Part shown: positions 1-64,000 of the stretch, in pieces
How the letters are laid out: every line of letters starts with the position of its first letter
How positions within the stretch are numbered: position 1 is the first letter of the stretch
IMG/VR virus record: IMGVR_UViG_3300045988_096839
From: a virus
Length of the DNA stretch: 64,000 nt
Direction: 5' to 3' (one strand)
The notes under the pieces: model-generated
The model's input: only the letters and a program-made list of their open reading frames with translations
Told to the model about the DNA's origin: nothing
Databases searched by the model: none
Program-made: the position numbers and the translations under genes

Positions 1-28
1 TGTTAAAAGTATGTTTCAGTATGTTGTA

Positions 29-556
29 TTATCTATCCAACTCGTATGCATTTATCTGAGCATTACCTCTAACTTTAGTATTCTCTAACTCTTCAGCTTT
101 AACAGCTTTCTCAAGAAAATCTACTGTTTGAAATACAGCTTTAACCTTTTCCATACCAGCTAGCAATACTTGAATCTTCTTTTCATCCAACTCTTCACTA
201 AGAGATTCTTCATAATATGTACTGATTGTATCGATTTTATTACGCATTGCTTCCAGCATCTTCAAATTACGAGTATTAGATAATTCTTTATATTCGTCTC
301 TACAAGCTTGTTCTTCTGGAGTAAGAGTATAATTAGAATCACCAAATATCTTAATCTTTAAAGTGTTCTCTCTTATTTCTTTAACCATACTTTTAACATA
401 TGGACTATTCCAGTAATCACAAAGTATAATAAAAGAAAGTACGTTATTCGCATGATTTTTATCTTTAGTAGATTCCCAATATTTTTTAAAAGGAGGTAAA
501 GCAAGCATATCAGCATGTATGGTTACTTTACCACCAAGTATATCAAACAGCTTCAT
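29..556 (-). CDS. hypothetical protein (175 aa)
   Basis: Intact ORF in a tightly packed minus-strand gene train with a TAA stop. Its ATG overlaps the stop of the upstream ORF by 1 nt. No motif recognised. Confidence 0.55.
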   Translation of the reverse strand: MKLFDILGGKVTIHADMLALPPFKKYWESTKDKNHANNVLSFIILCDYWNSPYVKSMVKEIRENTLKIKIFGDSNYTLTPEEQACRDEYKELSNTRNLKMLEAMRNKIDTISTYYEESLSEELDEKKIQVLLAGMEKVKAVFQTVDFLEKAVKAEELENTKVRGNAQINAYELDR

Positions 557-903
557 TATTTACAAACTTTTATACATGGATCTGAATAGCATTCACAATC
601 ACAACATTTTTCATTCTTTTCTCTTTCTTTGTCGATGTTTTCTTTTAGAGATTTATAGTAACTCTTCAACTGTTCATCTTTGATTACTAATGTTTCTCTA
701 TCATCAATATTACCATTATTACCGTACATTCTGATGATGATATCTCCAACATTAACATGAATATCATTCAACGTACCTTCTTCATCAGCTATCCACATAT
801 AATCAATGTTAGTACCAAAGCGATCTAACATTTTAATTTCATCATTTTCTTTATCAAACTTAATGAGATTGTATCCAGTTTTTGCATCAATATATGTTAT
901 CAT
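556..903 (-). CDS. hypothetical protein with Cys-rich C-terminus
   Basis: 115 aa ORF with a TAA stop. The C-terminal CCDCECYSDPCIKVC cluster suggests metal binding. No family recognised. Confidence 0.5.
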   Translation of the reverse strand: MITYIDAKTGYNLIKFDKENDEIKMLDRFGTNIDYMWIADEEGTLNDIHVNVGDIIIRMYGNNGNIDDRETLVIKDEQLKSYYKSLKENIDKEREKNEKCCDCECYSDPCIKVCK

Positions 904-1070
904 AGTTTCTTTATTCTAATGTTTCACAATACTTTTTATTATAATATTTTAATCTTTCTTCAGCTTCTTCCCAACTAACTTCTTGATCTCTGTAATTAGG
1001 ATACTGTCTATAATTGTATAAAATCCCTTGATAATATTTTATCAATTCGATTAGTTCTTGCTTATAATCT

Positions 1071-1397
1071 TCATTTGTCATTGTCTATATCTTTTTCTTC
1101 TATAGTAACACCTTTACCGTTATGGTAACCCCAACTTAAAAACATCGCATTACACAATACATGATCGATATGTGGAAGACCAGATTCTGGATCATTCATT
1201 TCACCTTTACTTATTGCTGTTAAATGTCTCAATAATGCCCCTTTATAACGATTCCAGAAATTAGGTAACTCTTGCCAGCTGTTATCAGAATATTTTTTTG
1301 CTCCAAAAGTAAGAATTTTAGCAACTGATTCAATGGTTGACATTGGCACTAATTCCATTCTAACTTTATCATTATCGTATTTCTTTGCTTCGTTCAT
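1071..1397 (-). CDS. dATP/dGTP pyrophosphohydrolase-like protein (DUF5664-type N-terminal domain)
   Basis: The pattern YDNDKVRMELVP ... FGAKKY ... NSW resembles the N-terminal domain family of phage dATP/dGTP diphosphohydrolases. Recognised from memory only; TGA stop. Confidence 0.4.
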   Translation of the reverse strand: MNEAKKYDNDKVRMELVPMSTIESVAKILTFGAKKYSDNSWQELPNFWNRYKGALLRHLTAISKGEMNDPESGLPHIDHVLCNAMFLSWGYHNGKGVTIEEKDIDNDK

Positions 1398-1677
1398 CTT
1401 TAATCTTTTTAAAATGTTCTAATACTGTAGAATACATGTCCTGCATTTGCTGTTTACGTTCATCGATATTATCTGTTTCAGACATATTATACATCTGCTT
1501 CATAATCATGTCAATGAAGTCTTGATATAATATCGTATCAGAGTTAATTAGTTCATCTACTAATTTAAACAGTTCTTCAGCTACTTCTGTTTTAGCTACT
1601 TTATCAAAACTGTCTTTCTCTAATTTCCATAATACTTTAGATTCTTCGTATGTCATATCAAAATAATCTTTTATCAA
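1372..1677 (-). CDS. hypothetical acidic protein (101 aa)
   Basis: Intact ORF overlapping the downstream gene by 26 nt, same strand, TAA stop. Confidence 0.45.
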   Translation of the reverse strand: MIKDYFDMTYEESKVLWKLEKDSFDKVAKTEVAEELFKLVDELINSDTILYQDFIDMIMKQMYNMSETDNIDERKQQMQDMYSTVLEHFKKIKDERSKEIR

Positions 1678-1794
1678 AGTAAGCTACCGTGAACATTATA
1701 TTCTGTTGTAATTGAAAATCGATTGGTATCGTCTTTAACCATTGAAACTGATATAAAGGCGCTAAACATTCTTCTATAAACTGTTGCATATAAT

Positions 1795-3120
1795 TTATTT
1801 TTTAGTAATATTATCAAATTCTTTCTTATCTACGCATTGTCCAAATTCTTTCCATGCTTTCCATTCATCTTTATGCATGTATAAATCTAGTCCATCTGAA
1901 GAAGTAATATGAAGTATATTGTTAGGCTCTTCAGATATTTGTTGCTTACTTTTCTTTATTTTAGATTCGCTTAAATCAAGCAATTCTGCTTTGAATGAAA
2001 GATGTGATTCATTTGATGTATTATTGGTTAATTTCAAATATTCTTCTCTACTAAGAGTACGAATTTCTCCTTCTTTAGGAGTTATTGTTACACTTTCTAT
2101 TGTATAAGAATCTTTATTCTTATCATGCAGAGAATGATAAGTAATCATATCACCATCATTTAAAAATGAACATTCTCCATCAAATGCATCATGATGAATT
2201 AATGAAAAATCATAATCTTTCTCAATATACAGCAAATCATATAGTTTATCAGCTAAGTAAGCAGCATCAGGATGTACTCCTGTAGCACCATATCTTGGAC
2301 TGCGTAATGCAAAGAATCCTTTCCAATCTGATTCAAAGCCTGTCATTACCAATGGAGAATGTATTGAAAATGGTAATATTTGTCTTGCTTGTTGTGGTTT
2401 ATATCCCATACTCACTAAATGCATATAATTAATTTCAGCATCAATAGAATTATATAAAAACGTTCTAGTAAATTCACTTGTTTTTATTGTTGCCATACCT
2501 TTATCTTTAATTTGTTTAGATATATCACCCCATACATAATTATCTACTTCCATTCGGTTATGTAATATAGTGTTATCTGGAATATCATCAACCCAAGTAG
2601 GAATCATAAAAGTAAGTTCATTACCGAATTTATCCTTGCTGTAATTACAGTATCTAGTAGATTCTCTAGCGAAACTAAATACACGATGCCTTAAGAAACT
2701 TTCTCCTGTTACTCTGTCGCAAGTCCATTTAACAGTAATACGCTTTTCATGATATTCAGTTGGTTCACAGATATATTGTAAATCATCTAACCAATTGTTT
2801 TCTACAAGTACGCGATAATTAGTAGTTACAGCCCAATACGGATCGATTCCAGGTGTTAATGTTATTATAGAATATTTATTCTTTTTATATTTATCACTTA
2901 ATTGTAAACCTGTTGGTAATTTCAAGTAAACAGTACCATGTTCAAGCATTGCTCCATGACCAGATTTAATCATTCTATCAACAAATGCTTTAGCACTATC
3001 TTCAGTAATCTTATCTTCAGATTTATAACAAGTACGACCAGCTAATTCTATTTGTTTATACATACCTTCTAATCCAGGTTGCTGTTCAATTATTTCTACA
3101 TTTGGTTTTATCAATTTCAT
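1795..3120 (-). CDS. thyX: FAD-dependent thymidylate synthase ThyX with about 140 aa C-terminal extension
   Basis: Contains the ThyX signature RHRxxSxxxxSxR (FLRHRVFSFARESTRYCNYS) plus conserved GHGAMLEHG near the N-terminus. At 441 aa it is longer than typical ThyX; TAA stop. Confidence 0.8.
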   Translation of the reverse strand: MKLIKPNVEIIEQQPGLEGMYKQIELAGRTCYKSEDKITEDSAKAFVDRMIKSGHGAMLEHGTVYLKLPTGLQLSDKYKKNKYSIITLTPGIDPYWAVTTNYRVLVENNWLDDLQYICEPTEYHEKRITVKWTCDRVTGESFLRHRVFSFARESTRYCNYSKDKFGNELTFMIPTWVDDIPDNTILHNRMEVDNYVWGDISKQIKDKGMATIKTSEFTRTFLYNSIDAEINYMHLVSMGYKPQQARQILPFSIHSPLVMTGFESDWKGFFALRSPRYGATGVHPDAAYLADKLYDLLYIEKDYDFSLIHHDAFDGECSFLNDGDMITYHSLHDKNKDSYTIESVTITPKEGEIRTLSREEYLKLTNNTSNESHLSFKAELLDLSESKIKKSKQQISEEPNNILHITSSDGLDLYMHKDEWKAWKEFGQCVDKKEFDNITKK

Positions 3121-3121
3121 C

Positions 3122-3403
3122 TTAATTATTTTTAATTTTGTTAGTTTTATCTTTTTCTAATTTTAAGTGTTCTATAAAATCTGAAATTACATTTTCCAAA
3201 TGTTGTAATTTATCTATAAAATCTTCTATTGTATCGTAATTTGCGATATGCAATTTTATTGTCTTACTACAATCACTTATTTTTAAAAACGTACTTCGAT
3301 AAGTATCACCTACAATATAATCTTTAACCATTCCATCAAATGCTACAACATTACTAGTAGATGGATTATTTTCTTTATTTAACCATATTTGTTTTTTATA
3401 CAT
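3122..3403 (-). CDS. hypothetical protein (93 aa)
   Basis: Intact ORF abutting thyX (1 nt gap), TAA stop. Confidence 0.45.
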   Translation of the reverse strand: MYKKQIWLNKENNPSTSNVVAFDGMVKDYIVGDTYRSTFLKISDCSKTIKLHIANYDTIEDFIDKLQHLENVISDFIEHLKLEKDKTNKIKNN

Positions 3404-3414
3404 AATAATATAAT

Positions 3415-3795
3415 TTAATTATCGTTTTCAACACCATCAGGTTGAGGCATTTCTTGAATTCTTATTGCTTTTATTGTACTCTTACCGTCAACTAAAGCTT
3501 TTACTATTCTATGCCAACCATCTGCAATATAACCGTGATCATCTAGTATAACAGGATAATCCAAATTAGCTGATTGTACTCTTTTAAAATGATTAGCTAT
3601 CTGTTTTACATTACTCAAGCTAGTCCATGGAGAATAACTTAAATCTATACCAGCTAAAGGTAAATCGAATATGGGGTATTCTTTTTCTTTACACCATTGA
3701 ATCAGATTAGATGCTGACCATATATTATTATCAGAGCGATATGTATTTTCAGCAAGACCCTGTGTCTGTAGTTCTACTATCGGTGGATTGTTCAT
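3415..3795 (-). CDS. ParB-like nuclease domain protein
   Basis: YPVILDDHGYIADGWHRIVKALVDG matches the ParB N-terminal domain DGxHR core. TAA stop. Confidence 0.5.
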   Translation of the reverse strand: MNNPPIVELQTQGLAENTYRSDNNIWSASNLIQWCKEKEYPIFDLPLAGIDLSYSPWTSLSNVKQIANHFKRVQSANLDYPVILDDHGYIADGWHRIVKALVDGKSTIKAIRIQEMPQPDGVENDN

Positions 3796-4234
3796 TTTCT
3801 TCTTTATTGTTTTTAAAGATTACTATCATACTTGGAAAAGGAGCTGGATAAAAAGCTTCACCATTTAAAGAAAATTTTAGTCTTCCTTTTATAAATCTTA
3901 TTTCAGCTTTACCGTATACAAATTTATGAAAATATCTTGTATCGGTTCTAGCCGGAATTAACATTACTACAGTAGCCCCGTTTTTTGCTTCATTACTGCA
4001 TTTTTCAACCCATTGACTTATTTCCTTACCATAAGGAGGATTACAAAATACTATTTCATTTTCCCACGACTTACTTAAACCGTCATCTTCTTTAGTATAG
4101 AATTTTTCACATTTTGCAGTCTCTTTAGTACAGCATGGATCTAAAGTAAAATGAAATTCTGCATTTAATTTATCAAACAGTTTTTGTGGAGTTTCCCACT
4201 CCATTTTTTGCGATGATAGAAGAGCTTTGTTCAT
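3749..4234 (-). CDS. phage Dam-type DNA N6-adenine methyltransferase
   Basis: MEWETPQKLFDKLNAEFHFTLDPC ... FCNPPYG (motif IV NPPY) is the typical pattern of the phage N-6-adenine methyltransferase family. TGA stop. Confidence 0.8.
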   Translation of the reverse strand: MNKALLSSQKMEWETPQKLFDKLNAEFHFTLDPCCTKETAKCEKFYTKEDDGLSKSWENEIVFCNPPYGKEISQWVEKCSNEAKNGATVVMLIPARTDTRYFHKFVYGKAEIRFIKGRLKFSLNGEAFYPAPFPSMIVIFKNNKEENEQSTDSRTTDTGSC

Positions 4235-4421
4235 ACTTTTTCTTTAATTTAAATTTAAATAAGTAAGCAAACATAATAGATTTTAAATTATCATCATCTG
4301 CTATTTTTTCTTTTGCAAATTTAAATGGACTATTACAAATAACCTCTATTACTGGTATCGGTAAATTATATTTCTTAGCAAGAACTGAATATATGTTATT
4401 TTGCTTTTGCAACATCGTCAC
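4173..4421 (-). CDS. hypothetical protein (82 aa)
   Basis: ORF in the gene train overlapping both neighbours. No motif recognised. Confidence 0.35.
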   Translation of the reverse strand: MTMLQKQNNIYSVLAKKYNLPIPVIEVICNSPFKFAKEKIADDDNLKSIMFAYLFKFKLKKKYEQSSSIIAKNGVGNSTKTV

Positions 4422-4824
4422 TTATATTTATATCTTGAAAAGGTTCTTGTTCCAAATATACTTTCTTATAATTAGTATTATTTCTAAGATTATCCAGATT
4501 TGTAGCATCTACTGAATCAGGTCTAACAATATTAATTGCTATTAGATAATCTTCTATACTTTCACAAGACTTTATCAAGCTTCTTAATAATACTATTTCT
4601 TTTCTAGTATAAGGTTTGATAGGTATAAATAAATGATAGTCATATTTGAACTTATTCATTTTAGTTATTCCTATACAGCTCTCCTTAGTAAGGAGAAATA
4701 AGGAATTATAAGGTTTTCTTCCTTTCTTAAATAACCATAAGAATCTTTTCCATAAACTGTATTTCTTTACTACAATTAAAGATCCTGCTGGATATTTCTT
4801 ATATGATTTTAAATATCTTCCCAT
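4396..4824 (-). CDS. hypothetical protein (142 aa)
   Basis: Intact ORF on the same strand, abutting the next gene. Confidence 0.4.
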   Translation of the reverse strand: MGRYLKSYKKYPAGSLIVVKKYSLWKRFLWLFKKGRKPYNSLFLLTKESCIGITKMNKFKYDYHLFIPIKPYTRKEIVLLRSLIKSCESIEDYLIAINIVRPDSVDATNLDNLRNNTNYKKVYLEQEPFQDINISDDVAKAK

Positions 4825-5186
4825 TATATCTTGAATATTAAAGTAAGTTGTACTCTATCTTTTATTATCTCTGGTATCAAAGCTTTATTTACAAAAAGCT
4901 CATCATCTGCTTTTCCTTTTACTAAGATACCTTTTTCTTTAAATTTTGTTATATATCGGCTTAAATTATCAGGTGTTATACCCAATTCTTGCTTGATAAT
5001 CTTTCTATTTTTAGTAGAGCATACATTTTTACTTTCTCCGGAAGTTGGATCATATTTCATATCCAACTCCACTAGTTTAGAAAGTAATTCTAGTTCTCTA
5101 TCTGTTATATCAAGTATGCCGTTAAGAGATTTTAAAAATTCATAGATTAAAGTATCTTTAGTAACAGTCTTTACTAATTTATTCAT
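4824..5186 (-). CDS. putative winged-helix DNA-binding protein
   Basis: GITPDNLSRYITKFKEKGILVK resembles a wHTH recognition helix and wing. This is a weak call. Confidence 0.35.
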   Translation of the reverse strand: MNKLVKTVTKDTLIYEFLKSLNGILDITDRELELLSKLVELDMKYDPTSGESKNVCSTKNRKIIKQELGITPDNLSRYITKFKEKGILVKGKADDELFVNKALIPEIIKDRVQLTLIFKI

Positions 5187-5586
5187 TAATCTTGTTTTTA
5201 ATACTATTTAAAACTTTAACCATGTTATAATATACTGTTTCAGCTTCAACTTTTACACATGGCTGTACATCACCGTTATGGAAGCTTTCAATCATATCTT
5301 TATAACTATTTTCATACGTATTAATCAATTCATCTACGTAATCTGCGATATCGTTTACTTTCTGTTCATATATATCAGATGTTTCTTCTTTAACTTCTAT
5401 CATGAGTCCTTTTTCTACGAATTCGTCAATTACGTCTTGTGACATTTCCATTTGCACTTTTGATATTGATGCTCCGTTTTTATGTTCATCAGTACGATCC
5501 ATAGAGTATATACCATCTTCGTTTAATTCAAAAATATCACCCTTTTTTGCTATACCAAACGATTTAATTACTTTATAAGTTCTCAT
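5179..5586 (-). CDS. hypothetical acidic protein (135 aa)
   Basis: Intact ORF overlapping the downstream gene by 8 nt. Confidence 0.45.
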   Translation of the reverse strand: MRTYKVIKSFGIAKKGDIFELNEDGIYSMDRTDEHKNGASISKVQMEMSQDVIDEFVEKGLMIEVKEETSDIYEQKVNDIADYVDELINTYENSYKDMIESFHNGDVQPCVKVEAETVYYNMVKVLNSIKNKINE

Positions 5587-5753
5587 CTTTATATCTATTT
5601 TTAAAATTGTTTTTCTTTTTATTATTACCGTAATTATTGCATTTATACGCTATATATAAAACAATAAACGCTATTACTAATATTTCCATGTATAATAAAA
5701 CGCATATTTTGAGTGTTGTTAATATTTTTAACACTTTTTAATATCTAATAAAA

Positions 5754-5776
5754 AAGCCCCGCTAAAAACGAGGCTT
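5754..5776 (-). terminator. putative intrinsic terminator of the GroES-like gene
   Basis: AAGCC...GGCTT hairpin. On the minus strand it is followed by a T-run (plus-strand AATAAAAAA at 5746-5753), 27 nt downstream of the 5803 stop. Confidence 0.45.
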
Positions 5777-5802
5777 AATTATATAGTAATATGACTATTA
5801 AA

Positions 5803-6156
5803 TTATTTCTTTTCGATAGCAATGATATCGTACGATTTTACTAATTTCGAGTCTTTGAATAAATCGAATTCTTTTGCAAACTTCTTAGGATACACCACGA
5901 TATTACCACAAGTAATGCTACCATCATATACAGTAGGAATAGCAATAACAATACCCTTTTCAAAATCGGATTCTTCTTCCTTAACAACTTCTTTTGTATC
6001 GTATAGATTATTTCCTTCTTCATCTTTCTTACCATTAGGTACTTGTTCAGTATACTTTCTCTTAATCATTGTAGGTTCTAATGGCTTAACTAAGAAGTCT
6101 TTCTCAAAAGTAAACTTGACACTATTTACTACTGTTTCTAATACTTTATCTTCCAT
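5803..6156 (-). CDS. GroES / gp31-like co-chaperonin
   Basis: FLVKPLEP, KGIVIAIP, GNIVVY and the C-terminal SYDIIAIE align by eye with the GroES blocks (IRPL..RVIVK, RGEVLAVG, GDIVIF, ESDILAIVE). Confidence 0.45.
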   Translation of the reverse strand: MEDKVLETVVNSVKFTFEKDFLVKPLEPTMIKRKYTEQVPNGKKDEEGNNLYDTKEVVKEEESDFEKGIVIAIPTVYDGSITCGNIVVYPKKFAKEFDLFKDSKLVKSYDIIAIEKK

Positions 6157-6164
6157 ATTCTAAA

Positions 6165-6395
6165 TTATTTTTCGTGAGGGAAACGACGCATGAATATTTT
6201 ATGTTCTTTTGTACAAATTTGGGTTTTTCCTAAAGCTGCACAATCCATTCTATCATAGAATGCACATCCTTGACAACCGCCTCTATTTATTTCATCTTCT
6301 AAAGTATATTCTTTACCGTGAAATTTATATATCTTCTTACCATCCTTCGTTTCTGAAACAGGATAATAACTCAGACCATTTTCATTCTTATTCAT
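6165..6395 (-). CDS. small Cys-rich protein (76 aa)
   Basis: Intact ORF. GGCQGCAFYDRMDCAALGKTQIC suggests a metal-binding fold. Confidence 0.4.
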   Translation of the reverse strand: MNKNENGLSYYPVSETKDGKKIYKFHGKEYTLEDEINRGGCQGCAFYDRMDCAALGKTQICTKEHKIFMRRFPHEK

Positions 6396-6563
6396 AATTA
6401 TAAAATTTTGAGGGTTAACAATATTGTTAATAACTACTTTTTATAATACCCCCAGAAGTAGTTGAAACTGTGCTAGCCTACGATCTAGACCATCATTAGC
6501 TGTATTAATCAGTACATATCGTATCTTAAAAGATCTCAGTCTGTATTTTATCTGATTAGTGAC

Positions 6564-6788
6564 TTAGGCGTCTTCGTTCCGCGGATCCTTACGGCTTGTA
6601 TCTCCATTAATATTTTTATTTGCGTCATTGTATCCTCGTTTGTATCCAATGTATCCGATAAGTAAACCAGAAACTATGAATAAAATCATAAATAATTTAT
6701 CCTGTGTACTCATACCATTAGATATCAAATTGTATCCAAATCCGAATAATACGATTATTCTACAAATCCAAATAATTATTTTTTCCAT
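6564..6788 (-). CDS. small membrane protein (74 aa, two hydrophobic helices)
   Basis: Hydrophobic segments IIIWICRIIVLFGFGY and FMILFIVSGLLIGYIGY. Confidence 0.4.
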   Translation of the reverse strand: MEKIIIWICRIIVLFGFGYNLISNGMSTQDKLFMILFIVSGLLIGYIGYKRGYNDANKNINGDTSRKDPRNEDA

Positions 6789-7021
6789 AATTCTTCTTGT
6801 CTATACTTAAGTAAGTCATCATATAATTGTAAATATAATTCATCAGATAATTTGTATTCTATTTCATCTCTTACTATTACTCTGGAATTACAATCATCTA
6901 AGATTATTTTACTATTTCTATCAGGTCCTTTTTCAAAGAAGTCTTTTTCGTATTGTTTAGCTATCCATAAACAATTACCATATTGTTGATCTTCTTTACT
7001 TTTTATTTTATAATAATTCAT
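6776..7021 (-). CDS. hypothetical protein (81 aa), first gene of the minus-strand train
   Basis: Intact ORF directly downstream of the strand-switch region. Confidence 0.4.
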   Translation of the reverse strand: MNYYKIKSKEDQQYGNCLWIAKQYEKDFFEKGPDRNSKIILDDCNSRVIVRDEIEYKLSDELYLQLYDDLLKYRQEELWKK

Positions 7022-7372
7022 ATTATTGTTTCTTAATAAATTCTGTTATCTTAAGTATAGCCATCTACATAACAATTAATATAATTATTATTAATAGTAA
7101 TTCTTTCATAGTATTATTGTATTAGTATTAATACTAACGTATAATAATATTATTTTGTTTCTATCTGTATTAATTATTTAACAAATATTAGTATAGTTTA
7201 TTTTTATTTATATTGCGGTTTTTAACAAAAATTATATAAAAATTTTTAATGAGAAAATTTTTGTGAGTGTGGACCTGTCCCCATTCAAGTCCCCCTTAGC
7301 TGCGTTAGGCTGGCAAGCCCCCCTAACTTGCTAACCTTTAAATAAAATATTAACTCATAAATTCGTTATATT
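7022..7372. promoter_or_regulatory. strand-switch intergenic region, probable divergent promoters
   Basis: Minus-strand genes start at 7021 and plus-strand genes at 7373. The first 240 nt or so are extremely A+T-rich and include a perfect 14-nt palindrome, TAGTATTAATACTA (7123-7136). The last 110 nt or so are abruptly GC-rich. Confidence 0.35.
7296..7334 (+). promoter_or_regulatory. GC-rich leader hairpin upstream of the 7373 gene
   Basis: TTAGC-TGC-GTTAGG [12-nt loop] CCTAAC-TT-GCTAA gives 11 bp with one internal loop. It is flanked by C-tracts (CCCC, CCCCC, CCCCCC). Confidence 0.4.
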
Positions 7373-7954
7373 ATGGCAAAACAAAGTTTTCAAATGCTTT
7401 ATGCCTTAAAAGCGACTGTTCGTCGTTTTGAAGGCAGTAATCCGACTGTCGCCATTATTGTCGGATATAAAGACGCGAAATCAGGAAATCGCGTCTATAG
7501 AGGTCTTGACGACCCATGGGTTAAAGCTATCATCGAAGCAGTCAATGATGACGCTATAACCGCTGAATCTCTTGCTGACGCAGAAGATAGATTCGAGATC
7601 GAACTGGATGCACCAGTCGAACTCGAAAGTGGAAGACTTTTTAGTCAAAAAGTTCCACCGCTCTACCAATACTTCACTGTTAATGAACAGGAAGTACGTA
7701 GAAGAGTTGACACCGTTACAGGTGTACTAATTGAATCGTCTGGTCTTACAATCGACGATATGGTGCGTAGAACAATGACTTTCCGTCTCACAGCGCTCGA
7801 CGAAAACGGACAACACCGTTACGGTGTTCCGAAACGTAAATCCATACAACTACAGTTGTTGGCTTACTGGGACGGTGAAGTCACTCGTGACTTCGACGGA
7901 GAACTCACAGCTCTCGCTGACGAGTTCGACAAGGAAGATGAAGAGGAGCAATAA
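7373..7954 (+). CDS. acidic hypothetical protein (193 aa) in a compositionally foreign cassette
   Basis: Intact ORF with a TAA stop. It is visibly GC-richer than all neighbours and uses CGT/CGC Arg and GTC/GCC/GAC codons that are rare elsewhere in the window. It has an acidic C-terminal tail, DEFDKEDEEEQ. Confidence 0.7.
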   Translation: MAKQSFQMLYALKATVRRFEGSNPTVAIIVGYKDAKSGNRVYRGLDDPWVKAIIEAVNDDAITAESLADAEDRFEIELDAPVELESGRLFSQKVPPLYQYFTVNEQEVRRRVDTVTGVLIESSGLTIDDMVRRTMTFRLTALDENGQHRYGVPKRKSIQLQLLAYWDGEVTRDFDGELTALADEFDKEDEEEQ

Positions 7955-7978
7955 AGCTCCTCTCATCATCCTTTTTTT
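7943..7978 (+). terminator. intrinsic terminator of the 7373 gene
   Basis: GAGGAGC-aataaa-GCTCCTC hairpin spanning the stop codon, followed by a T7 run at 7972-7978. Confidence 0.55.
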
Positions 7979-8938
7979 AAAAACATTTGAAAACCTCAAT
8001 ATATAATATATAGCCTATGCGTAAATATAATATTGGTATATGTTTAATTGCTTTAATAACTATGCTATATTTAGGAACAAATCCTTTAATTGCTACAGTA
8101 ACAAGCATTATAATATATATTATAAATAAGTTTCCAGATAAACAAAAATAAAAGGTAATCGAATCACTTATTAAAGATTCGAACTTATTTTTAGTTATAC
8201 TATTTAGGTCATACCAACATAAAAAATATTTGGTATGACCACATTTAATGAGTCCACAGCTCAAACAAAAAAAAACTAATAACTTTCCAAGTTGTTGAGG
8301 ACACCAGTTTCTTATATTTTTAATTCCCCTTAAATTCTGTTTATAAATATAATCATAACCATAACAGCCATGAATACAGATAATAAGGTCGCAATAGCGT
8401 AATTAGAAATTAAAACTCAATATAAGTTTTAGGTGTAAAACACGTGTTTAAAAAATAACCACAACCTAAAGATGATCACTTTACGAGTGAAAAGCTTGAG
8501 AATATATGGATTACATTTGGATGCCAAATATATTCAACATAGTATAATAAGCCTAATCAGCTTTGCGGTTATTATTATTTTTTATTTTTATATTTTATAA
8601 ATCTTTACTTAAAGTAAACGTACAGTCGCACGTTAGTGGATTACAGTTCGTATTCTTATCAAGAATATTGTATTACCGAAAACTGGGGTTATGTGATAAA
8701 TGCGTAGGTTCCGTACACATAGAAAAGCAACTAATCGAAAGTAAGCATAGAGAATTATATAATAGTAATTGTTACCATTCAAGTAATGTTACTACCACAT
8801 GATTTTGTGGTGCTTAACAGTATAACACTAACTGAACAATAAGTGTTAAAACTTTTAAACAAAAATCAAGAGAAGCATTAATAGCATAACCAAGAATATA
8901 TTATACTAAAGTATAGATATAAATGCGCTTGATTTTAT

Positions 8939-9024
8939 GCTCGAATGGCGAAATAGGTAGACGCGTCAGACTTAAAATCTGATGAGCAGTAATGTTCGTG
9001 CGGGTTCAACTCCCGCTTCGAGTA
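8939..9024 (+). tRNA. tRNA-Leu (anticodon TAA)
   Basis: Full class II cloverleaf: acceptor GCTCGAA/TTCGAGT; D arm GGCGAAATAGGTAGACGC, as in bacterial tRNA-Leu; anticodon arm TCAGA-CTTAAAA-TCTGA; long variable arm; T arm GCGGG-TTCAACT-CCCGC. Confidence 0.85.
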
Positions 9025-9119
9025 CAATTCTAAATCCATACTTATAGCAAATAACACCATCTGTGAAGATCGTGTTATTTATATAATTATCTCTACACTG
9101 TGTGAATCAGTGTCAACTT

Positions 9120-9241
9120 TGTGGGGCTTATATCTAAAGAGCGCACTTAAATGGAGCTATTATCAATAGAAGGAACGTTAGTTGCAAATAACAAACCGGA
9201 AATTCTTTTTAGTTAAGTTTAAGCTTTAGTATTAGTGCAGA
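9120..9241 (+). repeat. module 1 of a repeated non-coding element family
   Basis: Starts with TGTGGGGCTTATATCTAA and ends with ATTAGTGCAGA, sharing both ends with the element at 9391-9489. Confidence 0.4.
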
Positions 9242-9390
9242 GTAATATCAAAGACAGAGTATATACCTGTAATTATACTCAAGTAAACTACTAACTACAG
9301 GACTGGTCATCCTGGTACAGGGAAGGCAGACCAGAGAGAGGTTTCGGAAGTAGTACCTCTCTCGCTCTTTATGGTGAGAATCCATAACAA

Positions 9391-9489
9391 GCATGTGGGG
9401 CTTATGTCTAATCAGATCAGAGGGCATTATTAATGTCGTTTGATGGTAGGTGGAGGAGATTAGCATTAGTGCAGACGTTAAAATCATGC
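9391..9489 (+). repeat. module 2 of the repeated non-coding element family
   Basis: GCATGTGGGGCTTATGTCTAA ... ATTAGTGCAGACGTTAAAATCATGC. The terminal GCATG/CATGC can pair. Confidence 0.45.
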
Positions 9490-9621
9490 AAAAAGATAGT
9501 GTTATGTTCAGTCTTATTCTACAATCTTTTAGTAAATCGGTACTATCTTTTTATTTTACCCAAGCGTGGGTCGTCCTTATTCACTGTCCCTTGAATAGAT
9601 GAAAATTCTGAACATCTGTAA

Positions 9622-9656
9622 AGTATAATGGCTTGTGAAAGTCATTATACTTTTTT
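9622..9656 (+). terminator. intrinsic terminator closing the tRNA-Leu / small-RNA region
   Basis: 11-bp stem AGTATAATGGC / GTCATTATACT (one G-U pair), loop TTGTGAAA, followed by T6. Confidence 0.6.
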
Positions 9657-9878
9657 CATTAGAATAATCAAAGCGTTGATTAGACGCTCTTATACTATAT
9701 AAATGATTTTTCGTATAAATCTATTCTGATTTATACAAATTAACCTCTTGCGTTGTGAAACGCCTTTCCACTTGACAAATAAATATAAGTATATAGTCTT
9801 GGTAGGTCCATATAAATAGCACTTAACTGATGCAGTCTATATTACTTATTTAACTGATTATTCATTAAAAACAATTAT

Positions 9879-10016
9879 ATGGAAATATTTATGCAAGCAG
9901 TTGCCGCATTATTATTAATTATTGTAGTATTATTTGTCTTTGCAATGGTAGCAATATCAATAAAAAACAATAAAAATAATAATAATGACGATAATGATTT
10001 TATGATGCAATGTTAA
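9879..10016 (+). CDS. possible 45-aa single-pass membrane peptide
   Basis: The hand-found ORF MEIFMQAVAALLLIIVVLFVFAMVAISIKNNKNNNNDDNDFMMQC is below the ORF-track cutoff. It has a hydrophobic core followed by a polar tail. Confidence 0.25.
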   Translation: MEIFMQAVAALLLIIVVLFVFAMVAISIKNNKNNNNDDNDFMMQC

Positions 10017-10181
10017 TTAGATTTATAACCTAGCCACAGACAGTTACAAGCCTGTAAATCGTTTTTGAATAGGGAGTAATAAATCTACGTAGAAACTCAA
10101 GGATAAGAGTATAAAAATATCCAAATTTTTAACAATAGTTTAAATCCTCACACAAGATTACAGCATCAAAAGATGTAGCGT

Positions 10182-10385
10182 ATGAGTGTGAGGATTTCAA
10201 AAACATTTAATATGCTAAATATTATATTACTAATAAATTTAATATTATTGATATTTTCTTTAATATTAAATATGATTACATCGTTTTACGATCATTACAA
10301 ATTATCAATGATATCGGAATTATTGGTAATGTTTAATATATTTATCGAAATAATTTCCGTTATAATAATATTTATAATTCTGTAA
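10182..10385 (+). CDS. possible small hydrophobic protein (67 aa)
   Basis: ORF with two Ile/Leu-rich hydrophobic stretches. The composition could also arise by chance in AT-rich DNA. Confidence 0.3.
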   Translation: MSVRISKTFNMLNIILLINLILLIFSLILNMITSFYDHYKLSMISELLVMFNIFIEIISVIIIFIIL

Positions 10386-10438
10386 AAGCGATATAAACAA
10401 AAATAAATTTAGTGTTTAACCATTAAAAAAACAAAAAA

Positions 10439-10735
10439 GTGAAAATTTTTAAACTTATCACAAGCTACATTATTGGATTTGTAACCAGTGCATGGATTAT
10501 TATCCTTTGGTTACTCTTAGTAAATCCGTACTGTGATACTACAAATTTAGTTACTTCTGTCTTACCAGAAAACGTAAAAGTTTTCTTAGAAACAGATACT
10601 GGATTTACAGTATTACAATTGCTATTTTTAGCAACATTATTTGCCATACTTGTCTTATTTTATCTACAAGGATATAAAGAAGGAAAAGAAAAGTATGATG
10701 TAACAAAAAATATTAACGAAAGTAATAACAATTAA
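10439..10735 (+). CDS. membrane protein (98 aa)
   Basis: GTG start. Two clear transmembrane segments (IIGFVTSAWIIILWLLLV; LQLLFLATLFAILVLFYL). Confidence 0.45.
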   Translation: MKIFKLITSYIIGFVTSAWIIILWLLLVNPYCDTTNLVTSVLPENVKVFLETDTGFTVLQLLFLATLFAILVLFYLQGYKEGKEKYDVTKNINESNNN

Positions 10736-10750
10736 AAACTTATCAAAAGT

Positions 10751-11176
10751 ATGAAACATTACAATTTGACCATTTGTTTATTAGTAATTTTACTCATGTG
10801 TGTAACAATGTGTTGTAATAGACACAATCCACATGCACAACAGATTACTACCGAACAGGTAGATTCAGTTGACACAATCAAAATGACTCCTATGGAATCA
10901 GTAAACATGATGCTCGATATCAGAAAAGAAATGATTGAAAGCCACCATGTAGATTCAGTATACATGGCTATGCCAGAAGATATCATAACTCTGATTGTCT
11001 TTGACAATCCTGATTGTGACGTTTCCTGGGTAGTAAAACATTACGAAGAAAACATCGATTATTATACGGATGTATTGAAACAGAAGCAAAAGATAGAAGA
11101 TTATAAAAAACAACAATCTGAACCTGATACACTTCCAAACAAACCACATCCTGACATCAGTGTGAAAGAACTGTAA
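10751..11176 (+). CDS. secreted/lipoprotein-like protein (141 aa)
   Basis: N-terminal signal-like segment ICLLVILLMCVTMCC followed by a polar domain; TAA stop. A 9-bp GTGA-tetraloop hairpin follows at about 11198-11219. Confidence 0.5.
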   Translation: MKHYNLTICLLVILLMCVTMCCNRHNPHAQQITTEQVDSVDTIKMTPMESVNMMLDIRKEMIESHHVDSVYMAMPEDIITLIVFDNPDCDVSWVVKHYEENIDYYTDVLKQKQKIEDYKKQQSEPDTLPNKPHPDISVKEL

Positions 11177-11253
11177 TCATGTTTTAGTCATTATTGCACC
11201 GGTTCGTGAGAATCGGTGTAATATAAAATAAAAACGTCATCAGAAAATGACAA

Positions 11254-11364
11254 ACATGTGGGGTGTAAGTAATATTTTACATTTTATAAAGAAAAAGTGG
11301 ATTGTAAAGCTTTGTAAAATGCGTATCCATAAATATTATGATCATGCGGACGTTAAAATCATGT
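11254..11364 (+). repeat. module 3 of the repeated non-coding element family
   Basis: ACATGTGGGG ... CGGACGTTAAAATCATGT. It has the same 5-prime and 3-prime ends as 9391-9489. The closing pair is changed G-C to A-T on both sides. Confidence 0.45.
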
Positions 11365-11567
11365 ACTCCAATAAGATTGATTTGACAGCCTTTCTGCTTA
11401 TGAGTTAAAACTATAGTGAGAGTCATAAAACCTAATCTAAAAAAGCAATAAAAATAAAGGTGTAGAAGTCTAGCTAAAACAGTATGGTGTAACAAATAAA
11501 CAAATCCCTGCCATACCAGGGTCGTCGTCAACCAATTTATTAACCAAAACTTTAAAATTATGTAAGA

Positions 11568-11816
11568 ATGAAACGATTACTTAGGTCAATTTGCTTTTGG
11601 ATTTTAGATAAAACCAAGAGTAAAAAGAAGAATTCACCAATGTCTCAGATATTGGCTGAACAAGAATGTGTAGCAAATGGACATATTTGGAAATCAAAAC
11701 TTCATAGAAATGAAGGTCCATATGAAGTAAAAACAAAAGATCGTGTATATTGTGTACGTTGTGGACAAAAATATCATGAACATGTATACGATAACTCAGT
11801 AAAAACAACCGATTAA
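11568..11816 (+). CDS. small protein with Cys/His zinc-ribbon-like pairs (82 aa)
   Basis: CVANGH ... CVRCGQKYHEH; intact ORF with a TAA stop. Confidence 0.45.
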   Translation: MKRLLRSICFWILDKTKSKKKNSPMSQILAEQECVANGHIWKSKLHRNEGPYEVKTKDRVYCVRCGQKYHEHVYDNSVKTTD

Positions 11817-11839
11817 TAAACAATAAAATCATTATCAAA

Positions 11840-12241
11840 ATGGAAAAAATTATTATCTTCTCAGTACCATCTGATGCAGTAGATAACTGTACACTTGTCT
11901 CAAAACTCGATGAATTAATGAGTGAATTAGGTATTCATTCACACGTAATCATTTTAAATAAAGAAGATTTAGCATGTAATGCTAGACAAATTCATCCGAC
12001 AATAGTAATATTAAAAGATATTATTAAAACCTGTGGAACAGGTAAAAATCGTATCAATTTCAACGTAAATTTCTATCAAGCTCTTGCAAATGGATTTTAT
12101 ACATCTACTAAAGATGTAAAAATTATTCTCAATGAGATCGTTAAAGGTAAAAATATTCCAGAAATTATGGAATTTGCAAAAGCAAATGATATTTCATTTA
12201 TTTTTAAACTCGCCGAAGAAGCACTTGGAATGATGCGATAA
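11840..12241 (+). CDS. hypothetical protein (133 aa)
   Basis: Intact ORF with a TAA stop, in the plus-strand train. Confidence 0.5.
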   Translation: MEKIIIFSVPSDAVDNCTLVSKLDELMSELGIHSHVIILNKEDLACNARQIHPTIVILKDIIKTCGTGKNRINFNVNFYQALANGFYTSTKDVKIILNEIVKGKNIPEIMEFAKANDISFIFKLAEEALGMMR

Positions 12242-12362
12242 CTATGGGAAAAACGTACAAAGAAACTTCATGGAAGTCTAAAGACTTTGAAAAGAATCAA
12301 GCCATGAAAAAGAAACCGAAACATCGTAAGATGGATCCGTATAACAGAAAAAGAGTACAAAC

Positions 12363-12827
12363 ATGTTAAAAATCAATCAAAGAGTATTCTGTCCTTTACA
12401 TGAAACAATTGGAACGGTTTCGTGGATAGGAGAAGAAAATGGTGAATACCATGGAGATGTCTGTATCAAGACAGACAAAGGTTATAACGTATGGGTAGAT
12501 ACTGAAGGTAATATACCTCATACTAATGTATCTCTTGTAGAGAAATTACCTTTCGTATTGAATGAAAGAGTAATTGTAAGATTCAAAAACAAATCTCTAC
12601 ATTTTGGACAGGTAATAGATTTAATACCGAATAAAGAAGGCTTACGTTACAAAATCAAAGCTGAAAATGGTGATGTAATTGAAAAAATGCCTGAAGATAT
12701 TCTGTCAATGGAATCTTTACTTGATATAGCAATAACAAAACATAAAATGAATTACAATGATGGTTTAACCGAAACTATTATTGAAATCAAAAGTTATATT
12801 GCTAACGAAGAAGAAAACAAAGATTAA
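12363..12827 (+). CDS. hypothetical protein (154 aa)
   Basis: Intact ORF with a TAA stop. It is followed by an 8-bp hairpin, GTAGGGAG/CTCCCTAC, at about 12870-12893. Confidence 0.5.
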   Translation: MLKINQRVFCPLHETIGTVSWIGEENGEYHGDVCIKTDKGYNVWVDTEGNIPHTNVSLVEKLPFVLNERVIVRFKNKSLHFGQVIDLIPNKEGLRYKIKAENGDVIEKMPEDILSMESLLDIAITKHKMNYNDGLTETIIEIKSYIANEEENKD

Positions 12828-13131
12828 TTACTTGCCAGGTAATAAATAATGGTGGAACAAGCCTAAAGTAGGGAGTGAAATATCTCCCTACAAATTTAAA
12901 AAAAAACAAAAATGAAAAAGAAAGACATTAAAAAATTAGTAGGTATTTATCGGCAATGCGTCGGTGCACTAAAACTTGAAACAAGAACAAATCATTATTC
13001 TAACACAATTAAAAAGAAAATCAATAAATTGTGTAAAGATTATGAATTAACGCAACGTAGAGTTGCAATTGTGTAAAAAACAATTTCGTGTTAAATATCA
13101 AATTTTATTAACTTTTTAAATTATCAAAATT

Positions 13132-13599
13132 ATGAAAAATTTTATGAACAACTTCGGAATGATTGTAGGAACAATGTGTATGATGGCAGCAGAAGATGAT
13201 GCTTGTGCATCAGTAGACGGCTTCTCTCGTCCTAACAAGGAAATTATGGAACAGATTAAGAAAGAAGAAGAAGAACGTCTGTTCAACGAAAAAAAGAATG
13301 CTGCAAAGAATCAGATGGCAGAAGATGATTGCCGCCAGAAATACGAAGCAATTGATCTTCGTAAGAAACGTGCATATGCCAGAGCACAGGAAGATCGTCT
13401 GAAGAAACGTACCGAAGAAAACAGAAAATATCAGGAAGGTGAACTCGACACTGAAGTACATCGTCAGAATCTTGAAAAGATTCAGAATGAATACGAAGAA
13501 GCAATTCGTATTGCAGATCGTGAATTCAACAAAGCTTGTGACAATTTGGAAACAGCTGCCGGTACTGCCATGTATCGTAAAGTTACCAGAGGTTGGTAA
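13132..13599 (+). CDS. charged coiled-coil-like protein (155 aa)
   Basis: Intact ORF with Lys/Glu/Arg-rich heptad-like sequence; TAA stop. Confidence 0.5.
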   Translation: MKNFMNNFGMIVGTMCMMAAEDDACASVDGFSRPNKEIMEQIKKEEEERLFNEKKNAAKNQMAEDDCRQKYEAIDLRKKRAYARAQEDRLKKRTEENRKYQEGELDTEVHRQNLEKIQNEYEEAIRIADREFNKACDNLETAAGTAMYRKVTRGW

Positions 13600-14487
13600 T
13601 CTACGAACTATCCTAGAACAATGATTAATTCTACGTTCTAAAAGTAAGTGATTCTTATCATATGAGTACGGTTTAGCGACCTAGAAAATATTCCGGAATC
13701 ACTTATTTAAGATGAATTGACATCAACTATCCGTACTTTTATGTCAGTATAGTGGATAAAATTTATGCCAGACCAGTGCTTTAAAGGTCATGTTAGAGCA
13801 TCTCGTATCTTTGTATCAATGATGTAAGGCGTTATAGAATGGTTGCCTTTCTAACTAGTCTCGTAGACGAAAAACCTTTAAACAATCAATGTAATCAATG
13901 AATGCTTTATGCTTATAGTTCAATTGAGTCCCAATAATGGTGAGCACTTGCTATACATTGATAGTTATCAAGGCATTTCTTCATAATTCTAAAGTAATGA
14001 AAGTGCTTTTATGCCAAATAATTAAAATTTTAATAATAAAAGTGAACCGTAAATCGAATATTATTTAAATATATCGTAAGACCGTTGTATCCAAAAAATA
14101 TTATTATTATTTTAGTCATTATAATATTATTATAAAACTTTATATAAAATTAAAGTTAGCTTATATGCTATAGAAATATAAATTAATAATATTATACATT
14201 ACTTTAGAATTTCTATTTTTAAGTATAGTATCTTTGATTAGATACTATACTACATTTTAAGGTTATGCGGCATAAGGTCTACTGTTGTGTAATTATACGA
14301 CCTTGTAAAACTAAACAGAATAATATTACACTCGGACGAAATAGCGCTACGTCTAAAATGACTTATTTTAGTTTTTCAGTTTAATAAATCTCTAGTTCAA
14401 AAGATAGAACGAAGATATACTTGAAAGGATAAGAGATAATACAATATTAAAATATTGTACTCTTATAATAATATATAGATAACTGAA

Positions 14488-14630
14488 GGGGAAAGAGGAG
14501 AATTACTTTAAAAACTTGCGTTGTGCTCATAACACACGAGAAAACTGGTTGAAATCCAGTCATCCCCACTATATGACTGTTAGGTCATTATACAGTTGTT
14601 AAGACGAGGGTTCGACTCCCTCTAGCTCCA
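14488..14630 (+). ncRNA. tRNA-like element: Ala/tmRNA-type 3-prime domain without a canonical 5-prime half
   Basis: Perfect T arm GAGGG-TTCGACT-CCCTC followed by TAGCTCC-A, the tRNA-Ala/tmRNA-type 3-prime acceptor strand with U70. The upstream GGGGAAA could pair only at positions 1-4 (including G3-U70). There is a perfect anticodon-arm-like hairpin ACTGG-TTGAAAT-CCAGT at 14544-14560, but no D arm, and 45 nt separate that hairpin from the T arm. Confidence 0.3.
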
Positions 14631-14819
14631 CATTTTGATAACGTTATGCGGTAATTTACCTAAAAAGTAGCAAGCAAAAAACTAATGGACCTGTATAAAA
14701 ACGTTGCCACAATGCTAGTTTTTACAACTTATTTGGTTTTATCTTCAACGTGGATTCTGTATAACAGGTGCTAATACTCAAACTATAGAGTAATACTTTG
14801 TGAGAGTATTAGCAGTAAT

Positions 14820-14945
14820 GGAATATTAGTTTAATGGTAGAACAAAGCGTTTCGAAAGAATCGATGATTATGAATAACATTAAATTCAGCAAGAACGAAG
14901 TTATTATAATCCGCTTGAGCATGGGTTCGATTCCCATATATTCCA
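14820..14945 (+). tRNA. tRNA gene with a 55-nt insertion inside the anticodon loop (anticodon TCG/Arg if the canonical 37/38 intron position applies; isotype uncertain)
   Basis: Acceptor GGAATAT/ATATTCC (7 bp); D arm GTTT-AATGGTA-GAAC; anticodon stem AAGCG (14845-14849) / CGCTT (14912-14916); variable GAGC; T arm ATGGG-TTCGATT-CCCAT. There are 62 nt instead of 7 between the anticodon stem halves. Confidence 0.6.
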
Positions 14946-15324
14946 CGTCCATAATACAATACAGTTGTTATGGTTTTGTAGTGATTTTAAAATGTTTCAC
15001 GTTTGCACCATGTAAAAATAAACGTGACTATACTATCCGAACCGAAGGGGACAAAAAATCAGAGTAGTGGTGGAGATGGGCTACTCAATTGGGGCTATAT
15101 GGTTTTGATTAGCGATAAGATATAATGAATAGGTCATATAAATTGTCTAAATGGCAATAAATTTGTAACAGACTACACTCGTATTGCAGCGTAATACGAA
15201 CGTATGAGGTGTTCGCTACCAAGAAACAGAAAAGCGTGAATTTCATCTGTGCCCGCGAGATGTAAAAAGCTAAGCGTTGATTTAGTTGTAGGTAAGCTGA
15301 ATCGTAAAAAATAAACCTAATGAG

Positions 15325-15394
15325 GGTAGTATCATTCAAGTGGTTAGGAAGACGCTCTGAACGTAAAATGCGGGTTCGAATCCCGCTACTACTC
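15325..15394 (+). tRNA. aberrant tRNA-Gln-like gene (anticodon CTG) with a 3-bp anticodon stem
   Basis: Acceptor GGTAGTA/TACTACT; the U8 and D region TC-ATTCAAGTGGTTAGGAAG resemble bacterial tRNA-Gln (TC-GCCAAGCGGTAAGGC); T arm GCGGG-TTCGAAT-CCCGC. Only 18 nt lie between the D and T arms, giving ACG-CTCTGAA-CGT plus a 5-nt variable loop. Confidence 0.5.
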
Positions 15395-15426
15395 CATATT
15401 TAATCTAATTATCAAAATTAAATATC

Positions 15427-15621
15427 ATGAGAACTAAAAAACAAAAACAAGCATCTAGAAAAAATTTTGCATTATGTAGAGTAATAGGAATGCGTACAAA
15501 TTTAAAACAAATGTATAACCAAAATGAAAAAATAAACAATTTAATAAGACTTATATCATATAATCTTACTATTCTGAGTAATATGATATATGATTCTAAA
15601 ATAGAAGATTGGGATGAGTAA
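15427..15621 (+). CDS. possible small basic protein (64 aa)
   Basis: ORF just downstream of the tRNA with a Lys/Arg-rich N-terminus; it overlaps the next ORF by 8 nt. It could be spurious. Confidence 0.3.
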   Translation: MRTKKQKQASRKNFALCRVIGMRTNLKQMYNQNEKINNLIRLISYNLTILSNMIYDSKIEDWDE

Positions 15622-15913
15622 TCGTGGAAGACATAAAACCAAAAAATATCCAAAAAAATGCTATGATCTAGAATATTTTAATATATTCAAAAAAGCATTC
15701 ACTCCAAAAGAAGCAGAACTATTAATCCAAAGAATAAAAGAATATTCTGAACAATACGGATGGTCTCATCAAAGAGGAATAGTAAATCTAAAAGCATGGG
15801 AAAGAGATCCAGCATCTAACATTGCAACAATAGGATTTGATTGGGCTGCTTCAAAAGAAAGACATTCATATTGGGCTCAAAAAATATTTAAATTTATAGA
15901 ATTAAAATCATGA
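15614..15913 (+). CDS. hypothetical protein (99 aa)
   Basis: Intact ORF with a TGA stop, at the start of the long plus-strand train. Confidence 0.5.
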   Translation: MSNRGRHKTKKYPKKCYDLEYFNIFKKAFTPKEAELLIQRIKEYSEQYGWSHQRGIVNLKAWERDPASNIATIGFDWAASKERHSYWAQKIFKFIELKS

Positions 15914-15916
15914 AAA

Positions 15917-16222
15917 ATGAACGGTCTTAGATTAGCAATCAAAAACAATCTTCCAGAATCATGGGAGAAAGTATTACGAAAGCATCATATGCTTCAGAAA
16001 TTTGTTGAATACGCCTACCTTTCATTACCAGATTATATGAAAGGGTCTAGAAAACAGTATGCCACTGTTCGAAATTGGAAATTAGGACTAAATCGAATGC
16101 AACATTTATATAGAAATGCACCGATTTATAATTGTTTCCAAGGACAATATCTTAACATAGACGGTATTGATTGGACGCAATTGTGGGAAGAAATCAAACA
16201 ATACGAAGAAAACTGTAGATAA
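15917..16222 (+). CDS. hypothetical protein (101 aa)
   Basis: Intact ORF with a TAA stop. Confidence 0.5.
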   Translation: MNGLRLAIKNNLPESWEKVLRKHHMLQKFVEYAYLSLPDYMKGSRKQYATVRNWKLGLNRMQHLYRNAPIYNCFQGQYLNIDGIDWTQLWEEIKQYEENCR

Positions 16223-16223
16223 T

Positions 16224-16412
16224 ATGGAAATAATTCAGTATGTAAAATGGACCAAATCTGGAGAAAAAGATGAATTTCTCAGATTAGCAAAACAATATCC
16301 TGACAACAATGAGTTTATTCCTATTGCTGCAGAACATTTTCAAGTAGATAAAATGGATATTCGCGTAGCTTTACTACGATATAAAGAAGAAATCCAAAAA
16401 GTTCGTAACTAA
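16224..16412 (+). CDS. hypothetical protein (62 aa from the ATG at 16224)
   Basis: The in-frame ATG sits 1 nt after the upstream stop. The ORF-track start at 16167 would overlap the previous gene. Confidence 0.45.
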   Translation: MEIIQYVKWTKSGEKDEFLRLAKQYPDNNEFIPIAAEHFQVDKMDIRVALLRYKEEIQKVRN

Positions 16413-16425
16413 AAACTATCACAGT

Positions 16426-16896
16426 ATGCAAAAACAGAATTTAACAGCCGGAATGTTTATTGCACGAGGTCCGGAAGTAAACATCTTAATTCGATTAGTC
16501 GGTAAAGAACCGATGCTAGAAGTAAAAAGTGCAATTGATTTGAATAAATTCTATAACGAAGGAAAAGTTGTAGAATTGAAAAGAGATTCAATTGAAGTTA
16601 TTGACATCATGTCATATCCTGAAAAGTACGATTTTGAATCGCCATCAACAACAGCAACAATTTTTAATGAAAAAGGAATTGATTGTGATGTAGATCGCGA
16701 TGAAGAATCTATTACTGAAGAATTTACTGATACTTGCGTAAACAAGTTAAAATCATTCATTAATCTTACAATGGATACCGAACAAGCAGAAAATAAATTA
16801 GTTATCTGGCTTAAAAGAGAACATGCTTATTCGATCACCCAAGGCAGAGCTATCTTAAAAAAAGTAAAAGAAAAAATGATGCCAAATATAAAGTAA
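16426..16896 (+). CDS. hypothetical protein (156 aa)
   Basis: Intact ORF with a TAA stop. Confidence 0.5.
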   Translation: MQKQNLTAGMFIARGPEVNILIRLVGKEPMLEVKSAIDLNKFYNEGKVVELKRDSIEVIDIMSYPEKYDFESPSTTATIFNEKGIDCDVDRDEESITEEFTDTCVNKLKSFINLTMDTEQAENKLVIWLKREHAYSITQGRAILKKVKEKMMPNIK

Positions 16897-16899
16897 GAT

Positions 16900-17358
16900 A
16901 TGAACAGCTTAATTGATCTTGTTAATGAACTTAACAAACAATTACCAAAAGAATATCAATTTGTTTTAACCATGATTCATAGTACACCTCCAAAAGAAGA
17001 TGGAACCTATATACTTGAATTCTTAGGATGGGCAAATGATATTCAGAAAGATTATAAAGTTTATCCTGTGAATTTATATCATTTGTATAATAGACATATA
17101 CAAATGAGAAATGTATGTCGCTGGATAAATAATAAACTCTTCACATCAAGTTTAAATCAATTATTAAATGGCAGAAATCCGTTAAGAACAACAGAATTAG
17201 TCAGATTAAGAATTGCAACAAATTTAATCTTTAAACTTGATTTTTTAACAAAAGAAGAGAAAGAAGAATGGATGCAACATTTACACATTTTGTATTACAA
17301 TCGTCACAAAGCAATGAGTGATTATTATTTACAACGTATTGCACAATTACCATTCTGA
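16900..17358 (+). CDS. hypothetical protein (152 aa)
   Basis: Intact ORF with a TGA stop. Confidence 0.5.
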   Translation: MNSLIDLVNELNKQLPKEYQFVLTMIHSTPPKEDGTYILEFLGWANDIQKDYKVYPVNLYHLYNRHIQMRNVCRWINNKLFTSSLNQLLNGRNPLRTTELVRLRIATNLIFKLDFLTKEEKEEWMQHLHILYYNRHKAMSDYYLQRIAQLPF

Positions 17359-17363
17359 TTAGG

Positions 17364-17389
17364 TCTACGGTCATTGGGTTGACCGTAGA
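17364..17389 (+). promoter_or_regulatory. 10-bp hairpin presenting TTGGGT in its loop
   Basis: TCTACGGTCA-TTGGGT-TGACCGTAGA lies between the 16900 gene and the sigma-factor gene. It is related to the CGGTC-ATTGGTTGGGTA-GACCG hairpin at 23310-23331. Confidence 0.45.
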
Positions 17390-17407
17390 TCACTAAAATA
17401 AAAGCCT

Positions 17408-17959
17408 ATGGATGCAGCAATAATTAAATTAGTAGACCAGGCAAAAGAAGGCAATAACACAGCCTTCACTAAGCTTTATAACAAATATAAACAAAATATT
17501 TGGTATACGATATTAAATATCGTAAAAAATACCGATATTGCAGATGATTTATTATCTGTTGTATTTACTAAAGCTTATGTTAAGTTGCAATCGTATATAA
17601 ATCATATTTCATTTGAAATGTGGCTAAAAACCATAGCTGTTAATACAGCAATTGATTATATACGTAAATATAAAAATGAGCAATTAAATAATTATATGGA
17701 TGATAAGGATTGCAAAATGCAACTAGAGGGGTTAGAAAAGAGTCCTGAAGAAAAAATGATATTACAGGAAAAGATTAAAATCGTAAACAAAGTAATCCCA
17801 ACCCTCAAAAAGAAATATAGAGATTTAATTGAAGCTCGTATTTCAGGTATGACTTATAAAGAAATGGCTGAAAAATTTAATCTTACGGAGTTATCTGTAA
17901 AAAGCCTCCTAAACAAGGCTCGCCAGAAGCTCAAAACAAAATTTAACAAAATTGTTTAA
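17408..17959 (+). CDS. ECF-type sigma-70 family RNA polymerase sigma factor
   Basis: Region 2-like DDLLSVVFTKAYVKLQSY...FEMWLKTIAVNTAIDYIRKYK and region 4-like KKKYRDLIEARISGMTYKEMAEKFNLTELSVKSLLNKARQKLK. Confidence 0.8.
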   Translation: MDAAIIKLVDQAKEGNNTAFTKLYNKYKQNIWYTILNIVKNTDIADDLLSVVFTKAYVKLQSYINHISFEMWLKTIAVNTAIDYIRKYKNEQLNNYMDDKDCKMQLEGLEKSPEEKMILQEKIKIVNKVIPTLKKKYRDLIEARISGMTYKEMAEKFNLTELSVKSLLNKARQKLKTKFNKIV

Positions 17960-17976
17960 CTTAAAAACCAAAACTA

Positions 17977-18312
17977 ATGCAAAGTGCAATCTTAATTTCA
18001 ATCGTAGCTGTGATTCTCTTTATTTACGCGCGCATTATGAGAGATCATAGAATCTACAACAGACTTATTATCTGTGCGGCACTCGCATTTGTTGTAGGTT
18101 CTTGCATTAAGAGTAAATCTCTTCATGCAGAAGTTACTAAGTCTGAGGTGATTACTACTTCTAATCCCACATTACACACAGATTCTACTGCATTTGTACC
18201 GCAGTCATGTGAGCCAGTAATGAGTCAGGAAAAGGAGAGTGACATAGTAATTCCGAAGACTGAAAGACTTAAGAACCTTCCGACAGACGTGGAGATTGAG
18301 GACGATAGTTGA
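17977..18312 (+). CDS. two-pass membrane protein, possible anti-sigma partner
   Basis: Lies immediately downstream of the sigma gene. Hydrophobic helices AILISIVAVILFIYARI and LIICAALAFVVGSCI. The function is inferred from position only. Confidence 0.35.
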   Translation: MQSAILISIVAVILFIYARIMRDHRIYNRLIICAALAFVVGSCIKSKSLHAEVTKSEVITTSNPTLHTDSTAFVPQSCEPVMSQEKESDIVIPKTERLKNLPTDVEIEDDS

Positions 18313-18392
18313 AGAGATTAATCTTTTGTTTATATCGCCCTTTATTTATTAACCAATTAACCAAGTAATTAACATTTAAAACCATTATCAAA

Positions 18393-19826
18393 ATGAGTAA
18401 GAAAACAAAAAGCGCAGCTACATTAGCTGACAAGAAAAAGAACAATAAAACAGTTAAAGAAACAACAGCAACAACAGTAGAAAATCCAACTCCAGCTCCG
18501 GCTCCGGCTCCAGAACCAAAACCTGAAGAAAAACCGGAACCGACTCCAGCGCCTGCACCAGAACCTGCACCAGCTCCAGAAAATAAAAAGCCTGATTCAA
18601 AGCCAGCTGAAAAATCAGCTAAAAAGAAACCTGAAAAGGAATCTGAAAAGGAAGTGGAAACTATTATTCCAGAAGTAATTGCTCCAAAACCTTCTGAAAA
18701 GAAGAATTCAGCTACACAGCTTGCAAAAGCATTTAACGTAGCAGCAATGAATGCACTTGCAAACGGTGATCGTATCAGTGCTGATCAGGGTATCACATTG
18801 ATGAATTTAATTCATCAGCGTTATCTTAATAATCCTGATACACCGGCAGACGCTAAGGAATTTATGTCCAAACAGTTTGATGCAATGGCTCTTCGTAACA
18901 TCATTCTCTGGAATGCTCAGACAAAGGAAGAATTAGGTAATGCCGGTTTGAAAGTAAACGAAGAAATGTTCAATGCCATCAACGAAGGACTTGCTTTGTA
19001 CTATGGTATTGAAGCAAAAGCGCTTCCGTCACCAGATGGAGATGGTCAGCTTCAGTTACAGTTTGAAGCTCCGCAAGAAGTAGAAAAACAAGCAAAAGAA
19101 AGTAAAGAAGCTGAAAAGCAGGAAATCTCTGTAGAATACAAAGAAGGAATGTCTGAAGAAGAAATCCAGAATGCGTTGGCAAAAATTCTTAATCAATCCG
19201 GTGCAGGAATGGACAATAATTTAAAGAATGCAATTGCTTTTGCAAAGAAAGCATATTCTTTAACAACAGACGATCCATCTGAAGTAGTTGCTGCAATTAT
19301 CCAGAAATTACCAAAAGGACAACTTCTGTTAGAAGGATTTGGTCGTATGATTTACGGCTCATATACCACAAATGATGGTCCATTTACAGCACATGCAATT
19401 CTTAAGAGTCGCTTGAAATCGCTGAATTATTCGGACAATCAACTCGCAAAACTCGTACAGTTATTCTTTGTACTTGGTGCAAGAGTAAACTACGAGAAGG
19501 TAAAATCTGAAACAGAATCGTTTGCAGATTATGTAAAACCTTGGAACTTGTTAACCAAAGCACTCAATGATCAAATCATCATTGATATCATTGGTACACA
19601 AAAGAATCCTACAAATTTTGTAGAAGTTCCAAAGATTACCGGATTATCTACTGGTAAGTTCAACTGTCCAAAGATTTTGCATCAGTTAAAAGATGCATAT
19701 GGTACAAACCTTAATGATTCGCAACTGAAGAAACAGATGCAAATTATTCTGTCTTTGTATCAGAAAGAAGAGATGGATCCAATGGCAGACTATATCGAAA
19801 AGTCAATCTATGCCACAAGTAAATAA
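18393..19826 (+). CDS. hypothetical protein with Pro/Ala/Glu/Lys-rich disordered N-terminus (477 aa)
   Basis: Intact ORF with PAPAPEP-type low complexity in the first 100 aa or so, followed by a globular-looking region. TAA stop. Confidence 0.6.
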   Translation: MSKKTKSAATLADKKKNNKTVKETTATTVENPTPAPAPAPEPKPEEKPEPTPAPAPEPAPAPENKKPDSKPAEKSAKKKPEKESEKEVETIIPEVIAPKPSEKKNSATQLAKAFNVAAMNALANGDRISADQGITLMNLIHQRYLNNPDTPADAKEFMSKQFDAMALRNIILWNAQTKEELGNAGLKVNEEMFNAINEGLALYYGIEAKALPSPDGDGQLQLQFEAPQEVEKQAKESKEAEKQEISVEYKEGMSEEEIQNALAKILNQSGAGMDNNLKNAIAFAKKAYSLTTDDPSEVVAAIIQKLPKGQLLLEGFGRMIYGSYTTNDGPFTAHAILKSRLKSLNYSDNQLAKLVQLFFVLGARVNYEKVKSETESFADYVKPWNLLTKALNDQIIIDIIGTQKNPTNFVEVPKITGLSTGKFNCPKILHQLKDAYGTNLNDSQLKKQMQIILSLYQKEEMDPMADYIEKSIYATSK

Positions 19827-19852
19827 CTTTTAAAAAAGGAGGACCTATAAAA

Positions 19853-20227
19853 ATGAAACGTATTAACGGAATCATCACGATTCTGACAATCGCAATCAGT
19901 GGTTATATTGGGTATTCTACAAACTTTGTAAATACTGCAACAGCAACCGCAGTTCCGATAGAAAGTAAGATTATCTTACCAGAACTACCGAAAACAGGCT
20001 TTAATTTGAATATTGATATGAATACTGGAAAAGTAGTTGCAAATGCTTCCCAAAATATTCGTGTAGATATTCAGAAAAAAGACTCTATCGTTACTCGATG
20101 GAAAACTAAAATCGTAGAAAAACCAATTTATATTCGAGTAAGAGAACTTCCTCGGCTTAAAAGAGAAAGAACAATTGTAAGTTCTTTTGTAAACACCGAA
20201 GAACTTTATAACTTACATTGTAAGTAA
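19853..20227 (+). CDS. membrane-anchored protein (124 aa)
   Basis: N-terminal hydrophobic helix GIITILTIAISGYIGY; TAA stop. Confidence 0.5.
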   Translation: MKRINGIITILTIAISGYIGYSTNFVNTATATAVPIESKIILPELPKTGFNLNIDMNTGKVVANASQNIRVDIQKKDSIVTRWKTKIVEKPIYIRVRELPRLKRERTIVSSFVNTEELYNLHCK

Positions 20228-22176
20228 GCAAAATAAAATTCGTGCTAGCGTATCTAGTAAACTCGCCAAGATATCTAAATCTTAATGAGTAGTGATTAAA
20301 TGTAGGAGATTTATCACAAACAGTACAGGATATTGAGTAGGTATAGTCGATTTATCTGTCTAATAAATCGCATCGAGAAGTAATAACATCTCAATCTAAT
20401 GGCTACCACCATTGGTTATATTGAAAAATATGATAACTCTATATGTCGAATTTACTGTTTAAGACTGAAAAGTTATAGAGAAAATGGGAGAGCGTTTCAC
20501 AACCCATAAGTGAGAACCGAACTGGTGACTAAAAGACGCAATTAGAGAATCAGCAGATTCAATAATTAAACGATAGAAAAAGTCCTGAAATGGCTAGGTA
20601 TCGTAAACCTAACATCCGCGTATCAATCAAGATATGAATCAAGAAGGGATGTAAACACGAGTTGCAAACTCGAAAAAGGTTCGAGTATAAAGAACTATTA
20701 AGACTTCCAACCTCTTAATACTTTTATAATAGGATTGATTAACATCCTAGGTGGGCTCCAAACCTTCCTTGCGGTTTGTAAACGCTAAAATAATACCAAA
20801 CATAGTGTTCTATTACGTCAACCTCTGGAAGTTGGCTCAGAAGAGCTTAAAAACGTATATATGAAGGTGTTTGTTTTATTTATATAGCACTATTGATTGC
20901 AGTGAGTTAGTAAATTGCGTATTCATAGAATTGTAGATAAAACGTTCGTTGTAAGAATGAAATATTAGCGTAATGTTATGTTAACCAGTACATAACTAAT
21001 CTGAACAAGTAAGTTGCAAGACTTAATCCTCCGTTGAAGGGAGATGTGTGAATTCAAGTATAAATAAGACGAAAGTGGTCGATGTCATTATACCACTATA
21101 ATTTCTAACGTGCTTTGCACTAGATTATGACAATGACTTTGCGGATGAAGAGCGCAATAACTCTATTTCGGTATATAGATGATTTTGGTATAAATCTATA
21201 TTATAAATAAGTTAACCTGGACTAGAACTGGATGACAAATTCTAGACAAGGTAGGACAGCAATCCTTATCGCTGTATCTGAAAACAATCGATACACATTC
21301 CAGTGTATACGAAAGGGCTTAGATTAGTACCGGAGAACATTGTTCCTTATTTAGGTAGCATAAGTAATAGATGTTATTACTTTTGAAAGTAAATCCTAGA
21401 TAACAGGTATAATTAATTATATGTTTAATCTTTTAAAAAATGTGGAAGTCCAATGGAATGTATTTAAGAAGTAAGCATTTAGCTGAAACTAATACTCTCC
21501 ACCCACGACTGTATAAAATAATTTGCAGTAAAACGAAAGTCATGAGCAGCAACTCATGTTAGTAGGTTCGCTGATTCCTTCATTAAGGATGATAGGTGGA
21601 AATCCTAAGATTATATGCAGGATAAGAACGAAATCGTAAGTACACGTAGGGTACACAAAGGACCCTTAAAGCAGAGTGGGTGTTTTGAAACATAAACAGC
21701 TCTTGCATGGTTTTTGGTAACGTTTTTCAACAAAAACGACCGGTGAAACTACGACATAGTCTAAAGCTGGTTAACAGCTATACCAACAACAAGCACGTCG
21801 AAATTTGATTCTGTTAGGCTTGTAAAATAATCAGAGTCCCGTACTCCTTACGTTAATAGGAAAATCGCTTTAATACATATTTCATTATGGGTATATATCT
21901 CCTACCGTTGGAGTCCCGTTATATTATTTTAATAGTATAACTAATTTAATATGTTTAAAGTAAAACATATATTACCAGATAATATCATCAAAAATAACAG
22001 ATTTATATATCAGTTTTTATATTGGTGAGAACTCAAAATGTTATTGAATTAACTAATCCTTTTTAAGTTTTTTAAAACGATAAGATATTAGACGCTTATG
22101 GATTACGAGAAAAAGAGTTCTCAAGAACTTTAGAGTTTATTAAAATCATTTTACTAATTTAAAAATCAAGAAAACT
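20228..22176. other. 1.95 kb ORF-free, hairpin-dense region (candidate large structured RNA)
   Basis: No ORF of 60 aa or more in any frame, with TAA, TAG and TGA all frequent in all frames. It is GC-richer than the flanking genes. It contains many local helices with GAAA-type loops (CGAAAG at least 3 times) and an alternative-pairing triplet CGAGT/ACTCG/CGAGT at 20658-20686. Confidence 0.4.
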
Positions 22177-22740
22177 ATGGATAAAAATAATTTTGGTTTG
22201 GCTAAATTTACCGAACAGGAAACACGGAATTACGCACCTATGATGCGGGCATATAACGGAGTGATTGGTATGAAGATTTGTTGCATCAAATCTGACAATA
22301 TCGATTTAAAATATAAGGAAAAGAAGAATGCAAATACTATTGCATCTTTGTGTACTAACATTCCAGTCAAAAAGTATTTCGTAGAATCATTTACTGTATT
22401 GAGTATTGCTCTCGATAAAGCAGCAAATGGTAGTCCGGTAATCAACTTCAATGGTCAATCCGAACTTACATTTCCACTGTCTCCAGATACAACAGACAGT
22501 CTTTTGAACGCAACTCGGGCTTCTATTAATGATGCAATTACCGAGTTCGAAGCAACTGGTAAAGTTAAATTCTTTACTGATATCGCTCTGTGTACTCAGG
22601 TAGCACAGGAGTTGAACGACATGAACGCCGATGCAATTGATAAGTTCGTAGAAAGTCTGATGAATCAGGCAAGCTCATTACGGACTCTTAACAAGACCAT
22701 GGGCTCAGAATTAGATGAATATACTAAGTCTCTTGAATAA
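22177..22740 (+). CDS. hypothetical protein (187 aa)
   Basis: Intact ORF with a TAA stop. Confidence 0.55.
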   Translation: MDKNNFGLAKFTEQETRNYAPMMRAYNGVIGMKICCIKSDNIDLKYKEKKNANTIASLCTNIPVKKYFVESFTVLSIALDKAANGSPVINFNGQSELTFPLSPDTTDSLLNATRASINDAITEFEATGKVKFFTDIALCTQVAQELNDMNADAIDKFVESLMNQASSLRTLNKTMGSELDEYTKSLE

Positions 22741-22751
22741 TCTTTGTAATT

Positions 22752-23258
22752 ATGGACGCAATACATATTGAAAAACTGCGTCTTTTAATAAACGATCCTA
22801 TCGTACGTGAACAGCTGACAGTGGATGGAGTTACAGCTGGTAAAGTACGTATAGAAGAAAATGGAGATATCGTATTAGGAAGAAGTTCTAATGGTTGGGT
22901 GAACTTTCTTTTTAATTCGAACTATCGAATCAGTTTCTTTGAATTGTCTATAAAGATTGCAAAAATTTATATTGGCACAATTAATAATAAAAGTTTGGTT
23001 GGGTTTCTTAAAGAATTGTGCGAAAATAAAATTAAAGGAGATAATCGAGAAGAAATCGTAGATTTACTTCTCATGTATGCAATGTTATTCGTCAAAAATA
23101 GTATTCTTAAATCACAATATATTAAGGATAATGATTTAGACGAATATCCAAAGGACCCACGCTTACGGCGTTTTAAATTAGGCGGTAAAGCAACCGCATT
23201 TGTAAAATTAGGAGGACAAGATTTTCCTATATCTTTTGATATTATAGAAGATGCTTAA
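22752..23258 (+). CDS. hypothetical protein (168 aa)
   Basis: Intact ORF with a TAA stop. It contains one TTGGTTGGGT copy at 22995-23004. Confidence 0.55.
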   Translation: MDAIHIEKLRLLINDPIVREQLTVDGVTAGKVRIEENGDIVLGRSSNGWVNFLFNSNYRISFFELSIKIAKIYIGTINNKSLVGFLKELCENKIKGDNREEIVDLLLMYAMLFVKNSILKSQYIKDNDLDEYPKDPRLRRFKLGGKATAFVKLGGQDFPISFDIIEDA

Positions 23259-23387
23259 AATATTGGTTGGGTAATTTTAAGTTATTCTAAATAAAAAGAA
23301 CAAACACATCGGTCATTGGTTGGGTAGACCGATTTAACCTTTTAATTAGCACGTTGGTTGGGTTTGTGCAATGGTGCTTGGTTGGGT
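22995..23387 (+). repeat. five direct copies of TTGGTTGGGT, three displayed in hairpin loops
   Basis: Copies at 22995, 23263, 23316, 23354 and 23378. The last three sit in the loops of stems CGGTC/GACCG, GCAC/GTGC and GTGC/GCAC. Confidence 0.6.
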
Positions 23388-23558
23388 ATGCACTATCTGC
23401 CTCTGATACGTATGCTGTAATTGGCATATAATAAATGAAATCCTATAGAAGAAGATTAGGATGCGTGTTTCGATACCGACAGAGGCACACAGGTAAATGA
23501 TTTCATACATGGTTTTAAAGTAAATTCATTTTATTAACATTTAAAATCAAAAGAAACA

Positions 23559-24059
23559 ATGAAATCAACAGCAAAAAATATTCTATCAAAACGTGATAAC
23601 TTAAGTAATGAAATTTCTAAGTATTGGAATATCATTTATGTAGAAAACGTAGTTAATCGTAATTATAAACGTAATTATGATTTAAAAGCGTTGTACGAAA
23701 CTATTTTGGATTTAGCTGAACAACGTAGTTTAACTAAATTCAAAGCTTTGTGTATCAATATGGGAATCTTTAAATTCTCAGAAGTACCTATGGATAATAT
23801 CCAATTAGATATTTTCCGTCTAGCAGAAATGAAGGAAATTAAAGTAAAGCTAGGAAAGATTCGTACAATTAATCCTAAGTTAAAAGCTGCAAAAGGAAAG
23901 AAAGCTTTGAACAAAACAGAAGTTTTAACTTCTAATTGGATTAAAGCGCGTATTAAAGATATTGACTTAAAGATTACAGAAATTGAAAAGAAGATTTCTG
24001 ACTTTAATGAATCGCATGAATTAGATGAAGAAAAAGCACCAATGTCATTGGCTGCCTAA
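23559..24059 (+). CDS. hypothetical protein (166 aa)
   Basis: Intact ORF with a TAA stop, followed by a clear terminator. Confidence 0.55.
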   Translation: MKSTAKNILSKRDNLSNEISKYWNIIYVENVVNRNYKRNYDLKALYETILDLAEQRSLTKFKALCINMGIFKFSEVPMDNIQLDIFRLAEMKEIKVKLGKIRTINPKLKAAKGKKALNKTEVLTSNWIKARIKDIDLKITEIEKKISDFNESHELDEEKAPMSLAA

Positions 24060-24077
24060 TCGTGTGTCTATAAAAAA

Positions 24078-24097
24078 GGGGAGTATTCTCCCCTTTT
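24078..24097 (+). terminator. intrinsic terminator
   Basis: GGGGAG-TATT-CTCCCC followed by TTTT, preceded by an A-run. Confidence 0.6.
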
Positions 24098-24124
24098 AAT
24101 GTTTAATCAATAAACTTTAATATT

Positions 24125-24562
24125 ATGTTTGGACATTATACTTATATCATTACTAAGAGAAATAATAAAATTGTATCTAGAAAAATTTGGTCTTACTCTT
24201 GGACAGTAAAAGCAAATTTAAAACGTAAACGTTATCACGAAACTAAAAATGGTAAGTCTTATCTAAGATTACCTATCAAAAGTAAAGCGAAACCAAGTAA
24301 ATTGGAATTGCTTAACGCACGTCCTTTTAGTGAATATCATTATAAACTTATTGAACAAGCTTATTCACAAAAGAGTAAATCTATGCAAATTTTGAAAAAA
24401 TATGCAGAGAACAACAAACATTTAATTGACATAGAAAATATGTCACATAAGCTAAAAGCTTATAAATCAAGCTTAAAGCTTAAAAATCCTAAGAATATGT
24501 TGTACAGAATAGAAACTTATCATATTGATGAAAAACAAAAAAATAAAAACTACATCAGTTAA
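24125..24562 (+). CDS. basic hypothetical protein (145 aa)
   Basis: Intact Lys/Arg-rich ORF with a TAA stop. Confidence 0.5.
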   Translation: MFGHYTYIITKRNNKIVSRKIWSYSWTVKANLKRKRYHETKNGKSYLRLPIKSKAKPSKLELLNARPFSEYHYKLIEQAYSQKSKSMQILKKYAENNKHLIDIENMSHKLKAYKSSLKLKNPKNMLYRIETYHIDEKQKNKNYIS

Positions 24563-24709
24563 GTACGTTTCTAATTTACCAGAAGTTAATTATTTAGCTA
24601 ATCTAAATAGAACATTGTCAGAAAATTCTAATTATCATCATGTAAGTGTTAAAGATAAGAAAGATAATGTATTAATGATTATGGTAAATTGTGCAGCATA
24701 AACTTATCG

Positions 24710-24782
24710 ACTTCTGTAGCTAAACTGGAAAAAGCATTACACTGATAAGGTAAGATTATGGGTTCGAATCCCGTCAGAAGTC
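24710..24782 (+). tRNA. tRNA-Ile (anticodon GAT)
   Basis: Acceptor ACTTCTG/CAGAAGT; D arm GCTA-AACTGGAAA-AAGC; anticodon arm TTACA-CTGATAA-GGTAA (A31/G39 mismatch; the loop is identical to E. coli tRNA-Ile GAU); T arm ATGGG-TTCGAAT-CCCGT. It ends 16 nt before the PolB ATG. Confidence 0.75.
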
Positions 24783-24798
24783 CTAAATTAGGAATTAT

Positions 24799-26649
24799 AT
24801 GAAAATACGTAATAAAACAGCATATGTATACGATATAGAAGTATTTAAAAATGTATTTCATTGTACACTATTAAATACTGAAACAGAAGAATTAATAAAA
24901 TTCGAATGCTCTGTACGTAAAAATGAAATGGAAGAAATGTGTAAATTCTTCTTACAACCAGATATATGTTTAGTTGGATATAATAATATACATTATGATA
25001 ATCCAATAATAAATTACTGTATTGAATATTTTTCTAATTCTAAATATACATATGATAAAATCTGTATGTCCATCTTTAATTTATCAACTATTATTACAAA
25101 AGATAAAGAAAATATTGATAAATGGAAAAGATGGAAATATGCGAATAATTTTTATACATTAGATTTACTTACTATGTTATATAGTCAAGCATTAAGAGTA
25201 TCTTTAAAAGAGATGCAAGTAACTATGATGTATAAAAATGTTCAAGAATTTAATTGCAATTGGCAAATCCCTTTAGCAACAACAGAAATAGATTCTATGA
25301 TAGATTATAATATAAATGATGTTATGTCTACTTATGAATTACTTAAACGCTGTGAAAAAGATATAAAACTTCGTTTAGATATTGAAGATCAATATAATAT
25401 TAAATGTCTTAGTAAAGACGGCGTTAATATTGGTATGCAAATATTAGCTGAAGAATATATGCGTAAAACAGGTATATCTTGGAATATATTAAAAGATTTA
25501 CGTTCTCCAGCAGATACTATAAATCTAAATGAAATTATTCTTCCGTTTATAAAGTATGATACAAAAATCCTTCAAGATTTACTTATTGAAATGAAATCAT
25601 TAACTGTTTCTCCTGGAAGAAAAAGTTACGAAAAGAAATTTCTATTAGGAGATAGAGTAATATCAGTAGGAGTAGGAGGAATTCATACTATAAATGAATC
25701 AGAAATAATTATTCCAAACGAAGATGAAATTCTTGTAGATTTAGATGTTGCATCACTATATCCAAGTATGTTACTTAATTTTGATTTTTATCCTAGACAT
25801 TTAGGAAAAGAATTTAAAGAAGTATATGCAGATATTCGAGAAAGACGAATAAAAGCAAAACATGCAAAAGATAAAGTTACAGATGCTACTTTAAAATTAG
25901 CTTTAAACGGCTTATCAGGAAATCTACAAAATGAATTTAGTTGGTGTTATGATCCAAAAGCAGTAATGGGCATTAGAATTAACGGTCAATTACTATTATT
26001 AATGTTAACAGAAAAATTGATGACATTAGGTATTACACCAATCCAATTAAATACAGATGGTATATTTGTTAAAATGCCTAAATCTGTATATTCTGAAGCA
26101 ATGAAAATTTGTAAAGAATGGGAAAATTTAACTGGTTTAGTATTAGAAGAAGATAGATTTAAAGCGTTTTATCAGTTAGCTGTTAATGATTATTTTGGAG
26201 TATTTGAAAATAATTTAATAAAAGAAAAAGGATGTTTTATTACATCTGTAATTCAAGGCAAAGGTCTAACTCCAAAAATAATACCAAAAGCAGTTGAAAA
26301 ATATTTTTTAGAAGGTATTAAACCTGAAGAATTTATTAAACAACATACAGATATAAAAGATTTTCTAATGTCTGAAAAGACTGGAAAACAATGGACCGTT
26401 GAATATAATGGTCAAACTCAACAAAGAACAAATCGTTTTTATGCTTCAACTGATGGCTGTTTTTTATATAAATGGAAAATAGATGATGGAGTAAAGAAAT
26501 ATCAAAATATGCTTACAGCATCAGGTGTTACTTTACTTAATAATTTTGATAATTTAAAAGAAAATCCAAAAATAAATTATCAATATTATATCACTGAAGC
26601 AAACAAAATAATAAATCAATTGAAAACTAAACAACTATCGTTGTTTTAA
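24799..26649 (+). CDS. family B DNA polymerase (compact, 616 aa)
   Basis: Exo I YDIEVF, Exo II GYNNIHYDNPII, Exo III YNINDVMSTYEL. Polymerase motif A is DLDVASLYPSM (DxxSLYPS) and motif C-like is QLNTDGIFV. Confidence 0.85.
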   Translation: MKIRNKTAYVYDIEVFKNVFHCTLLNTETEELIKFECSVRKNEMEEMCKFFLQPDICLVGYNNIHYDNPIINYCIEYFSNSKYTYDKICMSIFNLSTIITKDKENIDKWKRWKYANNFYTLDLLTMLYSQALRVSLKEMQVTMMYKNVQEFNCNWQIPLATTEIDSMIDYNINDVMSTYELLKRCEKDIKLRLDIEDQYNIKCLSKDGVNIGMQILAEEYMRKTGISWNILKDLRSPADTINLNEIILPFIKYDTKILQDLLIEMKSLTVSPGRKSYEKKFLLGDRVISVGVGGIHTINESEIIIPNEDEILVDLDVASLYPSMLLNFDFYPRHLGKEFKEVYADIRERRIKAKHAKDKVTDATLKLALNGLSGNLQNEFSWCYDPKAVMGIRINGQLLLLMLTEKLMTLGITPIQLNTDGIFVKMPKSVYSEAMKICKEWENLTGLVLEEDRFKAFYQLAVNDYFGVFENNLIKEKGCFITSVIQGKGLTPKIIPKAVEKYFLEGIKPEEFIKQHTDIKDFLMSEKTGKQWTVEYNGQTQQRTNRFYASTDGCFLYKWKIDDGVKKYQNMLTASGVTLLNNFDNLKENPKINYQYYITEANKIINQLKTKQLSLF

Positions 26650-26701
26650 CAGAAAATATCAGTTGTATCATATTTTGATAGTTGTAAGTAAATTTAAACT
26701 T

Positions 26702-27262
26702 ATGATATTAGAATTAGATACATCATTATTCAATATAGGGGAAATATCAATTAATCAATTAGTATTTTTAACTTTGTGTTTGAACGAAAAGCATCAAGCG
26801 AATCATCAAGACGTTCACCAGTTTCTCAGCCGAATTAGTGAAACAGAAATACAAAGTTTAATCGACCAAGATCTTGTCTCTTATACTACTGAAGATGACA
26901 ATAAAATTTATAAACCTACTGAAAAACTATTATCTTTTACTAAAAGTAAGAATGATTGGTTTGATGAGTTTTATGAAGTATTTCCAGTGTATGTTACTAG
27001 ACCAGACGGTACTAAAGGTTTTTTACGCTCAAATCTAAACAAATGTCGTAAAGAATATAATAGAATCGTAGGAAAATCTAGAGCAATGCACGAACATCTT
27101 TTAAATTGTCTTAATTGGGAAATCAATAATAAAATGATGACCGGTAAATTAGGATATATGAAAACGATGTGGAAATGGCTCACTCAACAAGAGTGGGAGA
27201 GCTTGGAAGAACAAATGCAATATGAACAGGAAGGAGGATCTTATGGATACCAACTCCGTTAA
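26702..27262 (+). CDS. hypothetical replication-module protein
   Basis: First ATG of the 26663 (TTG) ORF; TAA stop. No motif recognised. Confidence 0.45.
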   Translation: MILELDTSLFNIGEISINQLVFLTLCLNEKHQANHQDVHQFLSRISETEIQSLIDQDLVSYTTEDDNKIYKPTEKLLSFTKSKNDWFDEFYEVFPVYVTRPDGTKGFLRSNLNKCRKEYNRIVGKSRAMHEHLLNCLNWEINNKMMTGKLGYMKTMWKWLTQQEWESLEEQMQYEQEGGSYGYQLR

Positions 27263-28202
27263 ACCAGTTATTGGTAAATCTATTGCAGAAGTAAGCAAAG
27301 AAACTATATCATATATCAATGCAAGAAGAAAGCATGAAATTATTTCATTAAAAACAAGATGGAATAAATTTAATGATGTATGTTTTATTGAACCTAATAT
27401 GATTTATACCATAGCAGGTACTTCTGGAACAGGTAAAAGTGCATTTGTAAATACGATAACAAATGATTTGATTGATCTTAATCCAACTCAGGAGATAGTT
27501 ATTCTAAATTTATCTTTTGAAATGTTAAGCTATAGAAACGTTGGTAGATTACTTAGTAATAAACTAAGAATGACAACTAATGAATTATATAGTGCTAATA
27601 AAGATATTTCAGAAGAAGAATTTCAACAGATAGAACAAACGGCAAAAGCTCTATCAAATAAAGAAATCTATTACGTAGATACTCCTTTAAATGTTGAGAA
27701 AATAGAAGAAACTATTAAATATTATAAAGAACATATCGCTACTGAAAACAAATGGTTAATAGTTGTACTAGATCATACTCTATTAGTCGAAGGAGATGGT
27801 AGTGAAAGATCAATATTAGTTGATTTACAGAAAATGTTTATACGAATGAAAAAGTTACATAAAACTAGTATAATACAGATTTCACAAATGAATCGTAATA
27901 TTGAAACTCCTGAAAGAATTAATAACCCCGTAACCCACTTCCCAATGCGAAGTGATTTATCAGCTTCTGATGCAATATTTCAAGCAAGCGATTACGTAAT
28001 GGCTCTACATAGACCAGAAATTTTAAATTTGGCTTTCTATGGAGTAAATCGTTTACCTGTAAAAAACAAAGTTTATCTTCATCTCTTAAAAGTAAGAGAA
28101 GGAGAACCATGTATAATTCCATTTGAAAGTGAATTAAAATACGGTAACTTGATTGAAACTAGTTTAGAAGCAAACCAAACAAAAGTAGTATTTAACAAAT
28201 AA
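27222..28202 (+). CDS. DnaB-like replicative helicase (RecA-fold C-terminal domain)
   Basis: Walker A IAGTSGTGKSAF, Walker B LIVVLDHTLLV, and a DnaB-type SQMNR motif. An alternative in-frame start lies at 27243. Confidence 0.65.
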   Translation: MNRKEDLMDTNSVKPVIGKSIAEVSKETISYINARRKHEIISLKTRWNKFNDVCFIEPNMIYTIAGTSGTGKSAFVNTITNDLIDLNPTQEIVILNLSFEMLSYRNVGRLLSNKLRMTTNELYSANKDISEEEFQQIEQTAKALSNKEIYYVDTPLNVEKIEETIKYYKEHIATENKWLIVVLDHTLLVEGDGSERSILVDLQKMFIRMKKLHKTSIIQISQMNRNIETPERINNPVTHFPMRSDLSASDAIFQASDYVMALHRPEILNLAFYGVNRLPVKNKVYLHLLKVREGEPCIIPFESELKYGNLIETSLEANQTKVVFNK

Positions 28203-28217
28203 AAAAGGCTGAAAATT

Positions 28218-28781
28218 ATGAAACGTTTTACTATAGGACTCCCGAATTTTAGTATTGATAATAAAGGTACATTCAAAAGTAAAATTTTGAATAAAGTTGC
28301 AGAACAATTTCCGTTCTTTAATTGGAATAAGAACGATAATGAACCAGTATATAATATTGAACATGCTGGTCCAAGTGATCGTCTAGTATTCGAAATTGGA
28401 AACTTCGACGAAAAACCACAATTCTATGCATTTAACCGTCGATTCTGGAATCCGATTAAAACAAATCCGTTGTATTATAACGGTAAAAAGTTAACCGAAG
28501 TTGAACATTATTCTATTGCAGACTTGCATCGTGCGATGTATAAGTTGCATAAATATGCAGAGGCATATAATGATTATCTGAAGGATCCTGGTTACGATTA
28601 TGTAACAGAATACGGAGAACCTGTTCGTATTTATCAGAATTTCATTCAGATTGGGGATCATATTATTCCGTTTAAGGGATATAACACATATTTCTTAAAT
28701 CCGACAAAAACCGTTAAGAAAGATATTAACATTATTATGAATATTGTTAACAATATTGAAATTAACAATATCGCAGCATAA
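28218..28781 (+). CDS. hypothetical protein (187 aa)
   Basis: Intact ORF with a TAA stop. Confidence 0.5.
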   Translation: MKRFTIGLPNFSIDNKGTFKSKILNKVAEQFPFFNWNKNDNEPVYNIEHAGPSDRLVFEIGNFDEKPQFYAFNRRFWNPIKTNPLYYNGKKLTEVEHYSIADLHRAMYKLHKYAEAYNDYLKDPGYDYVTEYGEPVRIYQNFIQIGDHIIPFKGYNTYFLNPTKTVKKDINIIMNIVNNIEINNIAA

Positions 28782-28808
28782 ACGTTTAATTTTCTTTACT
28801 AATAATAC

Positions 28809-28832
28809 CAGAAAATATCAGAAAATATCAGA
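28809..28832 (+). repeat. short tandem repeat CAGAAAATAT x2.4 in an intergenic spacer
   Basis: The tandem copies CAGAAAATAT-CAGAAAATAT-CAGA can be read directly from the sequence, between the 28781 stop and the 28861 ATG. Confidence 0.6.
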
Positions 28833-28860
28833 CTTTAGTAAAGTATTAGAATTTTTTATT

Positions 28861-29604
28861 ATGATAATACTACCTAAAGAAAAAACAATTCCGGTAAAAA
28901 ACTCCATGAGATTTGTAATTTTCTTTGGAAAACCGAAAGCGGGTAAATCAAGTGCTATGGCAGCACTCGAAAATAACCTTATCATCGATCTTGAAGATGG
29001 ATATAAAGGATTATCTGCGTTAGTTGTTCAAGCAAGAAATATAAATGACTTTGGAGATATTTGTAGGGCGCTACAAGAAGAAATTAAAAACAATGATGGT
29101 AAATATCCTTATAAGTATATTACTATCGATAATGCAACCAGATTGGAAGAAATGTGTATGGGGTATGCGATTACCCTATATAGACAAACTCCAATGGGTA
29201 AAAATTATCAAGGTACAGACATCAGAACCTTACCAAACGGTTCAGGATACTTGTACATTCGTCAAGCAGTTAAAAAAGTAATTGATATGTTTAGAGGTCT
29301 ATGTGAAACCTTGATATTAGTAGCACATACGAAAGATAAACAAATTAACTTTGAAGGTCAGGAAGTTAATGAAATGACTCTTGACCTAACTGGACGATTA
29401 GGTGATATACTTTGTGGAGAAGCTGATGCAATTGGATATGTCTATCGTAAAAAGAATGAAACTATCATATCTTTTGAAGGTGGAGAAAATTCAGTTCGTG
29501 AAGCAAGACCAATACATTTACGTGGTCAAAAGATTGTAATTGCAGAAAGCGATGAAAATAACAATCTTACTTTTCATTGGAATAAAATATTTTTACCAGA
29601 ATAA
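28861..29604 (+). CDS. Sak4-like / AAA_24-type ATPase (recombination-associated)
   Basis: Walker A FFGKPKAGKSSAM and Walker B-like YITIDNATRLEE. The ATG at 28861 is preferred over the ORF-track TTG start at 28744, which would overlap the upstream gene. Confidence 0.5.
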   Translation: MIILPKEKTIPVKNSMRFVIFFGKPKAGKSSAMAALENNLIIDLEDGYKGLSALVVQARNINDFGDICRALQEEIKNNDGKYPYKYITIDNATRLEEMCMGYAITLYRQTPMGKNYQGTDIRTLPNGSGYLYIRQAVKKVIDMFRGLCETLILVAHTKDKQINFEGQEVNEMTLDLTGRLGDILCGEADAIGYVYRKKNETIISFEGGENSVREARPIHLRGQKIVIAESDENNNLTFHWNKIFLPE

Positions 29605-29627
29605 TAACCTTAAACAAATAAACAATT

Positions 29628-30245
29628 ATGGGATACAGTAAAGAAAAAGCCGTTAAAATTGAAGATTTTAAGTCAGCATATATGCCTGCAGGTATTAATG
29701 AAAATTGTGTATTGAAAGAAGCAGTATTGAAAGAATCACCTACAGGTAAGCCTATTCTCGAAATTACTTTTGAAAACGAAGAAGGTCAAACAGTACATCA
29801 TACTGAGTGGGAACCTAAGATGGCAGTTTGGATGAAGTCTCAAGAAGATCTTGAAGATTCAATGAATAAGCAATATAAGCGTATGTTGCAAATCCTATTA
29901 TGCTATTATAAGGATGAAGAAATCGATTTTAATGGTGATAATTTCCGTGAATTTGCAAAATATATTGTAGATAAACTGGAAAATGCTGATAAAACATTAA
30001 AAGTACGTCTAAAAGTCGTATATAACAAAGACGGATATACAACATTGCCAAATTCAGTAAGTCGTAAATTTATTGAACCAATGTCTGTATCTAAGGAAGA
30101 TAGCGAAATTAAAATCGATCCTAAATATGATATCATTGTTAGACCTATTGTTGCTAATAAAGAAACAGTAGTAAATAACCCTTTTAGTTCTGAAAACGTA
30201 ACTACTACTCAGAACGTAAATCCTAGCGATGATTTACCGTTTTAA
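29628..30245 (+). CDS. single-stranded DNA-binding protein (putative)
   Basis: The C-terminal tip SDDLPF matches the conserved acidic D-D-(I/L)-P-F tail of bacterial and phage SSBs. It sits in the replication module. Confidence 0.5.
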   Translation: MGYSKEKAVKIEDFKSAYMPAGINENCVLKEAVLKESPTGKPILEITFENEEGQTVHHTEWEPKMAVWMKSQEDLEDSMNKQYKRMLQILLCYYKDEEIDFNGDNFREFAKYIVDKLENADKTLKVRLKVVYNKDGYTTLPNSVSRKFIEPMSVSKEDSEIKIDPKYDIIVRPIVANKETVVNNPFSSENVTTTQNVNPSDDLPF

Positions 30246-30293
30246 ACAGAACGTTAACTAAAAGCCTACATCAGGCGTAGTATGATGATACGA

Positions 30294-30331
30294 GGAGTAT
30301 ATCGATTATATTCGAATACTCCCCGTTTTTT
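30294..30331 (+). terminator. intrinsic terminator after the SSB gene
   Basis: GGAGTAT ... ATACTCC stem followed by CCGTTTTTT. Confidence 0.5.
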
Positions 30332-30339
30332 ATCTCATT

Positions 30340-30603
30340 ATGAAATCAGAATTTAATGTTGGAGATAAAGTAAAAGTAATAAAAAGTATTTGTGGTTATT
30401 ACAATTTTAAAGCTATAATAAAAAAAGTAGATAATCCTAATGGTTTTCGACCATATTATTGTCATATATTAGATAATGAAAATAATGTAATAGATAATCT
30501 ATGGCTTTCAAAAGAAGATTTAATACCGCTAAAAAACTCTGAAAAATATTTTACAATCTCCATAAGAAAACATAAACGAATTCATTTATCGTTTATAACA
30601 TAA
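30340..30603 (+). CDS. small protein, paralog A (87 aa)
   Basis: F-x-[VI]-GD-x-V N-terminus and a C-terminal FTISIRKHKRIHLSFI shared with the next ORF. Confidence 0.5.
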   Translation: MKSEFNVGDKVKVIKSICGYYNFKAIIKKVDNPNGFRPYYCHILDNENNVIDNLWLSKEDLIPLKNSEKYFTISIRKHKRIHLSFIT

Positions 30604-30621
30604 TTCATATTTTAATAAAAT

Positions 30622-30900
30622 ATGGAACCAAAATTTAAAATAGGAGATACAGTACAATACATTAGTCCAACTTATTATCCAGATAAACCTTCAAAAAATT
30701 CTATTGGGACTATCTATGAAATTATTAATCCATACTGTTATAAAGTAATATTTGAAGGATATAAAGGCGTTTATTGGGTAAATGATTGTAATTTAAGACC
30801 TTATAAAAAGAAAGAAATAAAAAAGATTATTGAAGAAAATAAATCTTTTACTATCTCCTTAAAGAAACACAAACGTATTAATTTAAAATTTGTACTATGA
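30622..30900 (+). CDS. small protein, paralog B (92 aa)
   Basis: Same architecture as 30340..30603, with C-terminal FTISLKKHKRINLKFV. Confidence 0.5.
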   Translation: MEPKFKIGDTVQYISPTYYPDKPSKNSIGTIYEIINPYCYKVIFEGYKGVYWVNDCNLRPYKKKEIKKIIEENKSFTISLKKHKRINLKFVL

Positions 30901-31217
30901 AATTAAGTCGATTATTAGGATATCTTAAAGGTAAACTTACAGAAGTAATGATGACAACTCGTGAAAAGAAAATTAAAGCTGCATTGGAATCAGCTAAAGT
31001 AAATGCCGAAGAAGAAAAAGTAAATGCAGAATTAAAACTTGAAGAATTGTCTCAACAACTCGCAACAACTGATAATGTAACAGACATTATTGAACAAATG
31101 TCTAATGCATTTGATGATAAAAAAGACGCAGAACTTAAATTAGAACGTATTGAACAAATCAAAAACTATCTTGAAGAAGAAGTAGAGATAGAAGAAGAAA
31201 CTAAGGCTACAGTATAA
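30897..31217 (+). CDS. coiled-coil protein (106 aa)
   Basis: Glu/Lys-rich heptad-like sequence. The ATGA start overlaps the upstream stop. Confidence 0.5.
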   Translation: MKLSRLLGYLKGKLTEVMMTTREKKIKAALESAKVNAEEEKVNAELKLEELSQQLATTDNVTDIIEQMSNAFDDKKDAELKLERIEQIKNYLEEEVEIEEETKATV

Positions 31218-31315
31218 TGCAGCTACATGGGCTAATGAAGCGATATTAATAGAACTTGAAATACAGTGTGAGAGGGAGTCGCGTCCCTCTAGTCCACAAA
31301 CCAAATTATTTAGTC

Positions 31316-32284
31316 ATGTACTCGCGAGAACAAACTAAACAACCAGAAATTACATTAGATTGGATACTATCTAAAGTAACAGAGTATGAAATATATGCTA
31401 AATATATTGGAGAATTCAAAGTTGGAATGATTTATAATAGTCCTTTTAGAAAGGATAAAAATCCATCATTCGGTATTTTTTATAGTAAAAGAACACATCA
31501 ATTACTATTTAAAGACCATGGTACAGGAGAATGTGGTAATATAATTAAATTTGTACAATTATATACTGGTAAAACAGAATATAAAGATATATTAAAAGAT
31601 ATAGTCAACAAATTAAATATTACAAATAACACAAAATTAGATCATTCTAAAGAATATAAACAACCAACAGAGACAATTATAGGCATTGTAAGACAAGATT
31701 TTACAGAAGCTGATAAACAATATTGGTCACAATTTAATATTGACTTAGAAACGCTTAAAAAGTACGACGTAAATAGTATTAAATACTATCTATGCAACGG
31801 TATTGTAAAAGGTATTTATAAACCTGAAAATCCAATGTATGCATATAAAGTCTATAATAATTTTAAAATATATAGACCTTTAGCAGATAAGTATCATAAA
31901 TGGAGAAATAATTTAACAGAATACGATATCCAAGGTTATAAACAATTACCAGAAAAAGGTGATGTTTTAATCATAACAAAATCTTTAAAAGATGTTATGT
32001 GTTTATATAAAATGGGTATACCTGCAATTTCTCCAGCATCAGAAAGTACATTTATTCCTAACATAGCTCTAGAAGAGCTTAAGAAGCGTTTTAAACGCAT
32101 TATTATACTTTTTGATAGAGATAAAGCTGGTTGTAAATATCTTCGTAAAATAAGCCAAGAAACAGGCTTAGAACCGATGTTAATTCATAAGAAATTTAAA
32201 GCAAAAGATATATCTGATGCTATTAAATTAAATGGATTTGAAACAATAAAAAATTGGATTAAAAAAGAAATACAAAAAATATGA
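31316..32284 (+). CDS. Toprim-domain DNA primase
   Basis: GDVLIITKSLKDVMCL ... SPASES ... IILFDRDKAG (Toprim E...DxD). The ATG at 31316 is preferred because the ORF-track TTG start at 31256 includes a 7-bp GC hairpin, AGAGGGA/TCCCTCT, at 31271-31290. Confidence 0.6.
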   Translation: MYSREQTKQPEITLDWILSKVTEYEIYAKYIGEFKVGMIYNSPFRKDKNPSFGIFYSKRTHQLLFKDHGTGECGNIIKFVQLYTGKTEYKDILKDIVNKLNITNNTKLDHSKEYKQPTETIIGIVRQDFTEADKQYWSQFNIDLETLKKYDVNSIKYYLCNGIVKGIYKPENPMYAYKVYNNFKIYRPLADKYHKWRNNLTEYDIQGYKQLPEKGDVLIITKSLKDVMCLYKMGIPAISPASESTFIPNIALEELKKRFKRIIILFDRDKAGCKYLRKISQETGLEPMLIHKKFKAKDISDAIKLNGFETIKNWIKKEIQKI

Positions 32285-32606
32285 AAAATTTTAAATCATT
32301 ATTAAAATCCTTTTTTCAGGTGTACTTGAAGTTTTTATTACGTTAATTAATATAATTATTATTATATATAAATTACCTATATTATTAATTTCTTACTTAA
32401 AATTATTAATTAAAGGTGATTATAAAAATAGTGAATTTAAATTTAAATTAGATATGATTAAATTCATATTTAAACATTTAGATTCAGAAATAATTATATT
32501 TACTTCTAGAAAAGTAAGAGCAAGAAGTTTTAAACTCAATACAGGTACTTATATTGATGAAGAAATTAAATTTGAAAAAGAAGAAATGTTAGGGAAAAGT
32601 GCGTAA
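32281..32606 (+). pseudogene. small membrane-protein ORF split by a frame change at a T6 run
   Basis: The ATG at 32281 opens a 22-codon frame. The -1 frame is open from the T-run (32311-32316) to the TAA at 32604-32606 and encodes a hydrophobic segment, ITLINIIIIIYKLPILLISYL. Either a homopolymer error or a frameshift. Confidence 0.3.
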
Positions 32607-32967
32607 TGCACAACCTAATATATACGACGGAATTAAATTTCGTAGTAAGCTAGAAACTTATACTTATAAAAAACTAAAAGAAGCAAATATATTTGCTGAA
32701 TATGAGTCAACTCATTTTGAGTTAATACCCAAATTTGAGTACCAAGGAGAAAAAGTAAGAGCAATGACGTACTTACCAGACTTCGTAGGTAAAGACTTTA
32801 TAATTGAATGTAAAGGACTCATGGGAGATTCCTTTCCTTTAAGATGGAAAATCTTTAAATATACTTTAATGAAGAATAATTCTAATTATAAATTATATTT
32901 AGTAAGGAATCAAAAGCAAGTTGATGCTTTAATTCAACAATTAAAACAAGAAGGTCATGGAAATTAA
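32599..32967 (+). CDS. PD-(D/E)XK-type endonuclease (putative)
   Basis: YLPDFVGKDFIIECKG fits the D...(D/E)xK core. GTG start. Confidence 0.4.
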   Translation: MRNAQPNIYDGIKFRSKLETYTYKKLKEANIFAEYESTHFELIPKFEYQGEKVRAMTYLPDFVGKDFIIECKGLMGDSFPLRWKIFKYTLMKNNSNYKLYLVRNQKQVDALIQQLKQEGHGN

Positions 32968-33826
32968 AAATGCAGAATTTATCAAAGTAGGTAACAATAT
33001 TCTTCCGAAACCCAAAGGTGCTGATTACGAACTTATTAACGGCGGCGTATACGATTTAAAATGGGATCGATTTGAAGGACGTGCTATCTTTACTGAAAAT
33101 GGTAAATTAAATTTACCTGATAAAGTATATGAGTTAGAAGAAGATACTACTTTCAAAACTCGTGTATTAAATAACTTTAACAAAAACGATAAAAGTGTCG
33201 GAATAATGTTAGCTGGTACAAAAGGTACTGGTAAAACAATGCTTGCTAAAGTTATTGCAAAGGAATCAAACCTTCCAATTATTATTGTTGATTCACAATA
33301 TCCAGCAAACCGATTAGTTACGTTCTTTAAACAATTCACTACTCCGGTATGTATCATTTTCGATGAAATTGAAAAGAATTTTGATACATCGTCAATGCTT
33401 GACTTTTTAGATGGTGTTGAAAAAACTACTAAAAAGTTAGTATTAATGACATGTAACAATTTAAATAGAGTATCTGAATATCTTCAGGATCGTTGTTCAC
33501 GCGTACGTTATATACGTAAGTATACACCTACAGACAATCTTGCTTTTCTTCCAATGTTAATCGAAGATAAACAAATTAAGAATGCTAAGGAAGTTGAAGA
33601 ATTTATTAAAACTAAATTCAAATTACCATCAATTGATAATATCAATGCATTTTTAAATGAGATAAAAGAATTAGAAGATGAAGACCTTAGTTTAGATGAT
33701 ATCATAAAATATATGAACATTAATTTAAACGATTCATCAACTCCGAATATTACTCCAGATACTGATTCTATATCTATAGCAATAGACGAAGACGACCTTG
33801 ATGACTTACTTATGGAGGCAGCGTAA
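32957..33826 (+). CDS. AAA+ ATPase
   Basis: Walker A LAGTKGTGKTMLAK and Walker B CIIFDEIE. Confidence 0.65.
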   Translation: MEIKNAEFIKVGNNILPKPKGADYELINGGVYDLKWDRFEGRAIFTENGKLNLPDKVYELEEDTTFKTRVLNNFNKNDKSVGIMLAGTKGTGKTMLAKVIAKESNLPIIIVDSQYPANRLVTFFKQFTTPVCIIFDEIEKNFDTSSMLDFLDGVEKTTKKLVLMTCNNLNRVSEYLQDRCSRVRYIRKYTPTDNLAFLPMLIEDKQIKNAKEVEEFIKTKFKLPSIDNINAFLNEIKELEDEDLSLDDIIKYMNINLNDSSTPNITPDTDSISIAIDEDDLDDLLMEAA

Positions 33827-34722
33827 TGAAAATTTGTGGAATAAGTGATATTCATGGTAATTTATTAGAAAACGTCCCTGAATGCGATGTATTATGCATC
33901 GCAGGGGACGTAATTACCTTAAATGCTCAAAGAAATTTTGATGCATCGGAATATTGGTGGAAAAACCGATTTATTCCATGGGTAATGCAATTACCATGTA
34001 AAAAAGTAATAATTGTTCCTGGAAATCATGATTTCTATCTTGAAAATCTATATACAACAAATAGATGGGAAGAATTTTGTGATTACATGGCAATAAATAC
34101 TGAAGGAAAATTATATTTCCTTATTGATCAATCATTTGAATACGAAGGAATAAAATTCTATGGTACTCCATGGATTAATCCTATCGATTTTCAAAGAAAC
34201 AAATGGGCTTTCGAAAATTATGATTTTAATGACGATAACCCATACTCAAAAATACCAGAATGCGATGTTCTTATTACTCATGATTCTCCGATTAAAAATG
34301 AATTGCTTAATATAGAAAGTTGGTATAAATGTAAATATCATTTCTATGGTCATTGGCACGACGGGGAAAGTAAACCAAGCGAAGGAAAATACAATTGTTC
34401 TAGATTGAACGATTACTATAGTTTCAAAAAGAATTTTGAATTTCCTACAATAGATATTGATACAACTATGGAAAAAACTAAATATGAATTATTACAAGAA
34501 TTTGTAAATGAAATAAAAGAAACAGCAAAAGATTTCTTTGTTACATTTGATTCAGTAACTGAAGAAGATTTAAAAGTATTCAACAGTAAAATTGATGAAA
34601 CATTTATTAAATTCTTGGATAATCCACAAGATAAAGAAGATGAAATTCTTTGGACTGAATCTTCAGTAATTACTGACATGGATGGAAATAATGAGGAGAG
34701 TATAGAAGATGAATACAAATAA
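33826..34722 (+). CDS. calcineurin-like metallophosphoesterase
   Basis: Motifs SDIHGN, AGDV and PGNHD, followed by a later H-rich motif, GHWH. Confidence 0.75.
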   Translation: MKICGISDIHGNLLENVPECDVLCIAGDVITLNAQRNFDASEYWWKNRFIPWVMQLPCKKVIIVPGNHDFYLENLYTTNRWEEFCDYMAINTEGKLYFLIDQSFEYEGIKFYGTPWINPIDFQRNKWAFENYDFNDDNPYSKIPECDVLITHDSPIKNELLNIESWYKCKYHFYGHWHDGESKPSEGKYNCSRLNDYYSFKKNFEFPTIDIDTTMEKTKYELLQEFVNEIKETAKDFFVTFDSVTEEDLKVFNSKIDETFIKFLDNPQDKEDEILWTESSVITDMDGNNEESIEDEYK

Positions 34723-35713
34723 AATGGATATTTCAATTCCATATTACGAAGATAATTCGCGTATTTCTAACTCTGCCTTAGGTTGGTTTATTAAATATGG
34801 ACCACAATATCTTCGTAACATGTTAGATGGAAAAGAAGAAGGTTTAAAAGGTTCTTTCCTTGAAAAAGGTACTATGATTCATGAATATATTCTTCAACCA
34901 GATGAATTCTGGAAAGATTATATAATTCTTGATTTTGAAGTACCTAAAGTAAAACAACAAAAAGATTTATGTGAATGCTATGCACATTTAATCGAAGTAG
35001 AACCTTTAGAGTCTAAAGAAACTTTAGCTTTAAAAGCATATCGTCAATCTTATTCTAATAGTAAGAAAGATGATGTAGTAAAAGAAGAAGCTTTAAAAAT
35101 AATAGATACTTATTCTCAGTATATAGAATATTGTAAGAATAAGGATACTAAAAAGGTAATATCTTTTGCTGATTTAAATACGCTTAAAAAGATTAAAGAT
35201 AACATTAAAGAACACAAAAAGGCAAATGAATTATTATTCAATTTGCCTGACACATTTAAAGCGTATAACGAATTCCATATAAATTGGGAAGTACCGAAAT
35301 ACAATAACATAAAATGTAAATCTCTACTTGATAGAGTATGTTTTGACCACGTTAATAAGAAAATTATCTTAATTGACTTAAAAACAACACAAAATGTCTA
35401 TAATTTTGCACATTCTGTAGAAGAATATGATTATTTTAGACAAATTGCATTTTATGGACTTGCAATACAATGGTATATGCAAGAGGTTTTAAATCTTAAT
35501 TCTGAAGATTATGATTTTGAAGCCTATATTATTGCTATTGGAAAAGATAGTAATAATGAAATTAGAGTTTTTAATATGAATAAACAAGAGATATTGAGTC
35601 AAAAAGTAGACCTAATATCAGAAACTCTCAAAGAAATATCATATCATATCAATTCAGGAAATTGGACTCATACTCGTAATTATTATGAGAATGACGGAGT
35701 TGAAGAACTATGA
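34709..35713 (+). CDS. PD-(D/E)XK exonuclease (RecB/Cas4-like fold)
   Basis: LLDRVCFD ... ILIDLKTT ... FRQIAFY (D, ExK-like and QxxxY motifs). Confidence 0.55.
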   Translation: MNTNKMDISIPYYEDNSRISNSALGWFIKYGPQYLRNMLDGKEEGLKGSFLEKGTMIHEYILQPDEFWKDYIILDFEVPKVKQQKDLCECYAHLIEVEPLESKETLALKAYRQSYSNSKKDDVVKEEALKIIDTYSQYIEYCKNKDTKKVISFADLNTLKKIKDNIKEHKKANELLFNLPDTFKAYNEFHINWEVPKYNNIKCKSLLDRVCFDHVNKKIILIDLKTTQNVYNFAHSVEEYDYFRQIAFYGLAIQWYMQEVLNLNSEDYDFEAYIIAIGKDSNNEIRVFNMNKQEILSQKVDLISETLKEISYHINSGNWTHTRNYYENDGVEEL

Positions 35714-36228
35714 GAGATTATTTAAATAAAGCTTTACTTTTAATACCTCTTATTGCAAAAGAAAACGAAACAATGCAAAAATGGATAACACCAGGATTCA
35801 TTGGAGCATACTATAAAGACACAAATAAACCTCAATGGGAAGAAAAAATCATAATGGTATTCAATATTAGAGAAATGAACATACGTCCAATATTAAATTG
35901 GAATAATTCAGAATACCGTTATGAAACTTATTCAGAAGAACACAATGGTAAGATATACAATATTTTTGCATATCAAATACCACCAAAATATAAAAAAGAT
36001 TTCAACTTAATAACAAGTGGAAATTATTCAAAAGTATCTTTACAAGTAAAATCGTTAATAACGAATTTTTATTTCAAATCGAAAAAAGGAAAAACAAATC
36101 CTTTATACGAAATGGTAGAAAAGATACTTTATCCGCCAATAACGGAAACTTTAACGAAGAAACGGGAATATACTGGCGCTTTCGGGGGGAAGCAGATATT
36201 AAATATCAACCAGGTCCCGTTGAGTTAA
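35710..36228 (+). CDS. hypothetical protein (172 aa), last plus-strand gene
   Basis: Intact ORF with a TAA stop. Confidence 0.5.
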   Translation: MRDYLNKALLLIPLIAKENETMQKWITPGFIGAYYKDTNKPQWEEKIIMVFNIREMNIRPILNWNNSEYRYETYSEEHNGKIYNIFAYQIPPKYKKDFNLITSGNYSKVSLQVKSLITNFYFKSKKGKTNPLYEMVEKILYPPITETLTKKREYTGAFGGKQILNINQVPLS

Positions 36229-36233
36229 TAAAA

Positions 36234-36267
36234 AAGGGTGTGATTTATTCACACCCTTTATTTTTTT
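36234..36267. terminator. bidirectional terminator at the convergence of the plus- and minus-strand modules
   Basis: 10-bp stem AAGGGTGTGA / TCACACCCTT with an A-run upstream and a T-run downstream. Confidence 0.65.
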
Positions 36268-36308
36268 CCAAAATAAACAAACTGATTAACCATCTATGAG
36301 TTCGATCA

Positions 36309-39300
36309 TTAATTCTTTTTAGCCAAAAAGTCGAACTCATATTGAATATTCTCTAAACGACTAAGCTGTCTATAGATAGGAATCATTTGTCCAATAGAAT
36401 ATAACAATTTATTTTCCCCATCATTTTTACCAGTAGTATATACATCTGTAGGATGCCATAATCGGTCATACAATCGACCTAAATTATCCACAGCAGACAT
36501 AACTGGAAACGGATTCTGAATAATCTGTGTAAATGACCAAGGATTAAAATAAAATGAAAAATCGGTATAAACACGATATAATTGATAAGCTATGTTCATA
36601 TAAACAATATCAATACCTTCATCGTCATCACCTTCAGCCAATCCTCTAAATACATTAGATAATACATAAGCTGATATAACAAGTATCAATTCTGTAATTG
36701 ATTTTTTCAAATTATTTTTTTCATCGGTTGTTAACTAATTCCATCTTAAAGCAGTACGTTTATCTCTATCCAATTGTTTACCTAAAGCAATTTTGATATT
36801 ATCAATAGCAGGATTATAAAACATTTCTTTACTTATTCTAAGTAATGTACTGTGATATCCTTCAATCCATTCACCACGAATATTATCGTAATATCGTTTG
36901 CTAAAACGTCTTTGGAATGAAGTATAAATCCATTTACGGAACATAAGTAATAATTTACCCCATATGTACTATTGTATAGCAACAGCCCATCTACTATTAT
37001 AGTTACCGTGCATACCCATTAAAGTAGATCTTACTCCCATACTGAACTCATTCATTCTTTTTTCATCAAAATTGGCTACTTTATCGTCTACAACTAATTC
37101 TCCGTTTTTATTAAAACTAAGATAATCAATCATACTACCTAACTCATTACCATTTTTATCTATAGCTTTTAATTTGTATAAAGCTGCTAATAAAAATCTT
37201 GTTTGAGTTAATCTTTCACCAATATTAGTAGTCCAGTAAGCAGCATCTGTAGTAAATAGTCTTTGTACTCCTTTTGCTCTTAAATTAGGATCTCCTGCTT
37301 CATAAATACCAAACCAATCCACTAATTGATTTACAAAATCTTCTGGTACTCTTCTACCAATATCAGCTAACATACTACCTGATATAAGATGTTGCCCAAA
37401 CAATTTACTAGCTTTTAACATCGATTTATGGTCTATCCAACGACTACCAAAAGCTTCAACAAACTGATTTAATTCTGCAACAGTTAAGTTATTAATCATA
37501 CTGATGTAGTTGACACCCATAACACGCATAGAATAATATTTCATTATTGTTTTGGCAAGTTTATCTACAGATATGTTACCAATTTCGGTATTAGTACGAA
37601 TTTGATTACCGTAGAACACCTGATCCAACCATGAAGCAAATAATTTATATGTGTTTTCAGATTTGGTAACAGCTTTTTCTTGTTTACCTTGTAATTTACT
37701 TAGGATTGAAACATTTTGTGTTTCAGTAGATCTATTCTTCAATATTTCTGCTGTCATTAACATAAAATCTTCAATCTAAAGTTTTGCTTGATGCTCTAAT
37801 GCGCTGTGTAACCATCTTGCATAAATAGTAGGTAAATCAAATGATTGTAAATCCAAATTCAATCTTTGATTATAAAACAAAGGAATTTGATTTACTACGT
37901 TACCATTCATATCGGTAAATACTTGTCCAGTCATAGCATCATCTTCTACTAGCATAGAAGCTTCTTTTGCATACTGAACAACTCCGTCTTTAACACCTTT
38001 TACACCATCTTCTGATACTCTTTCTACAAATTCTTTACGTATACCAGGTAATCGATAATTCAATTGTAATCTTGAAGATACACCTTTATCACCAATATCA
38101 TTAAGTTGTTTAAACATCTCCCATAATCGATATTTTACATCATTACTTTGTTTTAATTTCTATAAATTATCATATTTCTTATTAGGATATTTTGAACTGT
38201 TTATAACACGATATTGTTCTAACAAATCATCATATGCTTCATTTATACGATCGAACTGTTCCAGACTAATGATATTTTTATCTCTAAAATATTTCCAAGA
38301 TTTCTTATCTTTACCTTCTGCTCTTATATTCTTTAGTATTTTATTTTTATCACTGTCTTTTAAGTCTGATACTATTTCTTTAACAGCTTGTTCAAATTCA
38401 AACAACAATCCTTCTTTATCAATAATTGGCGCATTTTCGTCATACCATTTTTCAATGGCTTCTTGTCTCTACTAAAAAGTAAGTGAATGGTCGTTGTTTA
38501 ATTCCGTGAACATTTTTCTTCGAGCTACTACAAAAGAGTTAGGCACCTCATTAACAAGATATGCTTGACCATCTACGATTTCGATCATATCGTCGTATAA
38601 CTTTCTATGATCTGACCAGTTACCACCTTTATATTTTTTCTCATATTCGTCAGTCAATTTTATCATTTGACGAACTAATACTTGATATTTATGATCAGCC
38701 TGTTGTGTTTTCTCATCAAATATTTTTACGGCTGCTTGAACAAATGGATCTCTTGCTTGAAAAACATTACCAATATTTGCAGCAATTGTACTACATTCAA
38801 ATATATCATCGGCAACTCGTTTCTGACGATTCAACCACGTTGCAGTCTCCTCATCAATTTTATCACGTATTTCTTCTATTTTATTATCGACCCATTTTTT
38901 CATATCTTTTTCATCTACTCGACGATTATTTTCTTTATATTGCCTTTCGAACTCTAATCGATAATTTGCTTCTATGTTTTTAACATAAGGTGTTACTGCG
39001 TCCATATATAATCTTGAACCAATATCCTTATACGATGATATTATAGATCTTTGTAAAGTAGTTACCTCTTTGATAGAATCTGTTAATGTTTCGTATTCTT
39101 CTTCTGTAAAGAATGATTTAAATCTCTAAACGAAACCAGCAATATCATCAACCATATTAAACGATAAAGCCAAATCTCGATAGTTTCTAAGATATACCAA
39201 ATCCCATGTTACTGGTTCAGCATTTCTTTTACTTTCTTGAGTGTATTTTCTATCTATTTGTTTATATACTCTAGATAATTGGTCTATAGCAGTAATTAGA

Positions 39301-41687
39301 TACTGCATCATAGCTTGAGCTTCAGATGCATTACCTATCTAATCTATTTGATATTCTATAGTTTTAGCCTAACTACGTCTACCAGCTCTTCTTTCAATCT
39401 GAGCTTTATTCTACAAAGATTTAAGAATATCACTTATTATTTCTCTAGCAATATTCATTCTACTTTGCGCATATTCTTGGTTAAGTTTATCATCTTGTTC
39501 TCCAAAAACTTTAGTCTTTATATCATATTCCACTGCTTTTTGTCTTTGGATATGAAATACTCCTAATTTTGGATCAACTTCAAAACTACCCATCTTCTTA
39601 CTAAAGAAAGCCTATTCTACAGTTTGTGTTTTACTATTATATTTATATACTATAGGAATAATACCTCTTTCATCAATTTGAACACCATAACTATTCAGTA
39701 TATGTTCATATGCACCTAACTGAAAATCATAAGCGTTTGTAGCAGTTTTAGCACCATTCTTTGACTTATTTACATAAGAGAATCCCCATAAACGTTTACC
39801 ATCTTTATTTTCAGTCTTACCGTCAAGTTCTATACATTTTGTTTTATAGTCAAATATTGCAAATTTACCAGTTTTTTTATTCTTTAATAGTAAGTCAGTA
39901 GTACCAGCTACACCTTTTTCAAAATCAGCAAGTATTGCTTCTGTTGCTACTAATTCGTAATTTTCTGATATATTCTTATATATTTGCTCTAACTATTGTA
40001 ATGCTTTAGAACTCAAAGCTGCTTGTCTTAATTTTCCAGTAGAAACATTTATAATAGATTTCATAAACGCTTCACGACGATAGGAGCCATTGAACATGCT
40101 TTCCAATACAGCATGAATAGTTGTACCTATTATTCTAGAATCATCATTATACGATCTTTGATTTTCACTAATATCTGAATCATCGTATACCGAATATAAA
40201 AGATTCTACTTAAATGTTGATACAGCTGTAAGTGGCTATCCATTGTACATATAAGTATGAGTATCGTCATCGAACTGTATCTTATTCGCTATTTCTTGTA
40301 GTATTGCTCTTACTTTATTTATGTCTTTTACTCTGTCAGAAGCCTTCTAAAAGTAAATCTGCCCTTCTTTTACAATTTGTTGAAAAATGCCTGATTTTTT
40401 AGCTAAATCTTTTCTTTGTAAAAAAGAATTAGTCAACTACATCTACAATGCTAACTTCATTATAGGTTGACCATTAACTACTGCTTTTATATATTGCCAT
40501 AATTTTTTCCAAAAACCGTAAGCGTCACCTTTTTGTTTAACAACCTACTCACCAATAGCTTGTACTAATGCTTCTTCACTATCATACTTTTGTATAGCTT
40601 TTTGTACTATAGGCGTTTCTCTAAACATTTCGATGTATCTGTGAGCATATTCGTGTGGAAGAGTATCCGCTTGATAGTTATCAGATAACATTATAGTAAT
40701 TGCTTCCAAATCAGTAGTATCTATTCTACCGTATTCACCTTCTGGTAAATTCTGATGCCATAATACAGTTATTTCTGGAAATAATCTTGCCAAAGTATCA
40801 GCAATATGTTTAAACGTTCTATCTGTTATAGCATCTCTTGGAATATATGTTTTATTTTCTTTTGTTTGATGATAAACTTTTTTATTAGAATCTGGTATAA
40901 TATTACTATATTCGATCAACGGCTCTCCGTTTTCATCAACGGTTTTGGATATATTACTGTTTTTCTACCATATAGGAATATTGATTTTATCACCAGATTT
41001 TTTCTTAGATACTTGTCTTTCACCAACTTTAGAAAACTATTCAAATTTACCAAACTTATTTAAAGCGTATATACCATCTTCTGATAATTCTCCCCAAGTA
41101 GAGACCATAGAACCTCCAGGAATAAGATTTATTAACTATTTCCAAAGTATTTTACGTTCTTCGTAAGTAGAAGGTATTGAAGTTTCCCCTCTAGATGTGG
41201 TTAAACTTCCAGTTTTTTCAGTAGATGTTTTAAAATGAACAGAATAAAAATTATCTTCGTTGTCTTTAACCAATTCAAAATAACCTTTTTCATGTTGATC
41301 TTTTAGATAAATTTTAACGGCTCTATTTACTTTATTCGGATCATTTTTCCAAGGTTTTGGATATTCTTCAATATCAACTAAATTGTAATCAACTTTATTT
41401 TTATTAAATATATCATTAGACACATTCAACCAATCACCAAACCAATTTCTAAACTCGTCTGTAAACGTTTTAGCTTTAGCCCGAATAGCTAATACTCTAT
41501 CACCGTTAAAATGGTTTAGAAGGTCTGAAAACAGCTTAGAAGGCTATCCATTGGGTGCAAATTCCAGACCATAACCATTATTTTCTGACAGAACATAGTA
41601 GGCAGCGCTTTCGCTGCCCAATATGTCTGTATATTCATCCAGTTGTTTTTTAACTTCTGGATTTTTTCTTAATAAACATGTTGCCAT
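36309..41687 (-). CDS. giant late protein (1792 codons, TAG read as sense) with zincin-like HExxH motif
   Basis: Ten ORF-track fragments (36309..36710 to 41136..41429) share one frame, and every internal boundary is TAG. My hand check of all gaps found no in-frame TAA or TGA. The ATG at 41685-41687 is preceded by AAGGAG, and the true stop is TAA at 36309-36311. I counted 22 in-frame TAGs. HEYAH lies at 40641-40655. Confidence 0.75.
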
Positions 41688-41689
41688 AA

Positions 41690-44600
41690 TTATTTACACT
41701 CCTTTTCTCTTTTCTTACCATTTTCAGTAAGGTTCTTCTAATCAGTTTCAGTAATAATATTAGATGTTTTATTATTGGTAGTTTTATTATCTGCTGTTTG
41801 CATATCATCGTTGTTTGCAGTAATTAATAATACCTATGCACTAAACGGAGAATTACCATTTTCATCATTGTATTTTGTATCCATTGGACTTACAAATCCT
41901 GCAGGTTTTGCACTTTCTAAGAACTGAACATTTTTTGGGAACGCGTCTATAATTTTCTGCATTTGTTCTTTAGATGCACTACCGATTACTGCTACTTTAG
42001 CTTTAGGATAATTCAACTTACCTTTAATAGAATTAAAATGTATGAATTGTTTATCTTTAAATTCGCTATACTTAACCATATTAGAAGCTTCTCTAGACGC
42101 ATTACCATCATCTACATAAACAACAATATCAGCAGCATCTATTGTAGCTAAATCAGCTTTACCGTTTCCTAATTTACTTAATAATTGAGAGAAATCCATA
42201 GAATCAGTAACAGGTATAGCTTTGTTTACTAATGTTTCATACTTCTTGTTTTCTTTCAAAGTAAGATCGATATCTTGTGAATTACTAAAGTGATCTTCAG
42301 ATTCGTATAACAATGATTTTACTTTACCATCTTGTACATAACCATCTGATCTTACTGCATAAGCTTGGAATTTAAAATTACGATAACCTAATCTTCCTAT
42401 TTTGTAATATACTGGATTAACATAAGTATTACCATCAGCAGATTTAGATGTTATCATATCTCCAATCTTATACAAATCATATAAACCAAGTTTGTTTTTA
42501 ACTTTAACGTATTTTGCGTATAAACCAGTGCTAAAACTTACTAATTTATTAGAACCTTTCTTAATAATAAGAATATTATTATCTCCACTTACAGGGAAAG
42601 ATCTATTATATATCTTACTATTAGAAATATCTTTAGCAAAATCATCATCGAATTGAGCCATCATTAACTCAGCAACTTCGATTATGTCATCGTTAACAAC
42701 ACTATCTGGTTTAGATAAGTTATTCATAAGATTTTCAACATAGTTGTTGTACGTTACTCCATTTACTTCCAAATTAGCTAACAACCTAGGTGGAACCAAA
42801 TCAAATATACTTGTTTTAGTTAAACCTGATGCATTAGTATCTGTACCACCAGTTATAAAGAACATGTAAACTGCCAAATCTTTAGCGTATTGTTGCAATT
42901 TAGCATCATCACTCTCATACAACTCTTGCCAAGCTTGAGTTATGTTTGCTTTGATATCAGTATCATCGCTAACTGCGCTATTAACATTAAAGAACTTAGG
43001 CGACCCAGTAGTTGTTCTAGCTGGTTTCAACATATCAAACAGAATTTTACCTGTATTAGTATATTCAGCTAATTGTTTCATTTCGTTGAATCTATCAACT
43101 ACTGTGTTATCTCCAGCAAGAAATTCTTTTAACGGTAATTGACTATTACTAAATTGTTTAGCAATATAAGCATTAAAGAATGTACTCAGTAAAGCAGTTC
43201 TTAATCTTTGACTAAAGCGTTTAACTTGCATTTTACCGTATGCTCCATAAATACCATATCGTTTAGATATTTTATCTATAGTATTCACATAACCTGGTGA
43301 GAATTCAAGTAATACTTTACTAAATATATTAAACAACGCTTTTACACCGAAATCGTATTTCTCACCTAAGAATGTTTTATCAAACAAATCTTGAGGATTA
43401 CTGAATGTAGTATTATATTCAGAAGAGAATTGTTCGTGAGATTGCATAAACTTAATGATATCATTTGCACTAATACCGTATTTACCAGTATCAATCTGTG
43501 CAGCATTTACCATTGTTCTATAATCACCAGACATTCTCTTAAGATACAAGAACGTATTCAAATATCTAATTTGTTGTTTATACCATTCTTCAGAGTCTGT
43601 TTTCTTGATATTGTTTCTAAGATTCTAAGCGCTCATTTCTTCTGGAGTAGCCTTATCGTTAGGATCATATACATAATCGTCTGGTAATTTATCCACGTAA
43701 TTCTTTATAATTTCCTGTAAATAATTTTCACCAGAAGCTCGTTCAGCATCAACACCTACTTGACCTTTCTTAAGATCTACATAGTTGTCTGCAACTTCAC
43801 AAATTATAGGTTGTCCTAACAAGTAATAAGTATCGTTACCCATACCGCAAGATATTAACATTGATACGATATCAAACGTAAAGTCATTTACATTCATTCG
43901 ACCAATATAGTTATCCTTAACGGCATCCACGAACGCATTAATCAATGCAGATGTACTATCTACAATACTTTCACCATTTCTATCAAATATTCTAGGAATA
44001 CCATTATCTTCCAAAGACAATCCTAAACTATTCAGATAATCGTTATCTTGTAATTTTATAGATGCCATCTGTATAAACGCTCTAACAACGTTATTCAACG
44101 CCATAGGACCGATACCAGCACTAGAACCTGCATTTTTAGTACGTTGCTCTATCTAGAATACAGGATTTAAGAACCATCCACCTTTTTTAGTTCTAGGATC
44201 TTTTGATACACCTTTCAAGTTGTCTATATCGTCTTTGATTGCTCTCAACGGGTCTGTTGTAACATCCAAAGGAGTAACAGTATCAACTCTATGATGTTCA
44301 TTGGTAAGTATTAAGAAATATATATCAAGTAGCACGTTCTGTAACTATTCGATTGACACAGAATCATCATTTAAATGATTTAACAAATTATTCAAATTAT
44401 AATCTATTTTCTGTGCTTTACCATCTTTTATTTTAACATTTGGTCTAGACAAGAACATCTTATCGATATCGAAGTCAGAACCAGTTAATGCAGTAATATC
44501 TGATGGGAACATTATAATATCACCTCTTTGTGGTTCAAATACGTCTACTACCTTAATAGGAATAGTTGAGTTCTGACCCTGAGTAGGTACACGATATGAT

Positions 44601-47600
44601 AAAGCAAACAATATACCTTGATTATCCAAAAGGAATTGTCTTTGAACGTCGAATGATTCGTTCTGTAATCCTGCTTCTTTTATTATATCTTCAAACAAAC
44701 TTATAGATAATTTTACTTCCATAAAACCATCTTCATTATATGATTTAAGTTTGCTATCAGCAGACATCTTATTTTTCAAGATGTTATCATAACCTACACT
44801 AGATACCTGGAATAATGGTTTACCTGGAGTCATAATCTTAATGACTGTCTTTTCCATCAAAGCTATGATTCGAGACTATATCCAGTTTATATTAGGTAAT
44901 GCTGAAGGATGTATAACATATTCACCATCTACAGCTGATAAAGCATCCATCATTTCAGGAGTAGCACCTTGAGTAGAAGCCATATCTTGTACAGCAGACA
45001 TGAATTTTTCTTTATTTACATCAAAAGTATTAGGATCGATACCAAATTTTCCGCAGAAAGTTTTATAACCTCTTAATGTCAAAGCATCCAATACTTGCTG
45101 ATAAATTCTTAACAGTTTATCTCCTTTTACCTATACACCGTTAAGTTTATAAGTATGTTTACGGTCAGTATTTAATATAACTACTTTCATAAACTGGGTA
45201 AGTAAAGCAGCTTTGTTATGTTTATGAGGATCAGTATTTAACTGTTTACCAAAGTTTTCAAATTCCTGCATTTGTTTTGGAGCATTTCTGAATGCTTCTT
45301 TGTCGATTTTACCGTCTTTATCATATAATTCAAAACTAGGTATATTTCCAGTCTTAGTACAGCTTTCCATCTTCATGAAATCAGTTTGTGTTTCTTTCAT
45401 TAAATCATAAACGTCTCTCATGTCATGTTCATCTGCAAATATTTTAAATATTGGAGAAGCAGAAAGCTTATCGTATATTTTAAATATATCTTGACTAGAA
45501 CTGTTAGCATCATTACCAAAGAATACATATTTTAATGAGCCCCATATATAATTTCTAGTAAATCCTAATATTTGACCACGATATTCTTTTGGAGAAATTT
45601 CACCAGATTTAAATTTGTTAAATAAATCTTCAATAGATGCAGTATCAATGTTTAATTGTTGCATCATATTTGCATATTCTGTAGGATTTATTTTCTTTAT
45701 TACATCTAGTTCATCATAATGTTCCAATAAGTCGTATGCGTATTCATCTTTAATGGACCATTCTCCTTGACGCTGTTTTAACTATCTGTACATCTCAGCA
45801 GATACCCACGATTGTGCATCAGTCGGATCAATACTACGATACTTAATCAATCTGATATAAGCGTTATCTGTAACTGCTTTAGCCAACTGTTCGTCAGTAA
45901 GTGGTTCACCTTTTTCGTTTACACCATAAGTTCTACGTTGATCTCTATGTTCTAGATATCTTTGAACAAGTTCACCTTTTTTAGCTTGTGGTATAAGATT
46001 TCCTTTACTGTCTAGCAGTTTCTTATAATTCAAACAATTATATTTTACTTTTCCGTCAAGTGTTTCAGGGACATTCAAACTTTCATCAAATGCATCTACA
46101 CCTAAGAATGTTTTTGCTTCACGCTTAAATTTATCCAAATCGTCCACAGGAGTAGTATTTACTTCTATAACACGATATTCTGAAGCATCGTACAATCTAT
46201 CTTCAGCGAAAGCATTAACTATTGTTCCTTTACCGTTTTTCATTGCAACTGTAGATGTTTGCGCAGAATAACGTTTGTTTACAGCATCAATATCTTTGTA
46301 TTGAGCTTTATCACCAGAAACAAGTTTTTCAAATTCTAGGTTATCACACATGTTGTTCATAACAAAGTATGCTACAGCTCTCATTATGTCCGAACTACTT
46401 AACTTCTTATTACCTGCTGGGTTTATTTTCTTATTATCAAGAATTACATTTTCCGGTAATAATTTATTCTATAGTTCCATCTGACCCAACGATTCAACGG
46501 GATTATATCCAGATATTATTTCTTTTGTATCTAAGAAATCCAATACCTGACGTATATTCCATTCCAACATATTTTCGATATATTGCTTTACTTCATCACG
46601 ATTTAACCATTGTTCTATTTCAGTATTAGTAGTTGATGCTGATATCTTGAAGCCATCTAACAAGTCGTTGAAATGTCTTGATTTGTACCCATTGTTTTTA
46701 GGAGAAACCAAATTTATACCAAAATTACGAACAGTAAATGTTCCATCTGGGTTCTTTATAGGATCACCACCTTTTTTACTATAGTGATAAGCTAATCGTA
46801 AATTTACAAGAAGTGGAGCAACATCTGGTCTCTTAAACAAAGCTTCTTGTTCTTCTTGACTCATTGCAGATATAGATTCTGCTGTGTATTTTTTACCAGT
46901 AGCTTTGTTTACAGCGTTAACGAAGTTATCTCTAACGATATATGCTTCCCTTATGGCTTCTAATTCAGATCTAAAGTATCCTCTGAAAGTATCAACAGCG
47001 TTCTGAGTAACCATGAATTTATAACCTATCTTCTGAATAGGACATTCTTCCATAGGAATACTATCTATGATGTACTGTGTCTTTTTATTAGCAAGTTCAG
47101 GTATACTATGGTAATTAGACAATGCTGTCGTGAAACGATTTAACATATCTTCTGTACCAGTAATACCCAAGAAGTCATTACTATTAAAATAATCACTATC
47201 ATTCACTGTACCAACAAAAGTACGCAATATAGGATAATTCTTCTTAGCTATAAAAGATAACCATTTTGAACCACGATATTTAACTTTCTTTCCATCCAAG
47301 AACTCCTTGGTATAAGGATTATTTGTAAATCTTTTTATGAAATCATTGTTAAATATTAATCTGTTAAAGAATCTAGTAACGTGATTATACTGACCAATAA
47401 TATATGCAGTAGCACCCCCTGCTATTCTTACTGTGTCGTTTTTAGCACTACCTAAGCCTTCACTAGCTAATTGTTCCATTAATAAGAACAATAAAGTATT
47501 ATTATCAGGATTAAATTGATCATTAACGATACTACTTATTTCTTGTTTAGATGTTAACAATCGTTTAGCGAATAGTGAATTCTTCATTTTAAGTAAGAAT

Positions 47601-50600
47601 CCGTTATATGATGCTAACAATTTATCTTTTTCTTTTCTATCAAGTTTTGATAGCATTTTATCTACTTCTGTAGCATCTATATCCAATCCAAAGAATTCAA
47701 GAGCTTTAGCTACGTTTTGACCATTTAATACTGCAATTCTAGCTTTCTTACTTACGTTTTCAATATAGAATTTCTAGCGATCTTTTTCATTCAACTAATC
47801 AAGTTGAACTTCTATTCCAGATATTACATCTATTATAGATTGTTTCCACTTATTTTTAGCTGTTTGATTACGCTTATTCTGATTTGAATCTTCAATACTA
47901 GCTTCAATACCACCTTTGTCGTTAATACGATAATTCATAAATATGAAATTATTAACGTATTTAACAACATTACCAAACAGTCTTGCTTTTAATTGTTCTG
48001 TTGTTTCAGGATCTTCCAATATATCAACAACTTGTTTTATAGTCTAAGGTTGACCGTCACGTTTTTGTTGTCTAGCTACTTTCTTAAGGATGGAAATCAT
48101 ATCATCCACATCCTTAGCTTGTTGACAAGCATGACACAACTCATGCCATAATTGATATACGTTTGTATACTTTTGTAAACCTTCTGGAGTAAGTTGAGTA
48201 TCATCAGTAATAGTATAAAGGAATAATCTTATATCTGCATCCAATGATTTATATTGGTTACGCATATATGCTGCAACAATAGAATCATCATTCTGAATGG
48301 TTTTAGTCATACCGCTTTCATCTTTTGGATTCTTTTCGTTTTCTTTCAACCATTCTTCATAATCTGAGAAATCCAAATCGTTAGCATCATCAATAACGTC
48401 TAATGAGAAATTCATACGAACGGCTCTCTTCATATATTTTTCCCAACTCTTCCAATTAGTAACAATTCCTTTTGTTACTTTTTGATAATTGAGTGCTGCC
48501 ACTAAAACAGATTTATCTTTTTCACCAGATTTTAATACAGCTTTAACCATATCTTCTGCTGTTTTAGCTTCATCTTCCCAGTATTTTTTAACTTGTTTAT
48601 AATCAATATTAGTAATACCTGCTTCATTGGTAGTTATTCCTGATGATCTGATTATAGAAGCTAATATATTTCTATAAATATCGTTAAACTGTTGTTGTGT
48701 TGTAGCAATTTCAACACCGTCATATTTATAACCACTAAATAATGGGTCATAACCAAATACTAAGTCAAAATATTCTTTATTTTCTTGGCTTACTTCAGTA
48801 TATGCATATTTTCCTTGATATATATCATTAAATATAGAATTTAATGAATTTATACCATTACGTTTAGTTCTACTATATAATCTATTTATCAACTTATTCA
48901 ATGATTGATAAATTCTATTAAAGAACTTATAAAAAGAATTATCTTGATTTTGTCTTAGTACAAATTTAGCAAATTCATCTGCAAGATATTCTTGTTTTTC
49001 TCTTTCAGATTTATTTCTAAATGAAGGATTGCTATCGATCAACGCTTCATACATAGCTTGTCGTTGATTTTTAGGCATCAACAGTATTGATACTCTATGG
49101 AATGCTTCATGATAAGCAACACCTCTCTTTATTTTGTTCTTCTTAGCATCTCTAAACAATCTGATACCATTTGATGTACAAACACCGTATACATATACCA
49201 TAGCGTGTTTAGCAGCGTCAAATCTAAACGGTAACGAATTATCAATACTAAAATCAAAATCTTCACCCAATATTTTTTTAGCAGTGTTTATTGCTTTATC
49301 GGCATCTTCCATTCTAACGAAGTTTTTAAAGAATGAAACTACTGCTTTTTCTAGTTTGGATTCAGAATCTTTTTTCTTATTATCATAATTCTTTAATACT
49401 GCACCAATCTTATCAGAATTCTAGAATAATTCCGCAACTTTTTCAAAATTATTAGGATATCTATCAGTTATTAAACCGGTATATGTTTCTTTTAGTTGAT
49501 TAATTCTCTTTGAAACATCATCTGTAGAATCATAATTAGGTGTAGATAATATTAATATTTGAATAGTATCTTCTGTTATATCCTCTAATAATTTATCTAT
49601 TTGTTTGTCATCTAATTTTTCTGATTTTTTATCTGTTTTAGTTTCAGTTTTAACTTCACCTTTTTTATCAACGACATTACCAGTTAAATCAAACAACGGT
49701 GATGCTTGTTTTTTATCCTAAACATCTGGTGTAATACCCAAACCAGGACCATTAGTATCAGGATTAGAACTTGCTGTAAGATTAGGATTTGTCAAATCTA
49801 CAACATAATCTTCTTCATCGCTACTGTTATTCATCCAATCTTCATAAGTATCGTCAACGAAAGAATCAGATAAATTTAATTTATCTTTATTATCGTCATA
49901 ATACTTTTGAATTTGGTCAAATGTTTTTTGAGGATCGGTTTGATCTTTAGGTATAATCAAAGGTTGTAATTTATTTTTATTTTTTGATTCAACTTTTTTA
50001 TCTGCTTTCTAAGTAGTAGCTTTTTGTTTAGCTGGATTAGCAGGCGTTTCTTCTTCCTGATTGTATGATAATATTACTTTACTTTCACCGTCAGCTATTA
50101 TCTCAATAGTAATAGGTTTATTGTTTATAGCCAACGTTGCTAATTTATTATCAAACTGCAATGGATTATAAACACTACCATTGTTATCAAAATCAACTTC
50201 GTAATTCTTTCCATTAATCTTGATAAACAACGTATCAGGATCTGTATCTTGAACTATTTGTTTTATCTCTTCTTTATATTCGTTTATGATTTTTACGTTT
50301 TCGTCATCGGTAGATGCGCGTTTTGAAGTTTTCTTTATCTGAGTTTTCGCTTTTTCTGCGCTATCTTTTTTCTTTGTAGTAGTTTTAGTGTTTTCCTCAG
50401 TCATTCCTTCAAATACGTCATTGAACTCAAAATATACGTTAGGATTACCACCAAATATAGTAGAATCCTCTTTTGTACTCATATCAGTTTTAACAAATCC
50501 ACTGTTTACTACTTGAGATATGTAATTATCTCCATCTACTTGTTCGTAAACAATATTTCCAGAATCATCCAATATAGTAAAAGAACCTTGTACTAATCCG

Positions 50601-53600
50601 GAATCACTAGATAATTTATCCTTATCTATTCTATAATTCTTAGTAGTAGCAATCCAATTTGCAAATTCTTCTATATTATCAGTTGTTACTTCTGTACCTT
50701 TACCATCTAAAGTATTACCAAAATAAACATGACCATCTTTTATATATACAAGTCTGTCCAAATTGTGATTACTTGGATTTCGTTCAATTGCTTCTGTACC
50801 ATAATACATGAAGTTTCTGATAAATTCACCAACAGATATCTGTTTGTCAACTTTCAAATTCTTATTCATTCCAGAATTAATCATCTGCTCTTCTGAAATA
50901 GAACCATCAGCAACTTTAACCATTAAATCAGCAATAATTCTGGCAATGTTTATATCTATCTTACCAGGGTTTAACTTAACTAAAAGTCTTTGTCTGTTAG
51001 GATTAAAGAATGATGGTAATAACAAGTATACAGATCCAGCTGTACCAGTAGCGCCTTTAACTGATTCCATTTTTCTAGAATGTGTATCAAAACGCATAAT
51101 AGTACCATTTGCTGTAGCATAAGCTAATACCAAAGGTTCAGAATCTTTTCCTTCGAAAGCATCTTCTATTAGATCTTCTATATCTTCTTCTTGATCAGCA
51201 TATTTCTGATATAATTCACTTAATTGCTTTTCTTTTTGCTGTTCTATAAACCATTCTACAACTGCTTTACTTTGTCTTTTTACAGCAGGTTGATTTGGGA
51301 AAGATTTATTATAATCATTCAATACTGTCTAATAGTCAGTATCATAAGCAGACATTAATTGTGATATTTTATCAGATAATTTACCTCTACCATTCAATAT
51401 AGATAAAGCGTTATTAGCAGAATCTTCTACTTGTTTTTGTTCAACTGTTAATAAGTCTTCATCTTCAGTATCTTCATCCTGTTCTTTATTTCTAAGTTTA
51501 TCTATATACGTACGGTATTTATTCTTAGAATAATAGAATTTTCCACTAGCTTCATCGTATATTAAGCCTAAAGCTTGTACTTCATCAATATTTGAATTGA
51601 TAACTTGTTTTCTACGATATGATATTAAACTGTTTCCTACAGGTACACTATCATTACTTGTAAGTACATGTATTATATTACTTGGATCAGTAAGTCTATT
51701 AAACTTACGATTGATGAAATAATCTTTTAATATTCTTTCAGTAGATTTATTAAAAGATAAACCTCTATTATTAAGATTGTCTATGAACTCAGATACGCTC
51801 TAATAGTTTTTAATATCGTCTTCAATTTGTTGACATATTTCAACTATTTCATCCCTTGTTCTATTATCTAATACTAATTGTTCACCATTGAGTTTAATAG
51901 GTAAACGTATTTTCCATCTATTTTGTAAAGCATCTTCTACTTGTGCTTCAGTATTCAAAGATTGCCCACCATCTTCACTATAATTCATGAACAGATTTGG
52001 AGATTCTGACAGCATTTGTTCTACTATAGAATTAGCTAATTTTTGATTATTACCTGCTTTTTTGGTATCAGATGATAAACCAAATATAGGTTTGATATAA
52101 CTTTTTATAAATGTTTCAGGTAATATTACAGAATCACCTAATTCTGATATACCACGTAATAGATAATTTATCGTACCGTATTCCTATTCATTTACTGTTA
52201 TGGTTTCTGGCAAATTATCAACATTATAACCATACTTTTTAACAATATCGATTATATTGTCGATATTTACATTTTGCTATACTTTTTCTGTCTATACGTG
52301 ATTATCGTAGATATCATTTATCTGTTGTCTACTTACTAATTCATCATTCTCGTCATACAAAAGAGGATTATTTGGATTAGCTTCATCTCTAGTATTCTAT
52401 AAGAAAGTGCGCATATAAATTCTTACAGAGCCTTCTTTAATGTTTAAAGTTGGCTGAGCATCACTATCATCCTTCTGTCTTTGAGCAAGATTCATTATCA
52501 TGTTCTCGCGAAGGTTGAATTCTAATTCAGATAATACATTTTCTCTATTACGTGATGTTTCATCAGGCATTACCAATCTTGTAGGAATCAAAGTACCGTT
52601 AACAGTACGTACTCTACCGTTAAATAATACGGTATTTATTGGTAAAGCTCTAACCATGTTCTAATATTGAGCCTTGGTTATAGTAGAATGCTTTCCAGAC
52701 TTAATTTGATTGAACAAATTAAATATTTCTTCTTTTGTCTTACCTTTAGTAAGACGAAGAATCCTTTCATAAGTCTTATATGCAGCAGGTCTATCCCACT
52801 TTATTTTACTACCTTTTTCACTCTTCTTATTAGCAAAATCGTAGTCTTGTACTTCTTCCCATTTTTGAACAGTAACGTACCCTCTCCACTGACTTGATTG
52901 ATTATATGGGTCCATCAATCTATTTGCAGCAGTAACTCCACTCTTGGTACCAGTAAAAGCATATGCGTGGCACTTCAATCTTTTCTTATTTTCTTGTGCA
53001 GTTATTTCTGCTTTTTCAGCATATTCTGGAGTAAGGTCTTGTGTACCAGATGTAGAATCAGGTACTTCTTCTACCGTTCCTTCTTCAGTAGAATCTTCTC
53101 TTTTCTTGTTAGCAGATTCAATTGCAGCATCTACCGCCTTTTGAATGTTTTTTAATTTACCTTCAAAAGTTATTGTTTTTCCTTTATTATCTGTTCTTTG
53201 TAATTTACTCAGATAATCCTAATCTTGATTCAATCTGAATTCTACTATTTTAGAAGTCTAGGCATTCAATAAATCCTATTCAAGATTTTGAATATGATTG
53301 TTTGTTGTTTGTAACTGATTTTGTAAATCTTTTATTTCATCTTCTTTTAAAGAATCATTTGCTAACTGTTTTACAATCTTCTTACGATCATTTTTAAGAT
53401 CTTTTATGTGTTTTCTGATATTATCGATATCCGATGTATCAGTAACATCCATTGCTTTAATTATGCCACCTTCGTCAATAGAAAATTCTGAAGATCTGGG
53501 TAAAAATTTATATTTTTTACCATCTGGAGCAGACCATTCTTGAGTATCGATAGGTAAAGTAAGAGTATTACGTTTTGCATTATATGCTCTATCGCTAGCT

Positions 53601-56600
53601 CTTTTGTTAATTTCGTCAGCAATGTTTTTAGCTTGTGCAGCAATAGTTTTTAATTCGTTATATACTTTCTAATCTTCTTCTGTAAATGAGTCTTTAGGCA
53701 TTTTTTCTAATTGTTTAGTAAATTTATCCAAAGATCTATTTACATAAGATACTTTACCTGCTGCGCTACTAATGGTATTTAAACCATTTGTTAATCTATT
53801 AACAAATTTTTGTAATTCTGTATCACTTACAGCATTATTTAAAGATTCAATGAGAGTATTTACAGAATCGTTTAATTGATTTTCAAGTTCTTCATCAGTT
53901 CTAGCTTTAAACTCCTGTGTTGTTTCAACAGTTTGACCATTAGAGTCACTATTAGCGTCATCTCTTTCTTGAGACTGTGTACGAACACGATCTTTATACT
54001 TCTCAATTAAAGACTTAGTAGATTTGTCACCTTTTTCAAAAGGTTCATACAATTTAGTAAAATAATCCAAGTCGTTCAATTCAGCAATATAATTATCTGA
54101 TGCTGCATTAACATCTGAATCGCTAATTTGATTATTACTGAGTTCTGTTACTATATCTGATGTAGTTTGTTTAAATCTATTAATCGCACCTGTTTGCGAT
54201 TCTATATTCTTTTGAGCTTGATTTATTTTACCTTCAAGATACGGAATCGATAACAATTGTCCTTTTGATCCAATTGCATAGCCTTCTTCTGATTCTCTAG
54301 CTTGTTGAATAAGATTATTATATACTTCTAATTCAGAATTATACAATTCCAAAGTATCATTTAATTCATTCAGCTTACCGAATGCTTCCAATTGTTCAGC
54401 AATTTGATCTTGTAGTATTCTTTTTTGCATGAGCAATTTAGCTTTTCTAGAAGACATTACACCTTGTAATTCTGCCATTGCCACAGAATTATTTGCGTAA
54501 GACATATTCATCTTCTTAAGTAACTGAGCTCCATACGCTTGGTTAGATAATTGTTGCGATTGTCTTTCTATAGAATTAAGCTGTTGATTAATCTTTGCTA
54601 ATTGTGTAGTAAGTTTATGTATACCTTCTATTTGAGAATCTTCTAAAGCAATACCGTGTTTGGCAACAGCGTTTTGAATTACATTATACATAACATCACT
54701 AAACAAAGATGATTCTTTAGATTTTTCATCAAATTGCCTATTAAATTCTTTTCTGGCTTCTTCTTTCTTATCATTCTGTTCGGTAATATTAGTTCTGATA
54801 TTGTTAGCTATTGCTGCATATATATCGGAATCTCTTTCACTTAAACCTAAAGCTTTTGTTTTTTCAGATAGTTGAGCTCTGGTATCTAACAATTGATCAA
54901 TATTTTTACGTTCTTCATTTATATAATTATCAATTTGTTCTTCAGTTGTTTCACCTTTAGCATCTGATATTACCCCTAAATCGTATTTACCTGTTTTTAG
55001 TGCTTCAGAAATATTATCTAATACTTGACCATAGTTTTTACCATTTGCTTTTAAGTCACGCATTGTTTGCAATAAATCTACCGATCTATCAACAAAATCT
55101 TGTTCTTCAAGAGCTCTCTAGAATATATCTCCAAATCTCTTATCATTCTTCATCTGCTTACGAACATCAGCAAGTAAGTCTTTACCAGACATAACCAATG
55201 CTCTTGGATCCAAAGATGAAAGTATCGCACCCGACATATAGTTCTCTTGTAGTTGCGCATCATTAGAATAAACAGGATCGAATGGAGTAAATACAGCAAT
55301 AGTAGATCTTTGTCTATCTAACCAGTTGGATGACATATCATCAAACAACTGACCGTTAGTCAAAGCATTCCAAAAACTACCACTAGCACTCTAATCATCA
55401 AATTCTCCTTTTCCTGCTTTGTCAGCCATTATATACTGAGCACCTTCTTCAGTTGCTTCTTCATACATATTAGCTAATTGTGCAGCACCCCATGATTTTA
55501 ATGCTTTGTTTCTAGTTATTCTTGATAATTCTTTACCAGTAAGAGCAGCTCTGGCTACATCTGCGTTTGCTGCAGCTCTTCGGCTTAACAGTGATTTAAT
55601 AGGATTTGTTGCTTTTTTACCTAAAGCAAAAGCGCCCTCCATAGGATTCAATGCGCCTCTGAACACTTGACTATTTCGGAAGAACGGTACATAGAACAAC
55701 ATATCTGTTGCTACTTCACCGGCTCCTAAAGCCATATTACGTTCATATAATCTAGGTATACCTCTATATGCTCTACGTCGTGCATCTTCAAACTGATTAC
55801 TACCGGAATCAATAGTACCGTTTGCAGCCAATTCTAAAGCTTCTTCATCAGAAATATTAGAATTTTCTCCTCTACTAGCTAATTGTCTTTTAACGTTTTT
55901 TATTACTCGATCAGTATCAATTTTATCTTCTTCTAAGATTTTAGATAAATTTTGTTCATACTGTGAATAAGCTTCAATATCTGATTCTCCTTTTCTAGCT
56001 TGTATACCACCACCAGCTTGAGAAGCTGCAGAAGCTGTTAAACCAACTATTAAACCTCTAGCTAAACCGCGTAAACCACCAGCAACAGCACCAGGTGTTC
56101 CAGCCATAGACGCACCTAATAACGCATCTGCTGCTACTGCCGTTATCGCACCAGAAGCCATAGACGACAATTGATAAGCCCAATCAGAATGAGAACCACC
56201 AAACAGTCCTGGTAATTTATATAAAAAGTTACCAAACGTTGTAGTAGATTCATTAGCTTTTTTAGTAAAATATTGGCTTATATCATAGTTATCTAAAGAT
56301 TCTTGTTGTTCTCTTTTATTTATTTCTCTAGACTGAATAGCATTGTTGTATTCTCTATCTGAATCAGTTTGAATATCAATTAATGATTGTAAATCAGGTA
56401 ACTGTTTATTTGTCCAAACTCCATTTTGTCGTAGTGCATCTAATCTAGATTGAGCTAAATCTCTAGCTTGAGATCTATCAATACCGTAAGTATTATAAAA
56501 ATCTTCGTCAGAAATTGTTTCAGGATAAAGATAATGCATAACCAAAGCTGCATCGCTTTTATTCATTTCTGCACGGTTAATACGGTTATTATCTCTGGTT

Positions 56601-56833
56601 ATCTACGATTCTTGCATATCATTATAGTATTTATGCCAAAAATCGGATAACTACATTCCTTGTACGTTATCCGTTGGTGCTTCATTATAATAATATGCAG
56701 CATCTGCCGATGACTATCTATTAAGATAAGCACCGGCATTCTATCTCATTGCTAAATTTTGCTGTATACGATCATTCAATAATTTTGAGTCTCCCTCTGA
56801 ATAATCGCGTAATAAATCTTTTTTAGTATTCAT
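41690..56833 (-). CDS. giant late polyprotein-like ORF (5047 codons, TAG read as sense) containing a virion RNA-polymerase-like DxDxD motif
   Basis: Nineteen ORF-track fragments (41834..43561 to 55391..56566) share one frame, and all boundaries are TAG. My hand check of every gap found no in-frame TAA or TGA. ATG at 56831-56833, TAA at 41690-41692, about 32 in-frame TAGs. DFDID lies at 44462-44476 and HEAFH at 49097-49111. A coiled-coil segment spans 53.7-55.1 kb and a Gly/Ala-rich segment about 55.9-56.2 kb. Confidence 0.7.
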
Positions 56834-56843
56834 ATTTTTTAAA

Positions 56844-58712
56844 TTACATTAAACCTGCTGTATTATGCGGTAAACCAACCATGTAAGAATCTCCACTATC
56901 TTGGTATCTTACTGAATTTTCTGATTTAGTTGTACCCATATATTTTTCAGCTTGCATGTTAATTAAATTTCTGGTATCATCTGTTACTGGTTCTACTACT
57001 AAAATAGTAGTTTCTACATTACCTTCATCATTATCTGTGGTGGTAGAATATCCTAATTCTTTTAACTAATCGTATTCTCTACCTGTAAACCAAGGAACCA
57101 TTGAATCAGGTAATGCATCTATTGGATATTCAACAGTAACACTCCATGCTAACTCTTGACCGTTTGGAGTGTTTTGCATTGTTACTCCGTTTACACGTTT
57201 TGGTATAGCTCTAGATGGATTTTTAGTTATTGCTTTTTCCAAATCGAAATTTTTATCTTCAGAAAATGGAAAACTACTTGTTAAGAATAAAGGGTTGGTT
57301 GTATCCAAGCCCTAGCTCTTTATAAAATCTTTCATATAAGGATTACTAAGAACATATTGTCTAGGAGTTAACAATTTTCTACCGCTCAAAGTAGGATTGT
57401 TGGAACCGAATAATCTCTGCATATCTACATCAGAATAACCTTGTGTTGGAGTCATTATAGATTCTACAGCTTGATTATACATTTCTTTAACGTATGGCGC
57501 ATATTCAGATTGATTAGAAAATTTAATAGATTTCTTTTTACCTTTTGCTACACCAGCTTGTTTTCTTCCTGCTTCAGATAATCTCCATAGAACGTCGTCC
57601 CCTACTTCTCCCTACTCGTTAATTAGATCACTATTGACAAAAGCTCGTTTCATTCCTTCGAACATTATGGCAGCTTGCATTGCCATGTTATATCCGCTAC
57701 TATCATTTTTAGAAGCCATTTCAGCAGCTTTTCTAGTAAGAACATTTTGATTTGCTGGTTGTTTCTTTAAAGATATTTGTCCAGTTTTTTCATCTGTATC
57801 AAAATTTTCAAGCATCTTTCCGGTAACCACCCTACCTGCATTTTGTACGGCATCCAATGAACCGTATGCTAATCTATCGAAACGATTAACAATATTAGAG
57901 GGTGTTTCACTACTACCTTTACTACTTAATTTTTTTAATTCATAAGGATTAATAGTTTTATCTTCCCATGAAAATTCTCTAGCTCGATTGATAGCCATGT
58001 TTGCAAATTCTTGCTCTGCTTGCTCTCTAGTAAGACCTGCTTTTTGTAATTGTCTAATGTGCTCTTGCGCTTGAGGAGTATTATAAATAGATGACCAATT
58101 TTGCTGAACCATTTTATCAGTTGTATCAATAGATACGCCTCTTACATCCCAAATTCCTTCACTTCTTAAATAAGAAGGCTTTAAGTTATCAACATATGGT
58201 TTTACTAAATCATTTATTGATGTGTATGGTATTGGATTAATATCAGAGAAAATCTTTCCACTACCTAATGTATCGTACTATGATACATCCAAATTATGCC
58301 AATTAGGATTAAACTAATTTGTTTTTATTAAATAAGCTACAGCCTCATCTCTTTTTTTATAAGCTTCAGCACTGGATATTAGCATATTTAATTTGTCATA
58401 TGGAATATTGTTGATTAACGCTGTTATTTTTCCACGACCTTCTTGAGTTTTTAGCATATCTGGATTGTTGACCATTTCATTAACTAACGGTTTAGCTACA
58501 CCAGTAGTCAAGTCATACCAGTTTTGCATATCTTTCAAAGAGGCAGATTTAAAGCTATTCCATACTTTCATATTATCTGATAGAGTTTTCATTGCTGTAT
58601 CAACTCTATCATTGTACTCTTTACCTATTTTATATAACTATTCAAAAGGTATTGGTACATATTGACTTACGTACTAACTTTCTACCGGTTTATCAAATCT
58701 ATTTACTGCCAT
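56844..58712 (-). CDS. late/virion protein (622 codons, TAG read as sense)
   Basis: Fragments 57066..57308, 57612..58112 and 58314..58592 are in one frame. ATG at 58710-58712 and TAA at 56844-56846, with 7 in-frame TAGs, the first at codon 13. Confidence 0.7.
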
Positions 58713-58713
58713 A

Positions 58714-60693
58714 TCATCTAAAATTTCTATATAATTTATTTACGGTATCTTGTGTAGAACCATAATTGAAAAACTCTTTCATATATTCCAACATTGCTTG
58801 ATCTCGATTATTCAAACGATTATCACGAGACATTGATTGCAAAGCTGTACCAAGTTGACTGAGATCAGTATTACGAATGGTTCGAGCAGCTGCTCTATTT
58901 TGAGCATCTTCTTCATATCCTCTATGGAATGCTTCAGTATTATATCTAGCCCTATCGTTATATATACCAATGTTTCTAGCTTTTCTTTCATTTTCAATAT
59001 TATTCTTCTGATTATATGCTTGAGCGATAGCTCTGTTTCTAGCAACTTGTGATTGTACGGCTTGTGCCAAATTAGCACTTCTACCAAACCCACCTGCCTA
59101 ATTAGCATTATATCTTGCAATAGCATTGGTCATATCTATTTCTCGTAATATTGGACTGATATCATAATCTACTGGAGCAAAATGTGGAGAATAAGTAAAT
59201 ACTCTTGCTTTTTCAGGATCACTATTATAAATGTTAGCCATTGGTCCTATTAATGCAGCACCATTAGTTAATATATCAAATAATGATCCATACGATCTAT
59301 CATTACCATTATTAGGATTAGTATTTCTCTTAGGAATATTTATTTTCCCAGGACCAGTATAAATATAATTATTTGTGAAATTATGGTCGCCTATTTTATT
59401 CTATACACTGTAACTCTATCCACTAATAGGTACTTCAATATTATGTAAAAATGAACTTCTAGAACGTACTGGAGCAACACTATTTGCTTCATCCGTAAAA
59501 GGAGTAGAAGATATGTCAAAGTAATCATGTACTTGTCCATACAGACCATCCTGAACATTCTTAACTACAGCATCTTCAAATGACATACCGGTTTTTAAAT
59601 TTCTCTGTATTTGTGGCAAATCGCTTAATGTTTTGTAAGCGTTATCGTAATTATCTTTGTTTTTTAAAAACGTACGTATGGATTCACCAGCTTGTTTATA
59701 CGCATTCTTATCAGCACTTTTGTACCAAGAAGTTGTAGCGCGATTTCTGTCATGACGTATATTTGGATTATAATTGGGGTTAACTCTAATAAACAACTCA
59801 TTAAGTTTATCTCTATCCTCAGCACTAGTAACAGGTTCTGGTAATCCAGGTGTACCTCCTGCATATTTACCAACTTTATTCTTTATTCCTCTTTTAGCTT
59901 TTACTTGTTCTTGTAAGGCAAGTAATTCATTATATTTTTTCTAATTATTACGATCATTTAGCATTTGTGTATTCTGCGCATAAATATCGTTTCCTTTTTT
60001 CTTACCTGTTTTCATATACTTTTTACCAGCTTGTGCAAAAGTTTCATTAGTTCCTGGAACTTTTAATTTATCACTTAATACCTAAGTTCCAACAGGAACA
60101 TTAACTAAATTACTATCTGTAGGTTTTCCTTGTTCAGGAATTTGACTTATTTCTCCATCTGGGGTTCTCATTAATTCACCATCATCCAAGTAAGCTAAAG
60201 TAGTTGGTAATATACCTCCGTAAGCAGCTAAAGAATAATCATTATCACCATATTCATTAGCCCATTCTTCTTGAGCAGCTGCAGTAGCGTTAGCATCAGC
60301 AATACCTTGATTCACCCTTCTCCATTGAGCTCTAACTCTATTTCTACTACGTCTGCCTTTAATACCTTTACCTTCGATATATTCACCAGTATCAGTATTG
60401 ACAGAATCAGATGTACCAACCATAGCGCCTATACCTTTTGTTAACATACCTGCAGCTTTACCAACTACGCTACCAATTGGACCAAAGGCACTACCTACTG
60501 TTTCTAATCCAGTAGCAATACCACCAGTAATAGCATCTGTTTTAGCATTTCCACTAGAAGGTATTAACCCGTTTCCTAAATCTAATCCTGCACCTACTGC
60601 ATTTCCTAATTTATTTAATTGACCAGTAGCTTTATCAATTAATCCTCCTAAAAAGTATGAATTTATATCTTTATTTTTTCTTATTCTTTTCAT
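58714..60693 (-). CDS. late/virion protein with Gly-rich N-terminal region (659 codons, TAG read as sense)
   Basis: Fragments 58714..59070, 59416..59796 and 60082..60693 are in one frame. The ATG at 60691-60693 overlaps the upstream TGA (ATGA). The gene's own stop is TGA at 58714-58716, with 5 in-frame TAGs. Confidence 0.7.
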
Positions 60694-63600
60694 AACATGG
60701 ACTATCTAAATGTTGTTTTTATTAAAGGTATTTCAATTTTTTTATCATCATTACAATCAAAAGTATATTCACATAGCATATATTTACCTCTCATTCTTGG
60801 TGAAAAAGATCTATTTAATATATCTTGTTCTGATTCATCAGAACTTCCCAAATCCCCTCTATCTTGTCTAGGTATAGGAAAACGATAAGTATCTTCTCTA
60901 CATTCTATATTATTATAATTTATTTCAAAACTGTCCTAAGTTTTAGTGTAACATTTTACAGAAGTAATAACTTGTGGAGAAGAATTATTCGGATCTTCTA
61001 TATTACCAGACAACCATTGATTATCAAACACTTTTGTATATTCAGGATTAGGATTAACTGCAAATGTCACTTTAGCAATTAAATCTTCTACATCAGCTTC
61101 TTCACCAAATGAATCATTTTTATAAAAATTAGTACCTCGTATAGTTATTAATCTATCATAAAACCGTAATCCCCAATCAGGAATATGTGAATAAAATGAT
61201 GTAAAACAATCAGATTGTTCATTATATATCAATGAATTACCTTTTGCTTTTAACCACAGTTCATTAGTTTTATCATTAAAAACAGAAGTAAGATTTATTT
61301 TACTAGTCTACGCTAATGAATTTAAGAACGTCTATACCTTTTTCTCTTTTGAGAGTATATGGAATCCATTACTGCCATATGAGCATATAACGTTTTTATT
61401 AGTATCATACCAATAAATACTTTGTGAACTAGATATAATACTTTTATCATTTACTATACCCGCACCATAATTCTAAACTATTGTATCAAAACGACTTAAT
61501 ACTCCACCAGTACCTAATACCAATTGTGCTCCACTCTAATCACTTATAAGCGATCTATCATCTACAGATAAAACATTAAACGCATTTTGTTGGAAAGCAT
61601 ATAAATTATTATTAAATACATTTAAACTAGTAGTAATACCATACTTAGCATCCAAATCCAATGTATTAGCAAACTTAGCTTTAGACCAAGAATCTATTTC
61701 TTCTCCAAATGATTTTTGTTCTGAACAATTTATGCGGTAATAATTGGTTTCGTTTGTAGAAATATTTTCATTCGTAGAACCAGAACTATAATTTACACCA
61801 CCATCAGATACAGAATAAGCTGAATTATATGCATACATCTGATAAGAATAAGTAATACCATTCAACGTAGTAGGATTAGTAAACATAAACCATCTATTTT
61901 TTGTTTCCCCTTCTATCGCTTCTGGTTCTGTGGAATGTTTTAAATAATAATCATCCCATCTAGCATAGCAATTTATAGTAGATTCTACAGGTAAGTATAC
62001 TTGTAAGTAGCGTCTATACCAGGTTGCTTCTTCCTACCAATCGTTTTTAGAAAACATAGATGCGTGCATATAATTAAATACTGTAAGATATACATCTCCA
62101 CCAAATATTACTTTACCTGTAGCAGCTTCATTTTCTTTTATGTATCCACCACAAGATATATAATTATTCGATGATCTGGATAAATAAGAGTTACCACCGT
62201 AAGGTGTAGCTCTTTTCTTAATATTACATAACAAAGTTACTACTTTTGGATCAGTATCTGTACTTAATGTTTTTGAAAAAGCATTATATAGTATATGATC
62301 AGCATTAACATCTGCTGATTTCATATTTATTAATTGATTCACACCAGCTATGCCAAAAGAACCAGAAGCAACAATAGTGTTTGTATAATTACCAGCATCG
62401 ATTGAATCAATATAACCGTCTTTAAAAGCTTGTATGCCATTATTATTTTGATTTGGTAAATCAGTTCTTGCTGTTTTAGTATTACCTATATCTGCAATAA
62501 AATTATTAGACTGCTATGTTTTAGATACTCCTTTGTTACTCTTAAATAAACTATTTGCTGATTCGTGTAAGAAATATTTCATTACACCACCTATGATACC
62601 AGTATTGTTATGGCTACCTATTACCAGTATAGGTTTATCTTCAGTATTTATGGTACCCATGGTAGATAAACCAGCAATAACATCAGATACTTCACTATAA
62701 TATGACATATCCTAAGTCATGAATCTACGTGAACTTCCAGAATTAAAATCTGATGTTAACTGATAAACTGGACACATATAACAGCTTTTATCAATTACTT
62801 CAGATTTATAGTTCGTGCATATTTCGGGAGACGCAAATGTTTTTAAATTTCTATTTACATTCCATCCATCTTTACCATGAAATATTACTGCGGTTATCTT
62901 ATGTTCTCTACTAACTTGAGGATATTCTCTCATCGTCGGTATATAAGGAGATCTAATGTCATTGGTACCGTTTGATATATCTGCATTAACATCACTGTTA
63001 TCAAAATCAACGTTTCTAAAATGTACTGTATTATTTAACATACCCTGCGCAACCACAGTTCTATCTGAATAAGTTCTATCACATCTTACTATTTCAGCAG
63101 CAACGGCTTCATCAGGAAAGTTTTTAATAGTGAATTTTACACCAAATGGTCTAGCTATCAATTCATATTTAGAATTAACATTAGTTATATCATTTGCAAA
63201 TGCAGCACAGCCATCAGTATCACCAGATGGAAATCGTATATCACATATCCAATGTACTGGGGTAGTAACATTATTTTTATTATAAAAAACAATACCAAAT
63301 CTATATACTTCATCACGTTGATATGATTGAAATTTAGCTGCGATGTATGGATTAGCATAGCTCAATAACTAATCACCATTTAACGATATAGATGTTACAC
63401 CTACGTTTGTTTTTAATTTTTTTATCGATATTGAAGACCCTGTAACATTAGCTGCTCCATTATACGAATCGTATAATTTACCATCAGCAGTATAAGAGTC
63501 TGTGATATGTGGTGATTCATATATTTCCCCATATACAATTTCAAAATCAATATTTGTGCCACTACCTCCATAAGTAATACCATCTTGTTGAAAAGCATAT

Positions 63601-64000
63601 TCATTATCTTCTCCGGAAGGATATACATCTAATACGTTCATAGGATTTATAGCGTCATCATCATATGGAATACTATCTATCTAACTAAATGAATAAGTTG
63701 TTCCATTACCATTAGAATCCTATAATAAACACTATTGATTTTTATTAAATCTGAAACTTCTAGTATCCCAATCTTTAGGTATATCCCAATCAGATGATTC
63801 TATATTTGCAAAGAACAGTCTGTTTTTAAAAGAAGTCATTATCTATGCTTTAAATATATACGGTATGATATCATTGAATTCTTCTTGAGTAACAGTAGTT
63901 AAGCTTTGCATTAAAGCATCTGTTATGGTATAATTTAAATTACCTTTTGATATTCTATCTTGTAGTATTATAGAAATCTCTGGTTCATTTAAATTATCTT
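60690..64000 (-). CDS. large late (tail/fibre-like) protein, 5-prime end beyond the window (TAG read as sense)
   Basis: Six fragments (60936..61232 to 63369..63641) share one frame, which stays open to position 64000. The stop is TGA at 60690-60692, with 14 in-frame TAGs. An ATG at 63837-63839 sits two codons (one intervening) after a TAG (63843-63845), so there may be two genes. No family recognised. Confidence 0.6.

What the first reader, a model, noticed from the sequence alone, without database searches (positions are those of the whole stretch)
14820..14945. tRNA gene carrying a 55-nt structured insertion in its anticodon loop
The acceptor stem (7 bp), D arm, T arm and a perfect 5-bp anticodon stem (AAGCG/CGCTT) are all canonical, but 62 nt rather than 7 lie between the anticodon stem halves (14850-14911). 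The insert forms its own 12-bp helix, GATTAT-G-AATAAC / GTTATT-ATAATC (14866-14878 with 14900-14911). This helix stacks directly on the 3-prime side of the anticodon stem and leaves a 16-nt 5-prime bulge, TTTCGAAAGAATCGAT, containing two palindromes. At 55 nt it is far too short for the group I introns known in bacterial and phage tRNAs. It is in the size range of archaeal/eukaryal protein-spliced introns, which are not expected in a bacteriophage. The D arm (TAGTTTAATGGTAGAAC) resembles tRNA-Trp/Gly types. With a 37/38 intron the anticodon would be UCG. It could be a novel mini-intron, a regulatory switch that keeps the tRNA inactive until processed, or a disrupted pseudogene. This phage needs a non-standard decoder, so the gene deserves attention.
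Basis: seen in the sequence. Interest (0 to 1): 0.7.

Follow-up and report, generated by a model that had tools for sequence, protein, structure and literature searches.

The report
tRNA-shaped phage RNA with structured insert
A crAss-like gut phage carries a real, conserved gene for a tRNA-shaped RNA whose anticodon loop is replaced by a folded ~60-base module, and comparison with relatives suggests the module is a permanent working part rather than an intron to be cut out.

Summary
Window 14820-14945 (+) is a full cloverleaf (Rfam tRNA 56.7 bits) with 62 nt between the halves of a perfect 5-bp anticodon stem.

It is not an isolated oddity or a pseudogene. Three diverged lineages of TAG-recoded crAss-like (Suoliviridae) phages carry it. 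Across them, 14 of 39 base pairs changed compensatorily, six of these inside the insert.

The insert is a three-way junction:
- a 3-bp hairpin made of loop positions 33-35, capped by an invariant GAAA
- a 5-nt linker (YYGAN)
- a ~20-bp bulged arm stacked on the anticodon stem

The would-be anticodon loop is not conserved: UUUCGA|C here, RCUAGA|A (C33) in the other lineages. No single excision gives those lineages a canonical loop. No allele with a canonical loop was found.

It is not the amber suppressor. The cr4_1 relative, and most relatives sampled at the terminase locus, carry a normal tRNA(CUA) beside the terminase gene.

The acceptor keeps the alanine identity pair G3·U70 plus A73 in 13 of 14 intact alleles; the window copy has A3-U70.

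Best reading (about 0.45): a non-decoding, tRNA-scaffolded structured RNA, partner unknown. A true mini-intron (about 0.2) is not excluded.

In this window the gene sits inside the intervening segment of a two-piece tmRNA gene.

The parts
14820..14945 (+). whole tRNA-shaped RNA gene (126 nt, no encoded CCA)
   Evidence: Rfam tRNA 56.7 bits, full-length match. ARAGORN -i gives tRNA-Arg(tcg) with a 55-nt intron. Own covariance model R1 scores 153.5 bits.
14820..14826 (+). acceptor stem 5' strand GGAATAT; pairs with 14938-14944 (ATATTCC); discriminator A at 14945
   Evidence: Sequence. Position 3:70 is A-U here but G.U in near-identical relatives and in the two other lineages. Pairs 4:69 and 7:66 are compensatory.
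14829..14843 (+). D arm (GTTT AATGGTA GAAC) with G18 G19
   Evidence: conserved in all lineages
14845..14849 (+). anticodon stem 5' strand AAGCG; pairs with 14912-14916 (CGCTT)
   Evidence: two pairs are compensatory between lineages
14851..14860 (+). P1 hairpin: TTC (tRNA positions 33-35), GAAA tetraloop, GAA. It sequesters the would-be anticodon nucleotides.
   Evidence: W lineage TTC-GAAA-GAA versus C/C2 lineages CTA-GAAA-TAG: two of three pairs are compensatory and GAAA is invariant. Predicted in the MFE of the cr4_1 and C2 alleles; the window's own MFE draws a shifted 4-bp alternative, TCGA/TCGA.
14861..14865 (+). 5-nt junction linker TCGAT (consensus YYGAN, GA invariant)
14866..14878 (+). 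P2a (GATTAT), bulged G (14872), P2b (AATAAC): 5' strand of the long arm. Pairs with 14900-14911 (GTTATT ATAATC). The arm abuts the anticodon stem 3' strand with no linker.
   Evidence: compensatory pairs in P2a and P2b; the bulged G is absent in lineage C2
14879..14884 (+). 6-nt A-rich bulge ATTAAA (AATAAA in C; GCTAAY or GCCAAT in C2; YAA conserved)
14885..14899 (+). apical hairpin: P2c TTC/GAA around AGCAAGAAC. Refined reading: bulged A, a G-C pair, and loop CAAGAA. AG-CAAG is invariant in all lineages.
   Evidence: P2c has two compensatory pairs. In C2 it is a 5-bp stem with a CAAG tetraloop.
14917..14937 (+). 4-nt variable loop GAGC and T arm (ATGGG TTCGATT CCCAT)
   Evidence: four of five T-stem pairs are compensatory
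14633..14945 (+). 313-nt block (187-nt spacer plus the gene) inserted immediately after the 3' end of the tmRNA acceptor piece, relative to relative L055
   Evidence: Alignment,...CTCCA|[CATTTT...ATATTCCA]|CGTCCATAATAC. In L055 the trailer CGTCCATAATAC follows the acceptor piece directly.
14770..14813 (+). 10-bp hairpin (GCTAATACTC / GAGTATTAGC) six nt upstream of the gene
   Evidence: Sequence. Not analysed further. An analogous upstream long-range helix with a compensatory change occurs in the C lineages.
14568..14632 (+). context: acceptor piece of a two-piece (permuted) tmRNA (T arm GAGGG TTCGACT CCCTC, 3' strand TAGCTCC, A)
   Evidence: 98% identical to the ARAGORN-called tmRNA* of L106; annotated tmRNA in cr125_1
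15092..15204 (+). context: start of the tmRNA coding piece (GGGGCTA pairs with TAGCTCC, giving G3.U70) through tag GNKFVTDYTRIAA*
   Evidence: same tag peptide as L106

Best explanation
This is a gene for a non-decoding, tRNA-scaffolded structured RNA. It is made as part of a non-coding RNA operon; in this phage that is the precursor of a two-piece tmRNA.

Proposed roles of the tRNA body (inferred):
- The intact acceptor, D and T domains let host RNase P and the 3'-end enzymes cut it out, let CCA be added, and make it stable.
- In most alleles the G3.U70/A73 acceptor should also let alanyl-tRNA synthetase charge it.

The anticodon loop is permanently replaced by a compact three-way junction (shown by sequence and comparison):
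- Nucleotides 33-35 are locked in a 3-bp helix capped by a GAAA tetraloop.
- A bulged ~20-bp arm, ending in a small CAAG loop, stacks on the anticodon stem.

This module is the working end and binds an unknown partner (a protein or RNA of host or phage). The RNA behaves like a dispensable accessory gene that is often swapped or deleted.

Shown: the gene is real, its structure is selected, the anticodon loop is not conserved, and it is not the amber suppressor.
Inferred: it is not spliced, it is processed like a tRNA, it is alanylated, and the module is the functional part.
For: 1. The structure of body and insert is under selection. 14 of 39 pairs are compensatory among three lineages, six of them in the insert. 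The tool count on two lineages is 9 of 35, with 98.9% of cells paired against 38-51% for slid controls. There is a further compensatory G-C to U-A change within lineage C2 (L429).

2. Unpaired insert nucleotides are invariant: GAAA, the linker GA, the bulge YAA and AG-CAAG. The seven would-be anticodon-loop positions differ at 32, 33, 35 and 38. The U33-to-C33 change is compensated on the opposite strand of P1, so selection acts on the helix and not on the U-turn nucleotide.

3. Lineages C and C2 cannot yield a canonical 7-nt loop by any single excision.

4. No allele with a canonical loop was found among 14 intact and 8 deletion alleles.

5. The 71-nt deletion allele (L051) rebuilt a short stem through two clustered substitutions but has a 6-nt loop.

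6. G3.U70 plus A73 is kept in 13 of 14 intact alleles while the neighbouring pairs covary. G3.U70 occurs in 37 of 39 tRNA-Ala but in only 1.3% of 1,289 other phage tRNAs.

7. The body resembles phage tRNA-Gly/Ala/His, not Arg or Leu. CGA+CGG are rare in the phage.

8. No splicing signature was found. No Rfam ribozyme or intron hit in the insert at E<=10. No bulge-helix-bulge motif (structures). No RNA ligase or endonuclease among the 20 window ORFs scanned.

9. The locus upstream of primase in relatives shows accessory-gene-like turnover: different cassettes and a deletion series, all of which keep the acceptor/T minihelix.

10. tRNAs or tRNA-like units punctuate the tmRNA operon in relatives, for example tRNA-His inside the tmRNA gene.
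Against: - The window's own lineage does give a textbook loop (U32 U33 U34 C35 G36 A37 C38) if exactly 55 nt are removed at the canonical 37/38 site.
- Pairing of the intron with the anticodon is typical of protein-spliced pre-tRNAs (my knowledge).
- Unexplained introns next to the anticodon have been reported in tRNAs of Lak megaphages. These also infect Bacteroidota and also recode TAG (PMC6784885).
- No partner or function can be named for the module.
- The window's copy has A3-U70, so alanylation cannot be essential here.
- The three lineages amount to few independent events, and two of them share P1. The covariation is strong for structure but says nothing about whether the module is later removed.
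- There are no expression data.
Confidence: 0.45

Rival explanations
1. It is a true intron-containing tRNA. The 55 nt are removed after transcription by an unknown protein or RNA activity and the halves are ligated. The product is a decoding tRNA: anticodon UCG in this lineage. The intron may delay or gate its activity.
For: - A canonical 7-nt loop with U33 and A37 results after excision at 37/38.
- The cloverleaf is perfect and selected.
- There is precedent: 'enigmatic' 79-114-nt tRNA introns in Lak megaphages (PMC6784885).
- The region is full of self-cleaving ribozymes, whose products are substrates of RtcB-type ligases (the ligase point is my knowledge).
- Other phage tRNA genes with 45-66-nt non-group-I inserts exist.
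Against: - The orthologues in lineages C and C2 give R32, C33 and anticodon UAG, and no canonical loop under any excision.
- The anticodon is not conserved while the insert loops are.
- The body is not Arg-like and carries the Ala identity pair.
- CGA+CGG make up 3.8 per 1000 codons.
- There is no BHB motif, no group I core and no known ribozyme.
- No intron-less canonical allele was found. All losses are imprecise.
Confidence: 0.2
2. It is only a processing or punctuation signal. The acceptor/T minihelix recruits RNase P and RNase Z to cut the surrounding transcript: the tmRNA precursor here, and the leader of the primase mRNA in relatives. The anticodon-arm insert has no function of its own.
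For: - All deletion alleles, down to 47-48 nt, keep the acceptor and T arm.
- In relatives the gene ends 15 nt before the primase start codon.
- tRNA-like units flank the tmRNA pieces in many relatives.
- The inserted block in the window ends exactly at the tRNA-like 3' end.
Against: A neutral insert would not retain six compensatory pairs and invariant loops across three lineages. G3.U70 would also not be maintained. The D arm and tertiary nucleotides are not needed for such cleavage, yet they are conserved.
Confidence: 0.13
3. The insert is a new small self-cleaving (or self-ligating) ribozyme embedded in the anticodon loop. It cuts the tRNA-like RNA into halves or drives its own removal.
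For: - It is a three-way junction of about 60 nt with a handful of invariant unpaired nucleotides, which is the size and style of small ribozymes.
- It lies 3.5 kb from three hatchet ribozymes and RAGATH-like RNAs. cr4_1 has the same ribozyme set.
Against: No similarity to any Rfam ribozyme family at E<=10. Only about 6 junction nucleotides are present. The bulged G is dispensable. There is no positive evidence for catalysis.
Confidence: 0.07
4. It is a decaying tRNA pseudogene, or a DNA-level palindromic (MITE-like) insertion, with no RNA function.
For: - P2a/P2b is AT-rich and partly self-complementary. It promotes slippage deletions: the 90-nt alleles arose between CTATTATAATA repeats.
- Many relatives carry deletion derivatives.
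- The window's copy lost G3.U70.
Against: - The compensatory changes include 3-bp helices closed by a tetraloop, which make sense only at the RNA level.
- Polymorphisms within C2 fall in unpaired, wobble-compatible or compensated positions.
- No free-standing copies of the insert were found in about 0.9 Mb of related phage DNA. The best non-self hit was 29.8 bits, with P1 unpaired.
Confidence: 0.06

Closest known systems
'Enigmatic' tRNA introns of Lak megaphages (Devoto et al. 2019, PMC6784885)
   Same: Both are phage tRNA genes interrupted next to the anticodon by short, non-group-I sequences with no Rfam match. Both occur in phages of Bacteroidota that recode TAG. Both share the layout of a 5' hairpin, a linker and a 3' helix that ends at the 3' junction.
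   Different: Lak inserts are 79-114 nt and contain an internal tRNA-like T arm (GGTTCGAATCC). They sit in tRNAs with canonical anticodon loops, and intron-less alleles exist. Here the insert is 53-55 nt with no T-arm motif and no sequence similarity. The loop is non-canonical in two of three lineages, and no intron-less canonical allele was found.
tmRNA tRNA-like domain (including the two-piece tmRNA of this same phage)
   Same: Both have an acceptor/T domain with G3.U70 and A73, and an anticodon arm replaced by a long helix. The gene is physically nested in the tmRNA gene here.
   Different: This RNA has a complete D arm with G18 G19 and a normal 5-bp anticodon stem. It has no pseudoknots and no tag reading frame, and is 126 nt long. 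The window's copy has A3-U70.
Engineered 'tRNA scaffold' RNAs (Ponchon and Dardel 2007; cited from my own knowledge)
   Same: A structured RNA is inserted in place of the anticodon loop on an otherwise intact tRNA. The tRNA body provides processing and nuclease resistance. This is the architecture seen here.
   Different: Those are artificial constructs. I know of no natural counterpart, and none turned up in six full-text literature searches.
Archaeal/eukaryal protein-spliced tRNA introns
   Same: Similar size range. The canonical 37/38 position is possible in the window's lineage. The intron pairs with anticodon nucleotides.
   Different: There is no bulge-helix-bulge motif. The 5' 'splice site' lies in a GNRA tetraloop and the 3' one at the foot of a helix. 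Bacteria and this window show no splicing endonuclease. The orthologues do not restore a canonical loop.
Group I introns in bacterial and phage tRNA or tmRNA genes
   Same: An insertion inside an RNA gene's loop. A genuine group I intron splits the T loop of the tmRNA acceptor piece in relative cr4_1.
   Different: At 55 nt it is far below the ~200-nt minimum I recall from the literature, and below the 290-nt span of the genuine intron in cr4_1. It has no P3-P9 core, no U.G at a 5' splice site and no terminal G, and gives no Intron_gpI hit.

Membership tests
canonical decoding (elongator) tRNA | cloverleaf with acceptor, D and T arms and conserved tertiary nucleotides (U8, A14, G18 G19, T54 Psi55 C56) | tested here: met
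   Rfam RF00005 56.7 bits, full length; sequence
canonical decoding (elongator) tRNA | 7-nt anticodon loop with U33 and purine 37, at least after removal of an intron | tested here: inconclusive
   The gene has 62 nt in the loop. A single excision gives UUUCGAC in the window's lineage, but only R32/C33 loops in lineages C and C2.
canonical decoding (elongator) tRNA | anticodon conserved among orthologues and matched to codon demand | tested here: not met
   UCG versus UAG between lineages. CGA+CGG are 3.8 per 1000 codons. The body is nearest to Gly/Ala/His tRNAs.
amber suppressor tRNA of code-15 phages | anticodon CUA in a Gln-type body | tested here: not met
   No CUA product is possible in the window's gene. 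In C/C2, CUA lies at positions 33-35 without U33 and is paired in P1. A canonical tRNA(CUA) is present elsewhere in cr4_1 and at 58 of 80 related terminase loci. TAG aligns with Gln.
group I intron in a tRNA gene | catalytic core P3-P9 (match to Rfam Intron_gpI) | tested here: not met
   No hit at E<=10 in 14840-14920. Positive control: 75.4 bits for a real intron in cr4_1.
group I intron in a tRNA gene | U.G pair at the 5' splice site in P1 and a terminal G at the 3' end | tested here: not met
   P1 pairs are U-A, U-A, C-G (C-G, U-A, A-U in C/C2). The insert ends in C or A.
archaeal/eukaryal protein-spliced tRNA intron | bulge-helix-bulge (3-4-3) motif at the exon-intron junctions | tested here: not met
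   The consensus and MFE structures show a three-way junction with no 3-nt bulges. The 3' junction is a flush helix-helix stack.
archaeal/eukaryal protein-spliced tRNA intron | splicing endonuclease and ligase available in phage or host | tested here: inconclusive
   None among the 20 window ORFs scanned with Pfam. The rest of the phage genome and the host were not available.
Lak-megaphage type tRNA intron | insert with an internal tRNA-like T arm, 79-114 nt, in a tRNA with a canonical loop and with intron-less alleles | tested here: not met
   Compared with Table S6 of PMC6784885: no GGTTCGAATCC-like motif, 53-55 nt. No canonical intron-less allele was found.
tmRNA | G3.U70 acceptor with A73 | tested here: inconclusive
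   Met in 13 of 14 intact alleles but not in the window's copy, which is A3-U70.
tmRNA | tag reading frame and pseudoknots; no D stem | tested here: not met
   The D arm is complete. No tag-like frame with a stop is visible on reading the insert; this was checked by eye only. Neither ARAGORN nor Rfam calls a tmRNA on it.
known small self-cleaving ribozymes (hammerhead, twister, twister-sister, pistol, hatchet, hairpin, HDV-like) | match to the family's sequence and structure consensus | tested here: not met
   cmscan of the insert alone with lax filters returned only a chance snoRNA hit at E=5. The hatchet models work in the same window.
alanine-accepting tRNA (AlaRS substrate) | G3.U70 wobble pair and A73; the anticodon is irrelevant (established AlaRS identity rules, my knowledge) | tested here: inconclusive
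   Present in relatives and in lineages C and C2. Background is 1.3% in non-Ala phage tRNAs. Absent in the window's copy. Charging itself cannot be tested with these tools.

The most novel reading that the evidence does not exclude
The ~55-nt module is a new, very small intron or gate. It is either self-processing or removed by an unrecognised bacterial or phage activity. Its removal releases an alanine-accepting tRNA (G3.U70/A73) with a non-alanine anticodon: UCG in this lineage and UAG in the others. That would be a switchable, phage-encoded tRNA that inserts alanine at Arg or Leu codons, which the phage itself rarely uses.
Probability: 0.06. Interest if true: 0.9.

Novelty: new variant of a known kind. 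Interest (0 to 1): 0.6.

Why it matters
crAss-like phages are the most abundant viruses of the human gut, and their non-coding RNA regions (hatchet ribozymes, RAGATH RNAs, two-piece tmRNA) are unexplained.

This gene would be a natural example of something so far known only as an engineering trick: a folded RNA module displayed on a tRNA body. It carries the alanine identity pair and shows accessory-gene-like turnover, both of which hint at a role in phage-host conflict or translation control.

If the module is instead spliced out, it would be the smallest and structurally best-defined member of the unexplained tRNA introns of Bacteroidota phages. It would also make their removal mechanism testable.

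There is a practical point too. Standard tRNA finders miss such genes, and intron-aware modes mislabel them (tRNA-Arg or tRNA-Thr). That matters for annotating recoded phages.

Tried and rejected
1. Missing amber suppressor. Rejected: no CUA product is possible, and canonical tRNA(CUA) genes exist in relatives.

2. TAG read as Ala via G3.U70. Rejected: the seven TAG positions in a 622-aa late protein align with Q/E/K/N.

3. Opal suppressor (UCA, by keeping TTTC+ATC). It would need U37, and TGA is not recoded.

4. Hammerhead, C/D-box, 11-nt tetraloop receptor and other motifs. Checked by eye and by Rfam; no match.

5. Free-standing copies of the insert (MITE-like). The insert-only model R2 found none in about 0.9 Mb. 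The weak hit at L398:1616-1679 (29.8 bits) lacks P1 pairing.

6. Wider homologues by DNA pattern. The IMG/VR and metagenome scans returned only the W and C sequence types plus chance hits. The third lineage and the deletion series were found only by fetching primase loci and searching them with model R1.

7. Other phage tRNAs with ~60-nt inserts (L040/41, L042, L044/48, L045, L049). Their inserts do not align with this one.

The terminase-based fetch did not include that lineage's contigs. So the presence of tRNA(CUA) in this exact phage is inferred from relatives.

9. Pfam scan of 20 early ORFs for RNA ligase, kinase or endonuclease. Nothing found.

10. Literature searches for crAss or phage tRNA introns, tRNA-like decoys and tmRNA in crAss phages. 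Only the Lak megaphage report was relevant.
Full report
**What is there.** Window 14820-14945 (+) reads as a complete tRNA cloverleaf. It has a 7-bp acceptor stem, a D arm with G18 G19, a T arm TTCGATT and discriminator A. The perfect 5-bp anticodon stem (AAGCG/CGCTT) encloses 62 nt instead of 7.
- The Rfam tRNA model matches it end to end at 56.7 bits, treating the insert as one gap.
- ARAGORN misses it by default. In intron mode it calls tRNA-Arg(tcg) with a 55-nt intron at 37/38.
- MFE folding gives the same picture, but the energy alone is not significant (z = -1.8).

**What phage this is.** BLAST places the window among crAss-like phages of the family Suoliviridae (cr125_1, cr4_1). No close complete genome is in the phage collection.
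- The late genes on the minus strand (36309-63998) are readable only if TAG is a sense codon: ORFs of 5052, 1794 and 1102 codons.
- The seven TAG positions of a 622-aa late protein align with Q, E, K or N in homologues, which fits TAG = Gln.

**Relatives of the gene.** The only BLAST match to the gene itself is an unannotated stretch just upstream of the primase gene of cr4_1, with the same kind of insert.
- Pattern scans of IMG/VR and of metagenomes found only these two sequence types: 'W' (the window's type) and 'C'.
- I fetched 80 primase loci and searched them with a covariance model built from W and C (R1). This revealed a third, more diverged lineage 'C2' with 13 contigs and 9 distinct sequences.
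- It also revealed a series of deletion derivatives of 90, 77, 71 and 47-48 nt, and two quite different tRNA-like cassettes at the same locus.
- Among 80 sigma-factor loci, only the three near-identical relatives of the window carry the gene.

**Anatomy of the insert.** In all three lineages the insert folds as a three-way junction (for the window's own sequence the MFE draws a shifted 4-bp P1).
- P1 is a 3-bp helix formed by loop positions 33-35 with three insert nucleotides, closed by an invariant GAAA. It is TTC-GAAA-GAA in W and CTA-GAAA-TAG in C and C2.
- A 5-nt linker follows (YYGAN, with GA invariant).
- P2 is a long arm that abuts the 3' strand of the anticodon stem with no linker. It has 11-12 bp, then a 6-nt bulge with conserved YAA, then a short apical helix, then a loop beginning CAAG.

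**Evidence for selection on structure.**
- Across the three lineages, 14 of 39 pairs show compensatory double changes, six of them in the insert, and only one pair is broken in one lineage.
- The tool count on W+C gives 9 of 35 compensatory pairs, with 98.9% of cells paired against 38-51% for slid controls.
- Within C2, polymorphisms sit in unpaired, wobble-compatible or compensated positions. L429 has G-C to U-A in P2b.
- The gene is therefore real and its structure, insert included, is under selection. For this copy it is not a pseudogene.

**Is the insert an intron?** For the window's lineage, removing exactly 55 nt at 37/38 gives a textbook loop, UUUCGAC. In C and C2 the homologous positions are R32 C33 U34 A35 G36 A37 | A38, and none of the eight possible single excisions gives U33.
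- The would-be anticodon differs between orthologues (UCG versus UAG) although the rest of the body is the same. The U33-to-C33 change is compensated on the other strand of P1.
- The body is most like phage tRNA-Gly/Ala/His, not Arg or Leu. CGA+CGG are only 3.8 per 1000 codons.
- There is no bulge-helix-bulge motif, no group I core, and no similarity to any Rfam ribozyme or intron. The same library finds hatchet ribozymes in this window and a group I intron in cr4_1.
- No RNA ligase or endonuclease appears among 20 scanned ORFs.
- No allele with a canonical 7-nt loop was found. All losses are imprecise deletions. The 71-nt allele (L051) rebuilt a short stem with a 6-nt loop through clustered substitutions.

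These points favour a permanent insert. They do not exclude splicing, especially in the W lineage. Lak megaphages, also TAG-recoded phages of Bacteroidota, have unexplained 79-114-nt introns next to the anticodon (PMC6784885). Those differ in sequence, size and content, and sit in canonical tRNAs.

**Not the suppressor.** cr4_1, which has the C-type gene, is TAG-recoded and carries a canonical Gln-type tRNA(CUA) next to its terminase. 58 of 80 related terminase loci have one. The equivalent region lies outside this window, so for this exact phage the suppressor is inferred.

**Alanine identity.** The acceptor stem keeps G3.U70 with A73 in W relatives, C and C2, while pairs 4:69 and 7:66 covary.
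- Among 1,328 distinct phage tRNAs in the loci held, G3.U70 occurs in 37 of 39 tRNA-Ala and in 1.3% of the others.
- 13 of 14 intact alleles have it, against 2 of 8 deletion alleles. This comparison is not phylogenetically independent.
- The window's own copy is the exception (A3-U70).
- By the established AlaRS identity rules (my knowledge), most alleles should be charged with alanine whatever lies in the anticodon arm. This argues for more than a mere processing signal, but its purpose is unexplained.

**Context in the window.** The gene lies inside a two-piece (permuted) tmRNA gene.
- The acceptor piece (14568-14632) and the start of the coding piece (15092 onward, tag GNKFVTDYTRIAA*) match ARAGORN-called tmRNAs of relatives at 92-98%.
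- Relative to L055, a 313-nt block (14633-14945: spacer plus gene) is inserted exactly after the acceptor piece's 3' end. The block ends exactly at the tRNA-like 3' end.
- Other relatives carry a tRNA-His in the same intervening segment, and every relative examined has a further tRNA-like unit after the coding piece.
- The RNA is therefore probably released from an operon transcript by the tRNA-processing enzymes.

**Verdict.** The best-supported reading (about 0.45) is a non-decoding tRNA-scaffolded structured RNA. The body provides processing, stability and probably alanylation. The three-way-junction module is the functional end, with an unknown partner. The gene behaves as a dispensable, frequently exchanged accessory gene.
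- Rivals: a true mini-intron (about 0.2), a pure processing signal (about 0.13), a new small ribozyme (about 0.07), and decay or a DNA-level element (about 0.06).
- Six full-text searches turned up no description of this element.
- It is a new variant within the known kinds 'interrupted phage tRNA gene / tRNA-like RNA'.
- One RNA-sequencing or northern experiment would separate the first two readings.

Noticed in passing
window 14568-14632 and 15092-~15310: A two-piece (permuted) tmRNA gene with tag GNKFVTDYTRIAA* and G3.U70 formed between GGGGCTA and TAGCTCC. ARAGORN and Rfam miss it here because the intervening segment is ~460 nt. Such permuted tmRNAs are widespread upstream of the sigma-factor gene in related phages, with gene lengths of 304-479 nt.
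   Followed up: partly
window 15325-15394: A second tRNA-like unit right after the tmRNA coding piece (Rfam tRNA 39 bits). It has a 3-bp anticodon stem, loop CTCTGAA (CUG, Gln-like) and G1.U72. Equivalent non-canonical tRNA-like units follow the tmRNA in relatives, where ARAGORN calls them 'tRNA-???' (L115, L123, L080, L055).
   Followed up: partly
window 8666-11364: A non-coding RNA cluster around tRNA-Leu(TAA) at 8939-9025. It has three hatchet ribozymes (9091-9253, 9365-9489, 11236-11364). It also has sub-threshold RAGATH-7-like (8666-8848), RAGATH-6-like (9704-9856) and twister-P1-like (10022-10082) matches. cr4_1 has the same set plus RAGATH-9.
   Followed up: no
window 24710-24783; L053:10238-10309; L054:14244-14315: At one tRNA locus, phages with identical flanks keep the acceptor stem and T arm (ACTTCTG/CAGAAGT) but carry different D and anticodon arms. 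The window has loop CTGATAA (GAU), L053 has CTAGCTA and L054 has CTAACTA. The last two contain U-CUA-R shifted by two positions. More distant relatives have a long-variable-arm version. This looks like cassette-like replacement within a tRNA gene.
   Followed up: partly
L213:20186-20475 (cr4_1, NC_055893.1 ~68686-68975, minus strand): The cr4_1 permuted tmRNA acceptor piece is split in its T loop by a group I intron (Rfam 75 bits; exon junction GGGTTCGACTC|...|CCGTATGCTCCA). An ORF lies within or next to the intron. This explains why no tmRNA is annotated or detected in cr4_1.
   Followed up: partly
L414-L422 (~2346-2481) and L474:2366-2484: At the primase-upstream locus, phages with 99-100% identical primase carry a different 136-nt interrupted tRNA-like gene (body GGAAGTA..TACTTCC, unrelated 66-nt extended anticodon arm). 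L474 instead carries a 119-nt RNA with only an acceptor (G3.U70) and a T arm around a different core.
   Followed up: partly
L040/L041, L042, L043, L044/L048, L045, L049 (coordinates): Other, mostly huge, phages have tRNA genes with matched acceptor stems and 45-66-nt non-group-I inserts in or near the anticodon arm. These are unrelated in sequence to this insert. At least L044 also cannot give a U33 loop by simple excision.
   Followed up: partly
L092:4297-4369, L097:4396-4468, L098:4411-4483: A canonical tRNA-His(GTG) sits inside the intervening segment of the permuted tmRNA gene, in the same position class as the interrupted gene in the window.
   Followed up: no
L001:2840-3000 (cr4_1) and the equivalent in L435/L436: A conserved long-range helix (CGTGAGTAGCATGC / GCATGCACTCACG) lies directly upstream of the C-type tRNA-like gene. 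It shows a compensatory change in L435 (GCATAC/GTATGC) and encloses a variable segment. No Rfam match. The window has a different 10-bp hairpin at 14770-14813.
   Followed up: no
L114:13805-13879, L124:13799-13873: A tRNA-Arg(UCU) orthologue carries U33-to-C (loop CCTCTAA), which ARAGORN reports as tRNA-Pyl(cta). This is a likely mis-call rather than a suppressor.
   Followed up: no

Follow-up and report, generated by a model that had tools for sequence, protein, structure and literature searches.

The gene-free gap at positions 20228–22176 of the window (the whole 64-kb stretch of crAss-like phage DNA that we analyzed) probably harbors an undescribed multi-domain structured non-coding RNA of ~1.6–1.9 kb, read from the plus strand and conserved throughout the Suoliviridae. 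We put the probability of this reading at roughly 60%. That the gap carries a conserved structured RNA is, from comparison of homologous sequences, almost certain. In core A with its pseudoknot, in a closed middle domain of 400–550 nt and in a 3′ domain, the alignments show base pairs that are maintained by compensatory substitutions. The first-pass annotation of this DNA had proposed an unknown large structured RNA that could not be assigned to a known class. The Rfam searches, conservation and covariation all support that proposal, although the cues used at the time, GC content and helices picked out by eye, are not what makes the case.

The gap lies on the plus strand between a 124-aa ORF (19853–20227) and a 187-aa ORF (22177–22740), with the candidate RNA gene inside it, and no ORF-free stretch of the window is longer. 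As first noted, no ORF of 60 aa or more occurs in any of the six frames, the longest having 41 aa. Stop codons are indeed frequent in every frame (7–30 copies of each stop per frame) and no single reassignment rescues a reading frame, since reading through TGA, TAG or TAA alone gives at most 64, 78 and 164 codons, respectively. Shuffled sequences of the same composition were without a 60-aa ORF in 101 of 300 trials; it is not the lack of ORFs as such that stands out, but that a densely coding phage carries 1.95 kb without coding function. Among relatives with >95% identity, 69 of 71 indel events break the frame (2/71 are multiples of three) and the substitutions have no 3-periodicity, with flat phase counts. 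Based on the stops in all frames, the lack of a frame under any single reassignment, the frame-breaking indels and the aperiodic substitutions, we conclude that the gap is non-coding. The chance that the gap nevertheless encodes a protein, through a non-standard code or programmed frameshifting, or is the functionless remnant of a gene or self-splicing intron, is close to nil. Recoding is suggested by the late genes of the phage, whose minus-strand ORFs are fragmented, and small CDSs are annotated inside the gap in several relatives. These CDSs, however, are not conserved, and one has internal stops and is missing from sister genomes; decay, in turn, would have erased the invariant blocks and compensatory pairs seen throughout the family. 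In GenBank records the gap is either blank or filled with spurious small ORFs. The earlier description of the region as visibly GC-richer is weakly borne out, the difference being marginal (0.326 in the gap and 0.344 in the core, vs 0.305 in the window), and the upstream and downstream genes have GC contents of 0.35 and 0.287.

Known RNA classes were searched with Rfam cmscan in the window at the gathering score, in positions 20100–22300 at E ≤ 10, and in eight homologous loci. This check, proposed with the first-pass annotation, yielded no family for the gap even at E ≤ 10, nor for the eight related loci; the permissive scan returned two matches at chance level (SpR08, E = 0.25, and a CRISPR repeat, E = 4.9). 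The same scan detects Hatchet, RAGATH-9, RAGATH-20, a group I intron and tRNAs next door. The GOLLD model (RF01998) has no match in the window, in 20100–22300 (E ≤ 10) or in the eight homologous loci, and the ROOL model (RF03087) none at the gathering score or at E ≤ 10. For group I introns (RF00028) there is no match in the gap at E ≤ 10, although a true intron was found in a related locus, L130, with 85 bits. Group II introns have no Rfam match, and no ORF exceeds 41 aa in the gap; RNase P RNA, tmRNA and rRNA gave nothing in the gap with cmscan and ARAGORN. With no match to an intron model and with flanking ORFs that are complete, separate genes, the degenerate self-splicing intron raised as an alternative by the first-pass annotation finds no support. 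In the literature, the gap RNA is without mention in the crAss-like genomics paper and in the GOLLD and ROOL papers, and we found no description of it; a full-text search of the Minerva preprint for crAss returned no mention.

The gap occupies a constant genomic position. The order of genes around it is sigma factor, ~125 aa, ~500 aa, ~130 aa, gap, ~190 aa and, further on, DNA polymerase. A gap of 1.7–2.5 kb was found at this syntenic position in every member examined from five of five Suoliviridae subfamilies, in phages sampled from human, macaque, pig and lemur. Synteny and gap are present in cr6_1, cr115_1, cr114_1, cr125_1, cr10_1 and cr55_1, and also in cr56_1, Bohxovirus, cr7_1, cr131_1, cr273_1 and Dulem virus 42. 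The flanking proteins are 23–34% identical across lineages, and the gap retains an ordered skeleton of near-invariant nucleotide blocks (nhmmer E-values of 3e-15 to 9e-260, colinear over the gaps). We collected 107 full-length copies in 26 lineages; the order of the blocks is constant in all 26 and the insertion of a gene between blocks was never seen. Comparison with homologous crAss-like regions, another of the checks that had been suggested, thus places the conservation of both gap position and sequence blocks at the level of the whole family. A covariance model of core A (R1) matches all lineages but not one of the 74 unrelated contigs searched. It is also negative for crAss001 (Steigviridae), the sole outgroup compared. 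No chromosomal copy of the element was found, all copies being on crAss-sized contigs. The loose DNA patterns AANNNGGAAGTNCAATGG and GAGAACCN{6,30}AAGACGC gave mostly chance hits among the matches listed, and nhmmer filtering was applied. The 3′ domain of the Uncouvirinae aligns poorly and may be differently built.

The consensus structure predicted by RNAalifold has an energy of -221 kcal/mol and 84 well-supported doubly covarying pairs, vs -12 to -25 kcal/mol and 2–8 such pairs in column-shuffled controls. Counting pairs in three sub-domains, ~92–94% are paired vs 28–49% in slid controls, the alignments having been made with MAFFT or CMs and in part fitted to the structure. Covariation, another of the checks suggested, is strong in the three domains tested. 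The full-length alignment (A7) has 3227 columns, and pair counting was done domain by domain; global MAFFT alignment with RNAalifold fails when divergent lineages are mixed, recovering 4 pairs on alignment A2 and 18 on A9. Long-range helices span 190–550 nt. Single-sequence folding is a different matter, and the "dense secondary-structure potential" claimed at first is not distinctive: the MFE z-scores of the gap, -2.75 and -3.05, are unexceptional beside the -3.96 of a 1-kb coding control just upstream. Based on the ratio of G-U to A-C (104:54) in Watson–Crick-covarying pairs and on the lower consensus energy of the plus strand, the RNA appears to be read from the plus strand.

All elements described below are on the plus strand. 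Directly after the upstream stop codon, a hairpin CUAG-CGUAU-CUAG (20245–20257) may be the first structured element; its CUAG/CUAG becomes CUGG/CCAG in L034 (alignment A7), a weak signal from few lineages. The 5′ domain (20322–20431) begins with the near-invariant block AGUACAGGAUAUU (20322-34) and contains a helix, 20330-34/20427-31, and a hairpin, 20399-402/20409-12, with the conserved loop GCUAC(A/C)AC. Four of five and three of four pairs, respectively, are doubly covarying, and changes from AUGG/CCAU to AUAG/CUAU, AAAG/CUUU, ACAG/CUGU and GUAG/CUAC are observed. Positions 20336–20390 form a lineage-specific insertion. The CGATTTAT/ATAAATCG helix given as an example in the first-pass annotation (20343-66) sits in this ~50-nt insertion, which is exclusive to the window's own lineage.

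Core A (20428–20572) is the most conserved domain and the one described by model R1. Its long hairpin, 20437-44/20473-80, has an inner stem at 20445-47/20463-65; a second hairpin is in two parts, 20540-42/20565-67 and 20546-50/20557-61. Between them (20484–20539) lies the pseudoknot, in which AUGGG 20484-88/CCCAU 20503-07 crosses GCG.U 20492-96/ACGC 20536-39. Inside the pseudoknot is the invariant loop GAGAACC-R-NNN-UGG-N-G (20512-27), which 20509-11/20528-30 closes. Both arms have compensatory changes, GGG/CCC to GGA/UCC and CAGG/CCUG in the first and GCG/CGC to GGG/CCC, GAG/CUC and GUG/CAC in the second, and the closing pair of the enclosed loop changes from U-A to A-U or C-G. In alignment A3, core A is 92.9% paired vs 34–44% when slid, 20 of 31 pairs change on both sides, and none of 500 shuffles reaches this. 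Based on the CM-aligned A5 (31 sequences), the values are 94.2% vs 28–44%, with 27 of 28 pairs and a covariation score of 0.53 vs ≤0.07.

A linker region with conserved hairpins follows (20596–20769): 20596-99/20607-10, 20612-17/20647-53, 20732-35/20744-47 and 20749-55/20763-69, the last with loop CUCCAAAC. Of the 6 bp of helix 20612-17/20647-52, 4 are doubly covarying; the other linker hairpins come from RNAalifold on 13 lineages. The stretch 20654–20730 is variable and holds the three-part CGAGU/ACUCG/CGAGU motif of the first-pass annotation, which recurs in some lineages (L008, L016). The middle domain (20793–21191) is closed by the long-range helix 20793-97/21187-91. Inside it are helices 20800-03/20867-70 and 20811-15/20855-59, a 13-bp helix 20873-85/21058-70, helix AGUGGU 21074-79/ACCACU 21092-97, the hairpin GUGC-UUU-GCAC (21110-20) and the hairpin AGAG 21149-52/CUCU 21161-64 with loop CGCAAUAA. 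RNAalifold recovers the closing helix, and 29 of 36 pairs covary; pair counting gives 91.9% paired vs 28–49% slid, with 38 of 49 pairs changing on both sides and 0 of 500 shuffles doing as well. A variable connector (21192–21420) carries lineage-specific hairpins (21257-61/21270-74, 21291-96/21303-08 and 21351-58/21402-09), with a lower RNAalifold pairing consistency of 0.71–0.79.

The 3′ domain (21421–21941) contains block B4, GGAAGUCCAAUGG (21444-56). Two helices, 21509-14/21615-20 and 21518-23/21609-14, enclose hairpins 21541-46/21553-58, 21576-78/21587-89 (loop UCAUUAA) and 21594-96/21604-06 (loop UGGAAAU), and are followed by hairpins 21635-37/21644-46, 21648-52/21662-66 and 21721-27/21732-38. 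The B5 hairpin consists of 21674-77/21699-702 and 21681-85/21694-98 with loop UGAAACAU, and the B6 hairpin of CUCC 21899-902/GGAG 21910-13. In the pair tables of alignment A9, most pairs of the domain are kept in eight of eight non-Uncouvirinae lineages, with several pair types. Compensatory changes include UGUUU/AAACA to UGCUG/CAGCA in B5 and CUCC/GGAG to CUCU/AGAG, CUCA/UGAG and AUCCC/GGGAU in B6. Three hairpins here had already been picked out by eye. The CATGAG/CTCATG hairpin has compensatory changes in other lineages, its true coordinates being 21541-46/21553-58, and the same is the case, judged by eye, for AGGGU/ACCCU (21648-52/21662-66); CGUUUUU/AAAAACG (21721-27/21732-38) is kept with compensatory changes in other lineages, but only partly. 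The direct repeat GAGTCCCGT is coincidental, as the second copy alone is in a conserved block and the first varies in relatives. The conserved 7-nt loop of B6, UACCGUU (21903–21909), is complementary to AAUGG (21452-56) of B4, ~450 nt upstream, and the two are a candidate tertiary loop–strand pairing; changes are one-sided only, U-G to U-A and U-G to C-G. A 14-bp long-range helix between B4 and B6 was considered but discarded, since B6 folds into a covarying hairpin of its own, of which the loop alone may pair with B4. In the AT-rich tail, RNAalifold predicts a long hairpin (22023–22123, stem 22023-34/22114-23) whose 10 pairs are all doubly covarying, with a consistency of 0.81. By position it is the homologue of a ~95-nt module conserved in other lineages, of which the window keeps only the closing helix, the module sequence being absent.

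These domains probably belong to one large RNA rather than several, as judged from their joint conservation. It should be noted that core A is not linked to the middle or 3′ domain by any helix with robust covariation, so that their union in one RNA is inferred. The cross-domain candidate 20322-26/21347-51 shows covariation at a single pair, and helices between domains are no commoner than in a parallel-diagonal control. We consider it unlikely that several structured RNA genes or ribozymes are arrayed in the gap independently of one another (e.g., core A, middle and 3′), each made or processed by itself in the manner of the Hatchet/RAGATH/tRNA clusters found elsewhere in these genomes. Such an array is consistent with helices whose covariation support is all intra-domain, with variable connectors between domains, one of which (21192–21420) is largely deleted in L325 (profile positions 959–1209 are spanned by 124 nt), and with the B5 hairpin, which is relocated in L061. 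The many small structured RNAs and self-cleaving ribozymes of Suoliviridae phages could also process a long transcript. However, order, presence and spacing of the blocks are kept across 26 lineages and five subfamilies despite the low identity of the flanking proteins, with no losses, rearrangements or intervening genes. There is no known ribozyme, tRNA-like element, promoter or terminator between the domains, and the middle domain alone is a closed 400–550-nt unit.

The surroundings of the gap bear on two further readings. Sigma-70-type sites are fewer in the gap than in shuffles and the Bacteroidota motif TTTG..TAnnTTTG is at chance level, neither occurring at the 5′ edge. No intrinsic terminator was found at the 3′ edge, and the sole plus-strand terminator-like site is an internal conserved hairpin. 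The gap is co-oriented with both neighbors, without a terminator or promoter in between, and the ~95-nt module stands just before the downstream gene in most lineages, as might be expected of a giant leader or cis-regulatory RNA (the 5′ UTR of the 187-aa gene or the 3′ UTR of the upstream operon). Core A, where conservation is highest, is nevertheless 1.6 kb from the downstream start codon, and the 3′ module nearest that gene is the part lost from the window. The bacterial and phage leaders known to us are one order of magnitude smaller, and we regard a leader as highly improbable. A cis-acting replication origin, in which the blocks would be protein-binding sites and the helices would form in single-stranded DNA or a primer transcript, is scarcely more probable. 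The gap heads the DNA polymerase/helicase/primase module, its 3′ tail, to which AT-richness is confined, has a GC content of 0.21, and compensatory changes would equally preserve hairpins of single-stranded DNA. Against an origin, the gap has no significant internal repeats or iterons and the cumulative GC skew climbs monotonically through it, with no turning point. An origin needs far less than a pseudoknot, helices over hundreds of nucleotides and >80 covarying pairs, and the 2:1 excess of G-U over A-C fits RNA.

The genome region around the gap contains tRNAs, Hatchet ribozymes, RAGATH RNAs, a phage sigma factor and recoded late genes, with tmRNA in some lineages. The proximity to tRNA genes that had been pointed out is loose; this is a tRNA- and ribozyme-rich module, but none is adjacent: tRNA-Ile (24710) is 2.5 kb downstream and the upstream tRNA is ~5 kb from the gap. 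Sequence searches of PHROGs, Pfam, NCBIfam and PDB gave no match for the 477-, 124-, 187- and 168-aa neighbors. In its AlphaFold model, the conserved 477-aa protein combines a disordered N-terminus rich in K, P and E with an all-alpha C-terminal domain; the only matches are its crAss-like orthologues, and no RNA-binding fold was recognized.

A single large RNA would be read from the plus strand together with the replication or early–middle gene module, and its domains would join in one transcript and fold together as one ornate particle. It may act in trans during infection as a folded RNA scaffold or RNP, in line with proposals for GOLLD and ROOL, and may be linked to the RNA and translation-takeover functions that crowd this region. 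The scaffold mechanism, drawn by analogy, is tentative and rather doubtful. It is conceivable, at somewhat less than even odds, that the whole 1.6–1.9 kb is one RNA that forms an ornate machine (a cage, scaffold or ribozyme), from RNA only or as an RNP, and that Suoliviridae infection cannot do without it, with a role, for instance, in the takeover of host translation or RNA processing.

The crAss-like phages are among the most abundant human gut viruses, and we know of no cultured representative of the Suoliviridae. About 2% of every Suoliviridae genome is given to RNA with conserved pseudoknots and long-range helices, implying a function under strong selection that is wholly missed by current annotation. 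If this is a single RNA, then, ribosomal RNA aside, no structured ncRNA class known to us from bacteria or their viruses would be larger, its size being ~2x that of GOLLD. Ornate phage RNAs would then reach sizes far above those of GOLLD and ROOL, and the RNA would be a ready cryo-EM target, with a deep natural alignment for modeling. Model R1 or the core A pattern could serve as a family-specific marker for detecting Suoliviridae in metagenomes.

The structural features of the descriptive class of large ornate phage ncRNAs (more than ~500 nt, many covarying helices, pseudoknots) are all found in the gap, with ~1.6 kb of conserved blocks. RNAs of the class are carried by phages or prophages, frequently beside tRNA islands. 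GOLLD is a very large, elaborate ncRNA encoded by phages and prophages, with pseudoknots, in regions with tRNA genes (PMC12286853). Like the gap RNA, it is better conserved in one part than in others (PMC12286853), but cmscan finds no sequence or structure homology between the two even at E ≤ 10, and the gap RNA is about twice as long (1.6–1.9 kb vs "many members exceeding 800 nt"). In addition, the gap element is known only from Suoliviridae of Bacteroidota-dominated animal guts, with the nearest tRNA 2.5 kb off. ROOL is a large ornate phage and prophage RNA with multiple pseudoknots and no known protein partner, thought to form an RNA-only particle (PMC12286853). It resembles the candidate gap RNA in being a large ornate phage RNA, but at ~580–660 nt it is about one third as long, with another host range and architecture. 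OLE, HEARO and raiA share a long conserved covarying fold and discovery by comparative genomics of long intergenic regions; they differ in being 200–650 nt and chromosomal or transposon-borne, and none matches the gap. For OLE and HEARO, protein partners are known and their genes lie close by, whereas the conserved 477-aa neighbor of the gap is without a recognizable RNA-binding fold. Group I and II introns are multi-domain RNAs of comparable size and are common in crAss-like phages. In contrast to these introns, the gap has no intron-encoded ORF and sits between two complete, unrelated genes, and its element is not sporadic but fixed at one locus across the family.

The gap at 20228–22176 lies between ORFs of 124 and 187 aa, both on the plus strand. 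No other ORF-free stretch in the window is as long; those next in length lacking an ORF of ≥60 aa are at 13625–14833 (1209 nt), 39594–40544 (951 nt) and 9488–10181 (694 nt). The first-pass annotation had described an ORF desert that no single codon reassignment could rescue, and this holds. The longest internal ORF in any frame is 41 aa, every stop occurs in all frames (TAA 22–30, TAG 9–16 and TGA 7–15 times per frame), and readthrough of a single stop opens at most 64 (TGA), 78 (TAG) or 164 (TAA) codons. Among relatives with >95% identity, 2 of 71 indel events inside the gap are multiples of three, and substitutions are even across the three phases. The gap is non-coding. GenBank lists small hypothetical CDSs within the RNA region of related loci (L317 6968–7129, L315 4697–4882, L316 5030–5536, L396 844–1326 and L399 1294–3411), and the gap of Dulem virus 42 carries a dozen CDS calls of 30–100 aa. 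The small GenBank CDSs overlap conserved RNA blocks and show no conservation as ORFs; internal stops interrupt one of them, which sister genomes lack.

A first blastn search returned islands of ~75% identity in unannotated parts of cr6_1 and cr115_1, both of which have a gene-free gap of 2.1–2.2 kb with position and gene order as in the window. Many near-invariant nucleotide blocks are common to the gaps, despite identities of only 34% (cr6_1) and 23% (cr115_1) between the downstream protein and its homologues. Pattern scans of IMG/VR followed by an nhmmer profile filter yielded 107 full-length copies from 26 lineages (<95% identity), almost all on contigs of 50–105 kb. The bacterial and archaeal genome collection holds no chromosomal copy; its true matches, on contigs that are either short or ~100 kb long and were assigned to MAGs, are mis-binned phage. 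All five Suoliviridae subfamilies have annotated genomes with the gap: Bearivirinae (cr6_1), Uncouvirinae (cr115_1, cr114_1, cr125_1), Boorivirinae (cr10_1, cr55_1), Loutivirinae (cr56_1) and Oafivirinae (Bohxovirus, cr7_1, cr131_1 from macaque, cr273_1 from pig). It is likewise present in the lemur Dulem virus 42, and a profile of the 26 lineages matches colinearly across every annotated gap (nhmmer, E 9e-260 to 3e-15). When 50,697 phage records were searched by blastn with core A, a sub-domain at 20428–20572, convincing E-values were obtained in Suoliviridae only. ΦcrAss001 (Steigviridae) has no gap >0.9 kb and no match to the element (E=0.37 with R1, the covariance model of core A; nhmmer E>4). 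Its largest gene-free gap (~0.9 kb; L401 42966–43870, corresponding to crAss001 95965–96869) adjoins the gene of a TROVE-domain (Ro60-like) protein; because proteins of this family bind Y RNAs, that gap might encode one.

Three domains were analyzed by counting pairs against slid partners and shuffles. For core A on the MAFFT seed alignment, 92.9% of cells are paired (34–44% with slid partners), both sides change in 20 of 31 pairs (2–7 when slid), and none of 500 shuffles matches any measure. Realignment of 31 distinct sequences to R1 gave 94.2% paired versus 28–44%, both-side changes in 27 of 28 pairs, and a covariation score of 0.53 versus ≤0.07. Core A contains a pseudoknot in which 20484–88/20503–07 crosses 20492–96/20536–39, with covariation in both arms, and an invariant loop, GAGAACC-R-NNN-UGG-N-G. 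The middle domain (20793–21191) is closed by helix 20793–97/21187–91, which spans 400–550 nt and was recovered by the RNAalifold step of the pair-counting analysis itself. With the 13-bp helix 20873–85/21058–70 included, 91.9% of its cells are paired versus 28–49% for slid partners; both sides change in 38 of 49 pairs, and 0/500 shuffles equal the observed values.

Alifold fails on the 3′ domain (21421–21941) because the MAFFT alignment mixes two differently built sub-groups. Explicit helices, two of them enclosing ~100 nt, are retained there with several pair types in 8/8 non-Uncouvirinae lineages. The hairpin of conserved block B6 (21899–902/21910–13) has four compensatory variants. Its loop (UACCGUU) and the AAUGG of block B4 (21444–56), 450 nt upstream, are complementary; since the supporting changes are one-sided only, this tertiary pairing is a candidate only. 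In L061 the B5 hairpin (AGUGGGUG...CAGCU; columns ~2001–2053 of the full-length alignment A7) lies ~100 nt upstream of its usual site, where it is missing, and behaves like a movable peripheral module. Most lineages, including L001 (~5560–5700) and L002, also carry a conserved ~95-nt module, GAAGAACAGUUGACUCAUCUGUCUAAUGAGUAAAGUCCUACGGGGAAUGCUGAGUA...ACGUUCUAGUA, at the 3′ end of the gap (A7 columns ~2650–2810, window ~21990–22125), which has no Rfam match; the window retains only its closing helix, and the interior differs.

Across the whole gap, comparing every alignment column with every other revealed helices supported by several compensatory pairs, commoner than on parallel diagonals. For 13 lineages, RNAalifold gave −221 kcal/mol, 263 pairs and 84 well-supported doubly covarying pairs on the plus strand, versus −204 kcal/mol, 238 and 71 for the reverse complement and −12 to −25 kcal/mol, 37–78 and 2–8 for six column-shuffled alignments. 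The plus strand is favored because, among pairs covarying between Watson–Crick types, G-U exceeds A-C by 104:54.

The first-pass annotation's observation of the gap was largely right, and its reading as an unknown large structured RNA is supported by conservation and covariation rather than by the cues it had named. The gap is only marginally GC-richer (0.326 versus 0.305 in the window and 0.35 in upstream genes), its single-sequence folding energy is not distinctive (z −2.75 and −3.05 versus −3.96 for a coding control), and it holds no meaningful internal repeats. A replication origin is unlikely, as origin-like features are absent (no repeats, no skew inflection).

Searched with cmscan against Rfam 15, neither the window's gap nor those of eight relatives gave anything at the gathering score, and E≤10 returned just two matches, at chance level. 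The same runs detect nearby Hatchet, RAGATH-9, RAGATH-20, group I intron and tRNAs; the element is therefore not GOLLD, ROOL, OLE, HEARO, raiA, a group I/II intron, RNase P or tmRNA. No description of it was found in the comparative genomics study of crAss-like phages, in either its published or its preprint version, nor in papers mentioning GOLLD/ROOL or Suoliviridae with non-coding terms. Within the reach of the tools and libraries used, it is a new RNA class.

By gene content the window is a crAss-like phage, encoding an ECF-type sigma factor (17408–17959), a helicase and a family-B DNA polymerase (24799–26649; 68% identity to its cr6_1 counterpart). Proteins flanking the gap belong to no recognizable family, and a conserved 477-aa neighbor gave no clue to function. 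Upstream lie several tRNAs and, in an ORF-poor stretch, three plus-strand Hatchet self-cleaving ribozymes (RF02678; 9091–9253, 9365–9489 and 11236–11364; 70–93 bits, gathering score 51). Two plus-strand tRNA covariance-model hits (14820–14945 and 15325–15394) were not called by ARAGORN; the first, at 126 nt, may contain an intron. Hatchet is found in related loci too, as are RAGATH-9, RAGATH-20 and a group I intron. In the Uncouvirinae genomes cr115_1, cr114_1 and cr125_1, the annotation places a phage-encoded tmRNA as well as a 'ribosomal protein-like protein' upstream of the gap, at a distance of a few kb (L002 1–357, L317 1948–2390, L393 1295–1744). Minus-strand ORFs of the structural/late module (~36000–64000) look fragmented under the standard code, which suggests stop-codon recoding, as is known for late genes of crAss-like phages.

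The element is conserved, non-coding, plus-strand, structured in several domains, specific to Suoliviridae and universal there. Block order is constant in 26 lineages, with no losses, rearrangements or inserted genes, from which we infer one RNA of ~1.6–1.9 kb and not an array; however, no solid inter-domain helix was found, and sequence signals define no transcript ends. If a single molecule, it would to our knowledge be the largest structured non-coding RNA from a phage. A putative role in the takeover of translation or RNA processing is plausible, since the surrounding module is crowded with tRNAs, ribozymes, a sigma factor and, in Uncouvirinae, tmRNA, and since late genes look recoded. By analogy with GOLLD and ROOL, the RNA would act in trans during infection as a folded scaffold or RNP. 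Each of these is a large phage RNA that lies close to tRNA islands and assembles into an RNA-only cage; GOLLD levels rise in the course of lysis, and ribosomes are pulled down with it (PMC12286853).

Follow-up and report, generated by a model that had tools for sequence, protein, structure and literature searches.

How can a phage express a virion gene block whose reading frames are interrupted by scores of TAG codons, and by what means would these codons be read? We asked this of positions 36309-63998 of the window, the whole 64,000-nt stretch of DNA that was analysed. The window represents 64 kb of the ~97-kb genome of a crAss-like phage; two further sequences used here, L010 and L017, belong to a single contig of 97,444 nt with 100% identity to it. 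Sequence comparison places the phage in the Suoliviridae of the Crassvirales ('Delta' in the grouping of Yutin et al. 2021) and probably in the subfamily Uncouvirinae, the latter from a protein comparison limited to the stabilization protein and TerL. The TerL proteins of 80 IMG/VR contigs are 72-97% identical to that of the phage, the one of cr115_1 (Uncouvirinae) is 74% identical to it, and neighbouring genes carry the Pfam domains Crass_capsid and P22_portal. The phage is a common gut crAss-like phage with an AT-rich genome (30% GC).

Under the standard code, minus-strand ORFs of at least 60 aa cover 75% of the late region, and TAG terminates 42 fragments of 50 aa or more on that strand. 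When only TAA and TGA are allowed as stops, coverage rises to 99.6% and five back-to-back ORFs emerge on this strand, at 36309-41693, 41690-56848, 56844-58739, 58714-60732 and 60690-63998, the last of which is open at the window edge. The whole ORFs contain 22, 32, 7, 6 and 14 in-frame TAGs, respectively; counted from the first ATG of each gene, the total is 80, with five in gene 4. The genes within these ORFs are as follows.

36309-41687, minus strand: late gene 1, a virion-block protein of 1792 aa; 22 in-frame TAGs, stop TAA
41690-56833, minus strand: giant late gene 2, 5047 aa, containing the virion-packaged RNA polymerase; 32 in-frame TAGs, stop TAA
56844-58712, minus strand: late gene 3, 622 aa; 7 in-frame TAGs (the first at codons 13 and 25), stop TAA
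58714-60693, minus strand: late gene 4, 659 aa; 5 in-frame TAGs, stop TGA, start overlapping the stop of gene 5 (ATGA)
60690-63998, minus strand: late gene 5, more than 1100 aa, 5' end outside the window; 14 in-frame TAGs, stop TGA

Not a single TAA or TGA occurs in the 9222 codons of the five frames, compared with 471 and 1247 in the two off-frames, which excludes a chance origin of the open frames. The junctions are tight, with the ATGA overlap at 60690-60693 and spacers of 1 nt (58713), 10 nt (56834-56843) and 2 nt (41688-41689). TAG is as frequent as CAG in the block, at about 9 per 1000 codons. The initial annotation had proposed that TAG acts as sense within the late/virion block, is confined to it and is never used as a terminator in the window. 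It cited 41 ORF fragments falling into five frames, about 80 in-frame TAGs, no in-frame TAA or TGA, tightly coupled starts, and stops at 36309, 41690 and 56844 (TAA) and at 58714 and 60690 (TGA). The ORF analysis bears out each of these points.

The more than 40 fragments seen under the standard code could alternatively be pseudogenes, assembly or sequencing artefacts, or separate short genes. The chance of this is vanishingly small, and we rejected this reading. Besides the absence of TAA and TGA from the frames, identical TAGs are present in independent assemblies from other samples, contrary to an assembly artefact, and the species was detected in 360 data blocks. Homologues are full length as well: among the best 120 of the 1083 homologues of late gene 1, most are complete at 1556-2900 aa and none terminates at a TAG position. 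The N-terminal ~88 aa of this protein form a strongly conserved domain, and its N-terminus is 75% identical to that of a distant homologue (P0114). Public gene calls for the identical contig already use a recoded table and give products of the same 1792 and 5047 aa.

The C-terminal 1950 aa of the giant protein match PDB 6VR4, the DNA-dependent RNA polymerase of phage phi14:2 (E=1e-30), and the region homologous to phi14:2 gp66, at ~43784-44353, includes a DFDID motif. Synteny also argues against an artefact. Both the five-gene virion block and the replication block are collinear with those of cr6_1 (Afonbuvirus faecalis; RefSeq NC_055894; Suoliviridae, Bearivirinae), in which the counterpart of the giant gene encodes 4400 aa. 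Late genes 3 and 4 are syntenic with cr6_1 gp35 (611 aa) and gp34 (646 aa); a PHROG search with gene 3 gave no match. Late gene 5 is a virion structural or 'stabilization' protein (phrog_28748, E=2e-115) that matched crAss-like phages by tblastn, the top match being cr6_1 with 35.9% identity over 99% of the query.

The remainder of the window is coded differently, in two blocks.

29-8264, minus strand: leftward TAG-free block with ThyX, Dam methylase, dATP/dGTP diphosphohydrolase (Pfam matches) and small ORFs
8300-36228, plus strand: TAG-free early/replication block, the one collinear with cr6_1
17408-17959, plus strand: ECF-type sigma factor
24799-26649, plus strand: DNA-polymerase-sized ORF

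The plus-strand block further encodes a DnaB helicase, an AAA_24 (Sak4-like) protein, a primase, an AAA ATPase, a Mre11-like phosphoesterase and a PD-(D/E)XK nuclease. There is no TAG in the 8152 codons of the 42 tabulated early and middle ORFs. Coding-strand ORFs of at least 50 aa outside the late block end in TAA (55), TGA (14) or TAG (3). All three TAG-ending ORFs are spurious: those at 5841-6035 and 34160-34315 are alternative frames within longer genes, and that at 14834-15067 lies over a tRNA gene. With no credible gene terminated by TAG, the early and middle genes are intact under the standard code with TAA or TGA as stops, as had been described.

A decoder had been thought not to be obvious in the window. 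Inside the 64 kb we indeed found no CUA tRNA with ARAGORN, also when introns were allowed, or with the Rfam tRNA model. It is not missing from the genome, however: outside the window, 582-656 nt to the left of position 1, there is a 75-nt tRNA(CUA) on the strand of the late genes (L017 13702-13776), with TerL downstream at L017 14086-16149. Transcription of the leftward block runs toward this tRNA and then into the terminase, portal and capsid genes. The tRNA marks a block boundary, with TAG-free genes before it and TAG-containing genes after it (14 TAGs in TerL, 7 in the portal gene). Most likely, the late TAGs are decoded by this suppressor of the phage's own. The tRNA itself is irregular: it scores 32.8 bits under the Rfam model (threshold 29), its T stem has two of five Watson-Crick pairs in the canonical register, and ARAGORN draws its acceptor stem with 8 bp. 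A further point against it is yield, as the 5047-aa product with its 32 UAGs would need ~99% suppression per codon for 72% of full-length protein. The window itself holds four other tRNA or tRNA-like genes.

8939-9025, plus strand: tRNA-Leu(UAA), not the decoder
14820-14946, plus strand: tRNA-Arg(UCG)-like gene with a 55-nt anticodon-loop insertion, not the decoder
15325-15394, plus strand: tRNA-like element with a 3-bp anticodon stem, loop CUCUGAA and anticodon CUG (Gln-like)
24710-24783, plus strand: tRNA-Ile(GAU), not the decoder

The tRNA-Arg(UCG)-like gene scores 56.7 bits under the Rfam model and is found by ARAGORN when introns are allowed. The element at 15325-15394 is missed by ARAGORN but scores 39.1 bits, and is possibly an auxiliary Gln decoder.

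The weak and irregular structure of the tRNA(CUA) and the odd CUG element with its shortened anticodon stem would fit a different working decoder, such as a host suppressor, a near-cognate tRNA-Gln(CUG) with release factor 1 (RF1) disabled, or another phage RNA; published surveys detect a suppressor in only ~40% of TAG-recoded phages. We nevertheless consider this extremely unlikely. Of 80 IMG/VR relatives, 57 have an ARAGORN-predicted tRNA with a CUA anticodon at the locus, as do 11 of 11 near-identical strain contigs; most of the other relatives have non-canonical or interrupted versions there. Furthermore, the gene sits exactly between the TAG-free and TAG-rich blocks and has been kept despite repeated replacement of the cassette that carries it, which argues that it is needed.

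Close strains indicate that TAG stands for glutamine in the late genes. We counted positions at which just one of two compared sequences has TAG. When late gene 1 was compared with its versions in strains of 95% protein identity, 13 such differences appeared. All were exchanges with CAA or CAG, and none involved a codon one step away from TAG, such as TAT, TAC, TTG, TCG, TGG, AAG or GAG. The variable TAG columns of the portal gene were likewise exchanged with CAA or CAG (4/4). These exchanges go both ways and include a strain with a class II tRNA(CUA). In 81 terminase genes, the commonest partners of TAG columns are again CAA and CAG, and across an alignment of 82 homologues Q is the residue most enriched at TAG columns (3.9x). 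The proposed reassignment of TAG to Gln thus agrees with both kinds of comparison.

Part of the evidence points elsewhere. At TAG columns of distant homologues, Glu ranks second in enrichment (2.7x), the tRNA(CUA) of this genome is unlike a canonical tRNA-Gln in that it starts with UCCCC and not with UGGGG as Gln-like types do, and strains 94-99% identical hold unrelated tRNA(CUA) genes at this one site, class II among them. TAG might therefore be read as another amino acid (Glu, Leu/Ser/Tyr) or ambiguously, depending on the suppressor of the strain. We judge this very unlikely, since neither GAA, GAG, TAT, TTG nor TCG was found at any close-strain TAG difference, and TAG columns pair mainly with CAA and CAG whichever tRNA type is present. 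A CUA anticodon would also favour recognition by GlnRS, as it does in amber suppressors of E. coli.

Taken as glutamine codons, the late TAGs very probably reflect two coding regimes in one genome, with TAG-free early and middle genes and late genes in which the phage tRNA(CUA) decodes TAG and acts as a lock. This reading is based on the ORF structure, the distribution of TAG, the equivalence with Gln codons, and the existence of the tRNA at its particular place; the tRNA is presumably expressed, charged with glutamine and sufficient. Because the early and middle genes avoid TAG both as sense and as stop, the standard translation machinery of the host could decode them properly throughout infection. 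The late block comprises the stabilization protein, the two ~650-aa proteins, the 5047-aa RNA-polymerase protein and the 1792-aa protein in the window, and terminase, portal and head proteins beyond it. The phage carries its tRNA(CUA) gene where the leftward TAG-free block ends, directly before the terminase gene, the first to contain TAG. Following published hypotheses on timing, late mRNAs would yield only truncated products until the Gln-charged tRNA accumulates and outcompetes RF1 at UAG, after which full-length late proteins could form. Recoding would therefore lock the virion and packaging proteins at a post-transcriptional level. TAG density may also help set protein yield; it is ~1 per 398 codons in the major capsid protein and 14 per 688 in the terminase.

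Late-gene recoding of TAG to Gln is real in this phage but already well documented in crAss-like phages. Reassignment of TAG to Gln or of TGA to Trp was described for 243 of them, mostly in late genes and mainly in groups Beta, Delta and Zeta (Yutin 2021, PMC7886860), and code 15 was proven by proteomics (Peters 2022, PMC9523058). The window phage thus adds another case and not a new phenomenon. The precedent invoked earlier is well founded. The RefSeq relative cr6_1 shares the layout: a leftward block of small genes, a tRNA(CUA) at the equivalent place, terminase-portal-capsid, and five large virion genes, in the same order and of similar sizes, in a convergent block ending opposite the replication module. 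Both phages have TAG in late genes only, with TAA or TGA as stops and a major capsid protein (almost) without TAG. Nevertheless, cr6_1 is distant in sequence (36% aa identity in the stabilization protein), and its suppressor is a Gln-like UGG... tRNA, unlike the UCCCC tRNA with its degenerate T stem. The five genes of cr6_1 contain 29, 57, 10, 9 and 19 TAGs (124), against 22, 32, 7, 5 and 14 (80) here. The case is therefore not extreme, contrary to what had been claimed, and public gene calls had already recoded it.

In the code-switch model that Borges et al. (2021/2022) put forward for recoded gut phages, as in the window phage, replication genes keep the standard code and structural genes are recoded; the suppressor tRNA precedes the recoded block, in sequence that is neutral to the code, and the AT-rich genome is depleted of TAG stops. 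That model also includes a 'code-change module', in which the suppressor tRNA is joined by a release factor and/or an aminoacyl-tRNA synthetase (aaRS), such as RF2 or a glutaminyl-tRNA synthetase/amidotransferase. When 40 window ORFs, each of 90 aa or more, were scanned with Pfam, none gave a release-factor or aaRS domain that might shift the competition at UAG, and public gene calls around the tRNA(CUA) list no such genes. The lysis cassette, for which Borges et al. found the strongest TAG bias, lies outside the window in this phage. Phages that read TGA as Trp (code 4; Agate, Jade) and the TAG-recoded Lak megaphages share the principle: the suppressor tRNA is carried by the phage, and a stop codon changes its meaning chiefly in late genes, in a host that itself keeps the standard code. 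These are other lineages, however, and code 4 also differs in codon and amino acid.

Outside the window, the site upstream of the terminase is a hypervariable cassette. In the phage species and relatives with 72-97% identical TerL, it holds at least four unrelated types of tRNA(CUA): the Gln-like type starting with UGGGG, one starting with UGCCC, one starting with UCCCC with a degenerate T stem, and a class II type, which has a long variable arm but lacks the GG/T-psi-C signature. Non-canonical versions and those split by insertions escape tRNA finders.

A conserved ~35-nt H-type pseudoknot leader lies 3-13 nt 5' of all these types, and the same kind of leader precedes neighbouring tRNA-Met genes. 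Both stems covary over 12 sequence versions, in part through G-U pairs workable solely on the tRNA-sense RNA strand. The leader matched no Rfam family, ribozyme families included, and a search for ribozymes around the suppressor tRNA gave no Rfam match, also with the E limit raised to 1 and 10. Small structured RNAs directly beside phage tRNAs, suppressors included, are known in the form of Theta (minimal HDV-like) ribozymes (Kienbeck et al. 2024, PMC10879173), and this adjacency suggests RNA-based control of tRNA maturation in the code switch. Theta ribozymes, however, abut the 3' end of the tRNA, and HDV-like ribozymes form a nested double pseudoknot that includes a catalytic C. With two simple stems, a position 5' of the tRNA and no Rfam ribozyme match, the leader was rejected as a ribozyme of this class.

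The cassette and its leader are more novel than the late-gene recoding itself. Our proposal here is tentative and, on balance, doubtful: the decoder could be a swappable cassette, and the leader an RNA element of a kind not yet described. Such an element would control how phage tRNAs mature, how stable they are or when they appear, and through them the code switch. Candidate roles are those of a small ribozyme, an RNase P modulator or a guard of the 3' end of the upstream mRNA. If this were true, the leader would be a beacon for the 'missing' suppressors in recoded phages.

Once only TAA and TGA were counted as stops, the minus strand from position 36309 to the right edge of the window resolved into five ORFs.

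Late genes (codons and TAG per ORF; coordinates and product length from the first ATG)
36309-41687, minus strand: gene 1, 1795 codons, 22 in-frame TAG, ends in TAA; 1792 aa
41690-56833, minus strand: giant gene, 5053 codons, 32 in-frame TAG, ends in TAA; 5047 aa
56844-58712, minus strand: gene 3, 632 codons, 7 in-frame TAG, ends in TAA; 622 aa
58714-60693, minus strand: gene 4, 673 codons, 6 in-frame TAG, ends in TGA; 659 aa
60690-63998, minus strand: gene 5, at least 1103 codons, 14 in-frame TAG, ends in TGA; >1073 aa

Read from the first ATG, these genes contain 80 TAG codons in total, and their junctions consist of one ATGA overlap and spacers of 1, 10 and 2 nt. In-frame TAA or TGA codons, whose oversight was a concern of the initial annotation, are absent from all 9222 codons of the five frames, compared to 471 and 1247 in the two off-frames of this AT-rich DNA (~30% GC). 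ORFs covered 75% of the late region with the standard code and 99.6% once TAG was treated as sense.

The early and middle genes lie in two blocks. No TAG was present in the 8152 codons of the 42 early and middle ORFs tabulated.

Early and middle blocks
29-8264, minus strand: leftward block, including ThyX, Dam methylase and dATP/dGTP diphosphohydrolase
8300-36228, plus strand: rightward block, including an ECF-type sigma factor, DnaB helicase, AAA_24 (Sak4-like), primase, AAA ATPase, Mre11-like phosphoesterase and PD-(D/E)XK nuclease

Coding-strand ORFs of at least 50 aa ended in TAA (55), TGA (14) or TAG (3). The three ending in TAG were spurious, as two were alternative-frame ORFs within longer genes and one lay over a tRNA gene. 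The initial annotation had described TAG as a sense codon throughout five tightly coupled late genes and never a terminator, next to early and middle genes intact under the standard code. Based on the ORF structure, the junctions, the off-frame stops and the TAG-free early genes, we confirm this observation in every particular. The divergent intergenic region between the two TAG-free blocks contains an 11-bp perfect inverted repeat at 8203-8246 (GGTCATACCAA ... TTGGTATGACC), which might terminate transcription in both directions, act as an operator or be related to an origin.

We addressed the meaning of TAG by comparing gene 1 codon by codon between the window and four other genomes, including two strains with 95% identical proteins. 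These two strains shared 14 of the 22 TAGs in the window, while eight positions were TAG in the window only and five in the two strains only. In all 13 differences the partner codon was CAA or CAG, and no other single-step neighbour of TAG occurred. The same pattern was found in the portal gene of five strains (four of four variable TAG columns), and CAA and CAG were clearly the commonest partners in TAG columns of 81 terminase genes (72-97% identity, 4-14 TAGs each). In an alignment of 82 gene 1 homologues, TAG columns were enriched most in Q (3.9x) and next in its usual substitutes E, M, D and K. TAG is about as frequent in the late genes as CAG (8.7 vs 8.5 per 1000 codons) and makes up 17% of their Gln codons. 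Together, the codon exchanges, column partners, Q enrichment and codon frequencies make glutamine, as the initial annotation had suggested, well supported as the meaning of TAG at the evolutionary level.

Two of the late products could be related to known proteins. Gene 5 resembles the crAss-type virion structural or 'stabilization' protein (phrog_28748, E=2e-115); its tblastn matches were restricted to Crassvirales, led by the RefSeq relative cr6_1 (NC_055894, Suoliviridae) at 36% identity, and a PDB sequence search with gene 5 returned no match. The C-terminal part of the 5047-aa protein is similar to the virion RNA polymerase gp66 of phage phi14:2 (PDB 6VR4, E=1e-30), and the DFDID motif is present in this part. 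Genes 1, 3 and 4 had no match in PHROGs. In cr6_1, five late genes follow a matching order and size (1392, 646, 611, 4400 and 1561 aa). In a DNA search of an annotated phage collection, from which the species itself is absent, the sole match was a ~300-bp patch at about 41424-41724. At 67-77% identity, no other part of the late block resembles further crAss-like genomes in its DNA as this patch does. We rejected a mobile or RNA element here, as the patch encodes the conserved N-terminal domain of gene 1. Because its ~88 aa are 75% identical even where the rest of the homologue has diverged, this domain may serve the virion protein as a signal for packaging or ejection.

The phage is a common and abundant, uncultured gut phage. 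One of its proteins was indexed in 360 data blocks, on contigs of ~96-97 kb, and the TerL of its genome is 74% identical to that of cr115_1 (NC_055898; Suoliviridae, Uncouvirinae). The window shares 100% identity with two loci of the 97,444-nt Logan contig SRR8675875_490, over 20.5 and 13.1 kb. A recoded table was used for the public gene calls on this contig, as these already include the 1792-aa and 5047-aa products. Inteins and homing endonucleases vary among strains of the species (public loci L004, L006, L008, L009, L015, L016, L018, L011 and L012). Depending on the strain, TerL measures 687 aa or 1033-1429 aa with Intein_splicing/LAGLIDADG domains, the portal protein 831 aa or ~1190 aa with Hom_end domains, and the ThyX gene 370 to 769 aa. 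A LAGLIDADG_2 ORF divides the giant RNA-polymerase gene in two of these loci, L011 and L012.

The window encodes tRNA-Leu(UAA), tRNA-Ile(GAU), a tRNA-Arg(UCG)-like gene with a 55-nt insertion and a tRNA-like element (CUG). No CUA tRNA was found in it by ARAGORN (default, introns allowed or relaxed threshold, the last yielding noise only) or Rfam, nor were release-factor or aminoacyl-tRNA synthetase genes found in the window. We therefore fetched the flanks of window genes from public assemblies. A 75-nt tRNA(CUA) lies on the late-gene strand of the identical contig, 582-656 nt past window position 1. The initial annotation had seen no obvious decoder in the window; the probable decoder sits just outside. 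This tRNA(CUA) departs from the regular form, as its T stem is degenerate, and it scores 32.8 bits in Rfam.

The locus (L017, part of the identical contig) runs from the leftward genes (0 TAG) through a pseudoknot leader, the tRNA(CUA), a minihelix and a hairpin with TTTTTT to TerL. The genes before the tRNA contain no TAG, while TerL contains 14 and the portal gene 7, followed by further late genes, and cr6_1 carries a tRNA(CUA) at the equivalent position. The suppressor gene therefore marks the exact point at which one coding regime gives way to the other. Two further elements lie between it and TerL. The conserved tRNA-like minihelix (13886-13953) has a 6-bp acceptor-like stem and a perfect T arm without a normal anticodon loop. 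The hairpin (14037-14072), followed by TTTTTT, looks like an intrinsic terminator by eye and was not called by a consensus scan. If it does terminate, the suppressor would belong to the TAG-free upstream transcription unit, as appears to be the case.

TAG usage differed strongly among the late genes.

TAG per 1000 codons (L017 14086-21326, public locus L007 18128-20528 and window 36309-63998)
TerL: 20.3 (52% of its Gln codons)
486-aa protein: 14.4
Stabilization protein (gene 5): 12.7
Gene 1: 12.3
Portal: 8.4
RNA-polymerase protein: 6.3
Major capsid protein: 2.5 (one TAG in the 398 codons available)
386-aa protein beside the capsid gene: 0

The capsid gene of cr6_1 likewise contains no TAG. These gene-to-gene differences would fit a tuning of protein yield by TAG density. 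Full-length synthesis demands highly efficient suppression: for the 32 UAG codons of the RNA-polymerase protein, the predicted completion is 3% at 90% suppression per codon and 72% at 99%. In the scheme we propose, which is the published code-switch model of Borges et al., early and middle genes are code-neutral, and late mRNAs would not be completed until the suppressor tRNA is sufficient and charged with Gln. The presence of the tRNA gene is observed, and all later steps are inferred.

Contigs 94-99% identical to the window carry three unrelated tRNA(CUA) genes at the same site, one of 75 nt, one of 73 nt and one of 89 nt, a class II type that has a long variable arm and lacks GG/T-psi-C. 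A change in the meaning of TAG by the class II suppressor is unsupported by the codon comparisons in the portal strains and the 81 terminase genes. ARAGORN detected a CUA tRNA upstream of TerL in 57 of 80 IMG/VR relatives, with at least four tRNA types and the same upstream leader combined with different types. These sequence comparisons indicate that the suppressor tRNA(CUA) is a swappable cassette.

Cassette loci
L017 13640-13776: 520-656 nt left of window position 1, minus strand
L004 10820-10953 and L016 13340-13451: other public assemblies
L020-L099: further public loci
NC_055894 25904-26015: cr6_1

The leader is a predicted H-type pseudoknot of ~35 nt whose 3' end lies 3-13 nt before the tRNA. 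Its stems comprise 4-6 bp (S1) and 5-9 bp (S2), and loop L3 is A/U-rich, 4-10 nt long and often UUUAAAGAA. Both stems are preserved, with covariation, across 12 versions of the sequence, that of cr6_1 among them. We tested the leaders one by one against shuffles, leaving unused a MAFFT alignment that was out of register; 0-4 of 300 shuffles matched each version, and the background of the finder was ~0.008 per 50 nt. Since some of the pairs are G-U, the leader works only on the tRNA-sense RNA strand. Within the window, the pseudoknot search gave 30 hits compared to ~20 in shuffles, with no excess of convincing ones, and found no leader before the tRNAs of the window itself. The same leader type precedes tRNA-Met(CAU) genes beside the suppressor (L064, L069, L076, L088, L094, L098 and others), and it is therefore a general tRNA leader rather than a suppressor-specific one. 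A hairpin with a conserved AUCGUAAG loop lies upstream of the tRNA-Met leader.

No Rfam family matched the leader, including HDV-like/theta, pistol, hatchet and RAGATH-7, and its two-stem topology does not fit an HDV-like ribozyme. By eye only, it resembles the RAGATH-7 3' domain and the pistol P1/pseudoknot part. Self-cleavage, RNase P modulation and 3'-end protection of the upstream mRNA are possible roles. A literature search found no article joining a pseudoknot, a suppressor tRNA and Crassvirales.

Used as a beacon in 23 loci without a called suppressor, the leader revealed tandem arrays of tRNA-like elements and CUA tRNAs missed by ARAGORN. Some of these tRNAs have non-canonical D and T arms, and others, including that of cr115_1, are interrupted by an insertion, likely an intron, after CUCU of the anticodon loop. 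The loci with such tRNAs are L030, L036, L054, L057, L079 and L085, L042 and L055 (cr115_1), and L062 and L066. These tRNAs may account for some of the 'suppressor-less' recoded crAss-like genomes.

Other structured RNAs cluster at the start of the rightward block (8666-11364, plus strand).

Structured RNAs of the window
8666-8848, plus strand: RAGATH-7, sub-threshold
9091-9253, 9365-9489 and 11236-11364, plus strand: three hatchet ribozymes, 70-93 bits
9704-9856, plus strand: RAGATH-6, sub-threshold
10022-10082, plus strand: twister-P1, sub-threshold
14820-14946, plus strand: tRNA-Arg(UCG)-like gene, 55-nt insertion at 37/38 in the anticodon loop
15325-15394, plus strand: tRNA-like element, Rfam 39 bits, missed by ARAGORN

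The first two hatchet ribozymes lie downstream of tRNA-Leu(UAA), and the equivalent region of cr6_1 contains a hatchet, RAGATH-7-assoc, RAGATH-9 and a group I intron. The insertion in the tRNA-Arg(UCG)-like gene, far too short for a group I intron, can base-pair with the anticodon region and fold into a long hairpin. Two readings are open: splicing by some novel route, or a tRNA-like RNA whose anticodon arm is extended. The 'permuted tmRNA' model also gave a weak match (E=0.037), overlapping 14900-15194. In the element at 15325-15394 the acceptor and T arms are perfect, but the anticodon stem has only 3 bp. Its loop, CUCUGAA (anticodon CUG = Gln), recurs in a tRNA-like element that follows the leader in five loci (L028, L037, L039, L061, L089). 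Upstream of the element at 15325 is an AUCGUAA string similar to the tRNA-Met hairpin loop. Short-anticodon-stem tRNAs read stop codons in some protists, and by analogy this element could, speculatively, be a near-cognate UAG reader.

Late-gene recoding has ample precedent, as the initial annotation had noted. Yutin et al. 2021 (PMC7886860) reported 243 recoded crAss-like phages, mostly in the Beta, Delta (now Suoliviridae) and Zeta groups, and Peters et al. (PMC9523058) confirmed code 15 in crAss-like phages by metaproteomics. The five homologous genes of cr6_1 contain 29, 57, 10, 9 and 19 TAGs, more than those of the window, which is thus not the extreme case it had been taken for. Together, the literature and cr6_1 make the finding a correct reading of a known phenomenon, and the original interpretation is supported with two corrections: the decoder lies just outside the window, and the recoding is not extreme.

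Standard-code gene calling breaks 28 kb into more than 40 fragments and conceals the 5047-aa RNA-polymerase protein and four large virion proteins; reading TAG as glutamine recovers all five. The phage adds one more species to the well-documented crAss-like phages with code-neutral early genes and late genes locked behind a suppressor tRNA. It is a very clean case of a suppressor gene at the exact boundary of coding regimes, with TAG density varying from gene to gene. The swappable cassette and its leader may be the part that is new, and cassettes behind a pseudoknot leader may help explain the seeming absence of suppressors in many recoded phages.

Follow-up and report, generated by a model that had tools for sequence, protein, structure and literature searches.

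In the crAss-like phage phi14:2, gp66 is a two-barrel virion RNA polymerase (PDB 6VR4) reported to transcribe the early genes, and gp67, gp66 and gp65 are encoded by three separate standard-code genes. The products gp47, gp49 and gp50 of crAss001 have been found in virions by mass spectrometry, with gp47 and gp50 encoded by separate genes on opposite strands. Fused giants encoded by late genes with recoded TAG have already been reported from Suoliviridae-type crAss-like phages of the gut (delta group): the literature speaks of "a single huge polyprotein", reports that fused polyproteins exist, and gives the size of the RNA polymerase gene as "up to ~6000 aa". Annotated examples are the "transcription block" proteins of cr1_1 (QOR58537.1, 4,551 aa), cr4_1 (YP_010112556.1, 4,491 aa) and cr115_1 (YP_010113062.1, 4,493 aa). 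Recoding of TAG to glutamine in the late genes of crAss-like phages has been published and confirmed by metaproteomics, and it has been proposed that this recoding times late-gene expression.

Against this background, we analyzed a 64,000-nucleotide stretch of viral DNA (hereafter the window), in which positions 41690–56833 of the minus strand hold a gene of 5,047 sense codons encoding a cargo protein fused to RNA polymerase, of about 574 kDa with TAG read as glutamine. We put the probability at roughly 0.85 that this is one late gene of a Suoliviridae-type crAss-like phage, translated under genetic code 15 into a single chain composed of a gp47-like half and a virion RNA polymerase. Between its initial ATG and terminal TAA, the frame contains 32 TAGs but neither TAA nor TGA, which bears out the sequence-only reading of a single frame using TAG as a sense codon; about 335 TAA/TGA codons would be expected from base composition, and the other two frames of the same strand contain 256 and 709. 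TAG itself is also rarer than chance would give (32 versus about 106 expected). In-frame TAGs are limited to the late block, where 81 are found in five long minus-strand frames, with none in 4,473 plus-strand codons.

The polymerase moiety (aa 2796–4832; 42338–48448, minus strand) matched both phi14:2 gp66 and crAss001 gp50 in blastp, and its profiles extend to gp66 residues 192–1683. The C-terminal half of the protein aligned with PDB 6VR4 at E = 8e-33, supporting the earlier proposal that the DxDxD motif is the signature of a crAss-like virion RNA polymerase: the catalytic DFDID (aa 4120–4124; 44462–44476) is identical to gp66 1361-DFDID-1365, and the alignment includes gp66 1486–1674, a conserved region in which the literature places the bridge helix and trigger loop. 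The motif had been given as SDFDIDK at 44462–44476; DFDID does lie there, while the seven-residue string occupies 44459–44479. Beyond the polymerase, the C-terminal tail (aa 4881–5047; 41693–42193) is weakly conserved, with a profile matching 19 targets and, among named relatives, L007 alone and over just part of the tail.

Directly before the polymerase lies a zincin-like domain (aa 2513–2741; 48611–49297, minus strand) with HEAFH at residues 2575–2579 (49097–49111), the position at which a zincin-type motif had been noted. The two histidines and the glutamate of this motif, together with a glutamate 36 residues past the second histidine (Glu2615, 48989–48991, within E-Y-L-A-D-E-F), are invariant in 23 diverse aligned sequences. 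The domain matches the C-terminus of crAss001 gp47, which carries the same HEAFH...E arrangement, with a profile E-value of 1.5e-35. Its best natural PDB profile match was PPEP-1/Zmp1 (E = 0.16, then 0.044) with the motifs in register. Gluzincins of the M34/anthrax-lethal-factor-like group (for example C. difficile PPEP-1/Zmp1; Pfam ATLF, PF07737) likewise combine HExxH with a third-ligand glutamate, carried by an E-E-x-x-A-E-x-F helix whose register agrees; however, the match of the window's domain is borderline, a Pfam search with it gave no match, and its AlphaFold model was of poor quality. On its motifs and this profile match, the domain weakly resembles the lethal-factor-type zincins, whose fold it may share.

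The half of the protein that precedes the polymerase is a mosaic of conserved and variable regions. The N-terminal domain N1 (aa 55–613; 54995–56671) was defined by an iterated profile that matched 49 local-database sequences, counting that of the window itself, and gave no match in Pfam or PHROG; most giant frames have it close to their N-terminus, and in a few it starts further in, from residue ~270–430. Within it, a Kyte-Doolittle scan identified two hydrophobic Gly/Ala-rich segments (aa 222–246 and 249–267; 56033–56170) as candidate membrane-inserting helices, and MT835645, phi14:2 gp67 and crAss001 gp47 have similar hydrophobic segments in their N-terminal parts. The Gly/Ala-rich stretch reported earlier is thus real, with 35% Gly+Ala over residues 201–300, and the reported Gln/Glu/Leu-rich coiled coil of ~470 residues is supported as a longer, alpha-helical and heptad-periodic region of ~670 residues (aa ~620–1290; 52964–54976). 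Here, heptad a/d periodicity exceeded the threshold at 27–86% of the residues in each 100-residue bin over residues ~600–1300 versus 5.8% in shuffles, Q/E/K/L content was 31–42%, and a single-sequence AlphaFold model of residues 601–1054 showed long helices almost throughout, at low confidence (pLDDT 52). A middle region found by profile search (N3; aa 1303–1843; 51305–52927) is conserved in closer relatives only (23 sequences matched, including the window's own), and the conserved middle domain N4 (aa 1891–2137; 50423–51163) was detected in cr1_1, cr4_1, MT835645 and L007 among 45 matched sequences, again counting the window's own. The charged, low-complexity linker that follows (aa ~2150–2500; 49334–50386) is poorly conserved, and its profile search returned no matches even among close relatives.

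Gene order around the giant gene supports the same assignment. Downstream on the minus strand, a gene of 1,792 codons with 22 TAGs (36309–41687) encodes a homolog of phi14:2 gp65 (E = 2e-41) and crAss001 gp49 (E = 6e-32), and matches the protein downstream of the cr4_1 giant at E = 5e-178. The second zincin motif that had been proposed here holds up as a conserved site: HEYAH (residues 345–349; 40641–40655), within P-H-E-Y-A-H, is conserved in about 30 relatives together with a downstream glutamate, and the cr1_1 counterpart matches Pfam ATLF at E = 1.5e-5, below the curated cut-off. A hydrophobic segment near its C-terminus (36630–36704) is common to all homologs. Upstream, two late minus-strand genes of 622 codons (7 TAGs; 56844–58712) and 659 codons (5 TAGs; 58714–60693) are syntenic with genes of cr1_1 and cr4_1. 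The four-gene block matches Suoliviridae genomes, in which two genes of ~600–700 aa precede the giant and a gp65-like gene of 1,800–2,000 aa follows it, and the replicative helicase is 55–64% identical to Suoliviridae counterparts.

Another reading takes the frame to be no functional gene but a chance opening, or a decayed or mis-assembled region with genuine TAG stops, and under the standard code it does fall into 33 pieces, the longest of 596 codons. This reading is effectively refuted by the probability of about 1e-150 of meeting no TAA or TGA by chance, by intact catalytic motifs, by full-length collinear homology in many relatives, and by purifying selection, seen in the 141 synonymous against 52 non-synonymous codon differences that separate the giant gene from its counterpart in a ~99% identical relative. 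The sequence-only reading had also considered that TAGs might instead serve as leaky stops, or as boundaries between genes, yielding nested shorter products in a ratio set by suppressor level. Four of the 32 TAGs do lie at or before codon 77, where chance would put 0.63 in the first 100 codons (P = 0.004), an arrangement that would abort translation early until a suppressor is present, in keeping with the published timing idea; and no suppressor tRNA was found in the 64-kb window, whose detected tRNAs are tRNA-Leu(taa) and tRNA-Ile(gat) alone, so that the TAG-decoding agent is unseen in that window. The conservation pattern nevertheless contradicts such boundaries and makes them improbable. 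All four changes at TAG codons between the window and its ~99% identical relative are TAG-CAG exchanges, codon 77 among them, and the gene has gained no new stops. A second relative, 37–57% identical, is collinear over aa 5–5046 and shares only 6 of the 54 alignable window TAGs; of 48 window TAG positions, 12 face a glutamine in this relative, against a background of 4.2% (P = 5e-7), and in the reverse comparison 26 of 77 TAGs of the relative face a glutamine in the window (P = 4e-16).

Relatives that use the standard code have this collinear protein in frames free of any stop, including the 4,551-codon homolog of cr1_1 and the frames of the IMG/VR loci L055, L057, L068, L076, L081, L083 and L085–L087, which join N1, zincin-like domain and polymerase in 4,187–5,364 codons. 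We looked for relatives in which TAA or TGA splits the region at positions of the window's TAGs and found none; the few interrupted relatives are accounted for by scaffold gaps, a group I intron within DFDxD, or one CAA-to-TAA difference. The gp66-aligned polymerase core moreover contains five TAGs, one of which, codon 4163, follows the catalytic motif but precedes the bridge helix; termination there would leave an inactive polymerase. Neither the junction of the two moieties nor the zincin-like domain contains a TAG. One continuous chain with TAG as glutamine is compatible with a refinement that we regard as possible but tentative, in which the product is a true polyprotein that, once translated, packaged or ejected, would be split into a gp47-like part and a separate RNA polymerase. 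The cut would possibly be made by the HEAFH domain of the chain itself, or possibly by the zincin-like domain of the gp65-like neighbor. An invariant HExxH...E lies at the junction that in crAss001 is a gene boundary (the gp47 C-terminus), the 350-residue linker sits ahead of it, and Drobysheva et al. describe the fused proteins as "likely cleaved" and suggest a zincin-like domain as a possible activator of the polymerase. On the other side, the zincin fold here is putative, no cleavage sites or processed products are known, and the literature places the zincin-like domain in gp65 orthologs, that is, in the downstream gene rather than the HEAFH domain.

The giant protein therefore joins in one chain two moieties that are separate in cultured crAss-like phages. 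Its order agrees with phi14:2 (gp67 position, polymerase, gp65-like protein), and its N-terminal half is the counterpart of gp67 by position; no sequence similarity to gp67 was detectable, and gp67 lacks HExxH. The comparison with crAss001 holds in part: gp47, gp50 and gp49 match the zincin-like domain, the polymerase part and the downstream gene, with the N-terminal half of the window's protein linked to gp47 as its likely counterpart through that domain, but gp47 and gp50 do not form one chain there. By homology with the proteins of these phages, we infer that the protein would be expressed late, carried in the capsid as cargo and delivered by ejection to the next host, either before the DNA or together with it; there its polymerase part would transcribe the TAG-free early and middle genes of the opposite strand.

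The virion RNA polymerase of phage N4 is a T7-like single-subunit enzyme. As far as the available descriptions go, the N4-like (Schitoviridae) polymerases (~3,500 aa) are similarly giant, virion-carried, ejected and responsible for early transcription, and the 5,002-aa protein of P23-45 is likewise a virion-carried giant that is ejected to transcribe early genes and combines a two-barrel RNA polymerase with a structural/ejection protein, its partner being the tape measure. Closer to the window, the Suoliviridae giants are collinear with it through the middle domain, zincin-like domain and polymerase; cr4_1 also has in-frame TAGs (38), while cr1_1 uses the standard code. They differ in being only 25–31% identical, in an N-terminal half about 500 residues shorter and, for cr1_1 and cr4_1, in having no detectable N1, which is present in the other standard-code relatives listed above. 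Closer relatives are all unannotated metagenomic contigs (MT835645, ENA ERZ28613591 scaffold_2671 and IMGVR_UViG_3300045988_126168). The earlier suggestion that a 5,047-residue fusion would be exceptional in size does not stand, as members of this clade ordinarily encode such a collinear giant, and the window's gene is a sound but ordinary example of the known fused RNA polymerase cargo protein. Among 80 IMG/VR relatives, 59 untruncated loci carried the zincin-like anchor and DFDxD in one frame of 3,145–5,897 codons, and two truncated frames exceeded 6,290 codons.

We found that the minus-strand reading frame at 41690-56833 of the window opens with ATG and runs to a TAA through 5,047 sense codons and 32 in-frame TAG codons, with no TAA or TGA. 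From the base composition of the strand, ~335 TAA or TGA codons would be expected in this frame (the chance of observing none is ~1e-150), and the two alternative frames of the same region contain 256 and 709 of them. TAG codons were also scarcer than expected (32 versus ~106), and under the standard code the gene breaks into 33 fragments. In-frame TAG is restricted to the late block of the minus strand (36309-64000), in which five long frames carry 81 TAG codons in total and TAG makes up 12-22% of the Gln codons of the late genes; the plus-strand genes at ~8-36 kb have 0 TAG in 4,473 codons. This plus-strand block is the replication module, with genes for a metallophosphatase, ATPases of the AAA_24 and AAA types and a DnaB-like helicase; Thy1 is encoded on the minus strand. 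Helicases of Suoliviridae (delta-group) crAss-like phages share 55-64% identity with the one in the window, and the surroundings of the giant gene are syntenic with the Suoliviridae block, with two ~600-700-aa genes upstream and a gp65-like ~1,800-aa gene downstream, convergent with the replication module. Two plus-strand ORFs of the early/middle region had no Pfam match, one of 485 aa (18369-19826) in the most GC-rich stretch of the window (0.376 versus ~0.30) and one of 620 aa (24787-26649).

Three relatives at differing distances agree that the frame is a single gene under purifying selection in which TAG encodes Gln. The closest relative, IMGVR_UViG_3300045988_126168, is ~99% identical across window positions 36904-59333; in the giant frame it differs by 141 synonymous and 52 non-synonymous codons, with no new TAA or TGA, and all four changes involving TAG are exchanges between TAG and CAG (codons 77 and 1519 of the giant gene; codons 447 and 1356 of the downstream gene). 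At greater distance, the protein of ENA ERZ28613591 scaffold_2671 (L007) is 37-57% identical and aligns collinearly over residues 5-5046. TAG was rendered as X in this comparison so as not to bias it, and 12 of the 48 alignable window TAGs were opposite Gln in this relative (background of 4.2%, P = 5e-7) and 6 further ones were shared TAGs; in the reverse direction, 26 of 77 TAGs were opposite Gln in the window (P = 4e-16). The homologue in cr1_1 (Culoivirus americanus, Suoliviridae) has 4,551 codons and zero internal stops of any kind, and 28 of the 29 window TAGs alignable with this standard-code protein were opposite sense residues, with enrichment for Gln (P = 0.014). Recoding of TAG to Gln in late genes of crAss-like phages has been published with metaproteomic support, and the window is consistent with it. 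No suppressor tRNA(CUA) was found within the 64-kb window, whose tRNAs, at 8939-9025 and 24710-24783, are tRNA-Leu(taa) and tRNA-Ile(gat). Given 81 late-gene TAGs, the suppressor must be encoded elsewhere in the genome or derived from the host; recoded crAss-like genomes that lack a detectable suppressor have been noted in the literature.

The C-terminal half of the giant protein is homologous to phi14:2 gp66, a virion RNA polymerase of solved structure (PDB 6VR4; E = 8e-33). The sequence-only reading had recognized an RNA polymerase in the DFDID region, and this assignment was borne out: TGSDFDIDKM is identical in the alignment with gp66, and the catalytic DFDID at residues 4120-4124 aligns identically with gp66 1361-1365. 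The motif coordinates in that reading were correct overall, with one adjustment: 44462-44476 encodes DFDID, and the 7-mer SDFDIDK spans 44459-44479. The aligned stretches include gp66 residues 1486-1674, covering the bridge helix (1529-1559) and trigger loop (1598-1636), and profiles built from the polymerase moiety extend to gp66 residues 192-1683. Collinear homology to gp66 predicts that this chain contains a pair of double-psi beta-barrel domains. gp50 of crAss001 also matches this half, and for the phi14:2 and crAss001 homologues virion packaging and early-gene transcription are known. Transcription in phi14:2 proceeds in the order gp67, gp66, gp65; by this gene order the window protein fills the gp67 and gp66 positions jointly.

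The same sequence-only reading had presented the fusion as exceptional, a claim that the relatives do not bear out. The same block is annotated in Suoliviridae genomes of GenBank, with giant and downstream proteins of 4,551 and 2,007 aa (cr1_1), 4,491 and 1,803 aa (cr4_1) and 4,493 and 1,845 aa (cr115_1). We also took a census of IMG/VR anchored on the zincin-like domain, in which 80 loci were retained from 260 confirmed relatives. The anchor and a DFDxD motif share one frame of 3,145-5,897 codons in 59 untruncated loci of the 80, and two more frames that end at the locus edge exceed 6,290 codons. The standard code without any TAG is sufficient in 22 of the 59, up to 5,364 codons, and for one further, truncated frame of at least 5,571 codons. 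Domain order is collinear across the census relatives; the window shares the one-frame, collinear middle domain, zincin-like domain and RNA polymerase, and its N-terminal domain (N1) occurs in only some family members. A 2023 review had already described RNA polymerase genes of 'up to ~6000 aa'. On sequence comparison, the giant protein is a divergent addition (25-31% identical to annotated relatives) to the crAss-like giants already described.

An alternative raised from the sequence was that some TAGs are leaky gene boundaries yielding nested products. Their positions argue against this, as they are mostly not conserved, five are located inside the polymerase core aligned to gp66 and none is at the junction between the two moieties. 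Relatives split by TAA or TGA at the positions of window TAGs were looked for and not found, and the interruptions that do occur have other explanations. The apparent frameshifts in L007 were rejected as real recoding since a scaffold gap of 100 N lies at every one of them. These gaps (5680-5780, 13778-13900, 15423-15528 and 18378-18477) are of arbitrary length and shift the frame, and one lies over DFDID; by mimicking frameshifts, gaps of this type are a trap for automated annotation. In four other loci (L065, L038, L039 and L061), the polymerase frame is broken inside DFDxD, right after 'DFD', by an insertion of ~1.0-1.4 kb. A gene boundary was rejected for L065 (IMGVR_UViG_3300045988_063132), where the insertion at 14373-15305 matches the Rfam group I intron RF00028 (E = 4e-9; 43 bits, short of the gathering score of 50 bits) and includes a 233-aa ORF with motifs that are LAGLIDADG-like by eye. 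Its exon continues after the insertion as in L064, an intron-less and otherwise same twin. The scan covered L065, and the identical insertion position suggests the same intron in the other three loci; the window's own gene has no insertion in DFDxD. One in-frame TAA truncates the giant gene of L050 (nt 13865-13867) in place of a CAA in its near-identical, TAG-recoded twin L049; L050 may be a defective variant, or the TAA may be an error of sequencing.

The sole hint of a regulatory role for TAG within the single-gene reading comes from the start of the gene. Of the 32 TAGs, four are packed into codons 1-77 (codons 31, 40, 61 and 77; window 56603-56743), against 0.63 expected in the first 100 codons (P = 0.004). 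The cluster is uneven in relatives: some have it as well, such as L012 (6 versus 1.3 expected), and others lack it. Codon 77 is CAG in the ~99% identical relative. It could be an early translational gate, or it could have arisen by chance.

Using iterated profile searches against relatives together with simple sequence analysis, we mapped the domains of the giant protein, which has a calculated mass of 574 kDa. The conserved N-terminal domain N1 (aa 55-613) contains a Gly/Ala-rich stretch with two hydrophobic segments (aa 222-246 and 249-267) and is followed by a helical, heptad-periodic region (aa ~620-1290), N3 (aa 1303-1843, kept only in near relatives), the conserved middle domain N4 (aa 1891-2137), an unconserved charged linker (aa ~2150-2500), the zincin-like domain (aa 2513-2741), the RNA polymerase (aa 2796-4832) and a C-terminal tail (aa 4881-5047). 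The coiled coil proposed from the sequence agrees with heptad periodicity in the long, Pro-poor helical region (27-86% per 100-aa bin across aa 600-1300 versus 5.8% in shuffles). A single-sequence AlphaFold model of aa 601-1054 had helices of 38-68 residues (pLDDT of 52, used for secondary structure only). The earlier domain reading was largely right. Scanned as four tiles of ~1,300 aa, the giant protein had no significant match in PHROGs or Pfam; megablast against GenBank phages gave zero matches, and iterated profiles from the N-terminal 2,100 aa of crAss001 gp47 or from phi14:2 gp67 did not reach the N-terminal half of the giant protein.

HEAFH (residues 2575-2579) and Glu2615 (in E-Y-L-A-D-E-F) are invariant in an alignment of 23 diverse sequences spanning two crAss-like families; this Glu, 36 residues past the second His, is a candidate third ligand. 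The HExxH...E pattern is present in 73 of the 80 census loci, and crAss001 gp47 ends in the same HEAFH domain (profile E = 1.5e-35). Profile searches of PDB sequences repeatedly matched the M34 gluzincin PPEP-1/Zmp1 (E = 0.16, then 0.044), pairing HEAFH with the HETAH zinc site and the E-E-x-L-A-E-x-F helix with the third-ligand helix E-E-F-F-A-E-S-F; when the search was deepened, a designed protein ranked just ahead of PPEP-1 (E = 0.043). No Pfam family matched, and two word-indexed protein searches of the region yielded 1 and 4 short fragments, not enough to build a deep alignment. An AlphaFold model from a 5-sequence alignment put both motifs in predicted helices and was unusable (pLDDT of 46). 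Because of the borderline E values, the lack of a Pfam match and the unusable model, the domain is named zincin-like at motif level only.

Judging from homologues that were detected in virions of phi14:2 and crAss001, the giant protein would be expressed late as capsid cargo and ejected into the host, where the polymerase moiety would transcribe the TAG-free early and middle genes. Hydrophobic N-terminal helices and a long helical region are features expected of an ejection- or channel-associated role, and the giant chain may undergo proteolytic processing. It has been published that the fused polyprotein is probably cleaved, and the conserved HExxH...E site, sitting where cultured crAss-like phages have a gene boundary, offers a concrete mutational target for this idea. 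A bolder proposal, which we consider unlikely, is that the invariant, lethal-factor-like HEAFH...E domain, located precisely at the gp47-like/RNA polymerase seam, may act in cis as a maturation protease, releasing or activating the polymerase once the protein has been packaged or ejected, and that TAGs in the first 77 codons may gate synthesis of the 574-kDa chain until the suppressor appears.

The giant gene leaves existing knowledge of crAss-like phages unchanged, and its main importance is for annotation. Code 15 translation restores the complete virion RNA polymerase fusion, which gene callers and protein databases contain only in pieces (a search of 5.8 billion proteins returned four short fragments), and the domain map now covers the N-terminal half, which is still little understood.

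The downstream 1,792-aa protein matches phi14:2 gp65 in its C-terminal part (E = 2e-41) and also crAss001 gp49. The second HExxH motif that had been noted there, HEYAH, proved conserved and placed as in gp65 orthologues: it is at residue 345, compared with HExxH at 342 in cr4_1 and 245 in gp65, and P-H-E-Y-A-H...E-E-x-L-V-Q-A is conserved in ~30 relatives. The literature assigns a zincin-like domain to gp65 orthologues, and HEYAH belongs to that domain. The cr1_1 counterpart region matched Pfam ATLF (lethal factor; E = 1.5e-5, just under the curated cut-off), and the window's own HEYAH region gave no significant match. A single hydrophobic segment (aa 1662-1686; window 36630-36704) lies ~110-130 residues before the C-terminus and is common to all gp65/gp49-like proteins examined (gp65, gp49 and the cr1_1 and cr4_1 downstream proteins), which suggests a conserved membrane anchor in these cargo proteins.
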